Virus record (IMG/VR): IMGVR_UViG_2531839531_000013
Coordinates: 1 to 36,622 of that record
Length of the DNA: 36,622 nucleotides
Direction: 5' to 3' (one strand)
From: a virus
Taxonomy: Duplodnaviria > Heunggongvirae > Uroviricota > Caudoviricetes
Shown: piece by piece, positions 1 to 36,622 of the stretch
Position numbering within the stretch: the stretch's first letter is position 1
Layout: every line of letters begins with the position of its first letter
The notes under the pieces: model-generated
Database searches by the model: none
Told to the model about the DNA's origin: nothing
The model's input: the letters and a program-made list of their open reading frames with translations, nothing else
Program-made: the position numbers and the translations under genes

Positions 1-39
1 ATGGCGCTCATAAATCTGGTATACTTACCTTTACACATT

Positions 40-402
40 GGGGCTGATTCTGGATTCGACGGGATTTGCGAAACCCAAGGTGCATGCCGAGGGGCGGTTG
101 GCCTCGTAAAAAGCCGCAAAAAATAGTCGCAAACGACGAAAACTACGCTTTAGCAGCTTAATAACCTGCTTAGAGCCCTCTCTCCCTAGCCTCCGCTCTT
201 AGGACGGGGATCAAGAGAGGTCAAACCCAAAAGAGATCGCGTGGAAGCCCTGCCTGGGGTTGAAGCGTTAAAACTTAATCAGGCTAGTTTGTTAGTGGCG
301 TGTCCGTCCGCAGCTGGCAAGCGAATGTAAAGACTGACTAAGCATGTAGTACCGAGGATGTAGGAATTTCGGACGCGGGTTCAACTCCCGCCAGCTCCAC
401 CA
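40..402 (+). ncRNA. ssrA: tmRNA (SsrA), complete, about 363 nt, ending in CCA
   Basis: Begins GGGGCTGATTCTGGATTCGACGGG and ends GGTTCAACTCCCGCCAGCTCCACCA; matches my memory of the E. coli tmRNA sequence, including the tag-reading-frame region. Confidence 0.95.
358..402 (+). repeat. attL core: 45-bp ssrA 3' end, identical to the copy at 35131..35175
   Basis: Exact 45-bp direct repeat ATGTAGGAATTTCGGACGCGGGTTCAACTCCCGCCAGCTCCACCA seen at both positions. Confidence 0.9.
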
Positions 403-412
403 AATAAATCAA

Positions 413-441
413 GGGGTTACGTGAAAGCGTAGCCCTTTTTT
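413..441 (+). terminator. Intrinsic terminator directly after ssrA (element-donated)
   Basis: GGGTTACG / CGTAGCCC stem with 6-nt loop followed by a T6 run. Confidence 0.6.
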
Positions 442-510
442 CTTTAGTAGTGGCGGCAAAATGGCGGCAGACATTCAGTCAAGCCCAGTTGCTACTACAT
501 GCGATCGCAA

Positions 511-1284
511 TTACAACTTAAAGAGTTTCGCTTGCCCTGGATTAACAGCTTCGACGTAGTTTTTGACCCCTATTCTGTGCGGCTCATAATTGCTTGAATA
601 GAAATCAATCAGGAAGTCACTCATTTTCTGAGATGTGACTTTCATAACTCCCTTACTCAAAGTTAAATTAAACACGCTAATCTTTGACGATGGTGCCTGA
701 GTTTTACTCATGTTGGCTTGATAACCAGATTTACGCATTGCCACTAGTGCTTCGTCGTAAGCCGCTTGTAATTGGGCCAAATCGTTTGACGAGATGATCA
801 CATCATCCATAAACACACTTAGCTTGAGATCATGATGTTTGTTCAATCGGCGTAGTAAGCTACCAAAATAACTTTTATCTAAGCAGAGGGTTGCAAGTAT
901 TGGAGATTGAACAAAACCAAAAGGGAGGACATGCTTATGTGGACTATGGGACAAGTTTCTTACAGTTGAAAATGTTGAGATTTCCCGCGCTTGAGAATAG
1001 GTGAAGTAGCTCTTTAGATCACGGGTGATACGACTACGGCTCGTTGACTGAAAAAATTGTTTAATATCAACAACGGCAAAAAAATCACTTTTTAAGTGTA
1101 ATCTGGCAGCTTTAAGATGCCCACCAGTTCTTAGATGGTAAAAATAGAGTGGCGGAATCCACTTGTTTCTGACATCCTGAAGTATCTTCCCTCCGACTTT
1201 ACGTGCCTCAACGCTTGGGACATAAACCCAAACCCCGGGCTTAATCTCAAATTTATCTTCCCACCTTTGAACTTCTATTGTCAT
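511..1284 (-). CDS. Compact reverse transcriptase (257 aa), retron-like; family not assignable by eye
   Basis: RT motifs in canonical order: VPSVEARKVGGKI (motif 1-like), FFAVVDIKQFF (motif 2), LPFGFVQSPILATL (motif 4), VFMDDVII (Y/FxDD catalytic motif), NMSKT (motif 6). AT-rich relative to the phage backbone. Confidence 0.8.
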   Translation of the reverse strand: MTIEVQRWEDKFEIKPGVWVYVPSVEARKVGGKILQDVRNKWIPPLYFYHLRTGGHLKAARLHLKSDFFAVVDIKQFFQSTSRSRITRDLKSYFTYSQAREISTFSTVRNLSHSPHKHVLPFGFVQSPILATLCLDKSYFGSLLRRLNKHHDLKLSVFMDDVIISSNDLAQLQAAYDEALVAMRKSGYQANMSKTQAPSSKISVFNLTLSKGVMKVTSQKMSDFLIDFYSSNYEPHRIGVKNYVEAVNPGQAKLFKL

Positions 1285-1426
1285 GAGTTAAATTGTTGTA
1301 GTTGAAGGCCATGTTAAGAACGGCGTAAACCGCACCAACTAAGCCAACAAACGCGGTTGCGCATTTGAGCATAGCGGTGATCAGTTCAACACGCGCCTTA
1401 ACTAAGCCAAGTTCGTTTGTATCCAT
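1253..1426 (-). CDS. Small single-pass membrane protein (57 aa), overlapping the RT start
   Basis: GGAGGA Shine-Dalgarno 7 nt before the second ATG (MDTNELG...); hydrophobic segment LKCATAFVGLVGAVYAVLNMAF; stop overlaps RT start by 32 nt. Alternative start at 1441. Confidence 0.5.
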   Translation of the reverse strand: MDTNELGLVKARVELITAMLKCATAFVGLVGAVYAVLNMAFNYNNLTHDNRSSKVGR

Positions 1427-1572
1427 AACTTGTTCCTCCATAGATACCTGACGTCTCTTAGCGCAAGCGCATGGCCCTAACTAAATAAAAAATAACAACC
1501 AGTTAGCCCAGAAAGCTTAACAAGTCGGCGTCCGATTACATGGCAATCAGGTAATCGGTCCGCAGTCGCAAA

Positions 1573-1684
1573 GCGACAAACTACATATCTACGGAGTGGG
1601 GATAAATCCCCGCTAACGTCAGGCATTGTTAATTTAACCTCAACTTATAGAAAAGTATAGTTTTAAATCATGTAGTTATGTCGC
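1573..1684 (-). ncRNA. Candidate structured RNA bounded by a 14/15-bp long-range inverted repeat, between the ogr stop and the RT operon
   Basis: GCGACAAACTACAT (1573..1586) pairs with ATGTAGTTATGTCGC (1670..1684), enclosing GGGGATAAATCCCC and GTCGCAAAGCGAC hairpins. Strand and transcription are inferred only. Confidence 0.3.
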
Positions 1685-1687
1685 CAT

Positions 1688-1906
1688 TTAAATCGGCAAA
1701 CCCACCTGTTTAAATTTATGAGGATGCGGCTGAACCGGATTTGACTCTTTTGGCGTTGCAATCGAACGAACAAAAGTTTCATGGGTAACAAAAGTATGGC
1801 TGCAGTTAATGTTCTGGCACTGGTTGTAACGCTCTTTGGTCAATGAAGATACCTGAAAACTGCTGCGAGTATGGGCGGCACTTCCACACAGTGGGCAAAT
1901 CATCAT
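1688..1906 (-). CDS. ogr: Late gene transcription activator, Ogr (P2) / B (186) family zinc finger
   Basis: CPLCGSAAH...KERYNQCQNINCSHTF matches the Cys-x2-Cys...Cys-x4-Cys Ogr pattern; about 72 aa from MMICPLCG. ORF track extends the start to 1939. Confidence 0.85.
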   Translation of the reverse strand: MMICPLCGSAAHTRSSFQVSSLTKERYNQCQNINCSHTFVTHETFVRSIATPKESNPVQPHPHKFKQVGLPI

Positions 1907-1996
1907 TTTTCGAGTTCTCCCCATTTTTGCTAAATTCACAATAATGATATCGCATTATTCCATTTTTCAAACTTAAAAGTTCTCCATTGTGAAGAA

Positions 1997-3097
1997 TCAT
2001 TCCATTTCGAGATCATCAACCTTCACTTCAAGCTCAAGACTGGTCGTAAAACCATTATCCGGGCTGACGGTATGTGTCAGAGTCGTAATGGTCCATTCCG
2101 CATCATCTATCGGCTGTTTAAAGCCACTGACTTTCACTGGCATTTCCGTGTAGAGATCTGCCCGCCCTTCCGCCAGTTGTAGCGAGAATGACGCAACGCC
2201 GCGTTGCAGGCGTTCCCACTGCATTTTCGCTGCCCGTTCAGCGTTGCTCCGGTTGGCATAAGTGCGATTAAGTACCAGCACGTTTTCATCCGTACCCACC
2301 AGGTAATCGCCCTGCTTCGCTTCCAGCTCTTTCTTCTGCTTCTTAGTCCTGCGCTTACGCTTCACCGTGGTGCTTTCTTTCTTCGCGGGTTCGCGGGTAT
2401 GCAACCAGCTGGCAATTATGCCCGTATAGGCTCCGCGATCTGCCAGGGTAAAGCGGTGACTGTCGCCGTCCTTACGTGTGATAGTGATCACCGGCAGTGG
2501 TTTACCGCTGGCACTTTTGCCCTGTCCCTGCCGGATGAATAACAGATTGCCATTTTTCACCGACGCAATAGCACCGTACTGGCGCGCCAGCCGCATCAGA
2601 AAACTACCGTCACTCTCATTAGTCTGGTCTATATGCTCCACGAGCTTATCCGACAGGTCTTTACCCAGTACCATCTTCAGCTTGTGCCGCGCGGCTATCT
2701 CCTTCACCACTTCCCCAATGGTGGTCTTGTGCCACGATTTTTCACGGCGGGTATTCAGCGTTTCCCGAAAATCAGCACTTCGCGCCCGGATAGTCAGGCG
2801 GTCCGGTGCGCCAGTGTGTTCAATCTCGTCCACCGTGAATGCCCCTTTCGGGAAAAGCGGCTGCCCCTTCCAGCCCAGCGCCAGCGTAATGACCGCACCA
2901 CGGCGCGGCAGCACGATTTTCCCGTCGGCATCGTCCAGCTCCAGATCAAGCTGGTCTGCTTCAAAGCCCCGATTGTCCGTCAGAGTCAGACTCATCAGGC
3001 GGTTATCCAGCACAGTGGTGATATCCCTGCCCTCAATACTGATGCTGAATGCCGGAGTTTTGTTGCTTTTGTTAAGCAGTTCAGAGCTGAAATTCAC
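1997..3097 (-). CDS. D: Tail protein D (late control D)
   Basis: 366 aa; position next to ogr and resemblance to P2 gpD as recalled. Confidence 0.85.
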   Translation of the reverse strand: MNFSSELLNKSNKTPAFSISIEGRDITTVLDNRLMSLTLTDNRGFEADQLDLELDDADGKIVLPRRGAVITLALGWKGQPLFPKGAFTVDEIEHTGAPDRLTIRARSADFRETLNTRREKSWHKTTIGEVVKEIAARHKLKMVLGKDLSDKLVEHIDQTNESDGSFLMRLARQYGAIASVKNGNLLFIRQGQGKSASGKPLPVITITRKDGDSHRFTLADRGAYTGIIASWLHTREPAKKESTTVKRKRRTKKQKKELEAKQGDYLVGTDENVLVLNRTYANRSNAERAAKMQWERLQRGVASFSLQLAEGRADLYTEMPVKVSGFKQPIDDAEWTITTLTHTVSPDNGFTTSLELEVKVDDLEME

Positions 3098-3579
3098 GAC
3101 AGCAGCCCTCCCACCGTTTTACTGATATCGCTTAAGGTAGACGTTGCCGTTTCCTGCAGATTATTCAGTTGCGCACTGAGATCACCGAACATATCGGACA
3201 GGGATTCATCCACCCGTTTGAGCGACAGGGTGAACTCAATCCGGCGCGGCATACCGTCGCGGAAAAACTCCGTTTTAGTCTGATTCAGTCCCTCAATCAC
3301 ATACATGCCATAAATCGTGCCGCTGCCTTCAATCAGGGGCCATGCTTTCCCCTGTTCTGCCATCTGCTCCAGTGCCAGCAACGACAGCCTGCCACCTGTT
3401 ATCTCCGGCATAAGAACACCGGAAAGCGTCAGCATGTCGTTGTCCGGTCCCAGAAACTGCGTGGACGGACGTCGGTTTACCCGGCTGTTTGCCGCATGTC
3501 GCCAGCTGCGTTGATACTGCAGCTCCTGATACGGCACGGTGCGCAGCATAAACACGTACAATCCCAGCACCATCATCAT
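3094..3579 (-). CDS. U: Tail protein U
   Basis: 161 aa between D and tape measure; overlapping stop/start coupling; P2 synteny. Confidence 0.8.
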   Translation of the reverse strand: MMMVLGLYVFMLRTVPYQELQYQRSWRHAANSRVNRRPSTQFLGPDNDMLTLSGVLMPEITGGRLSLLALEQMAEQGKAWPLIEGSGTIYGMYVIEGLNQTKTEFFRDGMPRRIEFTLSLKRVDESLSDMFGDLSAQLNNLQETATSTLSDISKTVGGLLS

Positions 3580-6500
3580 GCGTCGTATCCCCCCTGATCG
3601 CTGTAGTTACTCCTGGCTTTTGCCTTCAGCCTGCGTTCACGTTCATCAAGCTGGCGGGCCACCTCCCGCGCAATATCCTGCGCACTTTGTCCTGGCTGCG
3701 TCTGAATGATGATCTGCATCGGTGCCTCAATCCGTTGAACGGGCGGCACAGTGGCTGCACGACTCACCATCGCTTCGCCGCCTTTCGCGGGAAGTGCCAA
3801 AGGGTGCAACGGTGGAAGCTCTGCAGGCGCGGCAGCAACGCCCATCATTCCGGCAACAACGGCAGCCAGTGCAGCTGTATTTCTCCGGCTGGTCACATTT
3901 GCCGGGCCGTTAACAATTTCCGGCCCGTTTTCACCGACGATGCCAAACTGCCCGCGCGGGATATAGCCGCCGCTGTCATACATCCCCGCAAAGCCATATC
4001 CCCATGACGGAAAACCACCCGATGGCATCATCACTTTACCGTCTGCATTCACCGTCGCAGGTTGCTGACGCGTCACGCTTTCCGGCAGTTTCGCCTTTGC
4101 AGCCTCTTTACTGACAATGCCGAGTTTATCCAGCAACCAGGAAACGCCAGATTTCAGGGAGTCCAGCGGATGCATAACCATATTCAGCCCTTCCGCCAGT
4201 GCCTCCCCGAATCGTCGCCCCATTGCCGCTGCGCTCTGCAGTTCGGCAGAAGTCGACTTAACGGGCGTCAGCAGATCAGTAAACCAGCCCCACAGCGCCT
4301 GCACTTTGTCACCAATCCACTGGAACACAGGCTTAAGCGGTTCGAACGCTGCACTGATGGGACCTGCCGCCGCTTTGAATCCTTCCACCACGCCACCGAG
4401 AAATGCGGTGATGGGTTGCCAGTATTTCCAGACAACCAGTGCCACACCCGCCAGTGCAGTAACCACAAGACCTATCGGACTGAGCAGAGCACCTAACAGA
4501 CCAGATACGGTATACAGGGCAACGCGCAACATCGCCAGTGGACCAGATGCCAGTACTCGCAGCACCGTGCCTGCGGCAGCCAGCCCGCCGCGTAGTGCTG
4601 CCAGTGGATTCATAAACATCACAGCAACCGCACGTAAACCGGATAATCCAGACCGCAAAAGTGCAACCGGCGCACCTGCTACAGTTTTCAGGACATTTCC
4701 CGTCAGTGATGCCGTGCGGCGCAAAGACGACAACGGCGCAGTAAGTAAACCTGCGGCGTTGCCCGATGAAGCAAGCCCGCGTCGCAGCAGTGCCAGTGGT
4801 GCGCCAGCCAACCAGGACAACGCGCTGCTGGTTCGAGTTACTGCTGCCGTAACGGAAGATAACGTTTTGATACCCAACACAGAGAATCCCAGACGGATCA
4901 CTGCCAGCGGCCCCAGCACTGCAGCCAGCGCCACCGCTAAGGTGCCGAGGCCGACGGTAACCGCAGCCACAACAGCCGATGCTTTCATCAGTGTGCCTGT
5001 CAGTTCCGGGTTAGCTTCCACCCAGCGACGCAACGCCCCCGTGACGCTTTTCACCGTGTACAGAATATCCATCAGCGGCTGGCGCAGCGTTTCGCCCAGG
5101 CTGCTGAAGGTGTTCTGCGCTCCGGTTTTGACCAGCAACCACTGCGCAGAAAGTGAATCCTTGTTAATGTCGGATTCTTTCTGCATGGAGCCAAGCGCAT
5201 CATTGCCCGCTGTCAGTTTTAACTGACGCTGCAGTTCCGGCAGGTTGTTTGCCAGTTTCGCCGCGTCATCGCCAAACTCTTTACCAAACAACATAGTCAT
5301 GGCAGACAGGCGCTTGTCCTGCGGCAGCGCGTTTACCTTCTCCAGCACGCGCTGGATGGTTCCCATCGCATCCTTCGTCATCTGCTTTTCAATCACTTCA
5401 GGATTGAGTTTCAGCAGATTCATCCCTTCAAAGAAACTCTTGCTTTGCATGGTGGCAATGGACAATTCACGCACCATCGCGTTTGCTGCACTGGCTGCAA
5501 CCTCTGGCGCAGCGCCCAGTGTCAGGAAGGTGGAACCCAGCGCCGCCGCTTTACGATAATCCAGACGGTCAGCCACACCGCCCAGACGTTGCATCACATC
5601 AATGATGTCTGCCCCTTTCGACATGGCGTTATCATCCAGATAGTTCAGCGCATCACCGAGCTGTTCAATATTGCGGGTGGGGATTTTGTAGAGCTGGGCG
5701 ATTTTCCCCAGACTTTCTGACAGTTCATCCGCTGGCAGCTCAAAGGCTGTTGCCGCCTTTGCTGCCGTACTGGCGAAGGCCAGCAGGTCACGTTTCTGAT
5801 CTTCCCAGCTGTCGTCAGGGTTTGCGACGTTCATGCGCGCACCACCTTCAACCAGTGCAGCGAAGTCCACCGCACCGTTTTCCATCGGCAACTGTTCGCT
5901 GGCAGCCTTGATGGCATCCTGCATTTCATAAAAACGTGCAGTGCGGTTGCCATTATCGTCACGCAGACCATTGACCTGCTTTGCCACACCTTTCATGGCA
6001 TCTTCCATGCTGGTATAGCTTTTTACTGCCGCCATCACTGGCGCACCCATTGCCAGCCCTGCAGCCGTGGTGGTGGCTCCGGCACCTGCAATACGATCAC
6101 GCACCTCCAGCGAACGGGCATAACTGGCACGCGCTGCATTCATCCTGCGCTGAGCTTCCCCCAGTCGCTTCAGCCGCGCCTCCTGTTTCGAAAGTTCCTG
6201 GTTATAACGTGATGTTTCACGGGCTAAACGGGCAGTTGCTCCCGCATCGTCTTTCGCAGAAATTCCCGCCCGGTACAGTTCAGCACGCACAAGCGCCGTC
6301 TGCTGCTGCAGCTTTTTCTGGCGTTCTTCCAGGCGCTGAACAGCCAGCCGTTGACGGCCCAGAGCAACAACCTGACGTTGCGAAGGCGGCCCCATCGCTC
6401 CCAGTTCCTGACTGAGCAAATTTGCACGCTGGCGGGCATAGTTCAGCCTGTCGCCTAATTTCTGATTTTCTGCCTGCAGCTTTCGGAAGCTGTCCAGACT

Positions 6501-6653
6501 GCTCCCGGCCTGATCAAGCTGCTTTATTGCATCGCGGGATTTTTTGACAGCAGCAGCCAGTTCTCTTGAACTGGCCTGCGCAGATCGAAATGGGCGGGTG
6601 AGCTTGTCAACCGCATTAAGAATGACCTGCAGACGCAGGTTGTTATCACTCAT
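3576..6653 (-). CDS. T: Tail tape measure protein
   Basis: 1025 aa, coiled-coil N-terminal half and Ala/Gly/Leu-rich membrane-like repeats; P2 gpT position. Confidence 0.9.
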   Translation of the reverse strand: MSDNNLRLQVILNAVDKLTRPFRSAQASSRELAAAVKKSRDAIKQLDQAGSSLDSFRKLQAENQKLGDRLNYARQRANLLSQELGAMGPPSQRQVVALGRQRLAVQRLEERQKKLQQQTALVRAELYRAGISAKDDAGATARLARETSRYNQELSKQEARLKRLGEAQRRMNAARASYARSLEVRDRIAGAGATTTAAGLAMGAPVMAAVKSYTSMEDAMKGVAKQVNGLRDDNGNRTARFYEMQDAIKAASEQLPMENGAVDFAALVEGGARMNVANPDDSWEDQKRDLLAFASTAAKAATAFELPADELSESLGKIAQLYKIPTRNIEQLGDALNYLDDNAMSKGADIIDVMQRLGGVADRLDYRKAAALGSTFLTLGAAPEVAASAANAMVRELSIATMQSKSFFEGMNLLKLNPEVIEKQMTKDAMGTIQRVLEKVNALPQDKRLSAMTMLFGKEFGDDAAKLANNLPELQRQLKLTAGNDALGSMQKESDINKDSLSAQWLLVKTGAQNTFSSLGETLRQPLMDILYTVKSVTGALRRWVEANPELTGTLMKASAVVAAVTVGLGTLAVALAAVLGPLAVIRLGFSVLGIKTLSSVTAAVTRTSSALSWLAGAPLALLRRGLASSGNAAGLLTAPLSSLRRTASLTGNVLKTVAGAPVALLRSGLSGLRAVAVMFMNPLAALRGGLAAAGTVLRVLASGPLAMLRVALYTVSGLLGALLSPIGLVVTALAGVALVVWKYWQPITAFLGGVVEGFKAAAGPISAAFEPLKPVFQWIGDKVQALWGWFTDLLTPVKSTSAELQSAAAMGRRFGEALAEGLNMVMHPLDSLKSGVSWLLDKLGIVSKEAAKAKLPESVTRQQPATVNADGKVMMPSGGFPSWGYGFAGMYDSGGYIPRGQFGIVGENGPEIVNGPANVTSRRNTAALAAVVAGMMGVAAAPAELPPLHPLALPAKGGEAMVSRAATVPPVQRIEAPMQIIIQTQPGQSAQDIAREVARQLDERERRLKAKARSNYSDQGGYDA

Positions 6654-7082
6654 CGTTGGCCCCGCTTCTCTGAATCGCTTTATACCGCCATTCCAGCACT
6701 TCGGTCAGCGGCATAACGTCAGTAACGGATGGCGGCCAGTGAAAAATGGTGGCGATATCTGCCACCAGATCGTCAACCGTCAGGCTGTCGGTAAACCGGC
6801 AAGCACCGACTTCTTCAACAAAAAAGTGACAACCTCAACCGACATGGCAGTGAGATCTGCCGGGTCCATCTCTGCAATTTCCTGTGCAGTCAGTGCCGGA
6901 CTGGAGATGCGGGGGATCACGGTCATCATCGCGTTTACATCCATATCCATAATGGCCTGCAGGCGTGTACCGCGCAGCGCACCGGACTGCGGTTTACGCA
7001 GCACAATTTCGGTGATTTCTGTTTTACCGCGCTTGATGGGGGTATCCAGTTGAATGGTCTTTTCAGTCTGCTTATCGCTCAT
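6646..7082 (-). CDS. E': Tail assembly chaperone E+E', made by programmed -1 frameshift
   Basis: Slippery T TTT TTG on the minus strand (revcomp of 6819..6825); the -1 frame stays open to a TGA at 6646..6648 that overlaps the T start codon. Confidence 0.7.
6780..7082 (-). CDS. E: Tail assembly chaperone E
   Basis: 100 aa ORF directly upstream of T; contains the slippery heptamer near its 3' end. Confidence 0.8.
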   Translation of the reverse strand: MSDKQTEKTIQLDTPIKRGKTEITEIVLRKPQSGALRGTRLQAIMDMDVNAMMTVIPRISSPALTAQEIAEMDPADLTAMSVEVVTFLLKKSVLAGLPTA

Positions 7083-7136
7083 TTTGCTGTCCTGTCAATT
7101 GGGTTCTGGCGCGGTATCCCGCGCCGTTCAGATATA

Positions 7137-7652
7137 TCAGAGGCCGAGGGCGTTGCGGTGCGCTTCCATCAGGTCCACACCGTCCACAATTTCCACCATG
7201 TTGATAAGGTCCACTTCATAGAGCACCTCACCATTGATGGTCAGCTTCGCGTAGCTGTTGGTACTGGTCACTTTGGTGGTGTTGCTTTCGCCCGTCTTCC
7301 ACTCGCCGGAATCCACTTCTTTGTGACGTCCACGCACGACAAGCTCCACGGCCTGCACTTCCCCGGTATCGTCACGCTGAATAGAGCCGGTAAAGCGCAG
7401 CTGGATGCCATCCACCGTGGCTTTACCCATCTGTTTAAACAGCAGCAATTCAGTACCACCAATGGAAAATTCTGTGTCCAGCGCACTGTCATCAAGCCCC
7501 AGATCCACATCCACCGCACCCGGCATTCCGCCGCCGCGATACTTCTCATATTTGCGGGTAAATTTCGGCAGCGTCAGCGACTCAACGATCCCCTGCCAGT
7601 TGTTCCCGTCGTTAAACAGGTTCAGGTGTTTTAATTTGCGTGGTAATGCCAT
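7137..7652 (-). CDS. FII: Tail tube protein
   Basis: 171 aa; P2 gpFII-like sequence and position. Confidence 0.85.
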   Translation of the reverse strand: MALPRKLKHLNLFNDGNNWQGIVESLTLPKFTRKYEKYRGGGMPGAVDVDLGLDDSALDTEFSIGGTELLLFKQMGKATVDGIQLRFTGSIQRDDTGEVQAVELVVRGRHKEVDSGEWKTGESNTTKVTSTNSYAKLTINGEVLYEVDLINMVEIVDGVDLMEAHRNALGL

Positions 7653-7661
7653 GTTGTCCCC

Positions 7662-8834
7662 TTACGCGCTGACCTGGCTGGCGAAATTCACCAGGTACTG
7701 ATCGGTGATGCGCTGACGCAGCATCAGGTTTTCAAGTGGCGGCACTGGCGTGTAGTCGTAGTCGATGGTGAGTTTTCCGGCTTTCAGCGTGTCTTTGTCG
7801 TTCACCGACTCATCCAGCCAGCAATCACCACCAATGAGATAGCCCTGACTGACCAGGCTGCGCATTTTGGCGCGGATACCTTCGATAATGTCGCGGGCCA
7901 GCGACGGGTTAAGCGGTTTATCCACCGCCCACATGTGTGCTTCTGCCATCGTGTCCATCAGCACCTGCGCCGTGCGGGTGTAGTTTTCGAAGGCAAAGAG
8001 CGGGTCATCACTCAGGCAGCGGGAACCCCAGAAGCGGAAACCGTCTTTACGCACAAGCGTGGTAACGTCGTTCTGGTTCAGCAGACCTGCATCGGTTGCC
8101 GGGTCCTGCAGATCCCAGAACACATCTGCAGAAATTCCGGTGACACCGTTCACGCCCACGTTGGACAGGCTTTTGTGCCATCCGGTCTGCTCGTCAATTT
8201 TGGCGCGCAGACCAAGCGCACGGGCGGTGGCATATGCCGTTGCTTCGGCATTCAGCACCGTGTCCCAGCCAGTAAAGTCAGGCCAGATCAGCATCCCTTC
8301 GCGCTGGCTGAAGTTTTCACGGTAAGTGATCGCCTCCTGCACTGTCTTGCAGCCATACGCTGACAGGTAAGCAAATCCACGCAGGCTTTGCGCCACGCTC
8401 AGCAACTCAGTAGCTACCGCCTTGGTGTCGTGGCCTGGCACGCCGAGAATGCGCGGTTTAACGCCGAGCTGTGACTGGGCAGATAACAGGGCTTTCATAC
8501 CTGTTTTTTTACCTTCAGCAGTCACTGCGCCGATGATATTGGTCGTGGTTTCGTCTTCCGTTTCACCCTGCGGCACACGCACAACAATGGTCACGGGTTT
8601 TGCCTGGTCAGCGATGGCATCCAGCGAACGGGCCAGAGTACCTGACTCACCCGCTTTACCGCTGGCAGTCAGCACATCAGTGATCAGCACGGGTTTATTA
8701 AGAGGAAACATTTTTGCATCGGCATCATCGCCCGTGCAGACCATACCCACGATGGCGGTGCTCACCGTGGTAATAGATCGGGTGCCTTCGTTGACTTCAA
8801 CAACGCGCACCCCGTGGTGGTAATCCTGAGCCAT
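7662..8834 (-). CDS. FI: Contractile tail sheath protein
   Basis: 390 aa; P2 gpFI-like sequence and position. Confidence 0.9.
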
Positions 8835-8910
8835 AGTGGCGAACCTCCTGATTGGATTAGGCTTCGCCCTATGTTGAAGTGATTGTGCCTGACAAACAGC
8901 TAAGCGCAGT

Positions 8911-8928
8911 TGTGTCGTTATTCACACA
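8911..8928 (-). promoter_or_regulatory. Candidate Ogr-dependent late promoter element (TGT-N12-ACA) upstream of FI
   Basis: TGTGTCGTTATTCACACA, centred about 85 nt upstream of the FI start codon. Confidence 0.5.
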
Positions 8929-8976
8929 AAATAACGGTATTTGTCTGCTTGCAGGGATAATCAACATAATGCTGAT

Positions 8977-9549
8977 TCAGGGGGATTCATTGATCTTATT
9001 TGCCGGAAATTTTCTATAAATGGTAGAAACGCCTACATCAAAAATCAGTGCAATACGCTGTCTTGATTCTCCGGCCTCGAGTAAACGCCCAATCTGTGCC
9101 CACTGTTCGGTGGTCAACTTAGGACGGCGTCCACCTACTCTGCCTTTGGCACGAGCTGCAGCCAGCCCTGCCCTGGTACGTTCAACTATCAGTTCGCGTT
9201 CCATTTCAGCCAGGGCACCCATGACATGAAAAAAGAAACGGCCCATTGGGGTACTGGTATCAATACTGTCAGTCAGGCTTCTGAAATTCACACCACGCTG
9301 GCGCAACTCTTCTATCAGCGTAACAAGATGCCGCATACTGCGCCCCAACCTGTCCAGCTTCCAGACAACCAGCGTGTCTCCTGCCGATAGTGTCCTGAGT
9401 AGTTTTTTCAGCCCCGGTCTGTCGGACTTAGTGCCACTGATTTTGTCCTCAAAAATCTGCTCACATCCCGCGCAGTTCAGTGCATTACGTTGCAAATCGG
9501 TGTTCTGGTCATTTGTTGACACGCGTACATAGCCAATAAGCATGATCAT
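8977..9549 (-). CDS. Serine recombinase, DNA invertase (Cin/Gin/Hin family)
   Basis: MLIGYVRVSTNDQNTDLQRNAL... closely resembles Cin/Gin as recalled, with C-terminal HTH. Start at 9549 or 9543. Confidence 0.9.
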   Translation of the reverse strand: MIMLIGYVRVSTNDQNTDLQRNALNCAGCEQIFEDKISGTKSDRPGLKKLLRTLSAGDTLVVWKLDRLGRSMRHLVTLIEELRQRGVNFRSLTDSIDTSTPMGRFFFHVMGALAEMERELIVERTRAGLAAARAKGRVGGRRPKLTTEQWAQIGRLLEAGESRQRIALIFDVGVSTIYRKFPANKINESP

Positions 9550-9570
9550 CCCCCTGAATAAAAACCGGAG

Positions 9571-9954
9571 ATGATGCCAGTTAGCTGTTACCTCTGCATT
9601 TTCTTAAACGTTGGTTTGGGAGAAGCCAGATATGTCATTCAGCGAGGAGCTAATGCCAATGGTGCGTGGATACGCTGGTCAGATGGTGCAATAGAAGTCT
9701 TTGGAACGGGGGGTTCTAATGATAATGGACTGGCTAAAGTCGTTTATCCAATTGCGCTACCTAAGCTTTCACGTTTTATCAGCATAGCGGAAAGAATAGG
9801 AACGGATTATGGGGGCACATCTAATAATGTTCACGTTTCAATGATCGTGGATGACCAGGTCACTAATACCGGTTTTTATGTCCGCTGCCAGATGTACGAC
9901 GGAACACCATCAACAAGTGCTTTTTCCTGGAGGGTTTATTGTGCGCCTGTTTAA
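9571..9954 (+). CDS. Alternative tail-fibre C-terminal segment, promoterless in this orientation
   Basis: ORF reads through the crossover site (encodes FLNVGLGEA, parallel to TYLGLGEG in H) and continues 110 codons to a stop. Confidence 0.45.
   Translation: MMPVSCYLCIFLNVGLGEARYVIQRGANANGAWIRWSDGAIEVFGTGGSNDNGLAKVVYPIALPKLSRFISIAERIGTDYGGTSNNVHVSMIVDDQVTNTGFYVRCQMYDGTPSTSAFSWRVYCAPV
9599..9624. repeat. Invertase crossover site (hix/gix/cix-like), distal copy
   Basis: Its reverse complement TTCTCCCAAACCAACGTTTAAGAAAA shares a 14-nt arm with the site at 11210..11235 in inverted orientation. Confidence 0.6.
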
Positions 9955-10138
9955 TCCTGTTACTTTGACTGAAGTAATCCCCGGTCTTCATGACGTGACC
10001 GGGGCTGTTGAATTACCAGAAGATAACTGGTTTTTTACTGCATCTGAAATCCCTGAAGGAATGGAAATATCTGTTAACGAGAAGGGAGAACCCATTCTGA
10101 TTGAGATTAAACCGTCTCAGGAGGAACTGGCCAGATGA
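9941..10138 (+). CDS. Short alternative tail-fibre assembly chaperone fragment
   Basis: Starts at GTG overlapping the upstream stop (VRLFNPVTLTEV...); only about 66 aa. Weak call. Confidence 0.3.
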   Translation: MRLFNPVTLTEVIPGLHDVTGAVELPEDNWFFTASEIPEGMEISVNEKGEPILIEIKPSQEELAR

Positions 10139-10712
10139 CATCTGGCGCGGTGCTGGTATCTGTTGCCATCACCGCGTCAGTGTAATCCAGCACGGCGTTA
10201 AGTCGGGTGTTTTCTGCCTGCGTCAGCTTCCGCCCGGCCTGCAATTTCAGTTGAATCAGACTAATGGAAACCATTGCAGCATCAATCAGCGACTGCCGCT
10301 GTGTTTCTGCCATGTCTACTGCTGCTCTATGCTGTGCCTCGGTATCCGTCACCCATTTCTCACCATCCCATTTATCGTATGGCGTTAACGGGGCGATAGT
10401 GGTTGTCTTTTCAGGGTAATCACCCGGAGCTGTGATTTCTTTTGATTCTCCTGTTTCGGTGCTATAGACGATTTCACCGCGATGGTCTGGCACATATTCC
10501 CATGAGTTAAAATCTGCAGAACGGCAAATTGCATAACCAGCTTTATATGAGCCAGGAGCATCTAAACAGGAACATGCCGGGATACCGACACCCACAGCAA
10601 GATATTCGGTTGATGTGGAAATATATTCTCGTGTTTCACCATCATAATTATAAACAGTAATATCTCCCGCCTTTGTGGCGATGAGTTCCTTATTTAATAT
10701 AGCTTTATCCAT
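10107..10712 (-). CDS. G: Tail fibre assembly chaperone (gpG / Tfa family)
   Basis: 201 aa immediately downstream of H with ATGA overlap; Tfa-like C-terminal region. Confidence 0.8.
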   Translation of the reverse strand: MDKAILNKELIATKAGDITVYNYDGETREYISTSTEYLAVGVGIPACSCLDAPGSYKAGYAICRSADFNSWEYVPDHRGEIVYSTETGESKEITAPGDYPEKTTTIAPLTPYDKWDGEKWVTDTEAQHRAAVDMAETQRQSLIDAAMVSISLIQLKLQAGRKLTQAENTRLNAVLDYTDAVMATDTSTAPDVIWPVPPETV

Positions 10713-12271
10713 CAGGCAGCCCTCACGATATAATTAAAGGCAATGTTACGGGGTCGATTTTCGTTTGCAGTTGGAACAATTCTTGAAGCATCAAGGCCAA
10801 TCACTTTTGGGTAAACACTGCCCTCGGACCTTTCTGTCACCATACTTCTGACTAAGGAGAAATAACTATTGTTCGTTGAGGGGTTCAAAGGCACCACTGC
10901 CCCCTTAAACGAGCCTACTGATTCCCATATTGAATAATTTTCGGTGTTTACAGTCTTGAACTCACCATAGATATTACGTATGGCATCGCCCTGAGCGGAT
11001 AATATTGTTCTCCCCGCATCCGCACTACGCCCATCATCCCAGCCACGAATAAATTCACCGCGTAAATCAGGCAATTTATTTGTCGGGTAAGCCTTTGCCA
11101 GTTCCGGGTATTCTTCAGCAGAAAAAGCCGCACCATTGCATTTCAGCCAGCCTGTCGGCGGAGTGGCGGAAGGCCACGGAACAGGCACACCGACAGGTAA
11201 TGCAGAGCCTTCTCCCAAACCAAGGTATGTGAGAAGACCAGCTACATCCTTTCCACTCAAATTGGTAAGCGTATTGTCCAGCGGTTGTTTACCTGCCAGC
11301 GCATTAAGCATTGTCGTGGCAAAGTTCGGATCATTCCCCAGTGCCGCCGCCAGTTCGTTCAGTGTATCCAGTGCAGCAGGTGCAGAACCCACCATTCCTG
11401 CAATCGCCGATTTCACAAAAGCCGTAGTGGCAATCTGTGTATTGTTGACCGACTGCGCCGCCGTGGGGGCTGTTGGCGTTCCGGTGAGTGCCGGACTCGA
11501 CAACGGTGCTTTTAGTGCCAGCGCATTGTTAATGGTGGTACTGAAATTCGGATCATTGTTAATGGCTGCGGCTATTTCTTTCAGCGTGTCCAGCGTGGCT
11601 GGCGCACCATTAATAAGGGCCGTCAGTGCCGCCTGTACAAACGCAGTGGTCGCAACCTGCGTGGTATTATTCCCCGCCGCTGGCGTTGGCGCTTTGGGGG
11701 TTCCGGTAAATGTCGGGCTGGCTTTTGGCGCGTACTGTGAATGCGGGTCCGGTGCGGCAAGATGTTTTGCCATCTGATCATCCGCGTAAACCTTCAGCTC
11801 CAGTGCCTTGTCATCCACATACTTGCGGGTTGCCAGCACTACAGCAGGGTCGATTTTCAGGGTGATATTGTCCGTGCTGCTGGTAATCAGCACCATGCGC
11901 ACGGTCTGAGTGCGCCCGCTACCTTCAGCCAGTTGCGGCTTATAGCTTTCCGGGCAGTTGCCCACGGCAATCAATGCCCCGGACTCATCAAACAAGCCCA
12001 CTTCACGTATCCACCAACCGCCCTCGTTTTCAGGGATCACCTGTTCGGCAATAATCTGGCTGCTGTTCTGCGGGTCGATATAAAGCATATTCAGCGCAGC
12101 CCGGCGTTTCTCATTTACCAGTGCCGTCTGCTTTGCGTCTGGCGTTGGCAATACTCCACCGCCATCGCCCACCGCCATATGGGTAATTTTTAGCGGCACA
12201 CCGAGCGCGGCGGCGCTGGCAAGTTTCGCCGCGCCAATATCCGTCAGCAGGGTATAAAATTTTGTGCTCAT
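10712..12271 (-). CDS. H: Tail fibre protein H (constant N-terminal part plus currently fused variable C-terminal part)
   Basis: 519 aa; N-terminus MSTKFYTLLTDIGAAKLASAAA resembles P2 gpH; Ala/Thr-rich repeats; crossover site lies inside the gene. Confidence 0.9.
   Translation of the reverse strand: MSTKFYTLLTDIGAAKLASAAALGVPLKITHMAVGDGGGVLPTPDAKQTALVNEKRRAALNMLYIDPQNSSQIIAEQVIPENEGGWWIREVGLFDESGALIAVGNCPESYKPQLAEGSGRTQTVRMVLITSSTDNITLKIDPAVVLATRKYVDDKALELKVYADDQMAKHLAAPDPHSQYAPKASPTFTGTPKAPTPAAGNNTTQVATTAFVQAALTALINGAPATLDTLKEIAAAINNDPNFSTTINNALALKAPLSSPALTGTPTAPTAAQSVNNTQIATTAFVKSAIAGMVGSAPAALDTLNELAAALGNDPNFATTMLNALAGKQPLDNTLTNLSGKDVAGLLTYLGLGEGSALPVGVPVPWPSATPPTGWLKCNGAAFSAEEYPELAKAYPTNKLPDLRGEFIRGWDDGRSADAGRTILSAQGDAIRNIYGEFKTVNTENYSIWESVGSFKGAVVPLNPSTNNSYFSLVRSMVTERSEGSVYPKVIGLDASRIVPTANENRPRNIAFNYIVRAA
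11210..11235. repeat. Invertase crossover site (hix/gix/cix-like) inside H
   Basis: TTCTCCCAAACCAAGGTATGTGAGAA; resembles the recalled hix consensus TTCTTGAAAACCAAGGTTTTTGATAA. Confidence 0.6.
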
Positions 12272-12873
12272 GGATTCACTCTCATTGTGTCAATAACATG
12301 GACCGCCCCGCCTTCATGCGCGGTGCCACCGGAAATAATCGTTTCGTTGATATACGGATAGATCGTGATTTCTTCGCCAAGATAGCTGGCGGCTCCCACC
12401 CAATGCGGGCCGCTGGTCTGCAGATTGATGGACATGCCGATCATGTGGCGGCTACATGGTTTGGCATCGCTTATCAGTCGCTCAAGTTCCAGATAGGTAT
12501 CTTCAGTGATGCCCTGGTCCTGCACGCCGATATCCAGGCGAAACGTGCCCGGTGTTTCTCCGGTCTGCCACCACTCAATAATGCGGATCAGGAATCCGAA
12601 CGGCTCCACCACCCGCCGCACGGCACTGGTGGTCCCTTTATGCTGATGAATATAAAAAGCATCCTTCACCACCTGGCGCTTGACGCTTTCTGTCCAGCCC
12701 TCGTCCCAGCGATCCACAGAGAACGCCCAGGCGAGATAAGGCAGGAAACTGACCGGACAGGTTGCCGGATTCCACAAGTCACGAAGCGGCACCTGCAGAT
12801 CAGAAATCCCGCTGCAGGTTTGCGCCAGTCGGCGCTCCAGTGGTGTTGAACCCGGTGGCAGCAGACTATTCAT
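12268..12873 (-). CDS. I: Baseplate assembly protein I
   Basis: 201 aa; P2 synteny and sequence character. Confidence 0.8.
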   Translation of the reverse strand: MNSLLPPGSTPLERRLAQTCSGISDLQVPLRDLWNPATCPVSFLPYLAWAFSVDRWDEGWTESVKRQVVKDAFYIHQHKGTTSAVRRVVEPFGFLIRIIEWWQTGETPGTFRLDIGVQDQGITEDTYLELERLISDAKPCSRHMIGMSINLQTSGPHWVGAASYLGEEITIYPYINETIISGGTAHEGGAVHVIDTMRVNP

Positions 12874-13774
12874 CCGTTCCTCCGTTGGTTACGCTCCACT
12901 GCGTACATGATGCCGCCTGTGTTTTGTTCAGGACCACATCTGCCAGAGGAGAAGCCAGCTCCACACGCTGCACACCCTCAACATGCAGGGCGGCAAAGAT
13001 GGCGCTACGGCGAATATCCCGACCAAGACGCGTCTGACTGGCGATGTACTTCTGCAGGCTGGCTTTTGCCGCTGCCATTACCGGCTCTGCTTCTGGCCCC
13101 GGATAGAGAAAAATGGTGGCTTCCACGCGGTACGGGATGATTTCTGCACTGCGAACCGTAAGACGGTCAGCCACCGGGCGGACGTTCTCACTGTTCAGGG
13201 CTTTCTCCACCACATCCAGCAGGTCTTTTTCTGCTGTTCCGTCGCCTTCGCGGCTCAGAACAGTCAGCACCACCTCTGCAGGTGCCGGGCTGGTTGCACT
13301 GGCATCCGCCACCCGACCGTCGGCGCTTCGGGCATGAAATTCATAAGCTGCAGTTGGCCCCGCAACTGAAAGCCCTTCAAAGGCTGCTGGCACACGCAGG
13401 CGTAACGCTTCATCACTTTCCATCACAGCCGCAACGGGCGGTACAGCGTCATTATCAGCAGGCGTCACCGTCAGGCGTTTCACGTTGTAATTGGCAGCGA
13501 GCTGGTCCAGATCGCTCCCTATGGCATAAGCCACCATCACCGCCTGCGCGGCTTCGTTAATGCGCTGGCGCAGAAGCAACTCACGGTAAGCGTTCTCCTG
13601 CAACAATTTGGTAACGGGTTCAGATTCCAGTTCCAGCGTACGCATCACTGCTTCCTGCTCATCTTTCGGATGAAGCGCCACAAATTCTGCCTTGCGTTCG
13701 GCAAGCAGCGTCTCAAAGTCCGTCACATCCACAATCTGCGGCGCAGGTAACTGCGAAAGGTCAATCACTGCCAT
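12866..13774 (-). CDS. J: Baseplate protein J
   Basis: Start taken at MAVIDLSQLPAPQIV, which resembles the P2 gpJ N-terminus; ORF track extends to 13813. Confidence 0.85.
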   Translation of the reverse strand: MAVIDLSQLPAPQIVDVTDFETLLAERKAEFVALHPKDEQEAVMRTLELESEPVTKLLQENAYRELLLRQRINEAAQAVMVAYAIGSDLDQLAANYNVKRLTVTPADNDAVPPVAAVMESDEALRLRVPAAFEGLSVAGPTAAYEFHARSADGRVADASATSPAPAEVVLTVLSREGDGTAEKDLLDVVEKALNSENVRPVADRLTVRSAEIIPYRVEATIFLYPGPEAEPVMAAAKASLQKYIASQTRLGRDIRRSAIFAALHVEGVQRVELASPLADVVLNKTQAASCTQWSVTNGGTDE

Positions 13775-14120
13775 TCTCTGCTCCTGTTGATACGGAAAGG
13801 GAAACAGGCACACCGTTATTACGCCGCCCGGTCAGCTCCACCACCATAGAACCGTCAAAGTTGCTGTTGATGGTGATGGAATCAAGCGTCAGCCGTGGCT
13901 CCCAGCGACTCAGCGCCACATACACTGCCGACATGACCTGCAGGCGTAATGCCGGATTTTGTGGCTGGTCTATCAGTGCCGACAGCAGGGAACCATATTC
14001 CCGACGGGCAATGCGGCTACCCTGCGGTGTCAGCAGAATGTCCCGCACCGACTGGCGCAGATGATCAATATCAGTAATGACTTTGCCGCTGGCATTGTTC
14101 ATCCCGCTATAAAGCGTCAT
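13761..14120 (-). CDS. W: Baseplate wedge protein W (gp25-like)
   Basis: 119 aa; P2 gpW-like. Confidence 0.8.
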   Translation of the reverse strand: MTLYSGMNNASGKVITDIDHLRQSVRDILLTPQGSRIARREYGSLLSALIDQPQNPALRLQVMSAVYVALSRWEPRLTLDSITINSNFDGSMVVELTGRRNNGVPVSLSVSTGAENGSD

Positions 14121-14695
14121 ACCGGGCCTCCGGTTGTATCGCCGCCTTTCAGGACGCCAGTATGCTGATGCGCATCAACCACAATCCCGTTAGAGCTCAT
14201 CGCTCCGCCGCCCTGGGTAACGCCACCATTGATCACCACTTCGCTGTTAATACGCGTGCGGTCAGCCTCCAGCACAAACTCACTGGTTTTCAGGGTGATA
14301 TTGTCAGCGGCCTCAATGACCATTGATTTGATGCCCCTGACATACCAGCGCCCGGTGGCGGGTTCGTATTCAAACCAGCCGCCGTCCGGGTATTCCGTCA
14401 CGTTGCCGTCCTCAGAGCATGAAGGTGGCGGAAACTGGTTTGAGTAGACCGCAGGCAGGGCAAACGCGGTTTCCAGATTGCCGCCAAGGCTGAACAGCAC
14501 AACCTGCTCACCCACAGACGGTTTCCACCAGGTGCGCGATTTGCCCGCGCGCAATGTCAGCCAGTTAATCCAGTTGGTTTCGAGGTCGCCAGTTTTCACC
14601 CGACACAGCCAGTTTGCCCTGTCCACTTCGGTGACTACACCTGTGCGGATCAGGTTGGTGATAAGGCGCATGATTTCGGTTAATTGTGCGTTCAT
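14117..14695 (-). CDS. V: Baseplate spike / hub protein V
   Basis: 192 aa; P2 gpV-like N-terminus. Confidence 0.85.
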   Translation of the reverse strand: MNAQLTEIMRLITNLIRTGVVTEVDRANWLCRVKTGDLETNWINWLTLRAGKSRTWWKPSVGEQVVLFSLGGNLETAFALPAVYSNQFPPPSCSEDGNVTEYPDGGWFEYEPATGRWYVRGIKSMVIEAADNITLKTSEFVLEADRTRINSEVVINGGVTQGGGAMSSNGIVVDAHQHTGVLKGGDTTGGPV

Positions 14696-14741
14696 AGGGA
14701 AAGGTTGCCATCAGGGGAAGAAAGGCGACAGTGCTGCAACT

Positions 14742-14759
14742 TGTATCAGTGCTGATACA
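14742..14759 (-). promoter_or_regulatory. Candidate late promoter element (TGT-N12-ACA) between S and V
   Basis: TGTATCAGTGCTGATACA, a near-perfect dyad in the 68-bp S-V intergenic gap. Confidence 0.45.
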
Positions 14760-14763
14760 AAGA

Positions 14764-15210
14764 TCACCCCGCCAGCCATTGCAGAATCATGTCGCGGGTC
14801 ATTGCCTCAACATCATCATTTACACCCAGAAGGCGACGCTCTGCGTAACGGACCTCAGGTCCTTTGCGACTGACGCGATCGCGCAAGCCGTAATGGTGAA
14901 CACGGGCAATGCGCTGCACCTTACCTTCAAACTGCACGCTGGCAGAGTCGGCGCTGGCGGCAGTTTTCAGGTATTTTGTGGTGCGAAGTTTTGTAAACAT
15001 CTGCCGTTTGATGCGGCCTTTTTTACTGCGTGCTGTTACCCGTCGCGGTTCATAGCTGCTGCCGTCAGGGTTGCGCTGCATCCTGATGTTCTGCTGCTGT
15101 GTCCGGCGCAGTTCCTGCGCCAGCTGGCGCATCATGCGGCTTCTGGCGGCTGGCTCCAGATTCGCCAGCAAGGCACTCAACCAGTCGTCCACTTTTTGCA
15201 GTTCAGCCAC
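14764..15210 (-). CDS. S: Tail completion protein S
   Basis: 148 aa; P2 synteny. Confidence 0.8.
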   Translation of the reverse strand: MAELQKVDDWLSALLANLEPAARSRMMRQLAQELRRTQQQNIRMQRNPDGSSYEPRRVTARSKKGRIKRQMFTKLRTTKYLKTAASADSASVQFEGKVQRIARVHHYGLRDRVSRKGPEVRYAERRLLGVNDDVEAMTRDMILQWLAG

Positions 15211-15655
15211 GTTTCACCGTCCACATTTCTTCAGGTTCATCAGGTTCCGCTACAGCTTCAACGCTCGACACGCTGCCGTCAGTGCTGACCAGCACACTCT
15301 CCGTCAGTTGCAGGTTCAGGCTGATATCACAGACATCGTTGCGCAGAATATCCACCTCAAAGGTAAATAGTTTTTCCCGTAACGCCGGGTTATTGATGGC
15401 ATCGGGCTGGTTATCCCTCAGCCACAGCAAAACCGGGGCCATCAGCAGATTCTGGTCGCCGCTGAAATCCTCAATCACCGCGTTCAGGGTGTAACGGTAC
15501 TCCCACGACATGGAGCTGGCCCCCGTGGCAACCAGCGAACCGTTATCCACAAACAGATGCAGTTTGTCCGGGTTATTGCGGACATAAGGCACCGCTTTAT
15601 TGAGGGCGTGGCGCAGGGATTGTGGTTTGTTCACTGTTTCGCTCCTGACACGCAA
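15203..15655 (-). CDS. R: Tail completion protein R
   Basis: 150 aa; P2 gpR-like. Confidence 0.8.
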   Translation of the reverse strand: MRVRSETVNKPQSLRHALNKAVPYVRNNPDKLHLFVDNGSLVATGASSMSWEYRYTLNAVIEDFSGDQNLLMAPVLLWLRDNQPDAINNPALREKLFTFEVDILRNDVCDISLNLQLTESVLVSTDGSVSSVEAVAEPDEPEEMWTVKRG

Positions 15656-15887
15656 TAATCATGTCCACTTTGTCTGCACAGACCGCCCAGGCAGCCTCCG
15701 TTTCATCCAGCAACGCGTTCAGATCACCATTAGTGCGCGGCGTTGCCTGATCCAGCCGACACGGCGTCACTCGCGGACAACCACTGACGGTAAGCCGTAC
15801 CTCCGGTGAGTGCCGGACGTTCCCGCAGCCGGATAATGTCAGCAGGCAAAGGAGTATCAGCCCAGCGACGTAAATCCTCGTTCTCAC
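15597..15887 (-). CDS. lysC: LysC, Rz1-like outer-membrane lipoprotein spanin
   Basis: Lipobox LTLSGC after a signal-like helix; begins inside lysB in another frame, as in P2. Confidence 0.65.
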   Translation of the reverse strand: MRTRIYVAGLILLCLLTLSGCGNVRHSPEVRLTVSGCPRVTPCRLDQATPRTNGDLNALLDETEAAWAVCADKVDMIIACQERNSEQTTIPAPRPQ

Positions 15888-16158
15888 GTTTCAGTTCCTC
15901 GATCCGGTGTTGTCGTTGTCTCAGCAGCGCGCTGGTCTGTTCTGCTTCGGCATAGAGCCGCGCCTGCTCCCGGTTATTGGTTTCAGTCAGAATGGACAGG
16001 CTGATAAGCTGGCTGTTGCTCTTTGCCAGTGCCTGGCTTTTGCTCTGCAGCTCGTCTGCCTGCGTGCTGATGGTCTGGCTGGCATCAGCCAGCCGCCACG
16101 TCTGCCAGCCCAGCGCCGCCAGTAATAACGTCAGCACAACCAGCAGCAACCGGTTCAT
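15730..16158 (-). CDS. lysB: LysB, Rz-like inner-membrane spanin
   Basis: N-terminal transmembrane helix followed by coiled-coil; P2 synteny. Confidence 0.75.
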   Translation of the reverse strand: MNRLLLVVLTLLLAALGWQTWRLADASQTISTQADELQSKSQALAKSNSQLISLSILTETNNREQARLYAEAEQTSALLRQRQHRIEELKRENEDLRRWADTPLPADIIRLRERPALTGGTAYRQWLSASDAVSAGSGNAAH

Positions 16159-16532
16159 GCTGCTACCTGTTGCGCCATCTGATTACGGGTGATCCAGAAG
16201 GCAATAACGGTCAGTAGATAAAAGACCAGGGTAATAGCCCACCCCGTCCAGGCGAGACTTACAACAATCAGCAATCGCATCACCCAACTGATAAATACGT
16301 TTTCTTTTCGGGTAATTGTCTTCAGCAAAGATGCCCTCAACTCCTGCCAGAGCGGGCCATTCTTAATTAACGCAGCCAGTGCTACCGGAATTACCGCCCA
16401 TGTCAGCAGACAGGCTACCCAAACGCCGGATGCTGCCAGTACCGGAAAAATCCCCTGCGGATACACCATTGCTGCGATTAACAGCGCCATCCATAACATC
16501 AGAAACAGTCCGCTGATTAATTTCTTTTTCAT
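16155..16532 (-). CDS. lysA: LysA, membrane protein of the lysis cassette
   Basis: Start taken at MKKKLISG with GGGAG Shine-Dalgarno, directly after the K stop; several transmembrane helices. ORF track extends to 16604. Confidence 0.7.
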   Translation of the reverse strand: MKKKLISGLFLMLWMALLIAAMVYPQGIFPVLAASGVWVACLLTWAVIPVALAALIKNGPLWQELRASLLKTITRKENVFISWVMRLLIVVSLAWTGWAITLVFYLLTVIAFWITRNQMAQQVAA

Positions 16533-16533
16533 T

Positions 16534-17046
16534 TCAGTTTGCTCCCTGTAAACACCAGGCCATCTCCCGCGCACGGCGGTTATCCAGCCCCTGATTAAAA
16601 ACACCTTTCACATAAACCCAGCGCGGCAACTGTCGGCACGCATCCGCCCAGCGCCGCTGATTGAGTAATTTCACCAGTGTGGAACTGCAGGCATTGCCCG
16701 TTCCCACGTTGAAGGCAAACGACACCGCAGCGTCATACACCTTCTGCGGCGGCTGTTGCTTCACACACCTTTCCAGCGCCCGCTCCACACGCAGCACGTT
16801 GGAGATCAGCCCTTCTGCTGCCTGTCGCTCCGTAATGGTTTTGCCGGGAATGACGCCCGACGTATTACCAATGCCGTCGGTCCAGACACCCGCGCTGCAC
16901 TGATACGGCTGCAGACGACAGCCTTCGTAATCAGCAATCAGTTTCAGCCCCTCCACGGAGGTGTGAAGCTGCTGAAAACCCGGCAGCGTGGCAGCAATAG
17001 CCAGCACGGCCCCGACAAGGCAGCGTTTAACGATTGATGGATTCAT
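16534..17046 (-). CDS. K: Endolysin (phage lysozyme)
   Basis: 170 aa; N-terminal signal-anchor-like segment; position between holin and lysA. Confidence 0.8.
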   Translation of the reverse strand: MNPSIVKRCLVGAVLAIAATLPGFQQLHTSVEGLKLIADYEGCRLQPYQCSAGVWTDGIGNTSGVIPGKTITERQAAEGLISNVLRVERALERCVKQQPPQKVYDAAVSFAFNVGTGNACSSTLVKLLNQRRWADACRQLPRWVYVKGVFNQGLDNRRAREMAWCLQGAN

Positions 17047-17242
17047 AGTCCTCCCGCGAGATCTGCCCGTCGCGCAGAAGCTGGTAGGCTTTGTGTTTGT
17101 AGTACCAGTTGATAGCCAGCATCAGTACACCAATCATCAGGCCACCCAGCGTTGAGGCATCCTTGATGGACAAATCGCCCAGCCAGGCCAGCACGACGGC
17201 GATGCAGTACGTGATAAAGGCGCTGATTCGCTCAAGCGTCAT
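17027..17242 (-). CDS. Y: Holin
   Basis: 71 aa with two hydrophobic helices and a charged C-terminus. Confidence 0.8.
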   Translation of the reverse strand: MTLERISAFITYCIAVVLAWLGDLSIKDASTLGGLMIGVLMLAINWYYKHKAYQLLRDGQISREDYESINR

Positions 17243-17245
17243 AAT

Positions 17246-17449
17246 TCAGTCCCATAGCTGGACGGTCTGCACGGTGGTGGTGGTCGGAATGTCCGGCAGC
17301 TCCACCTGCAGCCCGTGAGGTAAAAAGGGGCCGTATTCGGCAAGCCCCGGATTTGCCTTCAGTACCTGCTCCGTGACCCCCTGCGTGCGCCCGTAATGAC
17401 GCCAGCAAAGCGCGTCCACCGTGTCATACTGATGCGCACGCACTTTCAT
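17246..17449 (-). CDS. X: Tail protein X
   Basis: 67 aa; P2 gpX position. Confidence 0.75.
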   Translation of the reverse strand: MKVRAHQYDTVDALCWRHYGRTQGVTEQVLKANPGLAEYGPFLPHGLQVELPDIPTTTTVQTVQLWD

Positions 17450-17976
17450 CAGATAAGCTCCACTGTGCAGTGCGGCGCATCCTGCACCCGGCTGATGGCC
17501 CAGCGGGCGTCACGCCACAAATCACCGCTTGCTTCCGCCAGTTCCTCGCCCCGCTTCACACCGGACGCCGTGGCGTCATAGTCCTGGTATCGTTCGTTGA
17601 GCATGGCGCGTGCCCAGCAGTAAACCGCGTTGAAATAGTGCTGAATGCGCTCACTTTTGCCGTCCAGCTGTTCCGCCGGAACTTCTGCCAGCGAGGCATA
17701 CCCCAGCATCTGCTGGCGTCTGCGAAACTCATACAGCTCTGCGTTGACCTCCGAAATTGCCGACAGCGCAACCTGCTTTAAACGCGGCTGCGTCACCGTA
17801 CCGTCAGTGCGCATGACGCTGCGAAACTCCGACAGGTCCACATCAGGCCAGAACGGCGTATTCCTGATGATTTCCGCCTGTTCCGGTGCCTGTTCTGGCG
17901 CAACAAACTTCATGCTGCTTTCTCCTGAAATAGAGGGCGGTGGACGGGGTTTTGATGTGGCAGTGCCTTTCGCCAC
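17449..17976 (-). CDS. L: Head completion protein L
   Basis: P2 gpL-like; start may instead be the internal Met at 17913. Confidence 0.75.
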   Translation of the reverse strand: MAKGTATSKPRPPPSISGESSMKFVAPEQAPEQAEIIRNTPFWPDVDLSEFRSVMRTDGTVTQPRLKQVALSAISEVNAELYEFRRRQQMLGYASLAEVPAEQLDGKSERIQHYFNAVYCWARAMLNERYQDYDATASGVKRGEELAEASGDLWRDARWAISRVQDAPHCTVELI

Positions 17977-18008
17977 CCCGTGCCGCCCGTGCGCGGGGGC
18001 ACGTTCTG

Positions 18009-18659
18009 TCAGCGGCTGTCATTGCGCAGTCTGCGCTCCAGCTGCTGTTTGTCTTTTTTCACGCCACAGCGAGGATCGAGCTGTAACGCATGGTTGAGAT
18101 GATTAAGGGCGGAAGCCGGGTTGCTTTCACTCAGGACAGCGCCAATCGCTTTATGCAGACGCGCCCGTGACTGGTCCGGCATATCCAGACCGTCTGTCAG
18201 CTCCAGCGTCTGCAGCAACAGATCGGCATCAAAGCCGGTGGCGGCAAGCATTGCGCTCTGCGCCGCGTCTGCCATTTCCTCTGCCAGCACGGTCTGCACG
18301 TTGCGGTTACCCAGCGGCATCACCCAGCCATGACGCAGGGCATGACGCCCGATCTCCAGCGCCCCTGCATAATCTCCGGCATCAATGCGCCACAGCATCA
18401 CGTACATCAGCACGTCATCCTGTTGAGCGCCTCCGGCAGCCAGAACGCCCTCCGCCCAGGCGGCATATTTCGGCAGCAGCTCCACCTTGATTTCCGCTTT
18501 TTTGACCGTGGACTGAACGCCCTTGAGACGGCGGCGGTCTTCCGCCAGTTGCAGCAGCATCAGGTCATAGCCCGACGCGTGGCGAACACTGCCACCCTCG
18601 CGAGCGGCCTGTTCAGCCTGAACGCGCAGGCGATGCTGCCGTGCGGGACTCAGGCTCAT
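18009..18659 (-). CDS. M: Terminase endonuclease (small) subunit M
   Basis: 216 aa; P2 synteny between N and L. Confidence 0.8.
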   Translation of the reverse strand: MSLSPARQHRLRVQAEQAAREGGSVRHASGYDLMLLQLAEDRRRLKGVQSTVKKAEIKVELLPKYAAWAEGVLAAGGAQQDDVLMYVMLWRIDAGDYAGALEIGRHALRHGWVMPLGNRNVQTVLAEEMADAAQSAMLAATGFDADLLLQTLELTDGLDMPDQSRARLHKAIGAVLSESNPASALNHLNHALQLDPRCGVKKDKQQLERRLRNDSR

Positions 18660-18662
18660 GAA

Positions 18663-28374: not shown

Positions 28375-29228
28375 GCACGTACTCCGTACACGGCAGAACT
28401 GTCCACGCCACGCGAATAATCAAATCCCACCCAGCAGCGCGGCCCGGAAACAGCAATGATTTCTGTTGCTGATTTACCCTCGCCAGCTGCCACACCGATG
28501 CTGCGTTTTGCTTTGATGTAGTGGTGGGTGAAATTGCGATACAACGAACGGATCAGGGATGTGTCACTGTTAGAAACAATGACCGGATGTCCTTCTGATA
28601 ACCGATGTTCAAGAACGGATGCCAGGTGATACTGGTCATCTTCAGTGAAACCATCAGTGTGATAGCCGGAAAACGTACCGTCATACGGCGGATCGCAATA
28701 CACCACATCCCCCGCCTTCAACATCGCCAGCGTTTCATCAAAGCTGGCGCAGATAAACGTTGCTCGCTGGGCTTTTTCTGCAAATGCGCGAATTTCTTTT
28801 TCAGGGAAATACGGATTTTTATAATTACCGTAGGGAATGTTGAAATGCCCGCTCTTGTTATAGCGACATAAACCACGGTAACCGTGACGATTGAGATACA
28901 GGAAATATACCGCTTTCATGAAATCAGTAATTTCAGTTGAGTAATTAAACTCCTGCCTTATGTTGTAATAAGCCACCTCCCTGTTTGCTTCCTCAAATAA
29001 AGCTCTGGCGCGAGATATAAACGATTCACAATCAGCAGCAACCTTTTTATAGAGGTTGATTAAATCAGGATTAATATCCGCAACAAGATAGCTGGGGTAC
29101 TCCGTCTCCATCATCACAGCACAGGAACCCGCGAAAGGTTCAACCAGTCGCGGGCCAGCAGGAAGATGCTTTTTCAGTTCGGACATAATGGCGGTTTTAT
29201 TTCCCGCCCATTTCAGGATGGTGCTCAT
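28371..29228 (-). CDS. DNA N6-adenine methyltransferase (Dam-like)
   Basis: N-terminal KWAGNK...EPFAGS and catalytic DPPY motifs; start taken at [15 protein letters not shown]-coupled to the upstream gene. ORF track extends to 29288. Confidence 0.85.
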
Positions 29229-29452
29229 ACAGCACCTCCGTTGTAATGTTTGCCTTTCAGCTCTGCGATTTCCTGACAGGTAATGCAAAGCTGCACACCC
29301 GGAATGGCGCGGCGGCGTGCTGGCGGAATTGGCGCTTCACACTCAATGCAAAGCACGCGGGACACGCCCGGCGTTTTGGCACGGGCAGAACGGATATGGC
29401 GCTGGCGTTCTTCTTCAACGCGCTGCTGTACGAGATCCATTGCATCAGCCAT
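29225..29452 (-). CDS. TraR/DksA-type C4 zinc-finger protein
   Basis: CIECEAPIP...CITCQ four-cysteine arrangement; 75 aa. Confidence 0.7.
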   Translation of the reverse strand: MADAMDLVQQRVEEERQRHIRSARAKTPGVSRVLCIECEAPIPPARRRAIPGVQLCITCQEIAELKGKHYNGGAV

Positions 29453-29691
29453 TAGTGGATCTCCTGCGCTTCGTTCTGGATTGCTTCAGCTGCCACACGC
29501 AGCAGTTCAGCCGCTTCAACGTGGTTTAGCTGGCGGGATGTGATATGGCACGCAAGGCTATCAAGGCGAGCTGCCATTGCTTCAGCTCTTGCCCGGCGTT
29601 CTTCCAGACGAGCCTCTGTCAGTAAAATATTAAGCCCTGCATCATCCGGTCCGGTTTTAGTCGTGAGGGTTTCAATATTACGCATAATCAA
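29452..29691 (-). CDS. Hypothetical early protein (79 aa)
   Basis: ORF in operon context only. Confidence 0.5.
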   Translation of the reverse strand: MIMRNIETLTTKTGPDDAGLNILLTEARLEERRARAEAMAARLDSLACHITSRQLNHVEAAELLRVAAEAIQNEAQEIH

Positions 29692-29752
29692 TTCTCCTGA
29701 ATTTAGCTAAAGGGATACCCGGCGGGTTTACGCCATGAATTTCATTAGTTGG

Positions 29753-30094
29753 TTAATTCGGCATGGTTAGCCGTCTGGGAAATAAGCTCACCACTGCACG
29801 AAAATGATTCATTGCTTTAATCAGCTCCCGCTTTTCGTCAGTGGTCAGCTCATTAATGCTGATGCTATGACGTTCAGCTGGAATTTTTGCCATAAAGAAT
29901 ATAGCAGCCAGTGCCCGTTTATTTTGTTCATTATTGATATCCCGTGGATCACGCATATCTTTAATAAACCGCTCCAGCTCTGACTCAATATTCAGGCCAA
30001 AAACTTTCGCCCTTAACTCCGCAATATGATTAAGTCCATTCAGGCGTTCACCGGGTCTTAATGGAACAGTCGCCGCAGCGCCTTCAATAGCCAT
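29753..30094 (-). CDS. Hypothetical early protein (113 aa)
   Basis: ORF with GGGGGA Shine-Dalgarno; operon context. Confidence 0.5.
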   Translation of the reverse strand: MAIEGAAATVPLRPGERLNGLNHIAELRAKVFGLNIESELERFIKDMRDPRDINNEQNKRALAAIFFMAKIPAERHSISINELTTDEKRELIKAMNHFRAVVSLFPRRLTMPN

Positions 30095-30258
30095 TGGTTC
30101 CCCCGTTTTTTCGTTGATAGTTCTGCCAGCAATTCATCTTGCGAACGGCACGGATGCCAGCGTTTACCATCCTCACCCATGATCCAGCCGTGACCGTAGT
30201 GCATTGCCGGACTTTGTTTTACCAGCAGCGATGCAAATGATGGTTCTTTCGTCAGCAT
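30058..30258 (-). CDS. Hypothetical early protein (about 66 aa) directly after cII
   Basis: Start taken at MLTKEPS, 8 nt after the cII stop; overlaps the next ORF by 37 nt. Confidence 0.45.
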   Translation of the reverse strand: MLTKEPSFASLLVKQSPAMHYGHGWIMGEDGKRWHPCRSQDELLAELSTKKRGNQWLLKALRRLFH

Positions 30259-30265
30259 AAGCACC

Positions 30266-30775
30266 TCACAGCAAACCGAATGAAGCACCGAGGCCAGTCA
30301 CGGTATCAACTGCACTCGCCATCGCAGGATTAGCCTGTAAACGGGCCTGCAATGAAACAGCAGCCAGCGCCATCAGTCGTGTAACAGAGTTAATGCTGCT
30401 GATCGCATCACGACGGCCTACACTGGTTTTTACATCGCCAGAAACCGCACCTGCCGCGACACGCCCTATCTCTGCAGTTGCACTCATGACGTAATGCGGC
30501 AGTTTCTCTTTTGCCACCTCATTAATCGGTACACATGGCAGGCAGTGAATCTGTGCCAGAAAACCGTCTACCAGCGTTGAATCTTCCGTCAGATCGGTAA
30601 GTAGCCAGATATCTGGCGCATTGAGCTGATGCGGTTGATCTGGGTTGAGTTTGTTTCGCAGAGTCTGGACATTCATTCCTGCACGTTCTGCCAGCTTCGC
30701 CATATTGTGACGAAGTGCAAAAGCTCTACAGGCTTCATCAAAATGCGGGTGTTTGGAAATCTTATAATCAAACAT
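30266..30775 (-). CDS. cII: CII-like lysogeny-establishment regulator (186 type)
   Basis: 169 aa; long near-identical stretches to 186 CII as recalled (NMAKLAE.AGMNVQTLRNKLNP, WLLTDLTEDSTLVDGFLAQIHCLPCVP). Confidence 0.85.
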   Translation of the reverse strand: MFDYKISKHPHFDEACRAFALRHNMAKLAERAGMNVQTLRNKLNPDQPHQLNAPDIWLLTDLTEDSTLVDGFLAQIHCLPCVPINEVAKEKLPHYVMSATAEIGRVAAGAVSGDVKTSVGRRDAISSINSVTRLMALAAVSLQARLQANPAMASAVDTVTGLGASFGLL

Positions 30776-30807
30776 GCTACCCCCTTAGAAAGTTCTCATA
30801 ATTGAAC

Positions 30808-31050
30808 TTACTTACCAACAATGACGCGGAAGTTGGAATGTCCGAGGGATTCACGGACCTGATCAGTTTTGTACATCAGATAACGCAGACTTACGCGGCC
30901 TTTGTTTTTTTCTTTCTTGACCATGTACTTAGCAAGTTGACCATGGTGAATTTTTTGGTAAACAGAGCCGCGGGAAATGCCCTCCCACTCTGCGAACTCT
31001 GCAGGTGTTGCCATCTCTTTTGGTACACGAATTGAAATATCAGTACTCAT
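30808..31050 (-). CDS. apl: Apl/Cox-like excisionase and repressor of the lysogenic promoter
   Basis: 80 aa, first gene of the leftward lytic operon, divergent from cI. Confidence 0.7.
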   Translation of the reverse strand: MSTDISIRVPKEMATPAEFAEWEGISRGSVYQKIHHGQLAKYMVKKEKNKGRVSLRYLMYKTDQVRESLGHSNFRVIVGK

Positions 31051-31096
31051 AGTGCAGTATCTCTTACTTTGTGTGCGTGTTAGTTCGTTTTAGCCC

Positions 31097-31152
31097 GTCT
31101 CTTAAACTCTCACATCAAGAGACAAGAAAACATTACGATCTTGATTCAAGAT
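31097..31152. promoter_or_regulatory. Candidate operator dyads in the cI/apl switch region
   Basis: GTCTCTT-N13-AAGAGAC (31097..31123) and ATCTTGA-T-TCAAGAT (31138..31152). Confidence 0.4.
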
Positions 31153-31171
31153 TGTCAAATGGAGATTACCA

Positions 31172-31804
31172 ATGTTAAACATCAGAATGGGTTCCGATAC
31201 GGGAGGTAAAGCAGCTATTGAGAGGCTGCTTGCGGCTTATGGATTCACAACTAAGCAGGCATTAAGTGAGCACCTGAATGTCTCAAAAAGCACTATGGCA
31301 AACAGAGTGTTACGTGACAGCTTTCCTGCTGACTGGATAATTCAGTGCGCACTAGAAACCGGTGTTTCGTTGCTTTGGTTAGCTACAGGACAGGGAAGCA
31401 TGAAAGCAGGATCTGAGACTGAAAAAAGATCTCATAATGAGAACAAACAAGCAATTAAACCGTTATCTAAACTCATAACTCCATCTATTCCTAAAGGAAC
31501 CTTGGAGAATGGACAACTCAGTATTGATGAAGAGATTTTCCTAGACCACAGCATATTACCTGCAAATTATGAAGAATCGATGTTCTTAGAAACCCCTACT
31601 GATTGTTATCTCATCGATAAATCAGTTAAACAAGTCAGCAATGGATTCTGGCTTATCAATATTGATGGAATGATTATTATTGCAAAAATTATGCGGATTC
31701 CCGGCAATAAGATTGTAGTAAATCAAGATGAAGCGTCTTTCGAGTGCTCTGCTGATGATGTGGAAGTTATTGGGCGTGCAGTCAAAGTAATAAAGAGTAT
31801 CTAA
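31172..31804 (+). CDS. cI: CI-like immunity repressor (186 type)
   Basis: 210 aa, cotranscribed with int; N-terminal HTH region resembles 186 CI as recalled. Confidence 0.75.
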   Translation: MLNIRMGSDTGGKAAIERLLAAYGFTTKQALSEHLNVSKSTMANRVLRDSFPADWIIQCALETGVSLLWLATGQGSMKAGSETEKRSHNENKQAIKPLSKLITPSIPKGTLENGQLSIDEEIFLDHSILPANYEESMFLETPTDCYLIDKSVKQVSNGFWLINIDGMIIIAKIMRIPGNKIVVNQDEASFECSADDVEVIGRAVKVIKSI

Positions 31805-31806
31805 AC

Positions 31807-32823
31807 ATGACTGTCAGAAAACAGCCAAACGGCAAATGGTTGTGTGAGTGCTATCCCAATGGACGCAATGGCAAGCGCGTGCGTAAGCAATTTGCTACGA
31901 AAGGAGAAGCCATTGCTTTTGAAAGCTTCACAATGGAAGAAGTGAATAAAAAACCGTGGCTAGGTGAAAAGGATGATCGGCGACGCCTATCAGAATTAAT
32001 TGAGCTTTGGTATTCCCTGTATGGCCAGACACTCGCAGACCCCAAGCGCCTCATGGCGAAACTTAGAATTATCTGTAATGGTCTAGGCGACCCCATCGCC
32101 TCAGAACTGACAGCCGGTGACTTTACAAAATACCGCGAAGCACGGTTAAAAGGCGACGTTCGTAACGAAGACGGCACACTAATGTCGCCAGTAAAACCAC
32201 GCACGGTGAATCTTGAGCAACGTAACCTATCATCGGTTTTCGGCACATTGAAAAAACTAGGCCACTGGTCAGCACCAAATCCTCTCGCCGGGCTGCCAAC
32301 ATTTAAAATCGCTGAGGGGGAACTGGCGTTCCTGACCTCGGAAGAAATTAAACGTCTGCTAGATGCCTGCGCTGATTCTCAAAACCCCAGTCTGCTTTTG
32401 ATTGCAAAAATATGCCTGGCCACCGGCGCACGCTGGAGTGAAGCCGAAAACCTGCAGGGCCATCAGTTATCTAAATACCGCATCACTTATACCAAGACGA
32501 AGGGCAAGAAAAACCGCACCGTGCCGATATCTCAAGATCTGTATGACGAACTCCCCAAGAACAGAGGGAAGCTATTCACCCCGTGCAGAAAAGCCTTTGA
32601 ACGGGCAGTAAAGCGAGCTGGCATCGAGCTGCCAGAGGGCCAATGCACTCACGTGCTACGTCATACATTCGCCAGTCATTTTATGATGAATGGCGGAAAC
32701 ATACTGGTCCTACGCGATATTCTGGGCCATGCCGATATAAAAATGACGATGATTTACGCCCACTTTTCGCCGGATCATCTTGAAGATGCAGTTACTAAAA
32801 ACCCTTTATGCAACTTAAGATAG
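31807..32823 (+). CDS. int: Tyrosine integrase, P2 Int family
   Basis: 338 aa; matches recalled P2 Int over TGARWSEA, HxLRHxFA and ILGH...M.YAHF catalytic regions. Confidence 0.9.
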   Translation: MTVRKQPNGKWLCECYPNGRNGKRVRKQFATKGEAIAFESFTMEEVNKKPWLGEKDDRRRLSELIELWYSLYGQTLADPKRLMAKLRIICNGLGDPIASELTAGDFTKYREARLKGDVRNEDGTLMSPVKPRTVNLEQRNLSSVFGTLKKLGHWSAPNPLAGLPTFKIAEGELAFLTSEEIKRLLDACADSQNPSLLLIAKICLATGARWSEAENLQGHQLSKYRITYTKTKGKKNRTVPISQDLYDELPKNRGKLFTPCRKAFERAVKRAGIELPEGQCTHVLRHTFASHFMMNGGNILVLRDILGHADIKMTMIYAHFSPDHLEDAVTKNPLCNLR

Positions 32824-33138
32824 AGTAACTTATGAAAATAAACTCAAATTATTTACAAATATAATATTCAGCAGGTTATCCATTCTTATTTAACTCTTCA
32901 GACTGAGATTAGATTTTATTTATAGAATAAGATAATTTCATATCACAAAAAACCTGTAAGCCCTCATCTTTGTTGTATAAAAACATAAAAGATGCCATAT
33001 TTAAAAAAGTAGAAAAGCATTGCAATGCAACATTAAAAATAAACCAATAAAAACCAGTCATTAGAAAATGAAAAAAAACAAAAACATTTTTTATCAAAGC
33101 TTCAGTCTGACTACTAGTTTGACTCTGCAATTAACTAT

Positions 33139-33168
33139 CAAGATGATCAATATTTATTGATCATCTTG
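33139..33168. repeat. Perfect 14-bp inverted repeat with 2-bp spacer
   Basis: CAAGATGATCAATA-TT-TATTGATCATCTTG, 34 bp downstream of the deaminase gene stop. Confidence 0.6.
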
Positions 33169-33201
33169 AAGTTGCCCTCAGGAAAGATGAGTATAATATT
33201 T

Positions 33202-34938
33202 CTACTCAAGAAGATATTCTAACTCATCTTTTATCGGGATAACTTGCTCATAAAGTCGGTGATATGACTTCCCAATTGCGCCTCTGAATTGTATTAACTT
33301 TGGTGGCTTGTTACCTATATTAATAATATGGTCTTGAGCTATACCTGGGTAGGGATCAATAAATACAATTTCAGATATACCTAACTGATAAGCTTTTTTC
33401 GCACACAGCTCACAGGGACTGGCAGTTGTATATAACCTCCCCCCCTGAACGCCAATGCCACCATATTTTGCAAGTTGTAAAAATGCGTTTTCCTCAGCAT
33501 GTAATGCACGTGTATGAACTTGATTACCTTTTTTATCTTTATCAAGATCATTATGTATATCTTTAAAACAATAAGATAAGTTCCTGCCTCTATAAATATC
33601 ACCAGTTTTATCTATCGCCCTAAAATTTAATAGTTTCTCATTAGCTTTAATTCTGAAAGAACTATTATTTCTCTCATAATGACTGTACACTTTTTCATCA
33701 AAGTCGTTCATTAGGCCATCTAGCGATCTCATAGAGCAAGGAATCTGACCGTTGGCGACATCATTCCAACCCACTGATTTTATTGAATTTTCACCATCAG
33801 TTACTACAGCTCCCACCTGTCTAGATATACAACCAGAGTTTAATTTTACCGTATACGCAACTTGCATAACCCTTTCCATTGCAGTAGGTGTTATCAGACC
33901 AGGATGCTTCATCAGTGCGATGTACCACGCTAATTGTGCTTTTAAAATATTGTCATTATCAAATTCATTTTTTGGGTTAAAAATGTGTATATCTGATAGT
34001 TCAATGCATTTAGTTACATTTGGATTAGTGAGATGTTTGTAAGAGTTATCACCTTTACCTGACTCTACAGAATCTATTTCCTCTATCTGCTTTTCAGAAA
34101 ACTTATGTAGTTTCCGCAAATAGTTTGTTCGATGTTCATCTGGGGCATTTATTGACATTAAATGAAATGCAGAATATCTATCCTTAAAAAATTTTGCTTC
34201 ATATGGATTTCTAATAGCATCTATGACAATTAATGCGTTATCTCTTTTGCTTTTTCTTATTAATTTAATAACCCTATTAATAGTTTCCGGCAAATGAAAA
34301 ACAGATTTAGGTATAAACTCTTTATCTTCAAAATCGACTTCAATACGCCCACGGCGTCTAATTGACTTACCTGCTAACTGATAGACTGAAACATATAAAT
34401 TTGAGTTTATCGCATTTAGTTCAGCTTTGAATTCCTTAGTAAATTTTCTAACTAACCTCAAAATTGATATAAATTTATTAATCGTTTTTTCATTAAGCTT
34501 CAATTCACTATTATGATCAAGCAAATTCTCAATTACATTTTTAAATCTTGTTAAAATGAGATTATCTGAAAATACACCAAAAGTTAATACATTATCTAAA
34601 TGCTCTTTACTGATAGATTTATTAGATGATAGAATAAACTCAGAAGCTTCTTCAACTGTTAACATCAAAAGATACGCTGAGATTAGGTCACTCACCTTAA
34701 TTGAGTAAAAATTTTCCCAGTGATTTTCTGCGAATTTTTTAACTATATTATAACGATGGACATCCAATCCCTTGTAAAAACCCTGTAATTTACTTACATC
34801 AGGGAAGACTGTTTTTTCGTTTTCAAGAATATTAGCTGTTGTTGTGCAACCAGAACCAGTTCGACCTGTCAAACCGACTAAAATAAACTGCCCATTTTCA
34901 AGGAAAAGCTCACTAACGAATTTTTTTTCTTTCATCAC
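33202..34938 (-). CDS. P-loop NTPase/kinase-like domain fused to a cytidine/dCMP deaminase domain (AvcD/DCD-like)
   Basis: N-terminal glycine-rich loop VGLTGRTGSGCTT; C-terminal zinc-deaminase signature HAEENA ... SPCELCAKK; 578 aa; very AT-rich. Confidence 0.75.
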   Translation of the reverse strand: MMKEKKFVSELFLENGQFILVGLTGRTGSGCTTTANILENEKTVFPDVSKLQGFYKGLDVHRYNIVKKFAENHWENFYSIKVSDLISAYLLMLTVEEASEFILSSNKSISKEHLDNVLTFGVFSDNLILTRFKNVIENLLDHNSELKLNEKTINKFISILRLVRKFTKEFKAELNAINSNLYVSVYQLAGKSIRRRGRIEVDFEDKEFIPKSVFHLPETINRVIKLIRKSKRDNALIVIDAIRNPYEAKFFKDRYSAFHLMSINAPDEHRTNYLRKLHKFSEKQIEEIDSVESGKGDNSYKHLTNPNVTKCIELSDIHIFNPKNEFDNDNILKAQLAWYIALMKHPGLITPTAMERVMQVAYTVKLNSGCISRQVGAVVTDGENSIKSVGWNDVANGQIPCSMRSLDGLMNDFDEKVYSHYERNNSSFRIKANEKLLNFRAIDKTGDIYRGRNLSYCFKDIHNDLDKDKKGNQVHTRALHAEENAFLQLAKYGGIGVQGGRLYTTASPCELCAKKAYQLGISEIVFIDPYPGIAQDHIINIGNKPPKLIQFRGAIGKSYHRLYEQVIPIKDELEYLLE

Positions 34939-35130
34939 GTCCCACTTATGAATGTAAGAATATTCAACATATTAATTATAATTTATTAACTCATTTTGTT
35001 CTAGATACTTGATGTAATGGCGGCACTTTGGCGACGGAGCATTAAAAACGCGTAAGACGAGCAAATACAACAAAACACTAACACATTGTTTTTAAATATA
35101 AATAGCTGTTTTTACTATACTAAAAATGGT

Positions 35131-35175
35131 ATGTAGGAATTTCGGACGCGGGTTCAACTCCCGCCAGCTCCACCA
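35131..35175 (+). repeat. attR core: displaced original ssrA 3' end
   Basis: Identical to 358..402 and followed by the native ssrA terminator. Confidence 0.9.
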
Positions 35176-35221
35176 AAATTCTCCATCGGTGATTACCAGA
35201 GTCATCCGATGAAGTCCTAAG

Positions 35222-35254
35222 AGCCCGCACGGCGCAAGCCCTGCGGGCTTTTTT
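35222..35254 (+). terminator. Native ssrA intrinsic terminator
   Basis: GC-rich hairpin AGCCCGCACGGCGCAAGCCCTGCGGGCT followed by T6. Confidence 0.7.
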
Positions 35255-35309
35255 GTGCCCTCAATTTGTCCCGCGAAGTCCGAAGAAAACTAATTAAATC
35301 CGATCCTTT

Positions 35310-35361
35310 TAGGCACCTTGTTAGGCACCTCATAAAGCTTTATTGTTTTTTGAGGTGCCTA
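35310..35361. repeat. Three copies of TAGGCACCT (two direct, one inverted) upstream of intA
   Basis: 35310..35318, 35322..35330 and inverted at 35353..35361. Confidence 0.5.
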
Positions 35362-35380
35362 AAACTATGGAAACCCGGCA

Positions 35381-36622
35381 ATGGCAAGACAAACCAAACC
35401 TCTATCCGTTAAAGAAATAGAATCAGCCAAACCCAAGGAGGCGGACTACGTTCTCTATGATGGCGATGGCCTTGAGCTACTCATTAAATCCAGCGGGAGT
35501 AAAATCTGGCAGTTTCGCTACATTCGCCCTGTCACCAAGAAACGAGCAAAGAAGAGCATAGGCTCCTACCCGTCAGTTACCCTTGCCGATGCCAGAAACT
35601 ACCGTGCAGAGTCCCGCTCACTACTGGCTAAACAGATCGATCCGCAGGAACATCAGCAAGAACAATTGCGCAGTTCGCTGGAAGCCAAAACCAACACTTT
35701 CCAACTCGTAGCTGAACGTTGGTGGAATGTGAAGAAAGCCAGTGTGACAGAGGACTATGCGGAAGATATCTGGCGCTCTCTTGAAAGAGACGTCTTTCCT
35801 GCGATTGGCGACGTTAGCGTTACAGATATTAAAGCTCATACACTGGTTCAGGCCGTACAACCGGTTCAGGCCAGAGGAGCACTGGAAACTGTTCGTCGCC
35901 TGTGCCAACGTATTAATGAGGTCATGATCTATGCCCAGAACACAGGGCTGATTGATGCTGTTCCCAGCGTTAATATCGGTAAAGCCTTCGAGAAGCCTCA
36001 GAAAAAGAACATGCCCAGCATTCGACCGGATCAGCTACCTCAGTTAATGCAGACGATGCGAACAGCCAGCATTAGCCTTTCCACACGCTGCCTGTTCATG
36101 TGGCAACTTCTTACTATTACCCGCCCTGCCGAAGCGGCTGAAGCTCTCTGGGAAGAGGTAGACATAGAAGCGCGAGAGTGGAAGATTCCTGCAGCACGCA
36201 TGAAAATGAACCGCGACCATACTGTTCCATTGTCAGATGAAGCAATTGCGATACTAGAGATGATGAAGCCGTTAAGTGGAAATCGAGAATTTATCTTTCC
36301 CAGCCGCATCAAGCCAAACCAGCCGATGAACAGTCAGACCGTAAACGCATCGCTAAAACGCGCAGGTTTTGGTGGGGTGCTCGTTTCACACGGCCTGCGA
36401 TCTATCGCCAGTACAGCCCTTAATGAGCAGGGATTTCCACCTGATGTTATTGAGGCTGCACTTGCTCATGTGGATAAGAATGAGGTTCGTCGTGCGTATA
36501 ACCGTAGTGATTATCTTGAGCAGCGACGGCCTATGATGCAGTGGTGGGCTGATTTTGTGATGGCTGCAGATCACGGTAGTATGATTGAAGGAGGGATAAA
36601 GGCAATGCGGTTAGTTGGATGA
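35381..36622 (+). CDS. intA: Tyrosine integrase of a second ssrA-associated island (CP4-57 IntA-like)
   Basis: 413 aa, MARQTKPLSVKEIESAKPKEADYVLYDGDGLELLIKSSGSKIWQFRY... resembles E. coli IntA as recalled; lies directly downstream of the displaced ssrA end. Confidence 0.85.
   Translation: MARQTKPLSVKEIESAKPKEADYVLYDGDGLELLIKSSGSKIWQFRYIRPVTKKRAKKSIGSYPSVTLADARNYRAESRSLLAKQIDPQEHQQEQLRSSLEAKTNTFQLVAERWWNVKKASVTEDYAEDIWRSLERDVFPAIGDVSVTDIKAHTLVQAVQPVQARGALETVRRLCQRINEVMIYAQNTGLIDAVPSVNIGKAFEKPQKKNMPSIRPDQLPQLMQTMRTASISLSTRCLFMWQLLTITRPAEAAEALWEEVDIEAREWKIPAARMKMNRDHTVPLSDEAIAILEMMKPLSGNREFIFPSRIKPNQPMNSQTVNASLKRAGFGGVLVSHGLRSIASTALNEQGFPPDVIEAALAHVDKNEVRRAYNRSDYLEQRRPMMQWWADFVMAADHGSMIEGGIKAMRLVG

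Follow-up and report, generated by a model that had tools for sequence, protein, structure and literature searches.

A Fels-2-like prophage at ssrA with cargo genes on both sides of a predicted compact attP, in tandem with an IntA-type island

Known accessory loci of phage P2 are old/tin and Z/fun, and tandem islands at tmRNA genes were reportedly described by Williams in 2003 under the title 'Traffic at the tmRNA gene'. The phages Fels-2 and SopEPhi integrate at ssrA (PMC3448106). An int-att defence hotspot in P2-like phages has also been published; the authors propose that its genes are mobilised with the phage, and the slot is rated minor, with 3% of recognised systems (NAR 2026, PMC13586616). 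For the prophage Cartapus, low-level virion production and expression of the att-ogr slot gene in the lysogen have been reported (PMC9928086). We analysed a 36,622-nt stretch of DNA, positions 1 to 36,622 of IMG/VR record IMGVR_UViG_2531839531_000013 (the window), in which a complete Fels-2-like prophage of the P2 family lies in ssrA between two copies of a 47-nt sequence (Table 1). Each element of this layout, namely Fels-2-type ssrA integration, tandem tmRNA islands and the int-att hotspot, has already been published, and a first-pass annotation of the same DNA overestimated its novelty.

Table 1. Features of the window with positions, strands and supporting evidence.
Feature	Position	Strand	Evidence or remark
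ssrA (tmRNA), tag peptide ANDENYALAA	40-402	+	ARAGORN; Rfam RF00023, 295.8 bits
attL core, 47 nt (last 45 nt of ssrA + AA)	358-404	+	exact direct repeat with 35131-35177
P' arm of attP	405-470	+	conserved in Cartapus, RE-2010 and Fels-2 up to 470, unrelated past 470
Cargo slot, P' arm to ogr; RT module	471-1687	-	slot polymorphic in relatives
RT, 257 aa	511-1284	-	RVT_1 1.8e-21
Small ORF of RT module, 57 aa	1253-1426	-	peptide conserved
Putative ncRNA of RT module	~1447-1623	-	conserved with covariation
ogr/delta-type late-gene activator	1688-1939	-	Pfam Ogr_Delta 6.7e-22
P2/Fels-2-type body: gpD through tail, invertase, baseplate, lysis, head, terminase, portal; gpA, Dam, cII, cox/apl-like gene	1997-31050		ORF list
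CI repressor (186/Fels-2 type)	31172-31804	+	Pfam Phage_CI_repr, Phage_CI_C
int, phage tyrosine integrase	31807-32823	+	Pfam Int_N, Phage_integrase
Cargo slot, int to P arm	32824-35013	-	G+C 28-35%
Predicted anti-phage dCTP deaminase, 578 aa	33202-34938	-	PADLOC dCTPase 2.9e-145; NCBIfam antiphage_deaminase
P arm of attP	35014-35130	+	homology to Cartapus, RE-2010 and Fels-2 begins ~35014-35017
attR core, second 47-nt copy; doubles as ssrA-derived left end of next island	35131-35177	+
Sequence directly after ssrA in phage-free genomes	35178-35380	+	100% identical to GE3 ssrA-integrase interval
IntA-type (P4/CP4-57 family) integrase, complete 413-aa ORF	35381-36622	+	Pfam Arm-DNA-bind_3, Phage_int_M, Phage_integrase

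The 47-nt sequence is the sole long exact direct repeat in the window. It matches the ssrA 3' end as the 47-nt core of Fels-2 does, and this 47-mer is identical to the annotated Fels-2 attP core, which is split into 24 + 23 nt over the ends of the Fels-2 record. The same phage-side junction was found in ten other loci. That exact ssrA 3'-end repeats flank the prophage had been proposed in the first-pass annotation and was borne out; the length given there, 45 bp, was 2 nt too short. These findings support the two repeats as the ends of the prophage. An alternative core nearer to int, also raised there, was looked for in the window and none was found: no further copy of the 47-nt core was present in the window with up to 18 mismatches, and 20-mers of the core did not recur in it at fewer than 4 mismatches, the single 4-mismatch match lying near 29522.

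The IntA-type integrase said to come right after the prophage is indeed there. It matches NCBIfam PRK09692 over its full length (931 bits) and resembles CP4-57 and tandem tmRNA islands in following an ssrA 3' repeat and in belonging to several integrase-bearing elements in series, but it is 85% rather than fully identical in amino acid sequence to IntA of K-12 CP4-57. Within the window the second element is represented by its integrase gene alone. Comparison with related ssrA loci yielded a phage-free site in strain GE3, where ssrA is unoccupied and the same integrase follows directly; the GE3 island behind it is degraded and IS-rich, and no 20-mer of the core was found in the GE3 downstream sequence at up to 2 mismatches. 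A terminator scan placed a terminator at 35236-35250. The window holds two integrase-bearing elements of two integrase families in series, with two repeats of the ssrA 3' end. The tandem array may have arisen by insertion of the phage at the ssrA end ahead of a resident IntA-type island, or this site may already have been reached earlier by the island.

Homology with Cartapus, RE-2010 and Fels-2 around the core is limited to 35014-35177 and 358-470 and stops sharply where the cargo starts. The P' arm supplies a hairpin terminator at 411-438 that is of phage origin and is predicted by a terminator scan to terminate ssrA now. A motif scan detected two TGGCGGCA repeats in this arm (451-458 and 462-469), which are putative Int arm sites, and two TGGCGRCR repeats at the outer edge of the P arm (35018-35025 and 35029-35036). 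TGGCGRCR pairs with 11-nt spacing thus stand at both outer edges of the conserved block; the motif occurs 22 times in total in the window. By position and conservation, the pairs are putative Int arm-type sites. From the extent of conservation, the predicted functional attP is a compact block of ~230 bp, made up of a P arm of ~117 nt, the 47-nt core and a P' arm of ~66 nt. Among contigs in attP configuration, none with the deaminase or the RT was found; those recovered were relatives with other cargo. Some attP-form contigs of relatives may be junctions of tandem double lysogens.

Genes lie on both sides of this block, the deaminase on the int side and the RT on the ogr side, as the first-pass annotation had described. 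The distance from the int stop to the attR core measured 2307 nt and that from the ogr stop to the attL core 1283 nt, in agreement with its figures of 2.3 and 1.3 kb. Both slots are polymorphic, and relatives carry other genes, or none, in them. Among Int proteins 92-96% identical to the window Int, the int-core interval fell into six size classes (133, 787, ~1160, ~1340, 1671 and 2307 nt), each with its own low-G+C gene, so that variable genes are found between int and att inside an att-bounded element. On the other side, the arm-to-ogr distance classes were ~70, 486, ~600, 938, 1115 and 1222 nt. The IMG/VR surveys were picked by exact sequence patterns and may include redundant entries.

The cargo had been attributed to the phage itself, and the data agree with this assignment: the arms adjoin the core and the cargo begins where arm homology ends. 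Moreover, the deaminase followed an identical Int protein, with the same phage-side junction, in 10 of 10 contexts, which represent one closely related phage lineage because they were retrieved by exact protein sequence look-up. What adjoins this int-deaminase unit beyond the core on its right differed, with at least six sequences seen, among them a full P4-like satellite in strain 2020N21-246 and a neighbour with no integrase whatever in CV839-06, and the cargo therefore moves with the phage.

These results bear on the possibility that the cargo consists of remnants of one or more older ssrA islands trapped between nested att sites, with the true prophage ends beside int and ogr, the arrangement found in P2. 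In its favour, ssrA commonly harbours tandem and degraded elements, several genomes have degenerate ssrA ends on the right of the phage, and the G+C content of the cargo is foreign. We nevertheless regard this history as extremely improbable. It is contradicted in silico by the core scan (no extra full or partial copy in 405-35130), by the location of the conserved attP arms between cargo and core and not between int and cargo, by the linkage of the deaminase to int over the different right-hand contexts, and by slot contents, since relatives hold other genes in both slots and are bounded by the same 47 nt. It is also very unlikely that the cargo was picked up from host or neighbouring-island DNA beside att through an aberrant excision of the lambda gal/bio type. 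The cargo does adjoin att, and many other mobile elements with defence genes occupy the site, but such an event would put foreign DNA against the core in place of one arm. In the window, each arm is intact and runs directly into the core, with the cargo beyond it, and the cargo had no match to the ssrA-flanking DNA of the genomes inspected.

The body of the phage is that of a P2-type element, with structural and replication genes in P2 order (ORF map; megablast to Peduoviridae records). Its first 25 kb share ~96% nucleotide identity over 80-90% with Klebsiella and E. coli P2-like prophage records, and a variable slot lies between portal and gpA. The integrase is a Fels-2-type tyrosine integrase, 93% identical in amino acid sequence to Fels-2 Int. 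A fixed, defective prophage, for which the cargo layout would be irrelevant to a circular phage, seems unlikely on this evidence. Its relative Cartapus gives few virions, and no indicator host for Cartapus was found (PMC9928086); against a defect, every gene expected of a P2-type phage is there as a full-length ORF and the repeats are exact. In addition, numerous unrelated E. coli and Klebsiella strains carry the same phage at ~96-100% identity next to differing neighbours, which implies that it has moved recently. The prophage may still be competent to excise.

The int-side gene is, as judged from its sequence, an anti-phage dCTP deaminase. Its protein scored 423.7 bits against NF041025 (NCBIfam antiphage_deaminase), above the cut-off of 400, and carries an N-terminal P-loop (GLTGRTGSGCTT) and the C-terminal zinc motifs HAEENA and PCELC. 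A perfect palindrome of 15+15 nt (33138-33169) lies just downstream of the gene.

The RT module on the ogr side is the least expected item of the locus. Its RT has a fold closest to retron RTs, and the module shares with retrons an upstream putative ncRNA with a covarying a1/a2-like closing stem and a further small gene. Compensatory changes were seen at 7 of the 10 pairs of the closing stem, and 93% of cells were paired compared with ~40% in slid controls, in an alignment that was fitted to the model; the pairing ends (a1/a2) and the conserved 5'-side G come from that same fitted alignment. The 5' arm of the stem is followed by UUAG(C/G), which we take, by comparison with Ec86, to resemble the context of the retron branching G. 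Unlike in retrons, the RT is just ~255 aa long and its sole partner is a peptide of ~40-60 aa. Retron RTs carry a VTG motif; the window RT has F-N at the position of T-G. Matches to retron-type models were weak, the best reaching 62.7 bits for the window protein and an E-value of 1.9e-24 over 24 RT family members, and NCBIfam retron_St85 gave 49.5 bits against a cut-off of 235. Membership in a recognised retron RT clade or type was considered and rejected, as the scores fall far below every retron-type model. The module looks retron-like and appears to fit no recognised type.

This module may have a defence activity. As a tentative idea, which could well turn out otherwise, the module at ~471-1687, with its ~180-nt ncRNA, its hydrophobic peptide of ~40-60 aa with a conserved FNY-type end and its unusually small ~255-aa RT, found in various mobile elements across Proteobacteria, would be an undescribed retron-like defence system; more broadly, Fels-2-like phages would have, on both attP flanks, a rich and still little-explored store of single-gene anti-phage functions.

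The boundaries are defined, the arms conserved, both slots polymorphic and the cargo linked to the phage, and we consider it highly probable that the locus is a cargo-bearing Fels-2-like phage integrated at ssrA, with a compact attP, two low-G+C cassettes placed exactly outside its arms, and an IntA-type island in tandem. Judging from what is known of the family, the tyrosine integrase would recombine within the 47-nt identity segment at the ssrA 3' end; the phage copy would restore the 3' end of the tmRNA, with a new terminator provided by the P' arm. Int probably works in trans on attP, and the extra int-attP distance should therefore leave recombination unaffected. Both cassettes would simply travel inside the phage genome, where in the circular form they would make up one co-oriented island around attP. 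Integration would split this island onto both prophage ends, and genes so placed could be expressed in the lysogen.

The value of the layout is confirmatory. The window offers a base-resolved case in which a P2-family phage holds accessory genes in the int-attP and attP-ogr intervals with the attachment site undisturbed. It gives sequence-level support to the 2026 proposal of a mobilised hotspot between int and att in P2-like phages, and it extends that proposal to the other attP flank. The slots are easily delimited, from the int stop to the first TGGCGRCR pair and from the last pair to ogr. Cargo was present in most sampled loci of the Fels-2 lineage, mostly as genes unrecognised by any defence library; in these small samples the slots mostly hold low-G+C genes that neither defence nor domain libraries recognise, and they are therefore a cheap place to search for new anti-phage genes, the retron-like RT module being one of the candidates.

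Compared with known systems, the locus shares with P2 the gene order (ogr - attP - int - repressor) and the compactness of attP, whose core is flanked on either side by Int arm sites in the P2 annotation and by the putative ones in the window. P2 differs in its 27-nt core and its host site, in the overlap of the int 3' end with the P' arm, and in having no cargo beside attP. The available portion of the int-att hotspot paper does not describe the att-ogr slot or the arm boundaries (PMC13586616), whereas here both flanks are occupied. The Salmonella phage RE-2010 and the E. coli LF82 prophage Cartapus have the same core and arms and carry cargo in the same slots, with a backbone ~94-97% identical in nucleotide sequence to the window (~94% in the second half). 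The Cartapus attP is reconstructed and not virion-sequenced because the record is a permuted prophage sequence. The deaminase and the RT are absent from both relatives, which carry on the int side a gene for a 401-aa protein without a Pfam or PADLOC match, labelled RES in the Cartapus record; the ogr-side slot of Cartapus encodes a 160-aa 'exonuclease'. Fels-2 and SopEPhi share the 186-type CI/cII switch and the same gene order, and both arms of Fels-2 have the sequences seen here, TGGCGRCR pairs included. In Fels-2, however, the int stop lies ~117 nt and ogr ~115 nt from the core with no genes between, the first TGGCGRCR repeat beginning 3 nt past the int stop, whereas in the window phage inserted cargo of 2.2 kb and 1.2 kb directly adjoins the outer ends of the arms.

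The only long exact direct repeat in the window is a 47-mer made up of the 45 nt that end ssrA and two further A residues. Its two copies, the attachment cores, enclose a complete P2-type gene set (see the table of features). The first-pass annotation had described exact ssrA 3′-end repeats of 45 bp around the prophage; the bracketing and the exactness hold, and the repeat is 2 nt longer than claimed. The rest of that description of the locus is accurate. The distances proposed for the attachment core, 2.3 kb from int and 1.3 kb from ogr, correspond to 2307 nt between the int stop codon and the right core and 1283 nt between the ogr stop codon and the left core, with the deaminase and reverse transcriptase (RT) genes on the two sides as proposed. 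Fels-2 carries the same 47-nt core, whereas its int stop codon and ogr end lie only ~117 and ~115 nt from it. A different core nearer int would have assigned the cargo to a separate older island, and no such core was found in the window. Allowing up to 18 mismatches, a search of the whole window gave no further copy of the 47-mer, and 20-mers taken from the core had no match elsewhere at fewer than four mismatches and a single four-mismatch match, near 29522. A second core nearer int or ogr was therefore rejected.

Features of the window
Feature	Position	Strand	Remarks
ssrA (tmRNA)	40-402	+	ARAGORN and Rfam agree
Left core (attL)	358-404		47 nt
P′ arm hairpin	411-438		strong; followed by T-run
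RT module (ogr-side slot)	471-1687	-
RT	511-1284	-	257 aa; ogr side
Small ORF	1253-1426	-	57 aa
Non-coding RNA element	~1447-1623	-	~180 nt
ogr	1688-1939	-
Serine invertase, Hin/Gin type	8977-9549		190 aa
Portal-gpA slot	23522-25251	-	G+C 39-42%
Dam-type N6-adenine methyltransferase	28371-29288	-	adjoins gpA, as in relatives
CI	31172-31804	+
int	31807-32823	+
Deaminase slot (int side)	32824-35013		G+C 28-35%
Deaminase	33202-34938	-	578 aa; int side
Right core (attR)	35131-35177		47 nt
Native ssrA terminator	35236-35250
Second integrase	35381-36622		413 aa

The first 25 kb are ~96% identical to P2-like prophage records of E. coli and Klebsiella over 80-90% of the length, and the second half is ~94% identical to Salmonella phage RE-2010 and the E. 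coli prophage Cartapus, both of the Fels-2 group of Peduoviridae. Int shares 93% identity with its Fels-2 counterpart, and the Fels-2 record splits attP into 24 nt at one end and 23 nt at the other, which together make up the 47 nt of the window. That Fels-2 and SopEPhi integrate into ssrA is established (PMC3448106). Between the portal gene and gpA, the classical variable slot of P2 encodes a DUF4145 protein (232 aa, with a weak PD-T7-4 match at 1.2e-06) together with an HNH-domain protein of 239 aa; the DUF4145 gene is also present in Cartapus, beside the cos site. Tail-fibre and tail-fibre-assembly ORFs lie in opposite orientations alongside the invertase gene (region 8977-10712), an arrangement that suggests an invertible segment for host range, as annotated in Cartapus.

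Alignment with Fels-2, RE-2010 and Cartapus (whose attP was reconstructed from the prophage) showed just two homologous stretches around the core, ~35014-35017 to 35177 and 358 to 470; beyond these limits, the window is unrelated to all three. In Fels-2, the int stop codon is followed by 3 nt and then by ATGGCGGCA-TTT-TGGCGGCA. Pairs of the octamer TGGCGRCR, 11 nt apart, mark both outer edges of the conserved block (35018/35029 and 451/462). By analogy with the annotated P2 attP, they are putative Int arm-type sites; the window contains the octamer 22 times in all. The homology limits and the edge repeats together point to a working attP that is a compact block of ~230 bp, with cargo directly outside it on both sides. 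The native ssrA terminator now lies beyond the right core, and after integration the hairpin of the P′ arm would replace it.

Four lines of evidence indicate that the cargo belongs to the phage. One is the lack of an alternative core nearer int or ogr in the search described above. The conserved arms sit between cargo and core, which argues against the remnant of an older island and against capture by aberrant excision, since either would abut the core. An exact look-up of the Int protein returned ten different genomic contexts; the deaminase gene follows int at a constant distance in all ten, and the phage-side junction (...AAAAATGGT/ATGTAGG...) is identical in each. The DNA to the right of the core varies among them; examples are an IntA-like integrase of 409 aa, an integrase that belongs to a complete P4-like satellite, a truncated integrase with an IS element, a ypjA remnant without an integrase, and the P′-like arm of another ssrA-targeting element. 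Comparison with ssrA loci of related genomes, a check that the first-pass annotation had called for, also yielded the phage-free site: in strain GE3, a sequence 100% identical to 35131-36622 directly follows ssrA. The ten contexts represent one closely related phage lineage, and they show movement of an int-deaminase unit and not independent acquisitions of cargo.

A pattern scan of IMG/VR and a metagenome scan gave no attP-form contig with the window's own cargo. The IMG/VR pattern included just 2 nt of the P′ arm and for this reason returned mostly attR junctions. The metagenome scan found three loci, two of them in attP form without deaminase or RT; one attP-form locus, on a 96-kb contig, is probably a double-lysogen junction. 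Two attP-form contigs of relatives, L113 (IMG/VR, 7.2 kb, with RES and Exo cargo) and L207 (human gut metagenome, 1.6 kb), have the order int or RES gene, P arm, core, P′ arm, Exo, ogr, gpD. This order fits circular or virion DNA of relatives, and a junction between two tandem prophage copies is the alternative reading of the same contigs.

The att-flanking slots are polymorphic among relatives. The survey covered, for the int side, 27 IMG/VR loci encoding an Int with 92-96% identity to that of the window (three of them without an int match) and, for the ogr side, 74 loci with the exact P′ arm motif. The window itself forms a sixth int-side class at 2307 nt.

Slot classes in relatives; proportions are rough, as the samples were not dereplicated and were chosen by exact patterns
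Interval	Length (nt)	Content	Loci
int stop-core	133	no cargo (Fels-2 state)	7
int stop-core	787	216-aa membrane-like protein	1
int stop-core	~1160	305-352-aa proteins	5
int stop-core	~1340	401-aa family, annotated RES in Cartapus	9
int stop-core	1671	513-aa protein	2
arm-ogr	~70	no cargo	~10
arm-ogr	486	cargo without assigned identity	6
arm-ogr	~600	160-aa Cartapus 'exonuclease'	~47
arm-ogr	938	cargo without assigned identity	3
arm-ogr	1115	cargo without assigned identity	1
arm-ogr	1222	RT module	3

In the 787-, ~1160- and 1671-nt classes inspected, the int-side slot has a G+C content of 32-35%, and none of the int-side slot proteins tested, including the 401-aa protein of Cartapus, had a Pfam or PADLOC match. 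Across both flanks, the relatives carry at least eight different low-G+C single genes without a match in either library, encoding proteins of 216, ~305-352, 401 and 513 aa on the int side (loci L108-L133) and of 71, 160, 237 and 288 aa on the ogr side (L149, L150, L189); several have N-terminal hydrophobic segments. Among 5426 complete E. coli genomes, the deaminase slot sequence is present in 20 and the full RT slot in 28. In LF82, transcription of the att-ogr slot gene of Cartapus exceeds the prophage background 15-fold, and virions are produced from this prophage at a low level (PMC9928086).

The deaminase scores 423.7 bits with the NCBIfam equivalog for anti-phage dCTP deaminase, above the cut-off of 400, and also matches the PADLOC dCTPase model (2.9e-145). 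It has an N-terminal P-loop and HAE and PCxxC zinc motifs, and RefSeq gives the identical gene the same annotation. The G+C content of its slot contrasts with 50-60% in the phage backbone.

The RT was matched weakly by all retron RT models and well by none (best score 62.7 bits; best E-value across 24 family members 1.9e-24), and NCBIfam retron_St85 scored 49.5 bits against a cut-off of 235. The nearest structures to a high-confidence model of the protein (pLDDT 94) are those of the retron RTs Ec86, Ec83, Eco8 and Eco7, with TM scores of 0.72-0.76. Assignment to DRT2 or Abi-P2 was rejected, as no such PADLOC or NCBIfam model beat the weak retron matches, and no named retron type fitting the RT was found in the literature. 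Homologues of 250-260 aa occur in Gamma-, Beta-, Alpha- and Zetaproteobacteria, in contexts that include a P4-like island, the tail-fibre end of a prophage and a position beside umuDC in Klebsiella; the family is widespread in Proteobacteria on different mobile elements.

Upstream of the RT gene lies a conserved non-coding element in which no Rfam family was detected at gathering or permissive thresholds. Its ends pair, and the closing stem carries compensatory changes across genera (among them CCUGACG/CGUCAGG, CCUGGCG/CGCCAGG, UCCGGCG/CGCCGGA and UUUGGCG/CGCCAAA). A covariance model built from enterobacterial copies found the element in eleven distant loci at the same relative position. In this alignment, which was fitted to the covariance model and so favours structure, both partners differ in seven of ten closing-stem pairs, and the paired fraction of cells is 93% versus ~40% in slid controls. 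UUAG(C/G) follows the 5′ arm and resembles the branching-G context of retrons, by comparison with Ec86. Between this element and the RT gene, a small ORF is present at every locus (39-93 aa, in most cases 40-65 aa). Its peptide combines a hydrophobic helix with a conserved C-terminal motif whose last residues are N-Y, usually as F-N-Y. In Klebsiella pneumoniae (L011 and L013, 302 aa) and in Kalamiella (L019), the ORF and the RT gene form an in-frame fusion; elsewhere the ORF is separate and overlaps the RT start in a different frame. The Klebsiella fusion is very common (7802 blocks of the collection). Given the sequence and model comparisons, we read the module as a putative retron-like three-part system to which the existing classifiers, PADLOC and NCBIfam, assign no type. 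Production of msDNA and a role in defence are putative functions, and this module is the item most worth following up.

Beyond the right core, 203 nt precede the second integrase, which is of the CP4-57 IntA type as first proposed: it is 85% identical to K-12 CP4-57 IntA, and its match to NCBIfam PRK09692 runs from end to end. Two copies of the ssrA end are followed by two integrases from different families, which establishes that the array is real and that two elements occupy one tmRNA end. Such tandem occupation is common; the 27 attR junctions that were read include several recurring types of post-core sequence, other integrase-bearing elements among them. The same IntA-type island follows other Fels-2-like prophages in several complete genomes, with homology to the window from ~35011-35018, the edge of the P arm. 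The deaminase/IntA junction of the window recurs only in TUM1887, where the integrase is interrupted. The GE3 island that follows the identical integrase is IS-rich and degraded and ends near ypjA; a distal repeat of the second island was sought in GE3 and E. coli 2020N21-246, and none was found. Another ssrA-targeting element often follows a Fels-2-like prophage (L100, L115, L120, L122, L128, L129, L133, L209), with a similar terminator hairpin and different, GTCCA-type repeats; in L209, a second integrase ~51% identical to the Fels-2 type comes next. In 2020N21-246 (L003, 30434-44503), a near-identical prophage with both cargo modules stands before a P4-like satellite that is complete (int, psu, an ogr/delta-like gene, an Icd-like gene and primase-helicase, with DUF262 and HEPN genes in its hotspot), so that a helper-type phage and a satellite stand in tandem at one site. 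Tandem islands at ssrA were reportedly described by Williams in 2003. They are also documented in PMC3146451.

In the passages searched, Rousset et al. 2022 describe the gpA-portal hotspot of P2-like phages, and those passages make no mention of the att flanks. A more recent paper treats the int-att position of P2-like phages as atypical and suggests that it is mobilised with the phage (PMC13586616). Nothing in the present locus is categorically new; the description is correct and of a kind already known. The details added are that the insertion points fall exactly at the arm boundaries, that the opposite flank, between attP and ogr, is a second slot, and that genes missed by current libraries usually occupy these slots in the Fels-2 lineage. 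Such library-invisible genes may be the reason for the low published percentage of this position (3% of recognised systems). The locus in the window is a clear example of the int-att hotspot.

Follow-up and report, generated by a model that had tools for sequence, protein, structure and literature searches.

The window, i.e., the whole stretch of 36,622 nt analyzed here (IMG/VR record IMGVR_UViG_2531839531_000013, Caudoviricetes), contains a P2-like prophage whose left end carries a small gene module between the attachment core attL and the late-gene activator ogr. The module consists of a reverse transcriptase (RT), an overlapping mini-protein gene and a structured noncoding RNA (ncRNA), all on the minus strand, and its features are as follows.

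40-402: ssrA (tmRNA).
377..402, plus strand: attL core, the 3' end of ssrA, repeated exactly over 26 nt as attR at 35150-35175.
511..1284, minus strand: compact RT of 257 aa (RVT_1 match, AlphaFold2 model, Foldseek, family invariants).
1253..1426, minus strand: mini-protein gene of 57 aa (MDTNELGL...LNMAFNYNNLTHDNRSSKVGR; RefSeq "hypothetical protein," 174 nt).
1435..1447, minus strand: segment b2 (GUAUCUAUGGAG; b2 proper 1436-1447), including most of the GGAGG at 1435-1439.
1444..1626, minus strand: retron-type (msr-msd-like) ncRNA of about 183 nt, a1 to a2 (fold, covariance model).
1444..1455, minus strand: a2 arm of the closing stem (GACGUCAGGUAU), paired with a1.
1461..1470, minus strand: near-invariant hairpin GCGC-UU-GCGC within CAUGCGC...GCGCUA(A/G)G, directly 5' of a2.
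1479..1564, minus strand: variable hairpins (msd-like region), which differ in sequence and length between loci while hairpins persist.
1565..1577, minus strand: stem-loop SL2 (GUCGC UUU GCGAC; family consensus GUCAC UNU GUGAU).
1585..1596, minus strand: segment b1 (CUCCGUAGAUAU), an anti-Shine-Dalgarno segment in the msr-like half, forming a 12-bp complement of 1436-1447.
1598..1611, minus strand: stem-loop SL1 (GGGG AUUUAU CCCC), from predicted folds.
1613..1614, minus strand: invariant A-G directly 3' of a1, from the alignment.
1615..1626, minus strand: a1 arm of the closing stem (AUGCCUGACGUU), paired with 1444-1455.
1631..1636, minus strand: promoter-like -10 hexamer TAAATT, read from the sequence and ending about 5-7 nt before a1.
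1688..1939, minus strand: ogr late-gene activator (Pfam Ogr_Delta, E 6.7e-22; RefSeq annotation).

The 26-nt attL/attR sequence occurs as two exact copies within the window, and 109 nt separate the RT stop codon from the attL core, so that the module is the terminal gene set of the prophage; ogr, the first core P2 gene, forms the inner boundary of this cargo. An earlier reading of the DNA, the first-pass annotation, had placed the genes in AT-rich DNA between the ssrA attL and ogr, at a site where P2 has no gene, and both points were borne out: GC content is 39-43% over about 400-1400 vs. 54-60% in the adjoining phage genes, and P2 itself has only a terminator and attP after ogr. The position is not a described P2 variable locus when compared with the P2/P4 defense hotspot paper, in which ogr and attL are unmentioned (Rousset et al. 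2022, PMC9122126).

The 257-aa ORF had been recognized at first reading as an RT with an FMDD, and this identification stands. The protein matches Pfam RVT_1 over residues 49-200 (E 1.8e-21, 77 bits), the catalytic FMDD is intact at residues 158-161 (codons 802-813), and D73, D160 and D161 are invariant among 33 homologues. It is also, as had been remarked, shorter than typical retron RTs: the solved ones are 306-370 aa long, whereas the family members listed by two independent searches mostly measure about 245-270 aa, so that its shortness is a family trait and not a truncation. The AlphaFold2 model, computed without the mini-protein, folded confidently (mean pLDDT 95.4), with a thumb of only about 50 residues and, according to Pfam and the model, no extra domain within the 257 aa. 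When this structure was searched with Foldseek, the best match was the Ec86 RT (E 1.5e-15, TM 0.73) and the top 18 matches were all retron RTs, with G2L4, DRT9 and group II RTs ranking below. The Ec86 RT was likewise the only match among PDB sequences, and the relationship to retron RTs is distant, at 15-19% identity.

Profile searches across retron, group II, Abi and UG/DRT models agreed with the first-pass view of a retron-like enzyme belonging to no named family, in that retron models scored best but weakly. The best type-specific model was PADLOC RT_VI (62.7 bits; profile length 279), which outscored the other retron types for every one of the 33 family members examined (best E 1.9e-24); among the NCBIfam models, retron_St85_RT reached 49.5 bits against a cut-off of 235 and another retron model 20.5 bits against a cut-off of 450, and the PADLOC RT_Ec107-like and RT_outgroup models gave E values of about 1e-11 only. 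Judged by the PADLOC and NCBIfam models, the RT fits none of 13 described retron types. Other RT classes scored lower still, with UG33 as the best UG/Abi model (33 bits), Drt3a at 17.6 bits (cut-off 200) and the group II RT/maturase model TIGR04416 at 23.3 bits (cut-off 300). A 2026 survey used 160 bits as its general retron HMM threshold (bioRxiv 10.64898/2026.05.14.725207), and the weak type-specific scores suggest that the family probably falls below it. By sequence and by predicted fold, the nearest relatives of the RT are retron RTs.

Two retron signatures are altered in this family. Retron RTs carry NAxxH in region X, where the His is most conserved, and VTG of RT7 in region Y, where the Gly is most conserved (PMC7736814). 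In the RT of the window, region X reads A59-A-R-L-H63: H63, which aligns with the His of Ec86 NATPH, is invariant, and the position of the Asn is taken by a nearly invariant Ala. Region Y reads V204-F-N206 instead of VTG, with F205 and N206 invariant and V/A-F-N as the family form.

The RT belongs to a large family, with 162 relatives among GTDB species representatives and at least 284 length-conserved clusters at 50% identity (E<=1e-30), confined to Proteobacteria-like hosts. The ncRNA, mini-protein and RT are co-conserved in the same order and orientation in alpha-, beta-, gamma-, delta- and zeta-proteobacterial genomes and prophages. The module is present in many Enterobacterales prophages, the locus was found in 28 of 5426 E. 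coli genomes, and the Klebsiella form appears in thousands of indexed assembly blocks. In the published literature, of which subscription journals were incompletely covered, we found no description of this RT/mini-protein/ncRNA family.

The small ORF that overlaps the RT gene was confirmed as well. The frame reaches 1253..1441 (62 aa from the first ATG), and the ATG at 1426, which has GGAGG 8 nt upstream, gives the 57-aa product that RefSeq annotates over 174 nt. Its gene overlaps the RT start by 32 nt in the window and by 4-86 nt in all 39 loci compared, and in 37 of these 39 the RT lies in the +1 frame relative to it, a prevalence for which shared ancestry accounts as well as a programmed +1 frameshift fusion would. 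An equivalent small ORF is present in 69 of 80 related loci. Mean identity within the mini-protein family is 22%, with Asn42-Tyr43 invariant and located at the end of a single long hydrophobic or amphipathic helix.

The description of this product as a single-transmembrane protein would suit the transmembrane-like helix of the window's copy, where the best 19-aa hydropathy is 1.94 with one charged residue, but not the family as a whole: a hydropathy of 1.6 is reached by 67% of mini-proteins, the core averages 3.1 charged residues, and alphaproteobacterial members have values of 0.6-0.9. Hydrophobicity is thus not conserved, and the helix, as read from sequence, is not consistently transmembrane-like across the family. 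All homologues are annotated as "hypothetical protein." Searches of the mini-protein profile against PDB sequences and Pfam gave chance-level matches only, with no similarity to a solved retron RT, and the window's mini-protein, searched against PADLOC, NCBIfam and PHROGs, likewise gave chance-level matches and no toxin family. In-frame fusions of the mini-protein to the RT N terminus occur in at least five sequences (P0036, P0020, L068, L043 and P0201) from Klebsiella, Serratia, Kistimonas, a Desulfobulbales genome and a metagenomic cluster. Judged by their gene structure, these fusions show that the mini-protein works together with the RT, and not as a free toxin only. In an AlphaFold2 model of the fusion P0036, the N-terminal helices had pLDDT 56-68 and docked without confidence, probably reflecting the few alignment rows there.

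The two genes had been described as an RT and small-protein operon, and both are present; the description is incomplete in that a conserved retron-type ncRNA precedes them. This RNA, at 1444-1626, occupies what had been taken for a spacer and is a third component absent from the first reading. Its minimum free energy is -67.7 kcal/mol (z -4.1 vs. shuffles). The covariance model R1 matched the window with 77.1 bits (E 1.5e-17) over 1412-1629, a span wider than a1 to a2 because the model also takes in the ribosome-binding site (RBS) and start codon. Of 85 genome-derived sources, R1 matched 77 (76 related loci and the window), each with a single match directly upstream on the coding strand of the genes, and it matched 51 of 53 viral contigs, which were independent of model building. 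An Rfam scan of 1-2500 at E<=10 returned no family in the ncRNA region and no intron RNA; one RsmY match there was a chance hit (E 9.8, opposite strand).

In 52 aligned loci, the a1/a2 stem shows compensatory changes in six of seven core pairs, and 93% of its cells are paired, compared to 22-49% when the partner columns are slid. The adjoining A17 and G18 are invariant in the 52 sequences and kept in the 77-sequence model alignment. By analogy with retrons, we infer that G1613 is a candidate branching (priming) guanosine; the AG lies 0-4 nt past a1 in all aligned loci, and in many it might be paired at the base of SL1 as well. Related loci carry a hairpin at the SL1 position. The 5-bp helix of SL2 is 87% paired over the 52 loci, and the A-U to G-C double change in the window is one of its compensatory variants. 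The msd-like region ends in a conserved UUAGUU motif at 1479-1484 (family consensus UUGGUU), whose UU.GUU columns are invariant or nearly so. The GCGC hairpin is 99% paired, with two pairs that never vary, and is found in most loci examined at a constant distance from the RT; it is probably the site of recognition or initiation by the RT. When RNAalifold was run on the MAFFT alignment, a1/a2 and the GCGC hairpin were the only helices recovered, since the middle of the alignment varies in length, and SL2 was added by hand. The RNA has the layout of a retron ncRNA, an a1/a2 stem enclosing stem-loops together with variable central hairpins (criteria of PMC7736814). In textbook retrons, unlike here, the most conserved RNA elements do not lie beside a2 but in the msr stem-loops.

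Upstream of a1, the position of the -10 hexamer suggests that transcription starts at or just before a1. Of 75 distinct related loci, 49 have their best TAnnnT hexamer at the equivalent place, ending 5-9 nt ahead of the common reference point, and a TTGACA-like -35 box often accompanies it. A generic promoter/terminator scan returned no minus-strand promoter upstream of the ncRNA, and no Ogr-dependent late promoter (TGT-N12-ACA) was seen by eye in 1627-1690.

A second helix of the leader, formed by b1 and b2, would mask the RBS of the mini-protein. b2 overlaps the last 4 nt of a2, and b1/b2 crosses a1/a2. Since this helix could not be set in fixed alignment columns, it was tested by comparing helix scores of cognate and permuted partners: cognate helices scored 18.8 vs. 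13.3 (z 15.8), and none of 20000 permutations reached the cognate value. The enforced a1/a2 and b1/b2 folds were 0.3 kcal/mol apart in the window and 0.9 ± 3.6 kcal/mol apart over 54 loci, and the minimum-energy structure flips between the two with fragment length. Instead of alternating, the two helices might form together in a pseudoknot, two arrangements between which nearest-neighbor energies cannot discriminate.

We interpret the module as a new retron-like variant, and we lean towards reading it as self-contained cargo at the terminus of a P2-like prophage, working as follows. From its own promoter, the module would express in order an msr-msd-like ncRNA, a "NY" mini-protein of roughly 50 aa and the compact RT. 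The RT would bind the conserved GCGC hairpin and the a1/a2 region, prime from the 2'-OH of the invariant G, as in retrons, and reverse-transcribe the variable hairpins into a small single-stranded DNA, while host RNase H removes the template, again as in retrons. The leader would act as a two-state switch, in which the a1/a2 state gives a priming-competent RNA with the RBS free and the b1/b2 state masks the RBS; folding or processing of the retron RNA would in this way be coupled to translation of the mini-protein and, via the gene overlap, of the RT. The mini-protein would form a 1:1 complex with the RT as a detachable N-terminal module, and hydrophobic versions such as that of the window may serve as membrane anchor or membrane-active effector. 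The whole would then constitute an anti-phage (abortive-infection or exclusion) device of the prophage.

The defensive part of this proposal is plausible from genomic context. Many viral contigs carry the module at a prophage terminus, and in 29 of 53 no more than 2.7 kb separates the RT from a contig end. The Serratia copy is found at a prophage end, the Endozoicomonas copy adjoins a type I restriction-modification system and an integrase, and a dCTP-deaminase defense gene is located at the opposite end of the prophage in the window; it is these prophage termini and neighbors that make a defense or abortive-infection role plausible. The Herbaspirillum copy stands alone amid housekeeping genes, and umuDC adjoins the module in most Klebsiella pneumoniae assemblies, neighborhoods that fit a domesticated, nondefense role as well. 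No other conserved effector gene was observed in the neighborhoods inspected.

The closest characterized relative is Ec86/Retron-Eco1 (type II-A), which shares with the module an RT of palm, fingers and thumb without an RNase H domain, an upstream ncRNA that is closed by the inverted repeats a1/a2 and has a conserved G immediately past a1, and a promoter placed for transcription to start at a1 (in the module, a start deduced from the hexamer). The RT of the window is only 18% identical to that of Ec86, about 45 residues shorter at its N terminus and about 24 at its C terminus, with AAxxH for NAxxH and VFN for VTG. Where Ec86 has a nucleoside deoxyribosyltransferase-like effector, the module has its roughly 50-aa NY mini-protein between ncRNA and RT; its leader, unlike that of Ec86, contains an RBS-sequestering alternative helix, and its msDNA is putative. 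Type VI retrons resemble it in their short RT and small accessory proteins (Mestre et al. 2020, PMC7736814), but their model scores the RT at 63 bits, far from the 220-367 bits that family members reach on their own profile, and in place of a single NY helix they have a Cro/C1 HTH protein of 91-110 aa and a three-helix protein of 75-79 aa as partners; the PADLOC accessory models did not match the mini-protein.

The type IV retrons (Retron-Eco6/Ec48), in which the RT is accompanied by a two-transmembrane-helix effector, are likewise minimal two-protein systems with a small hydrophobic partner carried as prophage or island cargo, and their abortive-infection logic would fit here. The module's partner is, however, one helix of about 50 aa that is not uniformly hydrophobic, is encoded upstream of the RT, overlaps it and is sometimes fused to it, and the RT lies outside the type IV family. 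By analogy with these retrons, the mini-protein could be a Hok/TisB-like pore-forming toxin held in check by RT-msDNA and freed by phage interference to kill the cell, which we regard as possible but doubtful. The transmembrane-like helix of the window's copy (hydropathy 1.94, one charge) suits such a toxin, as do the sequestered RBS and a prophage-terminal cargo in which no context offers another conserved effector gene; small toxin mRNAs typically have their RBS sequestered. However, a third of the family members lie under the transmembrane hydropathy threshold, with about three core charges on average, the mini-protein resembles no known toxin family, and the five RT fusions together with the obligatory overlap make synthesis of the RT dependent on translating the supposed toxin.

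Alternatively, and with about the same claim on belief as the toxin, the mini-protein could be a split-off N-terminal extension of the RT, leaving an effector-less (msr-msd)-RT cassette with a regulatory or trans-supplied function that need not be defensive. Residue 19 of the RT aligns to residue 64 of the Ec86 RT, so that roughly 45 residues are missing, and this reading would also accommodate the fusions in at least five sequences and the copies in housekeeping neighborhoods. Retron clade 2 (Ec107-like) and clade 11 are known to include stand-alone (msr-msd)-RT cassettes (PMC7736814), which share with the module the lack of a recognizable enzymatic effector; the module differs from them in its strictly conserved mini-protein and its ncRNA architecture. 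Against a split extension, the RT alone folds confidently (pLDDT 95) while the fusion model has no confident packing, the mini-protein profile is dissimilar to solved retron RTs, and a conserved RNA switch acting on the mini-protein RBS would be left unexplained.

With regard to that switch, type I toxin-antitoxin mRNAs (hok/sok, tisB/istR) provide a likeness that is mechanistic, not ancestral: in these too, an upstream segment of the transcript pairs with the Shine-Dalgarno sequence of a small ORF encoding a hydrophobic helix, and translation is coupled by overlapping frames. By contrast, we identified no antisense sRNA gene for the module; its sequestering segment belongs to a retron-like RNA, and the coupled gene is an RT. 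A sharper version of our proposal, which we consider rather unlikely, would have the two-state leader merge retron and type I toxin-antitoxin logic, with b1 as a built-in antisense that hides the mini-protein RBS. The priming fold of the RNA, msDNA processing or phage damage would then be reflected directly in translation of mini-protein and RT, and control would be exerted at translation and not by protein-level sequestration; to our knowledge, all characterized retrons use protein-level sequestration of a ready-made effector. In a further twist, the invariant Tyr of the mini-protein would itself take part in priming.

Taken further, that Tyr could prime DNA synthesis as a protein primer, as in AbiK/Abi-P2-type RTs and hepadnaviruses, which we judge improbable. 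Asn-Tyr is the only invariant feature of a protein with 22% identity whose gene accompanies the RT gene and is in some cases fused with it, and the retron VTG, which positions the msr, has been replaced. Nevertheless, the RNA retains the retron hallmarks of an a1/a2 stem and an invariant AG, the RT is nearer to retron than to UG/Abi RTs (63 bits vs. 33 for UG33), and an invariant Tyr could equally be a docking residue. Weakest of all is a functionless remnant of a group II intron or other mobile retroelement, an alternative that the first-pass annotation had allowed for: the short RT, AT-rich DNA and mobile-element boundary would suit it, but it is excluded, to the extent of being highly improbable, by a TIGR04416 score far under the cut-off, by the lack of an intron RNA or other Rfam family, by conservation of length, catalytic residues, partner ORF and ncRNA over 284 clusters and several proteobacterial classes, by protein identities of 35-50% among homologues, which are therefore not recent copies of one element, and by compensatory RNA changes, which imply ongoing selection.

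If the retron-like reading holds, the module represents a large, previously unclassified retron branch, probably overlooked because its RT falls under the thresholds of retron surveys and its partner ORF is tiny, and the retron signatures NAxxH and VTG would not be universal. The RBS-masking helix, which covaries and is energetically balanced against the priming stem, suggests a new form of RNA-to-output coupling. At about 255 aa, the RT would be among the smallest RT scaffolds with a defined (predicted) cognate template RNA, a property of interest to retron-based genome editing, whose delivery is limited by size. The attL-ogr junction, and prophage termini generally, may represent a P2-like cargo site beyond the published hotspots. 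The window also contains a second low-GC cargo region at 23.5-25.3 kb, which, from its position beside gene A, is probably the known P2 variable region.

A 245-nt spacer separates ogr from the small ORF upstream of the RT and encodes a structured RNA, a third component of the module that the first-pass annotation had overlooked. The spacer folds at -67.7 kcal/mol (z = -4.1 against shuffled controls), and the elements discussed here lie at the following window positions.

40-402: ssrA, on the attL side of the prophage
511..1284, minus strand: RT ORF, 257 aa, from the ORF listing
1253..1441, minus strand: small ORF with two in-frame ATGs
1447-1436, minus strand: b2 (GUAUCUAUGGAG), containing the GGAGG of the small ORF
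1626-1615 (a1) and 1455-1444 (a2), minus strand: 12-bp closing stem of the ncRNA, from folding of the spacer
1596-1585, minus strand: b1 (CUCCGUAGAUAU), complementary to b2
1636-1631, minus strand: -10-like hexamer TAAATT, from cross-locus comparison
1688-1939, minus strand: ogr, by Pfam match
35150-35175: attR copy of the 26-nt ssrA 3' end, a repeat found in the window

The RNA architecture of the window recurs in 80 related loci from genome assemblies, where it runs from a1 through an invariant A-G, a hairpin (SL1), the short segment b1 and a second hairpin (SL2; GUCAC-UNU-GUGAU in the family, GUCGC-UUU-GCGAC in the window) to one or two hairpins variable in sequence and length, UUGGUU, a near-invariant hairpin (CAU-GCGC-UUU-GCGC-UAGG), a2, b2 (the Shine-Dalgarno region) and the AUG of the small ORF. 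When 52 sequences were aligned with MAFFT, six of the seven a1/a2 pairs carried compensatory double changes and 93% of pairs were standard, dropping to 22-49% with the 3' partners slid by 1-3 columns. A covariance model built from this alignment was applied to the window and 84 related loci, some of them not seeds, and gave exactly one RNA match in 77 of these 85 genome-derived sources, in each case directly upstream and on the strand of the RT; the window RNA scored 77 bits (E = 1.5e-17). The RNA was also present in 51 of 53 IMG/VR viral contigs retrieved independently via the RT, the two contigs without a match having just 172 nt of upstream sequence. Among 75 distinct loci, 49 had their best -10-like hexamer ending 5-9 nt ahead of one and the same point beside a1, often accompanied by a good -35, and this fixed distance suggests that transcription starts at a1 from the RNA's own promoter, as in retrons. 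Terminator prediction found no intrinsic terminator after ogr on the minus strand (1688-1627), where P2 has one, and read-through from ogr into the retron-like RNA may also occur. Together, these RNA features are hallmarks of a putative msr-msd RNA.

Given the order a1, b1, a2, b2, the helices a1/a2 and b1/b2 cross, and they either coexist as a pseudoknot or exclude each other; in the window, b2 overlaps the last 4 nt of a2. Complementarity of b1 and b2 is kept across the family despite quite different sequences, e.g., CCUCAUC/GAUGAGG and, in other loci, CCUCUAUUC/GAAUAGAGG, CCUUUGACAUA/UAUGUCAAAGG, CUCUCUGUAC/GUAUAGAGAG and UACCCAUCC/GGAUGGGUA. Since the exact place of the helix varies by a few nucleotides among loci, we tested it by permutation rather than in fixed columns, comparing the best helix per locus with helices formed by the b1 of one locus and the b2 of another. 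Cognate helices scored 18.8 on average versus 13.3 ± 0.35 for permuted ones (z = 15.8), and 0 of 20000 permutations reached the cognate mean. The two folds, when enforced, differed by 0.3 kcal/mol in the window and by 0.9 ± 3.6 kcal/mol across 54 loci (32 of them within 3 kcal/mol), and the unconstrained minimum-energy structure switched between the a1/a2 and b1/b2 states depending on the fragment folded. These near-equal energies predict a bistable leader, and the RBS-masking switch that we infer from it would be the most unusual feature of the module.

The RT ORF matched Pfam RVT_1 (E = 1.8e-21, 77 bits, residues 49-200) and carries FMDD at residues 158-161 (codons 802-813), confirming the RT of the first-pass annotation, which could place it in no named family and proposed a profile search and a structure prediction. 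Both were run, and the profile search upheld that judgment. With PADLOC, the best matches were retron RT models, all weak (RT_VI at 62.7 bits, then I-B, IX, II-A and III-A), and the best UG/DRT model reached 33 bits; NCBIfam gave 49.5 bits for retron_St85_RT (cut-off 235), 23.3 for group II RT/maturase (cut-off 300) and 17.6 for Drt3a (cut-off 200). Across 33 diverse homologues, every retron type was matched at E 1e-11 to 1e-24, none at family level, and by its sequence the RT belongs to none of the 13 retron types. Ec86 RT entries were the only solved proteins found by sequence search (E = 5e-4). For an AlphaFold2 model from the 33-sequence alignment (mean pLDDT 95.4), the 18 best Foldseek matches in the PDB were all retron RTs (Ec86, Ec83, Eco7/Ec78, type I-A, Eco8 and Eco2; E 1e-15 to 1e-9, TM 0.66-0.77), with the G2L4, DRT9, group II intron and DGR RTs ranked below. 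The compactness of the RT is explained by alignment to Ec86 RT (320 aa), in which RT residue 19 corresponds to Ec86 residue 64 and residue 221 to Ec86 residue 260.

Retron RTs are defined by two motifs, NAxxH and VTG (PMC7736814). In the alignment to Ec86 and the homologues, the NAxxH position (region X) reads A59-A-R-L-H63, with an invariant H and a nearly invariant Ala in place of N, and the VTG position (region Y) reads V204-F-N206, F and N being invariant, as are the catalytic D73, D160 and D161. The module is predicted to work like a retron, but both defining signatures are altered in its RT. We found 162 relatives among GTDB species representatives and at least 284 clusters at 50% identity (E ≤ 1e-30, among 1.84 billion representatives), the best 150 of which are mostly about 245-270 aa, the exceptions being shorter fragments and a few longer forms, including fusions; judged from these searches, the family is large and sharply bounded. 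Full-text literature searches for such an RT/mini-protein/ncRNA family found no description. A 2026 retron-diversity survey kept only proteins that reached 160 bits or more with a general retron HMM, and, given its weak type-specific scores, the family was probably not retained there (bioRxiv 10.64898/2026.05.14.725207).

The small ORF, when read from the ATG at 1426 with GGAGG 8 nt upstream, gives the 57-aa protein annotated initially; RefSeq has the same 174-nt gene as "hypothetical protein", and it shares 32 nt with the start of the RT ORF. Of 80 loci examined, 69 have an equivalent ORF (median 52 aa) ahead of the RT; the overlap, of 4-86 nt, was found in 39 of 39 evaluable loci, with the RT in the +1 frame in 37. 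Mean identity among the mini-proteins is 22%, and the sole invariant residues, Asn42-Tyr43 (NY), end a helix of about 25-30 residues in the consensus M-KKF..-RLV-(helix)-LLNMAFNY-(5-15 residues). Neither this partner protein nor the RNA had a match in PADLOC 2023, NCBIfam (June 2026), Pfam or Rfam 15, no mini-protein relatives were found in PHROGs or the PDB, and all database homologues are "hypothetical". The single transmembrane segment initially described suits the window copy (maximum of 1.94 over 19-residue Kyte-Doolittle windows, a single charged residue) but not the family as a whole, in which just 67% reach 1.6, the helix core averages 3.1 charged residues and alphaproteobacterial members score 0.6-0.9.

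In at least five sequences the mini-protein is fused in frame to the RT, namely in Klebsiella pneumoniae (P0036, 302 aa, indexed in 7802 blocks of the assembly collection), Serratia (P0020), Kistimonas (L068), Desulfobulbales (L043) and a metagenomic sequence (P0201), and the Klebsiella fusion locus retains the same ncRNA upstream, including a1/a2 and b1/b2. These fusions suggest joint action of mini-protein and RT, probably at 1:1. Frameshifting may also make a fusion protein occasionally, as the five fusions and the prevalence of the +1 frame (37 of 39 loci) could indicate, although shared ancestry explains them equally well.

We consider it fairly probable that this is an RNA-templated, retron-like module. 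The RT would take the adjacent RNA as template for DNA synthesis, primed at the invariant G next to a1/a2 as the presumed branch point; the leader would alternate between a priming-competent fold with an open RBS and an RBS-masked fold; the NY mini-protein would be the RT's partner; and the module as a whole would help the prophage against competitor phages. One alternative, an effector-less cassette whose mini-protein is just a split N-terminal extension of the RT, is compatible with the fusions and with the roughly 45 residues missing from the RT, but neither sequence nor model supports it (N-terminal helices of the modeled fusion P0036 have pLDDT 56-68), and it leaves the RBS switch without explanation. 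The fusions, the translational coupling and a hydrophobicity that is not conserved in the mini-protein family weaken the case for a classical retron with a membrane toxin held by RT-msDNA. The retron-type RNA makes protein priming from the invariant Tyr less likely. An intron remnant is refuted by the low group II RT/maturase score, the lack of an Rfam match, the invariant catalytic residues, the compensatory RNA changes and the number of RT clusters.

The repeat of the ssrA 3' end at both ends indicates that the window holds a 34.8-kb P2-like prophage with the module as its first genes after attL. As first annotated, the module is AT-rich (39-43% GC, versus 54-60% in adjacent tail genes) and occupies a place without genes in P2 itself, which has a terminator, Int/IHF sites and attP after ogr. 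Of 5426 complete E. coli genomes, 28 contain the exact locus, and 13 prophage-derived phage records from Klebsiella (OK490395 and 12 others; Klebsiella phage Kp48xx-2) encode this RT at 99% protein identity, so essentially one P2-like phage with the module as cargo circulates in both hosts. The 13 records are unannotated and 35.6-46.7 kb long, with the RT no more than about 110 nt from the end of the record. Among the IMG/VR contigs, the RT 3' end lies within 2.7 kb of the contig end in 29 of 53 (within 1 kb in 22) and in 14 of 20 of P2-like size. Further cargo and integrases of the window are as follows.

23522-25251, minus strand: second low-GC island (39-47% GC), adjoining replication gene A (25960-28374)
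31807-32823: prophage integrase (int)
33202-34938, minus strand: dCTP-deaminase defence gene, 578 aa, cytidine/dCMP deaminase domain (PADLOC dCTPase, 483.6 bits, E = 2.9e-145)
35381-36622, plus strand: P4-type tyrosine integrase (Arm-DNA-bind_3, Phage_int_M and Phage_integrase), directly after attR and leaving the window

The dCTP-deaminase gene lies in DNA of 30-34% GC between int and attR, so that, with the module near attL, AT-rich cargo sits at both prophage ends. The island, probably the known P2 variable/defence hotspot, has genes for a DUF4145 protein with weak similarity to PD-T7-4 (E = 1.2e-6) and for a protein with an HNH domain; a DinI-like gene comes next. In other genomes, the module makes up the terminal genes of a Serratia prophage, adjoining tail-fibre genes; in Endozoicomonas its neighbors are a type I R-M system and an integrase, in Herbaspirillum it stands by itself amid housekeeping genes, and in K. 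pneumoniae it lies in a variable region between umuDC and an SRAP (YedK-like) gene (fused gene at 8001-8909 of loci L082-L085). With no further gene conserved beside it, the module is self-contained, and these neighborhoods, the prophage-end position and the dCTP-deaminase and DUF4145/HNH cargo are compatible with a putative role as anti-phage cargo. The K. pneumoniae locus borders a variable stretch, where one strain holds another RT, of 494 aa. The P4-type integrase after attR suggests that ssrA harbors another element, integrated in tandem.

Follow-up and report, generated by a model that had tools for sequence, protein, structure and literature searches.

A conserved structured RNA in a P2-like prophage lies beside the genes of a small protein and of a compact reverse transcriptase of retron type

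Genes at the prophage end

We analyzed a 36,622-nt stretch of viral DNA, called the window here, which opens with a complete tmRNA gene at positions 40-402 on the plus strand. The last 26 bases of this gene recur at 35150-35175, and the approximately 34.7 kb between the two copies of the tmRNA end is therefore a P2-like prophage inserted in ssrA. Towards the left end of the prophage the minus strand reads tail genes, ogr, a 246-nt gap, a small ORF and a reverse transcriptase (RT) gene. The gap between ogr and the small ORF holds no credible gene, and an inverted repeat that an earlier note had singled out falls within it. The features of this region are:

1939-1688, minus strand: ogr, late-control gene (Ogr_Delta, E = 6.7e-22)
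1573-1684, minus strand: inverted repeat of the earlier note, arms 1684-1670 and 1586-1573, lineage-specific and not a helix of the conserved RNA described below
1253-1426, minus strand: small protein (SP) gene, 57 aa from the ATG at 1426 or 62 aa from the in-frame ATG at 1441, overlapping the RT start by 32 nt
511-1284, minus strand: compact retron-like RT, 257 aa, active-site motif FMDD (RVT_1, E = 1.8e-21)

The RT belongs to a family of proteins of about 255 aa that comprised 72 clusters by single-sequence search and 1226 clusters at E <= 1e-8 by profile search. Among 120 listed clusters of the family all were about 250-310 aa and carried generic names only. Species-representative genomes yielded 145 confirmed relatives, and the 80 loci that were kept came mainly from Gamma- and Betaproteobacteria, with some from Alphaproteobacteria and a few from other phyla. 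The locus itself was carried by 39 of 5426 complete E. coli genomes.

All 28 family RTs that were tested matched the PADLOC retron RT profiles, but weakly (60-85 bits). RT_VI was the top profile for all 28 (62.7 bits for the RT of the window), with a best E value in the family of 1.9e-24 versus 3.7e-22 for I-B and 2.3e-21 for IX; II-A was also barely behind. No NCBIfam model reached its cutoff for the RT and the retron models were far below theirs, with retron_St85_RT scoring 49.5 bits against a cutoff of 235. When the family profile was searched against PDB sequences retron RTs came first, and Ec86 RT was matched with E = 3.9e-12 at near-full coverage. The AlphaFold (AF2) model of the RT had a pLDDT of 94.8 and a pTM of 0.89. 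In Foldseek the top 17 PDB matches to this model were all retron RTs (Ec86, Eco7/Ec78, a type I-A retron, Ec83, Eco8 and Eco2; TMq 0.65-0.76), the best being Ec86 RT (7v9x, E = 1.2e-14, TMq 0.73), and these were followed by G2L4, DRT9, group II and DGR enzymes. As modelled, the protein is a complete compact retron-RT fold including the short helical thumb. Of the UG/Abi and DRT profiles only RT_UG33 (33 bits) and, in NCBIfam, Drt3a (17.6 bits) matched, and the protein ends after the short thumb with no C-terminal helical-repeat extension. Retron RTs carry the signature motifs NAxxH and VTG (PMC7736814). At these sites, assigned by eye in alignment A1, the family consensus reads GGHVAAAxxH (AAxxH) and xVFNxxL ((V/A)FN). 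Both catalytic aspartates are invariant across the family and the tyrosine that precedes them is nearly so.

The SP gene was present in nearly all loci and ended at or overlapped the RT start. Measured from the start codon behind the Shine-Dalgarno sequence, the protein was mostly about 40-65 aa. Its N-terminus is basic (MKKFNYRL...), it has a helix of hydrophobic or amphipathic character, and an Asn-Tyr near the C-terminus is invariant (in motifs such as LLNMAFNY). When neighbouring ORFs of 50 aa or more from 81 loci were compared all against all, SP was the sole conserved neighbour of the RT, and no third conserved gene, HTH or other, was found among these ORFs. The gene tables of L081-L085 also contained no HTH gene. 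Searches of SP against Pfam, PADLOC, NCBIfam and PHROGs gave no match; by its sequence the protein looks like a short hydrophobic toxin.

The left end of the P2-like prophage in the tmRNA gene carries a three-part cargo module made of an RNA, SP and a compact retron-type RT. The module also sits at P2-like prophage ends in the relatives L081 and L085, and in L082 it adjoins a primase gene with Toprim and DUF927 domains. This mobile context, of prophage ends and a primase-adjacent locus, fits a defence role. A paper on P2/P4 hotspots (PMC9122126) makes no mention of ogr or ssrA.

The inverted repeat and the conserved RNA

The earlier note had described a long-range inverted repeat with no U-run behind it, and both parts of this description were confirmed. 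On the plus strand the arms read GCGACAAACTACAT at 1573-1586 and ATGTAGTTATGTCGC at 1670-1684, which on the RT strand is GCGACAUAACUACAU (1684-1670) and AUGUAGUUUGUCGC (1586-1573). They form 6 + 8 Watson-Crick pairs with one bulged T (U in RNA) and enclose 83 nt. Only 2 of 300 dinucleotide shuffles of 1442-1700 gave a stem this good (14 or more pairs, a single irregularity), and the repeat therefore exceeds chance in the sequence of the window. The missing U-run means that it is not an intrinsic terminator. The 112-nt stretch 1573-1684 folds at -33.8 kcal/mol (z = -4.6, 200 shuffles), much of this low energy being due to a conserved local hairpin (1611-1598) of a larger RNA. The repeat was unused in the minimum-energy fold of the 259-nt context (1442-1700). 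In this fold GUCGC of the downstream arm pairs locally with GCGAC (1577-1573 with 1569-1565), GGCGA of the upstream arm pairs with UUGCC farther upstream, and a different long-range helix closes the structure.

We compared the repeat among five relatives with RTs 66-83% identical to that of the window (L043 from Klebsiella michiganensis, L081 from Lelliottia, L082 from Pectobacterium, L084 from Buttiauxella, and L085). Between a point some 75 nt upstream of CCUGACGU and the small ORF, all five match the window at nearly every base. Their downstream arm reads (A)GTGGAGTTTGTCGC or TTGCAATTTGTCGC, a search upstream for its complement found none in any of the five, and the sequence aligned to the first arm was unrelated. 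The repeat is borne by most of 39 E. coli matches and by 13 Klebsiella prophage records, and all these copies share at least 99% identity. The upstream arm (1684-1670) precedes the -35 box of a predicted promoter whose place is kept in the family and, given the predicted start, would be promoter-proximal DNA that is transcribed only by read-through from ogr. The earlier note would have counted absence of the repeat from homologous RT loci as a refutation, and the repeat as drawn is absent from these relatives. It is lineage-specific, spanning the promoter region and the body of the RNA, and lacks any conserved role.

Our best reading is that the repeat overlaps the 5' part of a conserved structured RNA of about 200 nt on the minus strand, running from a predicted start at about 1624 to the start codon at 1426. 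The promoter and the parts of this RNA, listed in the direction of transcription, are:

1631-1659, minus strand: predicted sigma-70-type promoter, -35 TATACT (1659-1654), -10 TAAATT (1636-1631), start near 1624
1616-1626, minus strand: a1, 5' strand of helix P1 (AUGCCUGACGU), pairs with 1444-1454; inverted repeat I2, present in the minimum-energy fold
1613-1615, minus strand: U-A-G directly after a1, with A1614 and G1613 invariant (columns A19 and G20, alignment A2)
1598-1614, minus strand: hairpin P2 (AG-C-GGGGA / UCCCC-A-CU), 82% of cells paired, compensatory changes in 4 of 6 pairs
1586-1596, minus strand: b1, anti-Shine-Dalgarno strand (CUCCGUAGAUA), pairs with 1436-1446; inverted repeat I1
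1565-1577, minus strand: small hairpin GUCGC-UUU-GCGAC, 92.5% of cells paired, its 5' half being the end of the second arm of the inverted repeat
1487-1564, minus strand: variable middle, two local hairpins in the minimum-energy folds of the window, differing in length and sequence among loci
1455-1484, minus strand: 3' block of invariant or nearly invariant columns, with UUAGUU (1484-1479), hairpin GCGC-UU-GCGC (1470-1461), then UAAGAG
1444-1454, minus strand: a2, 3' strand of P1 (ACGUCAGGUAU), partner of a1
1435-1446, minus strand: b2 (UAUCUAUGGAG), containing the Shine-Dalgarno GGAGG (1439-1435) of the small ORF and sharing 1444-1446 with a2

The predicted promoter recurs across the family. 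In most of 58 distinct upstream regions a TAnnnT hexamer precedes a1, with 6-7 nt from its end to the first base of a1 that pairs (it was missing within the scanned range in 2 of the 58), and a TTG-type hexamer lies 16-18 nt upstream of it. The mean two-hexamer score was 7.2, compared to 3.3 in shuffles, and the -10 box is kept among six close relatives.

Across distant hosts the RNA follows a common pattern. Its 5' part consists of CCNGRC, (G)N-UAGG, a UAGG-containing hairpin, a pyrimidine-rich strand and the hairpin GUCAC-NNN-GUGAY. After a variable stretch of about 50-100 nt the 3' part follows with UUGGUU, GCGC-loop-GCGC, UAGG and the complement of the 5' strand, and the pattern ends with the complement of the pyrimidine-rich strand, which holds the Shine-Dalgarno sequence, and then the start codon. 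P2 reads AUAGGC...GCCUAU in most relatives and contains the conserved UAGG. The small hairpin is GUCAC-NNN-GUGAY in most relatives, and four sequences including the window exchange the fourth A-U pair for G-C, making GUCGC/GCGAC a compensated variant. The GCGC hairpin is 93% paired, and the UAAGAG behind it reads UAGG in most relatives.

A covariance model (R1) seeded with 36 sequences was searched against 81 sources and matched in 59 of them, with exactly one match at each locus that in every case preceded SP and the RT. At least 15 of these 59 loci were outside the seed alignment. The window matched at 1410-1632 on the minus strand with 69.5 bits. The RNA, SP and RT occur as a unit in Gamma- and Betaproteobacteria and in a few loci assigned to other phyla. 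In about 20 loci, most of them alphaproteobacterial, the model found no RNA although SP and the RT are present. A cmscan of positions 1-2500 against Rfam 15 at E values up to 10 gave no family for the RNA. Apart from the tmRNA-related matches it returned two others, a weak one to Plastid-ycf2 within the tmRNA gene (E = 2) and one to RsmY on the opposite strand that is at chance level (11.7 bits, E = 9.8).

A protein-coding reading of the gap was rejected, as was a 49-aa ORF at 1477-1626 as a gene. The peptide conservation in the intergenic region stems from nucleotide conservation of the RNA, and peptides such as MRFALDKPGL... and PPLRHYVISRYS... are this conservation read in various frames. 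Gene callers sometimes place a spurious ORF within the RNA.

Two long-range helices and the Shine-Dalgarno sequence of the small gene

Covariation across homologous loci, which the earlier note had proposed as a check on its repeat, was instead seen in the terminal helix P1 (1626-1616 with 1454-1444). In 57 distinct sequences 98.5% of P1 cells were paired and 6 of 7 pairs showed compensatory double changes, compared to 29-41% paired in a control in which the partner columns were slid. RNAalifold on the model-derived alignment independently recovered P1 and only P1, in an alignment whose middle is too variable and whose enterobacterial rows are misaligned around P2 and b1. The three local hairpins were 82-93% paired. 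The invariant A1614 and G1613 lie 2-3 nt beyond the a1 helix, and by the a1-then-G position seen in retrons (PMC7736814) G1613 is a candidate priming (branching) guanosine. The earlier note had proposed a retron-like a1/a2 pair followed by a G. There is a G directly after the first arm of its repeat on the RT strand (G1669), but the conserved pair is 1626-1616 with 1454-1444 and the conserved G is G1613. The earlier note was right that there is a local feature here and right about the kind of element, but the helix and the G that it chose are not the conserved ones. It mentioned neither the small ORF that separates the RNA from the RT gene nor the second helix, which sequesters the ribosome binding site (RBS).

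Because the distance between b2 and a2 varies and the alignment is misaligned around b1, this second helix, b1/b2, was evaluated by cross-locus duplex energies and partner permutation and not by column counts. Cognate b1/b2 duplexes had a mean energy of -13.2 kcal/mol compared to -8.7 kcal/mol for non-cognate duplexes (0 of 10,000 permutations, z = -13.6), and cognate a1/a2 duplexes had a mean of -13.3 kcal/mol compared to about -8.7 kcal/mol when permuted (0 of 10,000, z = -15), statistics that are inflated by kinship among the sequences. The cross-controls a1/b2 and b1/a2 showed no cognate effect. Pairs read by hand differ wholly between loci and keep their complementarity, as in CUCCGUAGAU/AUCUAUGGAG, CCUCAUCA/UGAUGAGG, CCUUUGACAU/AUGUCAAAGG and GCUCCUC/GAGGAGC. 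In the window and across loci the Shine-Dalgarno sequence lies inside b2. On these comparisons b1/b2 is a second covarying helix, which pairs the Shine-Dalgarno sequence of SP and hides its RBS.

The order along the RNA is a1, b1, a2, b2, so the two long-range helices cross, and in the window they share 1444-1446. When each helix was enforced alone by nested folding of the window the conformers were near-isoenergetic at -69.1 and -68.5 kcal/mol, and the two conformers were within 3 kcal/mol of each other in 34 of 58 loci. With two crossing helices so close in energy, the RNA is either a pseudoknot or a two-state switch. The a2-b2 linker is 0-9 nt across loci, mostly 2-4 nt, and on geometric reasoning from these lengths a pseudoknot with P1 and b1/b2 coaxially stacked seems unlikely for steric reasons. 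The RNA may adopt a side-by-side pseudoknot arrangement or switch between two states. Taken together, our best reading of the element is a conserved, unannotated retron-like RNA that is also the translational gate of a small toxin-like gene.

Proposed mechanism, alternatives and related systems

The co-occurrence of the RNA with the RT in 59 of 81 sources, the covarying terminal helix, and the retron-like profile and fold of the RT make the retron-like RNA the likely template or partner of the RT. The earlier note had suggested a template or guide RNA for the RT next to it, and that idea carries over to this structured RNA beside the RT on the same strand; the helix on which it had been based does not. 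By analogy to retrons we think it probable, with room for doubt, that the locus is a conserved retron-like module of RNA, SP and RT in which SP is gated by b1/b2 and the RT copies the RNA, with the DNA synthesis, the branching G and the role in defence inferred from that analogy. Weak retron profile scores, altered signature motifs, absence of an HTH gene and about 20 loci in which the RNA went undetected were counted against this reading.

In the proposed mechanism the RT would bind the RNA, and a1/a2 would set G1613 beside the end of the template just 5' of a2. The RT would prime from the 2'-OH of G1613 and copy the RNA on the 5' side of a2, passing the GCGC hairpin and then the variable region in the direction of the 5' end and yielding single-stranded DNA. 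The variable middle (1487-1564) would then be the candidate template (msd-like) part. SP would be a membrane-active toxin that is kept untranslated by b1/b2. Relative to a2, b1 lies on the same side as the template, so that cDNA synthesis extending into b1 would make the Shine-Dalgarno sequence of SP accessible. Either RNase H could remove b1, or the DNA copy of b1, which has the sequence of b2, could compete with b2, possibly in trans. SP would then be translated, the infected cell arrested and the phage infection aborted. That b1 is copied by the RT is a guess, since it would depend on the stop point of reverse transcription.

We weighed this reading against four alternatives. The RNA could do no more than repress translation in cis, as the leader of a small membrane toxin and in the manner of type I toxin mRNAs with their folded leaders; it would not be reverse transcribed, and the RT would act on another substrate or non-catalytically. 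The covariation of the helix that sequesters the Shine-Dalgarno sequence and the similarity of SP to short hydrophobic toxins both agree with such a leader, and Type VI retrons were first reported without detectable msDNA at rest (10.1101/2025.10.22.683967). But the structure goes beyond the need for an anti-Shine-Dalgarno strand, including P1, P2, the GUCAC hairpin, UUGGUU, the GCGC hairpin and two UAGG motifs, the RNA is found strictly with the RT family, a terminal helix with an invariant G behind it has the priming geometry of retrons, and the catalytic motif of the RT is conserved. We regard a leader-only RNA as unlikely. A quite unlikely alternative is that the inverted repeat acts on read-through transcripts from ogr, as a processing site, a stabiliser, an insulator hairpin or a loop that traps a1, P2 and b1 so that late-operon RNA cannot fire the module. 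The repeat is hard to attribute to chance, ogr is 83 aa in the lineage of the window compared to 71 aa in L081 and L085, and it ends 4 nt before the repeat with no terminator predicted between the two, where the relatives have a T-run. Against this, the absence of a U-run means that the repeat is no intrinsic terminator, it is thermodynamically outcompeted in the longer context, and the E. coli and Klebsiella copies are more than 99% identical so that their conservation is uninformative.

The arrangement drawn in the earlier note, with the arms 1684-1670 and 1586-1573 as retron a1 and a2 and G1669 as the branching guanosine, is very improbable. The repeat exists, is rare in shuffles and has a G behind its first arm, but it is absent in five close relatives despite a near-identical remaining RNA, its upstream arm precedes the conserved promoter, it is unused in the 259-nt fold, and it would leave only 83 nt for msr and msd together; it is another helix, followed by an invariant A-G, that covaries over 57 distinct sequences. 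Hardly credible is a DRT2-like rolling-circle reverse transcription between UAGG motifs held by P1, which would give concatemeric DNA with an open-ended ORF. Near-identical direct repeats, GCGAUAGG and GCGCUAGG, lie just inside P1 on both strands and recall the repeated triplets that the ends of DRT2 templates reportedly carry. The lengths of the UAG-to-UAG units showed no preference for multiples of three (12, 14 and 19 loci with remainders of 0, 1 and 2), most concatemers have stops in all six frames, and the RT is far closer to retron RTs, with the DRT2 structure 9c0i ranking 47th at a TMq of 0.54. An endless ORF of the DRT2 kind was rejected on the unit lengths and the stops.

The retron-like module with a gated SP was also compared to known systems. 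Like the DRT2 ncRNA and Neo, it has a structured ncRNA upstream of the RT and a helix that joins the putative template ends, with short repeats at both; it differs in that its concatemers have no open-ended ORF and no length periodicity, its RT is of another clade and its small ORF is separate. In the mRNA leaders of type I toxin-antitoxin systems (hok, tisB, zorO) a short hydrophobic peptide is encoded behind a Shine-Dalgarno sequence that a long-range helix within the 5' leader conceals. The hydrophobic peptide and the Shine-Dalgarno sequence in a long-range leader helix are common to both, whereas the module here has no evident antisense RNA gene, extra conserved structure and a strict linkage to an RT. 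Retrons Ec67 and Ec73 occupy cargo positions of phages or satellites, as does the module here. With canonical retrons (Ec86/Eco1; 13 types, Mestre et al. 2020, PMC7736814) it further shares a same-strand ncRNA upstream of the RT, an a1/a2 terminal helix followed by a conserved G, and the RT fold. Unlike them it has the motifs AAxxH and VFN and no strong score among the 13 type profiles, and its effector is a peptide of about 55 aa of which apparently the translation and not the activity is controlled.

Type VI retrons have the order ncRNA, SP, HTH, RT (10.1101/2025.10.22.683967; 10.64898/2026.04.27.721009), with a Cro/C1-type HTH gene beside the RT in about 78% of entries (10.64898/2026.04.27.721009). 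In Retron-Vpa2 the ncRNA and the SP coding sequence form one 'hybrid RNA' in which the RBS of SP is sequestered, msDNA derepresses SP translation, and the RT-made msDNA is induced by phage recombination proteins (bioRxiv 10.1101/2025.10.22.683967). The HTH protein of Vpa2 represses reverse transcription and prevents toxicity (10.1101/2025.10.22.683967; 10.64898/2026.04.27.721009). The module described here resembles Retron-Vpa2, Retron-Eco12 and Retron-Sen3 in the same-strand order of a structured RNA, a small hydrophobic protein and a small retron RT, in an SP RBS that is sequestered in the RNA (in the basal stem in Retron-Sen3), in its terminal inverted repeats and in RT_VI as the top profile, barely ahead of others. 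It differs from them in having no HTH between SP and the RT or nearby, a shorter RT (about 255 aa) with a weak profile match (62.7 bits), an SP that matches no PADLOC model, and an RNA of about 200 nt as compared to the hybrid RNA of about 470 nt in Vpa2. The strand that pairs the Shine-Dalgarno sequence is here placed after the first hairpin and before the presumed template, and its pairing crosses the terminal helix. No 'Type XIV' retron turned up in a literature search, and none of the libraries queried (PADLOC 2.0, NCBIfam, Rfam 15) recognises the module as a defence system or RNA family. Our best reading is an unclassified two-gene retron-like module that is closest in logic to Type VI, minus the HTH protein.

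A further and rather doubtful step would be to take the family as an unclassified minimal two-gene retron type (ncRNA-SP-RT with no HTH and an RT of about 255 aa) found widely among Proteobacteria. Here the anti-Shine-Dalgarno strand would be part of the RT template, and the crossing helices would let the start or the completion of cDNA synthesis directly switch on translation of a membrane toxin, as a self-contained switch with no protein antitoxin needed. If true, the family would be the simplest retron-like immune module, consisting of one RNA, one peptide and one small RT; to our knowledge no simpler one is known. The compact RT and its short RNA partner would perhaps be useful for retron-based DNA production in cells. 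For the biology of the family it would mean a direct link between reverse transcription and translation.

Prophage ends and the ogr junction

Both ends of the prophage were recognizable in the window, together with a gene that may bear on its tail fibres:
40-402: complete tmRNA gene, at the left edge of the window
411-438: strong terminator-like hairpin following the tmRNA gene
8977-9549, minus strand: 190-aa ORF with an N-terminus resembling serine recombinases/DNA invertases (Hin/Gin-like), identified by eye from its translation
35150-35175: exact 26-nt copy of the 3' end of the tmRNA gene, 34.7 kb from that gene

The tmRNA gene and the distant copy of its last 26 nt delimit a P2-like prophage integrated into ssrA, each marking one of its attachment sites. 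The Hin/Gin-like ORF lies downstream of the tail sheath and tube genes and may be a marker of an invertible tail-fibre segment.

The ogr gene encodes 83 aa in the window (1688-1939) as compared to 71 aa in two related loci, L081 from Lelliottia (2327-2542) and L085 (126-341), and in both of these loci it is followed by a T-run. The extended ogr of the window lineage ends 4 nt before the inverted repeat singled out in the earlier note (1573-1586 with 1670-1684) and has no predicted terminator, suggesting a deletion or recombination joint that may be the source of this lineage-specific repeat.

Distribution of the module

In L081 and L085 the module of structured RNA, small protein (SP) and RT is carried on a P2-like prophage. 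The Buttiauxella module (L084) adjoins the same host genes as these two, encoding an Asp-Al_Ex transporter, ybjM and glutaredoxin, and no phage genes were present upstream of it, so this module may be a prophage remnant.

Searching with the covariance model did not detect the RNA at L053, L055, L057, L058, L063 and L065-L080, which are mostly alphaproteobacterial. The RT is present at these loci, and in most of them it is accompanied by a small ORF bearing a related VNY(G/R) motif. GGCGAUAGC-like starts are visible in some of them. The RNA has probably diverged.

Repeats and apparent ORFs within the RNA

The two strands of the terminal helix are each bordered on the inner side by a direct repeat; the two copies are nearly identical and in most loci read GCGAUAGG and GCGCUAGG:
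1620-1611 and 1464-1455 (RNA alignment columns about 13-21 and 204-212): direct repeats inside the terminal helix

Hairpin P2 has CCUA as its 3' strand, which could base-pair with either of the two UAGG motifs. A rolling-circle ORF was considered for these repeats and rejected. Conservation of the RNA at the nucleotide level gives rise, in different reading frames, to peptides that look conserved. In L085 (421-597) a gene caller placed a 58-aa ORF within the RNA, and the 49-aa ORF in the window (1477-1626, minus strand) is likely the same type of artefact.

RT active site and joined SP-RT frames

Residues 157-160 of the window RT (about 803-814) read FMDD; almost all relatives have YMDD, and its Y was nearly invariant in an alignment of 28 RT sequences. 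The SP reading frame is continuous into the RT N-terminus in L062 (about 1348-2148) and L040, reflecting either a natural fusion or a frameshift or assembly error. Scanning L062 for an intact RT ORF found none. P0036, a 302-aa relative from Klebsiella pneumoniae (45% identical), has an annotated N-terminal extension that is SP sequence, so SP and RT are merged as annotated. It is very common in this species and was found on at least 1000 contigs.

Follow-up and report, generated by a model that had tools for sequence, protein, structure and literature searches.

The stretch of DNA analysed here (the window; 36,622 nucleotides) contains a P2-like prophage inserted beside ssrA. Genes for capsid, terminase, portal, lysis, replication protein A, CI, CII and integrase are all found in it, and the prophage looks complete. 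Between the tail-fibre-assembly gene G and the sheath gene FI lies a gene for a DNA invertase of 188 amino acids (8977..9543, minus strand).

The invertase open reading frame is intact, and its product contains the Pfam domains Resolvase (E 2e-53) and HTH_7 (E 1.5e-15). It matches phrog_125 (DNA invertase) with an E-value of 8e-102 and the sequence of the Gin crystal structure 3uj3 with 3e-93, whereas the match to gamma-delta resolvase reaches only 6e-34. The motif VRVSTNDQ aligns with the active site of Gin, and the catalytic serine is present. Judged by its sequence, which is closer to known invertases than to resolvases, the enzyme is a member of the Gin/Cin/Pin family. Protein identity is 83.5% to PinE, 76.6% to Cin and 74.5% to Gin; the initial annotation had described a Cin-like invertase, which holds for the family, but the closest classical relative is Pin of the e14 element and not Cin. 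The start codon, previously placed at 9549, is likely to be the ATG at 9543, 6 nt further in, giving a protein (MLIGY...) of the same 188 residues as Gin, Cin and Pin; the second in-frame ATG, at 9549, would add two residues.

In Hin, the residues K47, K/R48, K/R51, Q151, R154 and L155 provide the contacts with Fis and the enhancer, and they are conserved only in Fis-dependent invertases (McLean et al., 2013, PMC3798978). All of these residues are kept in the window invertase, as read from alignments in which its stretches RPGLKKLLRTL and EQWAQIGRLLE align with RPGLKRALKRL and AEWEQAGRLLA of Gin. Inversion would be expected to depend on Fis, and the invertase coding sequence probably contains a Fis enhancer near its 5′ end (9454..9525, minus strand; gene nucleotides 19-90), which the initial annotation had overlooked. 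The P1 record places the Cin enhancer at nucleotides 19-90 of cin, and the corresponding stretch of the window is identical to cin at 56 of 72 positions and to pinE at 63 of 72, compared with gene-wide identities of 70% and 77%, respectively. The putative enhancer was placed by homology to this P1 stretch because a scan with a simple Fis consensus (G at −7, C at +7 and an A/T-rich centre), covering the first 260 nt of the window invertase gene and of Mu gin, returned many weak candidates and no clear pair.

Two crossover sites of 26 bp flank the segment beside the invertase gene. Site L, proximal to the invertase (9599..9624; TTTTCTTAAACG TT GGTTTGGGAGAA, core TT at 9611-9612), and site R, within the tail-fibre gene H (11210..11235; TTCTCCCAAACC AA GGTATGTGAGAA, core AA at 11222-11223), are both built as 12 + 2 + 12, with imperfect inverted 12-bp half-sites around a 2-bp core. 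Their plus-strand cores are TT at L and AA at R; the sites are inverted, so that the core dinucleotides match, and the reverse complement of site R reads TTCTCACATACC TT GGTTTGGGAGAA. They coincide with an inverted repeat of 27 nt (9599-9625 and 11209-11235; 81% complementary) that has the exact common arm TTGGTTTGGGAGAAG, 14 nt being the part common to both 26-mers. Inverted-repeat statistics alone were unconvincing as evidence, since 41 of 300 shuffled versions of the window contained an exact 15-nt inverted repeat within 5 kb; a second, unrelated pair is present in the window at 5645/7702. The significance of the sites therefore rests on their hix-type identity and not on the rarity of the repeat. 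A palindromised hix-type consensus, allowing up to three mismatches, has its sole window match at 11210-11235 and none in 100 shuffles, and AAACSWWSGTTT matches the window only at 9606-9617. When up to seven substitutions are allowed, the hix-type consensus recovers only sites L and R in the window, and elsewhere exactly the annotated Mu and P1 crossover sites plus two pix-like sites of the e14 P segment. Site L is identical at 25 of 26 positions to the e14 site adjoining pinE, and it lies 55 nt upstream of the invertase start codon, 54 nt being the commonest spacing among relatives. The two sites are accordingly read as hix/gix/cix/pix-type sites. A third crossover site, as in a multi-state shufflon, was also sought, and none was found when the full consensus was allowed up to three mismatches and the common arm up to two.

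The constant N-terminal part of the tail fibre H (residues 1-350; 11222..12271, minus strand) lies outside the invertible segment and carries the Pfam domain Phage_tail_fib at residues 1-150. In the present orientation it continues into the currently expressed variable tip, which is of the collar/StfE type (10712..11221, minus strand; GLGE plus 165 amino acids). Pfam places a Collar domain at residues 361-408; the tip resembles T4 gp37 and short tail fibres in sequence, and at the nucleotide level it is 93% identical to e14 stfE over the 5′ part of that gene. The partner of this tip, likewise expressed in the present orientation, is a tail fibre assembly protein of the TfaE type (201 amino acids; 10107..10712, minus strand; Pfam Caudo_TAP, E 7e-30; phrog_105), the gene for which is approximately 90% identical in nucleotide sequence to e14 tfaE. 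Site L precedes a silent alternative tip on the opposite strand (9613..9954, plus strand; GLGE plus 109 amino acids), which is gp53-like: it matches phrog_2557 with an E-value of 9e-16, and Pfam Gp53-like_C weakly and below the cut-off (E 5e-4). The silent tip is followed by an open reading frame of 65 amino acids (9941..10138, plus strand) that starts with GTG, has a GGAGG 8 nt upstream and overlaps the tip's end by 14 nt. No promoter-like site was found by consensus scan in front of either tip.

Inversion in silico joins the 350 constant residues and the common GLGE in frame to the other tip, yielding a fibre of 463 amino acids in place of the 519 as sequenced, with residues 1-354 common to both. 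The arrangement proposed in the initial annotation is upheld by these scans, with inverted 26-bp hix-like sites sharing a 14-nt arm, one of them inside gene H and the other before a silent, opposite-strand tip without a promoter-like site; its exchange of about 165 for 110 amino acids is computed here as 165 versus 109 beyond GLGE. The same annotation had not mentioned that inversion also exchanges the gene after the tip, the 201-aa assembly protein for the 65-aa ORF.

The segment inverts in elements that are 97% identical to that of the window. Native and in-silico-flipped queries each match Escherichia coli genomes end to end and in one piece, with 53 genomes carrying at least 80% of the query in the native form and 34 in the flipped form. 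The 97%-identical elements are carried by two near-isogenic pairs of E. coli genomes, all of them complete and the pairs independent of each other. DG342-2 and DG341-1 are identical over 9.4 kb, save that the 1583 bp enclosed by the common arms are exactly reverse-complemented, with no mismatches, and M7424 and M11957 differ by the same exact 1583-bp inversion and one SNP in the flank. The breakpoints fall inside the predicted 26-bp sites. Sites L and R are both identical in DG342-2, the invertase of which differs from that of the window at four of 188 residues, none of them catalytic; site R has one substitution in M7424. In drafts of other Enterobacterales, the contig breaks off within 160 nt upstream of the gene at 18 of 68 invertase loci, and among the contig ends listed we count at least 11 that fall inside the 26-bp site, a pattern expected when the sequenced DNA holds both orientations. 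For the P2-like prophages of E. coli E2348/69, Goldberg et al. (2014, PMC4272514) report that such invertible loci flip in cultured cells and that both orientations are found together.

RefSeq fibre genes at this position are of 1560 nt (519 amino acids) or 1392 nt (463 amino acids) in opposite orientations, and a phage tail protein of 463 amino acids is called here in a flipped E. coli genome. The stranded tip of flipped genomes is called a separate ‘phage tail protein’ by RefSeq; in the native orientation, the silent tip is without annotation or called a ‘hypothetical protein’.

Very probably, then, this P2-like prophage carries a functional inversion switch with two states, belonging to the Hin/Gin/Cin/Pin type. 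In the proposed mechanism, invertase dimers would bind both 26-bp sites and assemble with host Fis on the enhancer within the 5′ end of the invertase gene; both sites would be cut at the central TT/AA dinucleotide, and rotation and rejoining would invert the segment from 9612 to 11222, approximately 1.6 kb. Transcription of the late operon would always include the 5′ constant part of H, and orientation would select the 3′ end and the downstream gene that are read. The sequenced orientation would give a 519-aa fibre bearing the collar/StfE-type tip, along with the 201-aa assembly protein, and the flipped one a 463-aa fibre bearing the gp53-like tip, along with the 65-aa ORF. A population of lysogens would then release particles of two receptor specificities, a role in host-range switching that we propose by analogy with the family. 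Only one orientation is visible in the single window sequence, and flipping in the strain of the window itself is inferred. As an invertase with two 26-bp sites that swaps a tail-fibre tip, the switch is ordinary and belongs to a well-known class; its sole uncharacterised component is the 65-aa ORF. The switch accounts for the RefSeq gene calls at the locus and for the contig breaks here in draft assemblies and has little importance outside annotation. To users of P2-like prophages or tailocins it is a warning that a lysogen would yield two particle types.

Among known systems, the P segment of e14 with Pin in E. coli K-12 is closely similar, as reflected in the identities of PinE and of its proximal site noted above. 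Its StfE-type tip and TfaE-type assembly module are alike at approximately 90-93% DNA identity, and the order is the same: invertase, site, two convergent modules of tip and partner, site, and constant fibre part. In contrast to the complete-looking P2-like myovirus prophage of the window, e14 is labelled a cryptic prophage in the K-12 record, and its second module is StfP/TfaP rather than a gp53-like tip with a 65-aa ORF. The G segment of Mu with Gin and the C segment of P1 with Cin share with the window a small serine invertase (74-77% identity), 26-bp sites with an AAACC..GGTTT core, and a constant fibre part with alternative tips that each have their own downstream gene; the enhancer region in the 5′ part of the invertase gene is a further, putative resemblance. 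Their segments are larger (Mu, about 3 kb; P1, 4.2 kb; window, 1.6 kb), and both of their alternatives include a full-length U-type assembly protein, whereas one alternative of the window has the 65-aa ORF only. Apart from the assembly protein, the window modules are unrelated in sequence to the tips of Mu and P1. The loci of the E2348/69 P2-like prophages, likened here by description, agree with the window in the type of element, the type of prophage and the species group, although one of these loci comprises three sites and can adopt four states (PMC4272514), compared with two sites in the window. Finally, Escherichia phage 500465-1 (Wadgaonvirus, NC_049342) is 100% identical in invertase and proximal site (window 8900-9626) and 98.9% identical in the constant part of H, but its silent module consists of another tip and a full-length assembly protein of 147 amino acids.

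Three other explanations bear on this reading. Inversion could mainly benefit the lysogen, if the fibre protein of one orientation were made in the prophage state and blocked adsorption of other phages. There is a precedent in e14, for which Kirigo et al. (2025, PMC12529663) report such a block by StfE2 once PinQ has inverted the P segment, and the pix site (25/26) and stfE/tfaE (90-93% nucleotide identity) of that element are close to the window parts. The prophage of the window looks complete, however; its fibre genes belong to a P2-type tail cluster, within the late operon, and no promoter-like site precedes either tip. Under P2 late control, transcription of the late operon is not expected in a lysogen. 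We consider a main benefit to the lysogen improbable; it does not exclude a host-range role, with which it is compatible.

A frozen relic, in which the parts look intact but no flipping occurs in the strain of the window (for example because the invertase is not expressed) and only the 519-aa fibre is made, is very improbable. It would agree with the single orientation of a single sequence and with the consensus scan, which found no promoter for the invertase; yet weak expression is usual among invertases of the Hin/Gin/Cin/Pin type. Translation might also be limited by a perfect 12-nt complement within the invertase mRNA, between the surroundings of its ribosome-binding site and those of its stop codon, where 5′-3′ pairing in the window lineage is strong at −25 kcal/mol. 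This pairing was dropped as a real feature, as it is not conserved in the wider family: among 63 wider relatives the true pairing, at −18.5 kcal/mol, is no better than that of mismatched pairs, at −17.5 kcal/mol. Moreover, the intact invertase is 100% identical to that of the isolated phage 500465-1, and the sites are identical to those of DG342-2, the segment of which is flipped in the near-isogenic DG341-1.

Fifteen base pairs are too short for efficient homologous recombination. It is barely credible that faulty assembly, or rare RecA-mediated recombination between short repeats, produced the opposite orientations found in public genomes: the repeats are indeed short, and chance alone can yield an exact 15-nt inverted repeat, but two independent pairs of complete genomes carry an exact, mismatch-free inversion bounded by 15-nt arms, these arms are hix-type sites beside an invertase, many draft-genome contigs break within the site, and such loci have been reported to flip in culture (Goldberg et al., 2014, PMC4272514).

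Within the two-state switch, a U/Tfa-type assembly gene follows one tip (Caudo_TAP) and the 65-aa ORF follows the other. The ORF belongs to a family that is conserved across Enterobacterales, mostly with 57-65 amino acids and with a few gene calls up to 90. It has no Pfam or NCBIfam match, its link to assembly proteins comes from phrog_188 alone and is weak (E 4e-4), and it is without the conserved C-terminal DTS..P...WP motif of Tfa proteins. Its predicted fold is confident (pLDDT 89.5), and no solved structural relative of this fold was found. In a Kosakonia P2-like prophage without an invertase, a homologous tip and small ORF are the only fibre module, the homologue of the 65-aa ORF occupying the position of gene G with no full assembly gene, which argues that the alternative module works on its own. 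The silent tip region is 66% identical to the C-terminal approximately 209 residues, tip included, of the uninterrupted fibre of this prophage. A Yersinia prophage has the same pair of tip and ORF with the same 14-nt overlap.

The ORF could be a truncated assembly gene. This was rejected as the main reading because the length of 57-65 amino acids is mostly kept down to about 60% identity and in many genera, and it is also countered by the lone occupancy of the gene-G position in Kosakonia. Conservation of sequence and, for most members, of length across genera, the constant 14-nt overlap and the sole occupancy of that position lead us instead to suggest, tentatively and at somewhat less than even confidence, that the 65-aa ORF is a minimal partner for gp53-like tips and does the job of the usual assembly protein of about 200 amino acids. 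If so, the switch would alternate between two routes of fibre maturation and not between receptor specificities alone. Infectivity of the flipped-state particles is putative, as the alternative tip comes without a canonical assembly protein. Should a minimal fibre-assembly factor be wanted, the 65-aa ORF would be a cheap experimental target. The module of tip and small ORF is nearly absent from isolated phage genomes, a point against the proposed working switch: among 50,697 records, the tip occurs in three and the small ORF in two.

The fibre locus of this P2-like prophage carries a DNA invertase gene and a segment bounded by two inverted 26-bp crossover sites, and it belongs, in mechanism and membership, to the Hin/Gin/Cin/Pin family of switches. 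A repeat finder returned arms at 9599-9625 and 11209-11235 (27 nt, 81% complementary), within which both sites can be read from the sequence with a layout of 12 + 2 + 12. Site L, proximal to the invertase (9599..9624), is TTTTCTTAAACG TT GGTTTGGGAGAA, and site R (11210..11235), in reverse complement, is TTCTCACATACC TT GGTTTGGGAGAA. The core and one half-site are common to both (14 nt within the sites, 15 nt in all), in agreement with the 14-nt arm described in the initial annotation. On its own, an exact 15-nt inverted repeat carries little weight: 41 of 300 shuffled windows contain one within 5 kb, and a second, unrelated exact 15-nt inverted pair is present at 5645/7702; it is the nature of the sites that counts. 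Site R is the sole match in the window to the palindromised consensus at three mismatches or fewer (0 in 100 shuffles), and site L the sole match to the core motif AAACSWWSGTTT. When up to seven substitutions are allowed, the consensus picks out precisely the gix sites at the annotated G-segment boundaries in Mu, the cix sites centred on the annotated crossover points in P1, two pix-like sites in the P segment of the E. coli K-12 element e14, and sites L and R in the window, where neither consensus nor shared-arm scans found a third crossover site.

The reading frame of fibre gene H (10712..12271, minus strand) passes through site R as ...L-T-Y-L-G-L-G-E, and a plus-strand ORF runs through site L as ...N-V-G-L-G-E, continuing in frame to 9954. 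One site therefore lies within H and the other opens an alternative, silent tip (9613..9954), before which a scan found no promoter-like site, as had been suggested. With 9613..11221 flipped in silico, the reading frame stays open and gives a 463-aa fibre that has residues 1-354 in common with the present 519-aa fibre, after which 109 different residues replace 165; the predicted exchange of about 165 residues for a 110-aa tip is thus reproduced almost to the residue. The present tip (10712..11221, minus strand) contains a Collar domain and is similar to T4 gp37 and to short tail fibres, and its DNA, together with that of the 201-aa Caudo_TAP (Pfam) assembly protein (10107..10712, minus strand), is ~90-93% identical to stfE/tfaE of e14. 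The silent tip is gp53-like (phrog_2557, E 9e-16; Pfam match under its cut-off); the annotation of one relative reads 'gp53-like domain-containing protein'.

The invertase ORF (8977..9549) has Resolvase and HTH_7 domains (Pfam) and is likely to start at the ATG at 9543, since this gives MLIGY... as in Gin, Cin, Pin and RefSeq calls in relatives. The sequence of the Gin crystal structure matches it at E 3e-93, and the active-site serine is present. The protein is 100% identical to that of Escherichia phage 500465-1; identity is 83.5% with PinE of e14, 76.6% with Cin and 74.5% with Gin, which makes Pin rather than Cin the closest classical relative. Residues conserved only in Fis-dependent invertases comprise Hin K47, K/R48 and K/R51 in helix B, and Q151, R154 and L155 in the DNA-binding domain (McLean et al., PMC3798978); alignments match all six positions in the window invertase. 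The stretch homologous to the Cin enhancer (cin nt 19-90 in the P1 record annotation) is 9525..9454, a candidate recombinational enhancer whose identity is 78% with cin and 87.5% with pinE, compared with 70% and 77% for the whole gene. In a simple Fis-consensus scan of the first 260 nt of this gene and of Mu gin, weak candidates were numerous and none formed a clear pair of sites.

Several features surround this gene. Between the proximal site and the start of the invertase, the leader contains a conserved TGGCAT...GG(C/T)TTTT element (9563..9582, minus strand), flagged as terminator-like by a scan and common to Mu gin and many invertase loci from other Enterobacterales; it may act as a promoter, an attenuator or a binding site. 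A perfect 12-nt inverted repeat brackets the ORF (8975-8986 and 9548-9559), and the ribosome-binding region of the mRNA, AUUCAGGGGGAU, could form a duplex of about -25 kcal/mol with the stop-codon region, AUCCCCCUGAAU. Close relatives retain the repeat, E. coli NCTC8623 with one matching double change; across 63 wider relatives the pairing is not conserved and is therefore lineage-specific or due to chance.

Inversion can be seen in related genomes. The native 3.4-kb stretch aligns end to end with E. coli genomes at ~97% identity, as does its in silico flipped counterpart; the native form is present at a single place, to the extent of 80% or more, in 53 genomes and the flipped form in 34. The chromosomes of DG342-2 and DG341-1 (5,067,659 bp each) differ across 9.4 kb at the locus solely in 1583 bp between the shared arms, which are exact reverse complements of each other (0 mismatches), and the same exact inversion distinguishes M7424 from M11957, with one flank SNP. 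Both sites of DG342-2 are identical to those of the window, and 4 of the 188 residues of its invertase are different. Both orientations, rather than only one, are thus detected in ~97%-identical elements; the observation of the initial annotation is confirmed and its interpretation as a switch, one of a well-known kind, is supported, although flipping in the window's own strain remains less certain than in these relatives. Coexisting orientations of such loci have been described in P2-like prophages of E. coli E2348/69 (Goldberg et al., 2014, PMC4272514). Among 80 invertase loci fetched from other Enterobacterales, a hix-like site with the consensus TTCTCCCAAACCAAGGTTTTAGAGAA mostly lies 54 nt before the invertase start codon (55 nt in the window). 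Eighteen contigs stop <160 nt upstream of the invertase and at least 11, from the listed contig ends, within the 26-bp site, a pattern that a mixture of the two orientations in the sequenced DNA would produce.

In the 4.943-Mb record of E. coli NCTC8623 (NZ_LR134234.1), the same P2-like tail locus occurs near either end, at 13.4 kb and at 4.934 Mb, with the same protein accessions for 11 of 16 genes and scattered frameshifts. The invertible segment points in opposite directions in the two copies, which looks like the result of a circular overlap left untrimmed, with each orientation captured from a single culture. Divergence between the window (8900..12300) and DG342-2 is uneven: the lower value in the segment (0.5%, 8/1583 nt) than in the invertase (3.7%) or constant H (5.4%) suggests that the segment was recently exchanged as a cassette.

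The likeness to e14 extends to the proximal site (25/26 identical) and the common StfE/TfaE module. Phage 500465-1 has the identical invertase and a different silent module. A role in lysogen defence has been reported for PinQ and StfE2 of e14 (PMC12529663), but for inversion here such a role is an unlikely alternative and unsupported, because the fibre genes belong to a late operon for the tail in a prophage that appears complete. Its minus strand carries the baseplate/tail genes D (1997..3097), U (3094..3579), I (12268..12873) and J (12866..13813), H itself, and the tape measure (3576..6653), tube (7137..7652) and sheath (7662..8834) genes, with the inversion locus between the assembly and sheath genes; after these come genes for capsid, terminase, portal, lysozyme, replication protein A, CII, CI and integrase.

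The sole departure of the switch from the textbook G, C and P segments is that one module is without a U/Tfa-type gene. The silent tip is instead followed by a 65-aa ORF (9941..10138, plus strand; GTG start, GGAGG 8 nt upstream) that overlaps its end by 14 nt. Its product differs from canonical assembly proteins: it has no match in Pfam or NCBIfam and is without the C-terminal motif common to Mu, P1-type and P2-type assembly proteins; it matches phrog_5400 over the first 66 positions only, and phrog_188 weakly. Its family, mostly of 57-65 aa with a few longer gene calls, is conserved to ~60% identity in Escherichia, Enterobacter, Kosakonia, Cronobacter, Hafnia, Citrobacter, Yersinia and Salmonella, and has an N-terminal motif MRLFNP followed by ELP.DNWFF. 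In many Enterobacterales, in P2-like as well as lambdoid prophages, its members without exception come after a gp53-like tip and overlap it by 14 nt. A Kosakonia P2-like prophage has at the H position a fibre 66% identical over the C-terminal ~209 residues (tip included) and at the G position a 61-aa family member, with neither an invertase nor another assembly gene at the locus. In a Yersinia prophage this tip and ORF, again overlapping by 14 nt, come after a lambda-J-type tail-tip gene. By these arrangements the module stands alone, and the flipped form of the switch is probably functional. The predicted structure of the 65-aa protein is confident (pLDDT 89.5); a search found no solved structural relative, and the best named viral match was a 60-aa 'tail fiber assembly protein' (E 0.12). 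The ORF may encode a minimal fibre-assembly partner. Among 50,697 phage records, the silent tip has three matches and the small ORF two.

The prophage adjoins ssrA (tmRNA gene, 40..402) at the left edge of the window; tmRNA is the only RNA family that an Rfam search returned for the window. The last 47 bp of ssrA are repeated exactly at 35131..35177, so the inserted DNA seems to reach ~35.2 kb and to consist of the P2-like prophage and a further gene past its P2-type integrase. A 578-aa protein encoded between the integrase and the repeat (33202..34938, minus strand) strongly matches a dCTP-deaminase anti-phage defence model (E 3e-145). Between ssrA and the D/U end lies a 257-aa reverse transcriptase (511..1284, minus strand; RVT_1; best defence-library match retron-type RT_VI, E 8e-18), which may be retron-like cargo. 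The interval from the portal gene to replication gene A contains genes for a DUF4145 protein, with a weak PD-T7-4 match, and for a 239-aa product without assignment (23522..25251, minus strand). These and a Dam-like orphan adenine methyltransferase farther along (28371..29288, minus strand) look like typical variable cargo of P2-like phages. Just past the repeat begins a second tyrosine integrase, with a P4-type arm-binding domain (35381..36622, plus strand, running to the window edge), which suggests another island in tandem at ssrA.

Follow-up and report, generated by a model that had tools for sequence, protein, structure and literature searches.

The gene at positions 33202 to 34935 (minus strand) of the window, the whole 36,622-nt stretch of DNA analyzed here, very probably encodes an anti-phage dCTP deaminase of the DCD/AvcD family, carried as a single-gene "moron" in the int-attP slot of a prophage that is Fels-2/186-like, belongs to the P2 family and is integrated in ssrA (probability about 0.9). 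The gene family, its mechanism and the locus type (that of Escherichia coli U09) are already known from work published in 2021-2022.

Protein architecture and family assignment

An earlier note on this DNA described a 578-aa protein with a P-loop-like N-terminal domain and a C-terminal HAEENA/PCELC signature, and read it as a nucleotide-depleting kinase-deaminase fusion of the DCD/AvcD type. The open reading frame (33202..34938, minus strand) is present and gives 578 aa from an in-frame GTG at 34938; the start in RefSeq (WP_000660070.1) is the ATG at 34935, one codon after the GTG, which gives 577 aa. The gene and its parts are as follows.

33202..34935, minus strand: anti-phage dCTP deaminase CDS (DCD/AvcD family), 577 aa from ATG 34935, stop codon TAG at 33202-33204
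33916..34935, minus strand: N-terminal NMP-kinase-fold domain, approximately residues 1-340
34840-34875, minus strand: non-canonical P-loop GLTGRTGSGCTT, with Cys30 instead of the Walker A lysine
34198-34227, minus strand: Walker-B-like motif VIDAIRNPYE in the N-terminal domain
33205..33888, minus strand: C-terminal zinc dCMP/dCTP-deaminase domain, approximately residues 350-577
33829-33831 and 33736-33738, minus strand: C369 and C400 of the deaminase domain
33484-33501, minus strand: HAEENA motif of the deaminase domain
33403-33417, minus strand: PCELC motif of the deaminase domain

The P-loop, HAEENA and PCELC were all confirmed by translation, and the P-loop core of the N-terminal domain, GSGCT, lacks the lysine. 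The architecture of a kinase fold followed by a deaminase was confirmed both by profile and by fold. A profile search found no sequence relative of the N-terminal domain in the PDB, and fold comparison was therefore used for it; the structure model of the protein is of low confidence in places in the deaminase domain. The gene is under purifying selection, with a dN/dS of 0.16 between the window allele and a second natural allele (group 2).

The family is labeled NF041025 in NCBIfam, dCTPase in PADLOC and dCTPdeaminase in DefenseFinder. On the window protein, the NCBIfam equivalog "anti-phage dCTP deaminase" scored 423.7 bits, above its cut-off of 400, with all of its 437 positions (1-437) aligned to residues 18-570, and the PADLOC dCTPase profile matched with E = 2.9e-145; the profile E-values, 8e-127 and 2.9e-145, are far beyond chance. 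More than 4,600 homologs were found, most of them carrying the name anti-phage dCTP deaminase, and the identical gene and protein at the identical locus are already so called in RefSeq (WP_000660070.1). A DCD is recognized by a full-length match above the trusted cut-off of a curated profile, an N-terminal kinase-like domain with a nucleotide-binding loop (G29/C30 in the DCD of E. coli AW1.7, essential for defense), a C-terminal zinc cytidine/dCMP deaminase domain with H-A-E and P-C-x-x-C, a length of more than 350 aa, and a site among defense or mobile-element genes. All of these were found for the window protein, which has 577 aa and is prophage cargo in a described hotspot.

DCD genes from two E. 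coli strains, U09 and AW1.7, both defended E. coli MG1655 (Tal et al., bioRxiv 10.1101/2021.04.26.441389; Nat Microbiol 2022). The U09 gene, under its native promoter, protected MG1655 from several phages (Tal et al., 10.1101/2021.04.26.441389). With the AW1.7 gene, dCTP, dCDP and dCMP were depleted on T7 infection, both domains were essential, and the defense was attributed to dCTP depletion (Tal et al., 10.1101/2021.04.26.441389). Alignment to a characterized DCD, proposed in the earlier note as a check, gave 72% identity over the full length between the AW1.7 protein (WP_045268677.1, 576 aa) and the window protein (577 aa). Both have the same two domains, with identical P-loop, HAEENA and PCELC motifs, and the residues mutated by Tal et al. 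(G29/C30 of the P-loop and the equivalents of C370/C401) are invariant in the window protein. The AW1.7 gene differs in its setting: its location is an integrase island at tRNA-Phe rather than a prophage of the P2 family, and its flanks are unrelated to those of the window. The reading as a DCD/AvcD-type fusion is borne out by the profile matches, this identity, the conserved residues and the U09 locus described below.

The int-attP slot of the prophage

The ends of the prophage are a perfect 47-bp direct repeat of the 3' end of ssrA (358-404 and 35131-35177), and the deaminase gene lies just inside the right end.

40-402: intact tmRNA gene (ARAGORN and Rfam)
358-404: attL core, within the tmRNA gene
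31172-31804: CI repressor gene, preceding int
31807..32823, plus strand: tyrosine integrase gene, convergent with the deaminase gene (open reading frames, RefSeq and tyrosine-recombinase profile matches)
32824..33201, no strand assigned: AT-rich non-coding 3' flank, 378 nt, GC 0.257, found only with the window's allele group
34936..35016, minus strand: cargo-specific leader/promoter region, 81 nt, its boundary set by alignment to Fels-2, SEN8 and Cartapus
35017..35130, no strand assigned: attP arm of a Fels-2/186-like phage
35131..35177, plus strand: attR core, a 47-bp copy of the ssrA 3' end, with a partial tmRNA match

Fels-2, SEN8 and Cartapus, phages without the deaminase, have an int-proximal attP arm that matches the one in the window at 81-85% identity. 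Phages that carry deaminases of the other allele groups match it no better (77-82%). The arm is part of the recombination site, not cargo. In Fels-2 and SEN8 the slot is without cargo, and the arm starts 3 bp past the int stop codon. In the window, int stops at 32823, and the att core is thus 2307 bp away from int. In the Escherichia phage Cartapus, a RES-domain gene occupies exactly the same int-attP junction; that gene is co-directional with int, whereas the window deaminase is convergent with it. In E. coli and in IMG/VR contigs, three deaminase alleles that diverge from one another were seen in the slot. This position in P2-family prophages is a described hotspot, with 3% of P2 defense systems (PMC13586616, NAR 2026). 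Other hotspots of the same prophage hold a reverse transcriptase gene, a DUF4145 gene and an HNH gene.

Base composition also sets the cargo apart. GC is 0.298 at 34001-35000, the lowest in the window (the next-lowest value is 0.366), and 0.313 in the cargo module as against 0.507 in the prophage. Thus the earlier note was right to place the gene between int and attR, where the att repeat and the int open reading frame put it, within the window's most AT-rich stretch and with attP pushed 2.3 kb from int.

The U09 gene ties this slot to tested defense. In the U09 construct (Tal et al. Table S5), the gene is preceded by 237 nt that are made up, as in the window locus, of the ssrA att core, then the attP arm, then an 81-nt leader; their identity is 98.3% with the group-2 allele and 92% with window positions 35176-34939. 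Judged by this upstream sequence, the tested U09 gene comes from the same locus type as the window gene. We infer from 399 nt of upstream sequence that the U09 coding sequence is the group-2 allele. The group-2 (U09-type) protein is approximately 97%, not 100%, identical to the window protein, with about 15 amino-acid differences. The window carries the group-1 allele; its leader is 10% diverged from that of group 2 (differences at 8 of 81 positions), and its -10 motif reads TATAAT where the U09 type has TACAAT. The host DNA beyond attR of the U09-type locus is not that of the window.

Flanking DNA and a possible partner RNA

The earlier note mentioned that AvcD is reported to be controlled by a small RNA antitoxin, which agrees with the literature on AvcID, where an upstream RNA on the same strand neutralizes AvcD. 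It also pointed to the AT-rich flanks as places to look for a partner RNA; the analysis of both flanks speaks against such an RNA.

The 5' flank offers little room. The start codon and the att core are 192 nt apart; 114 nt are the attP arm common to deaminase-free phages, and 81 nt are cargo-specific. Candidate expression signals in the latter are:

35003-34998, minus strand: weak -35 motif TAGAAC, with a 17-nt spacer to the -10 motif
34980-34975, minus strand: TATAAT (-10), candidate promoter read from the sequence

The TW10598 and JX21CE8 alleles have a -10-like motif at the corresponding position. Immediately 5' of the start codon is GGGA, which resembles a Shine-Dalgarno sequence; the predicted leader is approximately 30 nt. 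These motifs suggest that the promoter lies within the 81-nt region. A consensus promoter and terminator scan returned nothing upstream of the gene, its sites being no more numerous than in shuffled sequence.

A rival reading sees in the locus a canonical type III toxin-antitoxin pair of the AvcID kind, in which an AvcI-like RNA encoded in 34939-35130 (minus strand) inhibits the deaminase until transcription shut-off lets the labile RNA decay. AvcID (DcdV-DifV of V. cholerae VSP-1) has the same P-loop-kinase-like plus dCMP-deaminase architecture, a likeness drawn from published descriptions, profile and fold, and the window protein thus belongs to the same broad family. AvcD likewise appears to have a Walker A motif without the canonical lysine, judging for V. 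cholerae from the published S52K "Walker A" mutant. According to published work it deaminates dCTP and dCMP and is activated by transcription shut-off, in which it resembles the family of the window gene. T7 mutants that escape AW1.7 DCD map to gp5.7, a host-transcription shut-off factor (Tal et al., 10.1101/2021.04.26.441389), which would fit a labile inhibitor. AvcI lies on the same strand directly 5' of avcD, with a minimum of 152-174 nt and a native transcript of approximately 280 nt (Hsueh et al. 2021/2022; PMC10511110). All four AvcD homologs tested by Hsueh et al., from V. cholerae, V. parahaemolyticus, P. mirabilis and ETEC H10407, required their cognate upstream RNA to be non-toxic, and these RNAs share no sequence similarity (Hsueh et al.; PMC10511110). 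Missing homology is thus not evidence of absence. The requirement in these four homologs counts against the preferred reading, as it raises the question of how a DCD with a leader of 81-83 nt is kept silent. Moreover, in other species the non-coding DNA upstream of most family members spans 250-525 nt, and in the AW1.7 clade approximately 225 nt of upstream sequence are conserved.

However, this reading is very unlikely at the window locus. AvcI needs approximately 171 nt, and only 81 nt, promoter included, are left beside the attP arm; beyond the att core, the DNA varies among lysogens. The 192-nt 5' region folds no better than its shuffles (z +0.79), the 81-nt leader has no significant fold (z +0.57), and the leaders of the three prophage alleles (81, 95 and 108 nt) are all unstructured on folding. 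No terminator was predicted between the 192-nt region and the gene. A search of the flanks against Rfam at gathering and permissive thresholds returned only the tmRNA remnant at attR and noise. The 5' module diverges between alleles by 10%, against 4.5% at CDS third positions, and so shows no excess conservation. In a BLAST comparison with 54 related loci, neither flank had relatives outside the window's own allele group, and nhmmer with the conserved upstream element of the AW1.7 clade found no match in the window. That element is 73-75% conserved in Yersinia, against a third-codon-position identity of 76%, and is therefore not clearly constrained; the AW1.7 construct that defends retained only 83 nt of the upstream DNA. 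That this 72%-identical gene could be kept in cells and worked with so short an upstream piece speaks indirectly against a deaminase that is toxic on its own. The proteins differ as well: PCxxC is at residues 411-414 in V. cholerae AvcD and at 508-511 in the window protein, which places a difference of approximately 100 residues upstream of the active site. The ETEC H10407 AvcID locus was not found among the 44 genomes matching three divergent E. coli alleles used as blastn probes. Of what defines AvcID, the two-domain protein was found, and a non-coding RNA directly 5' on the same strand, co-transcribed with avcD, was neither detected nor does it fit at the window locus.

The 3' flank could serve a less conventional regulator, in that an RNA from its 378 nt, or antisense read-through of the cI-int transcript, might restrain the enzyme or its mRNA in the lysogen. 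The flank is exclusive to the window's allele, being found solely in the 20 E. coli genomes that carry it, and is long enough for an RNA of approximately 280 nt. It contains one striking element:

33138-33169: invariant perfect 14-bp hairpin, 32 nt past the deaminase stop codon (z -6.9 and -8.0)

Furthermore, int and the deaminase gene are convergent, with stop codons 6-13 nt apart in the TW10598 and JX21CE8 alleles, so that antisense transcription is geometrically plausible. Nevertheless, such a regulator seems very unlikely. The flank is absent at TW10598- and JX21CE8-type loci, the two other prophage-slot allele groups, and thus cannot be a general requirement; no homolog of it was found beside any other family member, and the AW1.7 gene functions outside any prophage. 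Between allele groups it diverges by 6.6% with 4 indels, faster than synonymous sites. None of 101 predicted pairs covary (7 variants), the overall fold reaches only z -1.62, from which the single hairpin stands out, and promoter-like sites are no commoner than in shuffled sequence. Placed between two convergent genes, int and the deaminase gene, the hairpin probably acts as a terminator or insulator. A 73-aa open reading frame at 32909-33130 was rejected as coding; it is unannotated in RefSeq and broken by indels in the other allele.

With only 81 cargo-specific nt on the 5' side, no fold, covariation, excess conservation or Rfam match, and AW1.7 functioning with 83 nt, the flanks appear to be free of a separate gene for an antitoxin RNA. 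An unconventional RNA, such as one overlapping the att site or the CDS, is conceivable.

Proposed action and meaning

As an anti-phage dCTP deaminase in the int-attP slot, the window gene would be expressed in the lysogen from its own short promoter and leader, within the 81 nt that separate its start codon from the attP arm. Going by what has been published on close relatives, the enzyme would be latent in the uninfected cell and would become active when an infecting phage shuts off host transcription; for the window allele, both the trigger and the activity are extrapolated from these relatives. The active enzyme would convert dCTP, dCDP and dCMP to deoxyuridine nucleotides, and the removal of dCTP from the pool would stall phage DNA replication. 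As in the relatives, the kinase-fold domain with its Cys-for-Lys P-loop and the zinc deaminase domain would both be required.

A metabolic dCMP deaminase of the ComEB or T4 Cd type, supplying phage thymidylate, or an APOBEC-like nucleic-acid mutator is extremely improbable: the dCMP_cyt_deam_1 catalytic fold is common to T4 Cd and ComEB and there is a faint APOBEC_N match (E 0.073), but the full-length match is the defense equivalog, the ComEB model scores 37 bits against a cut-off of 219, metabolic dCMP deaminases have 140-190 aa and no kinase-fold domain, the gene is found not among replication genes but in a prophage cargo slot that is expressed in lysogens, and the AW1.7 relative depletes free deoxycytidine nucleotides (Tal et al.).

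As a discovery, the prophage-borne dCTP deaminase carries little weight, since the protein is already named in RefSeq and the slot is already described as a minor defense hotspot. Its added value, a modest one, is to document a U09-type DCD as the cargo of a prophage, lodged between the int gene and the attP arm. In this prophage-slot branch the leader has room for only 81-108 nt, and a canonical AvcI gene therefore cannot fit. These short leaders sharpen the question of how DCD-type enzymes stay inactive before infection. It is possible, though rather doubtful, that the prophage-slot DCDs (window, TW10598 and JX21CE8 types) form a compact single-gene AvcD branch that lacks the upstream AvcI RNA and is silenced otherwise. 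Silencing may then come from a property of the Cys-for-Lys kinase-fold domain, from a short RNA element in the leader or from antisense transcription out of the cI-int operon. If this is true, setting them beside AvcID would reveal how transcription shut-off is sensed by a nucleotide-depleting toxin that has no dedicated antitoxin gene.

The deaminase gene and its protein

The ORF list and its translation bear out the 578-aa protein with a P-loop-like N-terminus and the HAEENA and PCELC motifs described in the earlier note:

33202..34938, minus strand: anti-phage dCTP deaminase ORF, 578 aa from GTG (ORF list)
34840-34875, minus strand: P-loop, GLTGRTGSGCTT (translation)
33484-33501, minus strand: HAEENA (translation)
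33403-33417, minus strand: PCELC (translation)

In E. coli TUM1887, RefSeq starts the identical gene at the adjacent ATG, 34935, giving 577 aa (WP_000660070.1). In a profile search, the protein covered the whole NCBIfam equivalog NF041025 'anti-phage dCTP deaminase' at 423.7 bits (curated cut-off, 400 bits); the PADLOC dCTPase model matched at 2.9e-145, and the DCD of E. coli AW1.7 is 72% identical over its full length. These matches confirm the proposed DCD/AvcD assignment, yet the gene family was already known and already annotated: nearly all E. coli homologues carry the annotation 'anti-phage dCTP deaminase'.

Pfam recognized dCMP_cyt_deam_1 (1.3e-14), with sub-threshold P-loop matches only. 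PDB sequence searches matched the C-terminal part only to stand-alone dCMP deaminases, and returned nothing for the N-terminal part. An AlphaFold model built from 24 homologues reached pLDDT 74.8 and pTM 0.71, with pLDDT 80-94 in the N-terminal domain and moderate confidence only in the deaminase domain. The predicted fold, besides the motif, confirms the 'kinase-deaminase fusion' at the level of the model. The Walker A lysine position is occupied by Cys30 (GSGC30T, 34846-34848), an invariant residue in 24 homologues that share 58-89% identity with the window protein. The 'kinase' domain may accordingly serve to bind nucleotides or to regulate, instead of transferring phosphate as a conventional kinase does. 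A non-lysine residue at this position agrees with the 'S52K' Walker A mutant published for V. cholerae DcdV.

The prophage and its cargo

40-402: tmRNA gene (ssrA)
358-404 and 35131-35177: att cores, identical 47-bp copies of the ssrA 3' end in direct orientation
35017-35130: attP arm, 114 nt (alignment to deaminase-free phages)

The 47-bp repeats enclose a 34.8-kb prophage that has integrated into the tmRNA gene and is of the Fels-2/186-like type, with CI, int, CII, Fil and related genes. The att site had been placed about 2.3 kb from int; the int stop codon (32823) and the attR core are indeed 2307 bp apart. In the deaminase-free Fels-2 and SEN8, the counterpart of 35017-35154 starts 3 bp past the int stop, and the cargo module is thus 32824-35016. 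In phage Cartapus, this junction is occupied by a RES-domain gene. The GC content of the module is 0.313, versus 0.507 for the prophage, and the gene lies, as claimed, in the window's most AT-rich DNA (0.298 at 34001-35000). Other E. coli prophages and IMG/VR contigs hold two further deaminase allele groups in this slot, TW10598-type (74% aa identity) and JX21CE8-type (69%), always convergent with int. In a 2026 survey, 3% of P2 defence systems lay in the int-att interval (PMC13586616).

Directly past attR (35178-36622) lie the terminator of ssrA in displaced position (stem-loop 35236-35250) and an integrase gene of the CP4-57 type (35381-36622; NF007246, 931 bits), which indicates two mobile elements in tandem at ssrA. 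This DNA varies by lysogen: TUM1887 has an IS3-disrupted integrase, and E47 a different integrase and a SIR2-family gene.

On the other arm of attP, AT-rich DNA encodes a 257-aa reverse transcriptase (511-1284, minus strand), located between attL (358-404) and an Ogr-like ORF (1688-1939), and a 62-aa ORF (1253-1441, minus strand) that overlaps it and includes a hydrophobic helix. The reverse transcriptase matched Pfam RVT_1 (1.8e-21) and PADLOC retron-type RT models (up to 7.8e-18), and scored just 49.5 bits against the NCBIfam retron St85 RT (cut-off 235); Rfam detected no retron msr/msd RNA in 400-2100. The enzyme may be akin to the Abi-P2 reverse transcriptase from the Z/fun variable locus of P2. 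Between a portal-like gene (22476-23513) and a gpA-like gene (25960-28374) lies the main P2 defence hotspot (23522-25908, minus strand), whose AT-rich cargo (GC 0.37-0.44) encodes a DUF4145 protein of 232 aa that matches PADLOC PD-T7-4 weakly (1.2e-6), a 239-aa protein with an HNH-endonuclease domain, and a DinI-like protein. Such cargo could represent a two-gene defence module not characterised so far. A Hin/Gin-type serine invertase gene (8977-9549; Resolvase 2.3e-53) adjoins tail-fibre C-terminal and tail-fibre-assembly ORFs; this region (8977-10712) is an invertible host-range segment, ordinary for the phage group.

The flanks and the search for a partner RNA

In the V. cholerae AvcID (DcdV-DifV) system, the RNA antitoxin AvcI/DifV lies directly 5' of avcD, in the same orientation, and is transcribed together with that gene; 152-174 nt are required, the native transcript is ~280 nt, and cognate AvcI RNAs have no mutual sequence similarity (PMC10511110). 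The earlier note had looked to the flanks 32824..33201 and 34939..35130 for such a partner. They contain the following:

34936-35016, minus strand: cargo-specific leader, 81 nt left after removal of the attP arm
32824-33201: 3' flank, 378 nt, between the int and deaminase stops
33138-33169: hairpin, perfect 14-bp inverted repeat with a 4-nt loop, TCAAGATGATCAAT-AAAT-ATTGATCATCTTGA

Between the start codon and the att core lie 192 nt; past the core, lysogens differ. The attP arm shares 81-85% identity with that of deaminase-free phages and is no closer (77-82%) to that of phages with other deaminase alleles. The leader, which measures 95 and 108 nt in the other two allele groups, has a perfect TATAAT at 34980-34975, and a -10-like motif occurs at the matching position in other deaminase alleles; a putative transcribed leader of ~30 nt from the TATAAT is implied. 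Neither the 192-nt region (z +0.79) nor the leaders of all three allele groups (z +0.57, -0.34, and +0.70) folded better than shuffles, and no terminator or Rfam family was found in the 5' region. Leader divergence between alleles is 10%, versus 4.5% at CDS third positions. The AW1.7 construct giving defence begins just 83 nt upstream of the ATG (Tal et al. Table S5), indicating that this 72%-identical relative needs no AvcI-sized upstream RNA.

The AW1.7 gene is preceded by a stretch of ~225-260 nt (3235-3494 of its locus, L002; also L011-L014) common to Buttiauxella, Pseudocitrobacter, and Erwinia at 96-99.7%, with a 73-75% version in Yersinia pekkanenii. Within it are a promoter-like TTGATT-17-GATAAT and a hairpin-like segment rich in T, and the functional construct of Tal et al. 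retains only its last 83 nt. Its conservation in the AW1.7 clade equals that of synonymous sites, and no counterpart was found in the window.

The 3' flank is present only with the window's allele group and missing from the TW10598- and JX21CE8-type prophage alleles; no relatives were found near any other family member. It diverges by 6.6% plus four indels, and covariation was found in 0 of 101 pairs. A 73-aa ORF within it is destroyed by the indels between alleles. Its sole robust feature is the hairpin, which lies 32 nt past the deaminase stop codon and stays unchanged between allele groups although adjacent bases vary; its folding z-scores are -6.9 and -8.0. Neither strand has a U-tract. 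The hairpin probably serves as an insulator/terminator separating int from the convergent deaminase gene, or as a palindrome bound by a protein.

Given an 81-nt leader with no significant fold, no Rfam family, and no covariation in the 3' flank, the AvcI-like partner RNA is not supported in these flanks, and we conclude that a canonical AvcI is absent from the locus. An unconventional RNA, overlapping the att site or CDS or produced by cI-int antisense read-through, is a low-probability alternative.

Relation to validated defence genes and proposed mechanism

The locus was found in 20 of 5,426 complete E. coli genomes, and any DNA-level homologue in 44. The family ranges over Gamma- and Betaproteobacteria, and its settings differ: the AW1.7 allele lies in a tRNA-Phe island, the LR-29-1 allele beside serine recombinases, and the LF82 allele in an ICE. 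The start of the construct for the U09 gene, also from E. coli and the second gene tested by Tal et al. (Table S5), carries 399 nt of upstream sequence comprising host flank, ssrA att core, attP arm, and leader. It is 98.3% identical to the group-2 allele (E47) of the same prophage locus, 99.2% to one IMG/VR contig, and 92% to window 35176-34939. Since the group-2 protein is ~97% identical to that of the window, we infer that the window gene is a sister allele of the experimentally validated U09 defence gene in the same prophage slot, with U09 assigned to group 2 from upstream rather than coding sequence. Between group 1 (the window's allele) and group 2, dN/dS is 0.16, showing purifying selection on the gene.

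With the AW1.7 DCD, dCTP, dCDP, and dCMP are depleted on T7 infection, defence is lost in the G29A/C30A and C370A/C401A mutants, and T7 escapes through gp5.7 (Tal et al., bioRxiv 10.1101/2021.04.26.441389). Residues G29/C30 and C370/C401 are all conserved in the window protein.

In sum, this study established what the protein is, its fold of two domains, the conservation of its catalytic and P-loop residues, the purifying selection on it, its position as prophage cargo, and the equivalence of its locus to that of the U09 gene. In close relatives, the enzyme lies latent until an infecting phage shuts off host transcription, which activates it; deoxycytidine nucleotides are then deaminated, dCTP is depleted, and phage DNA synthesis is blocked (Tal et al.; Hsueh et al.). 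By analogy, the window allele may share this latency, shut-off activation, and dCTP depletion. In the lysogen, the deaminase would be expressed from the short leader promoter and would work as a single gene.
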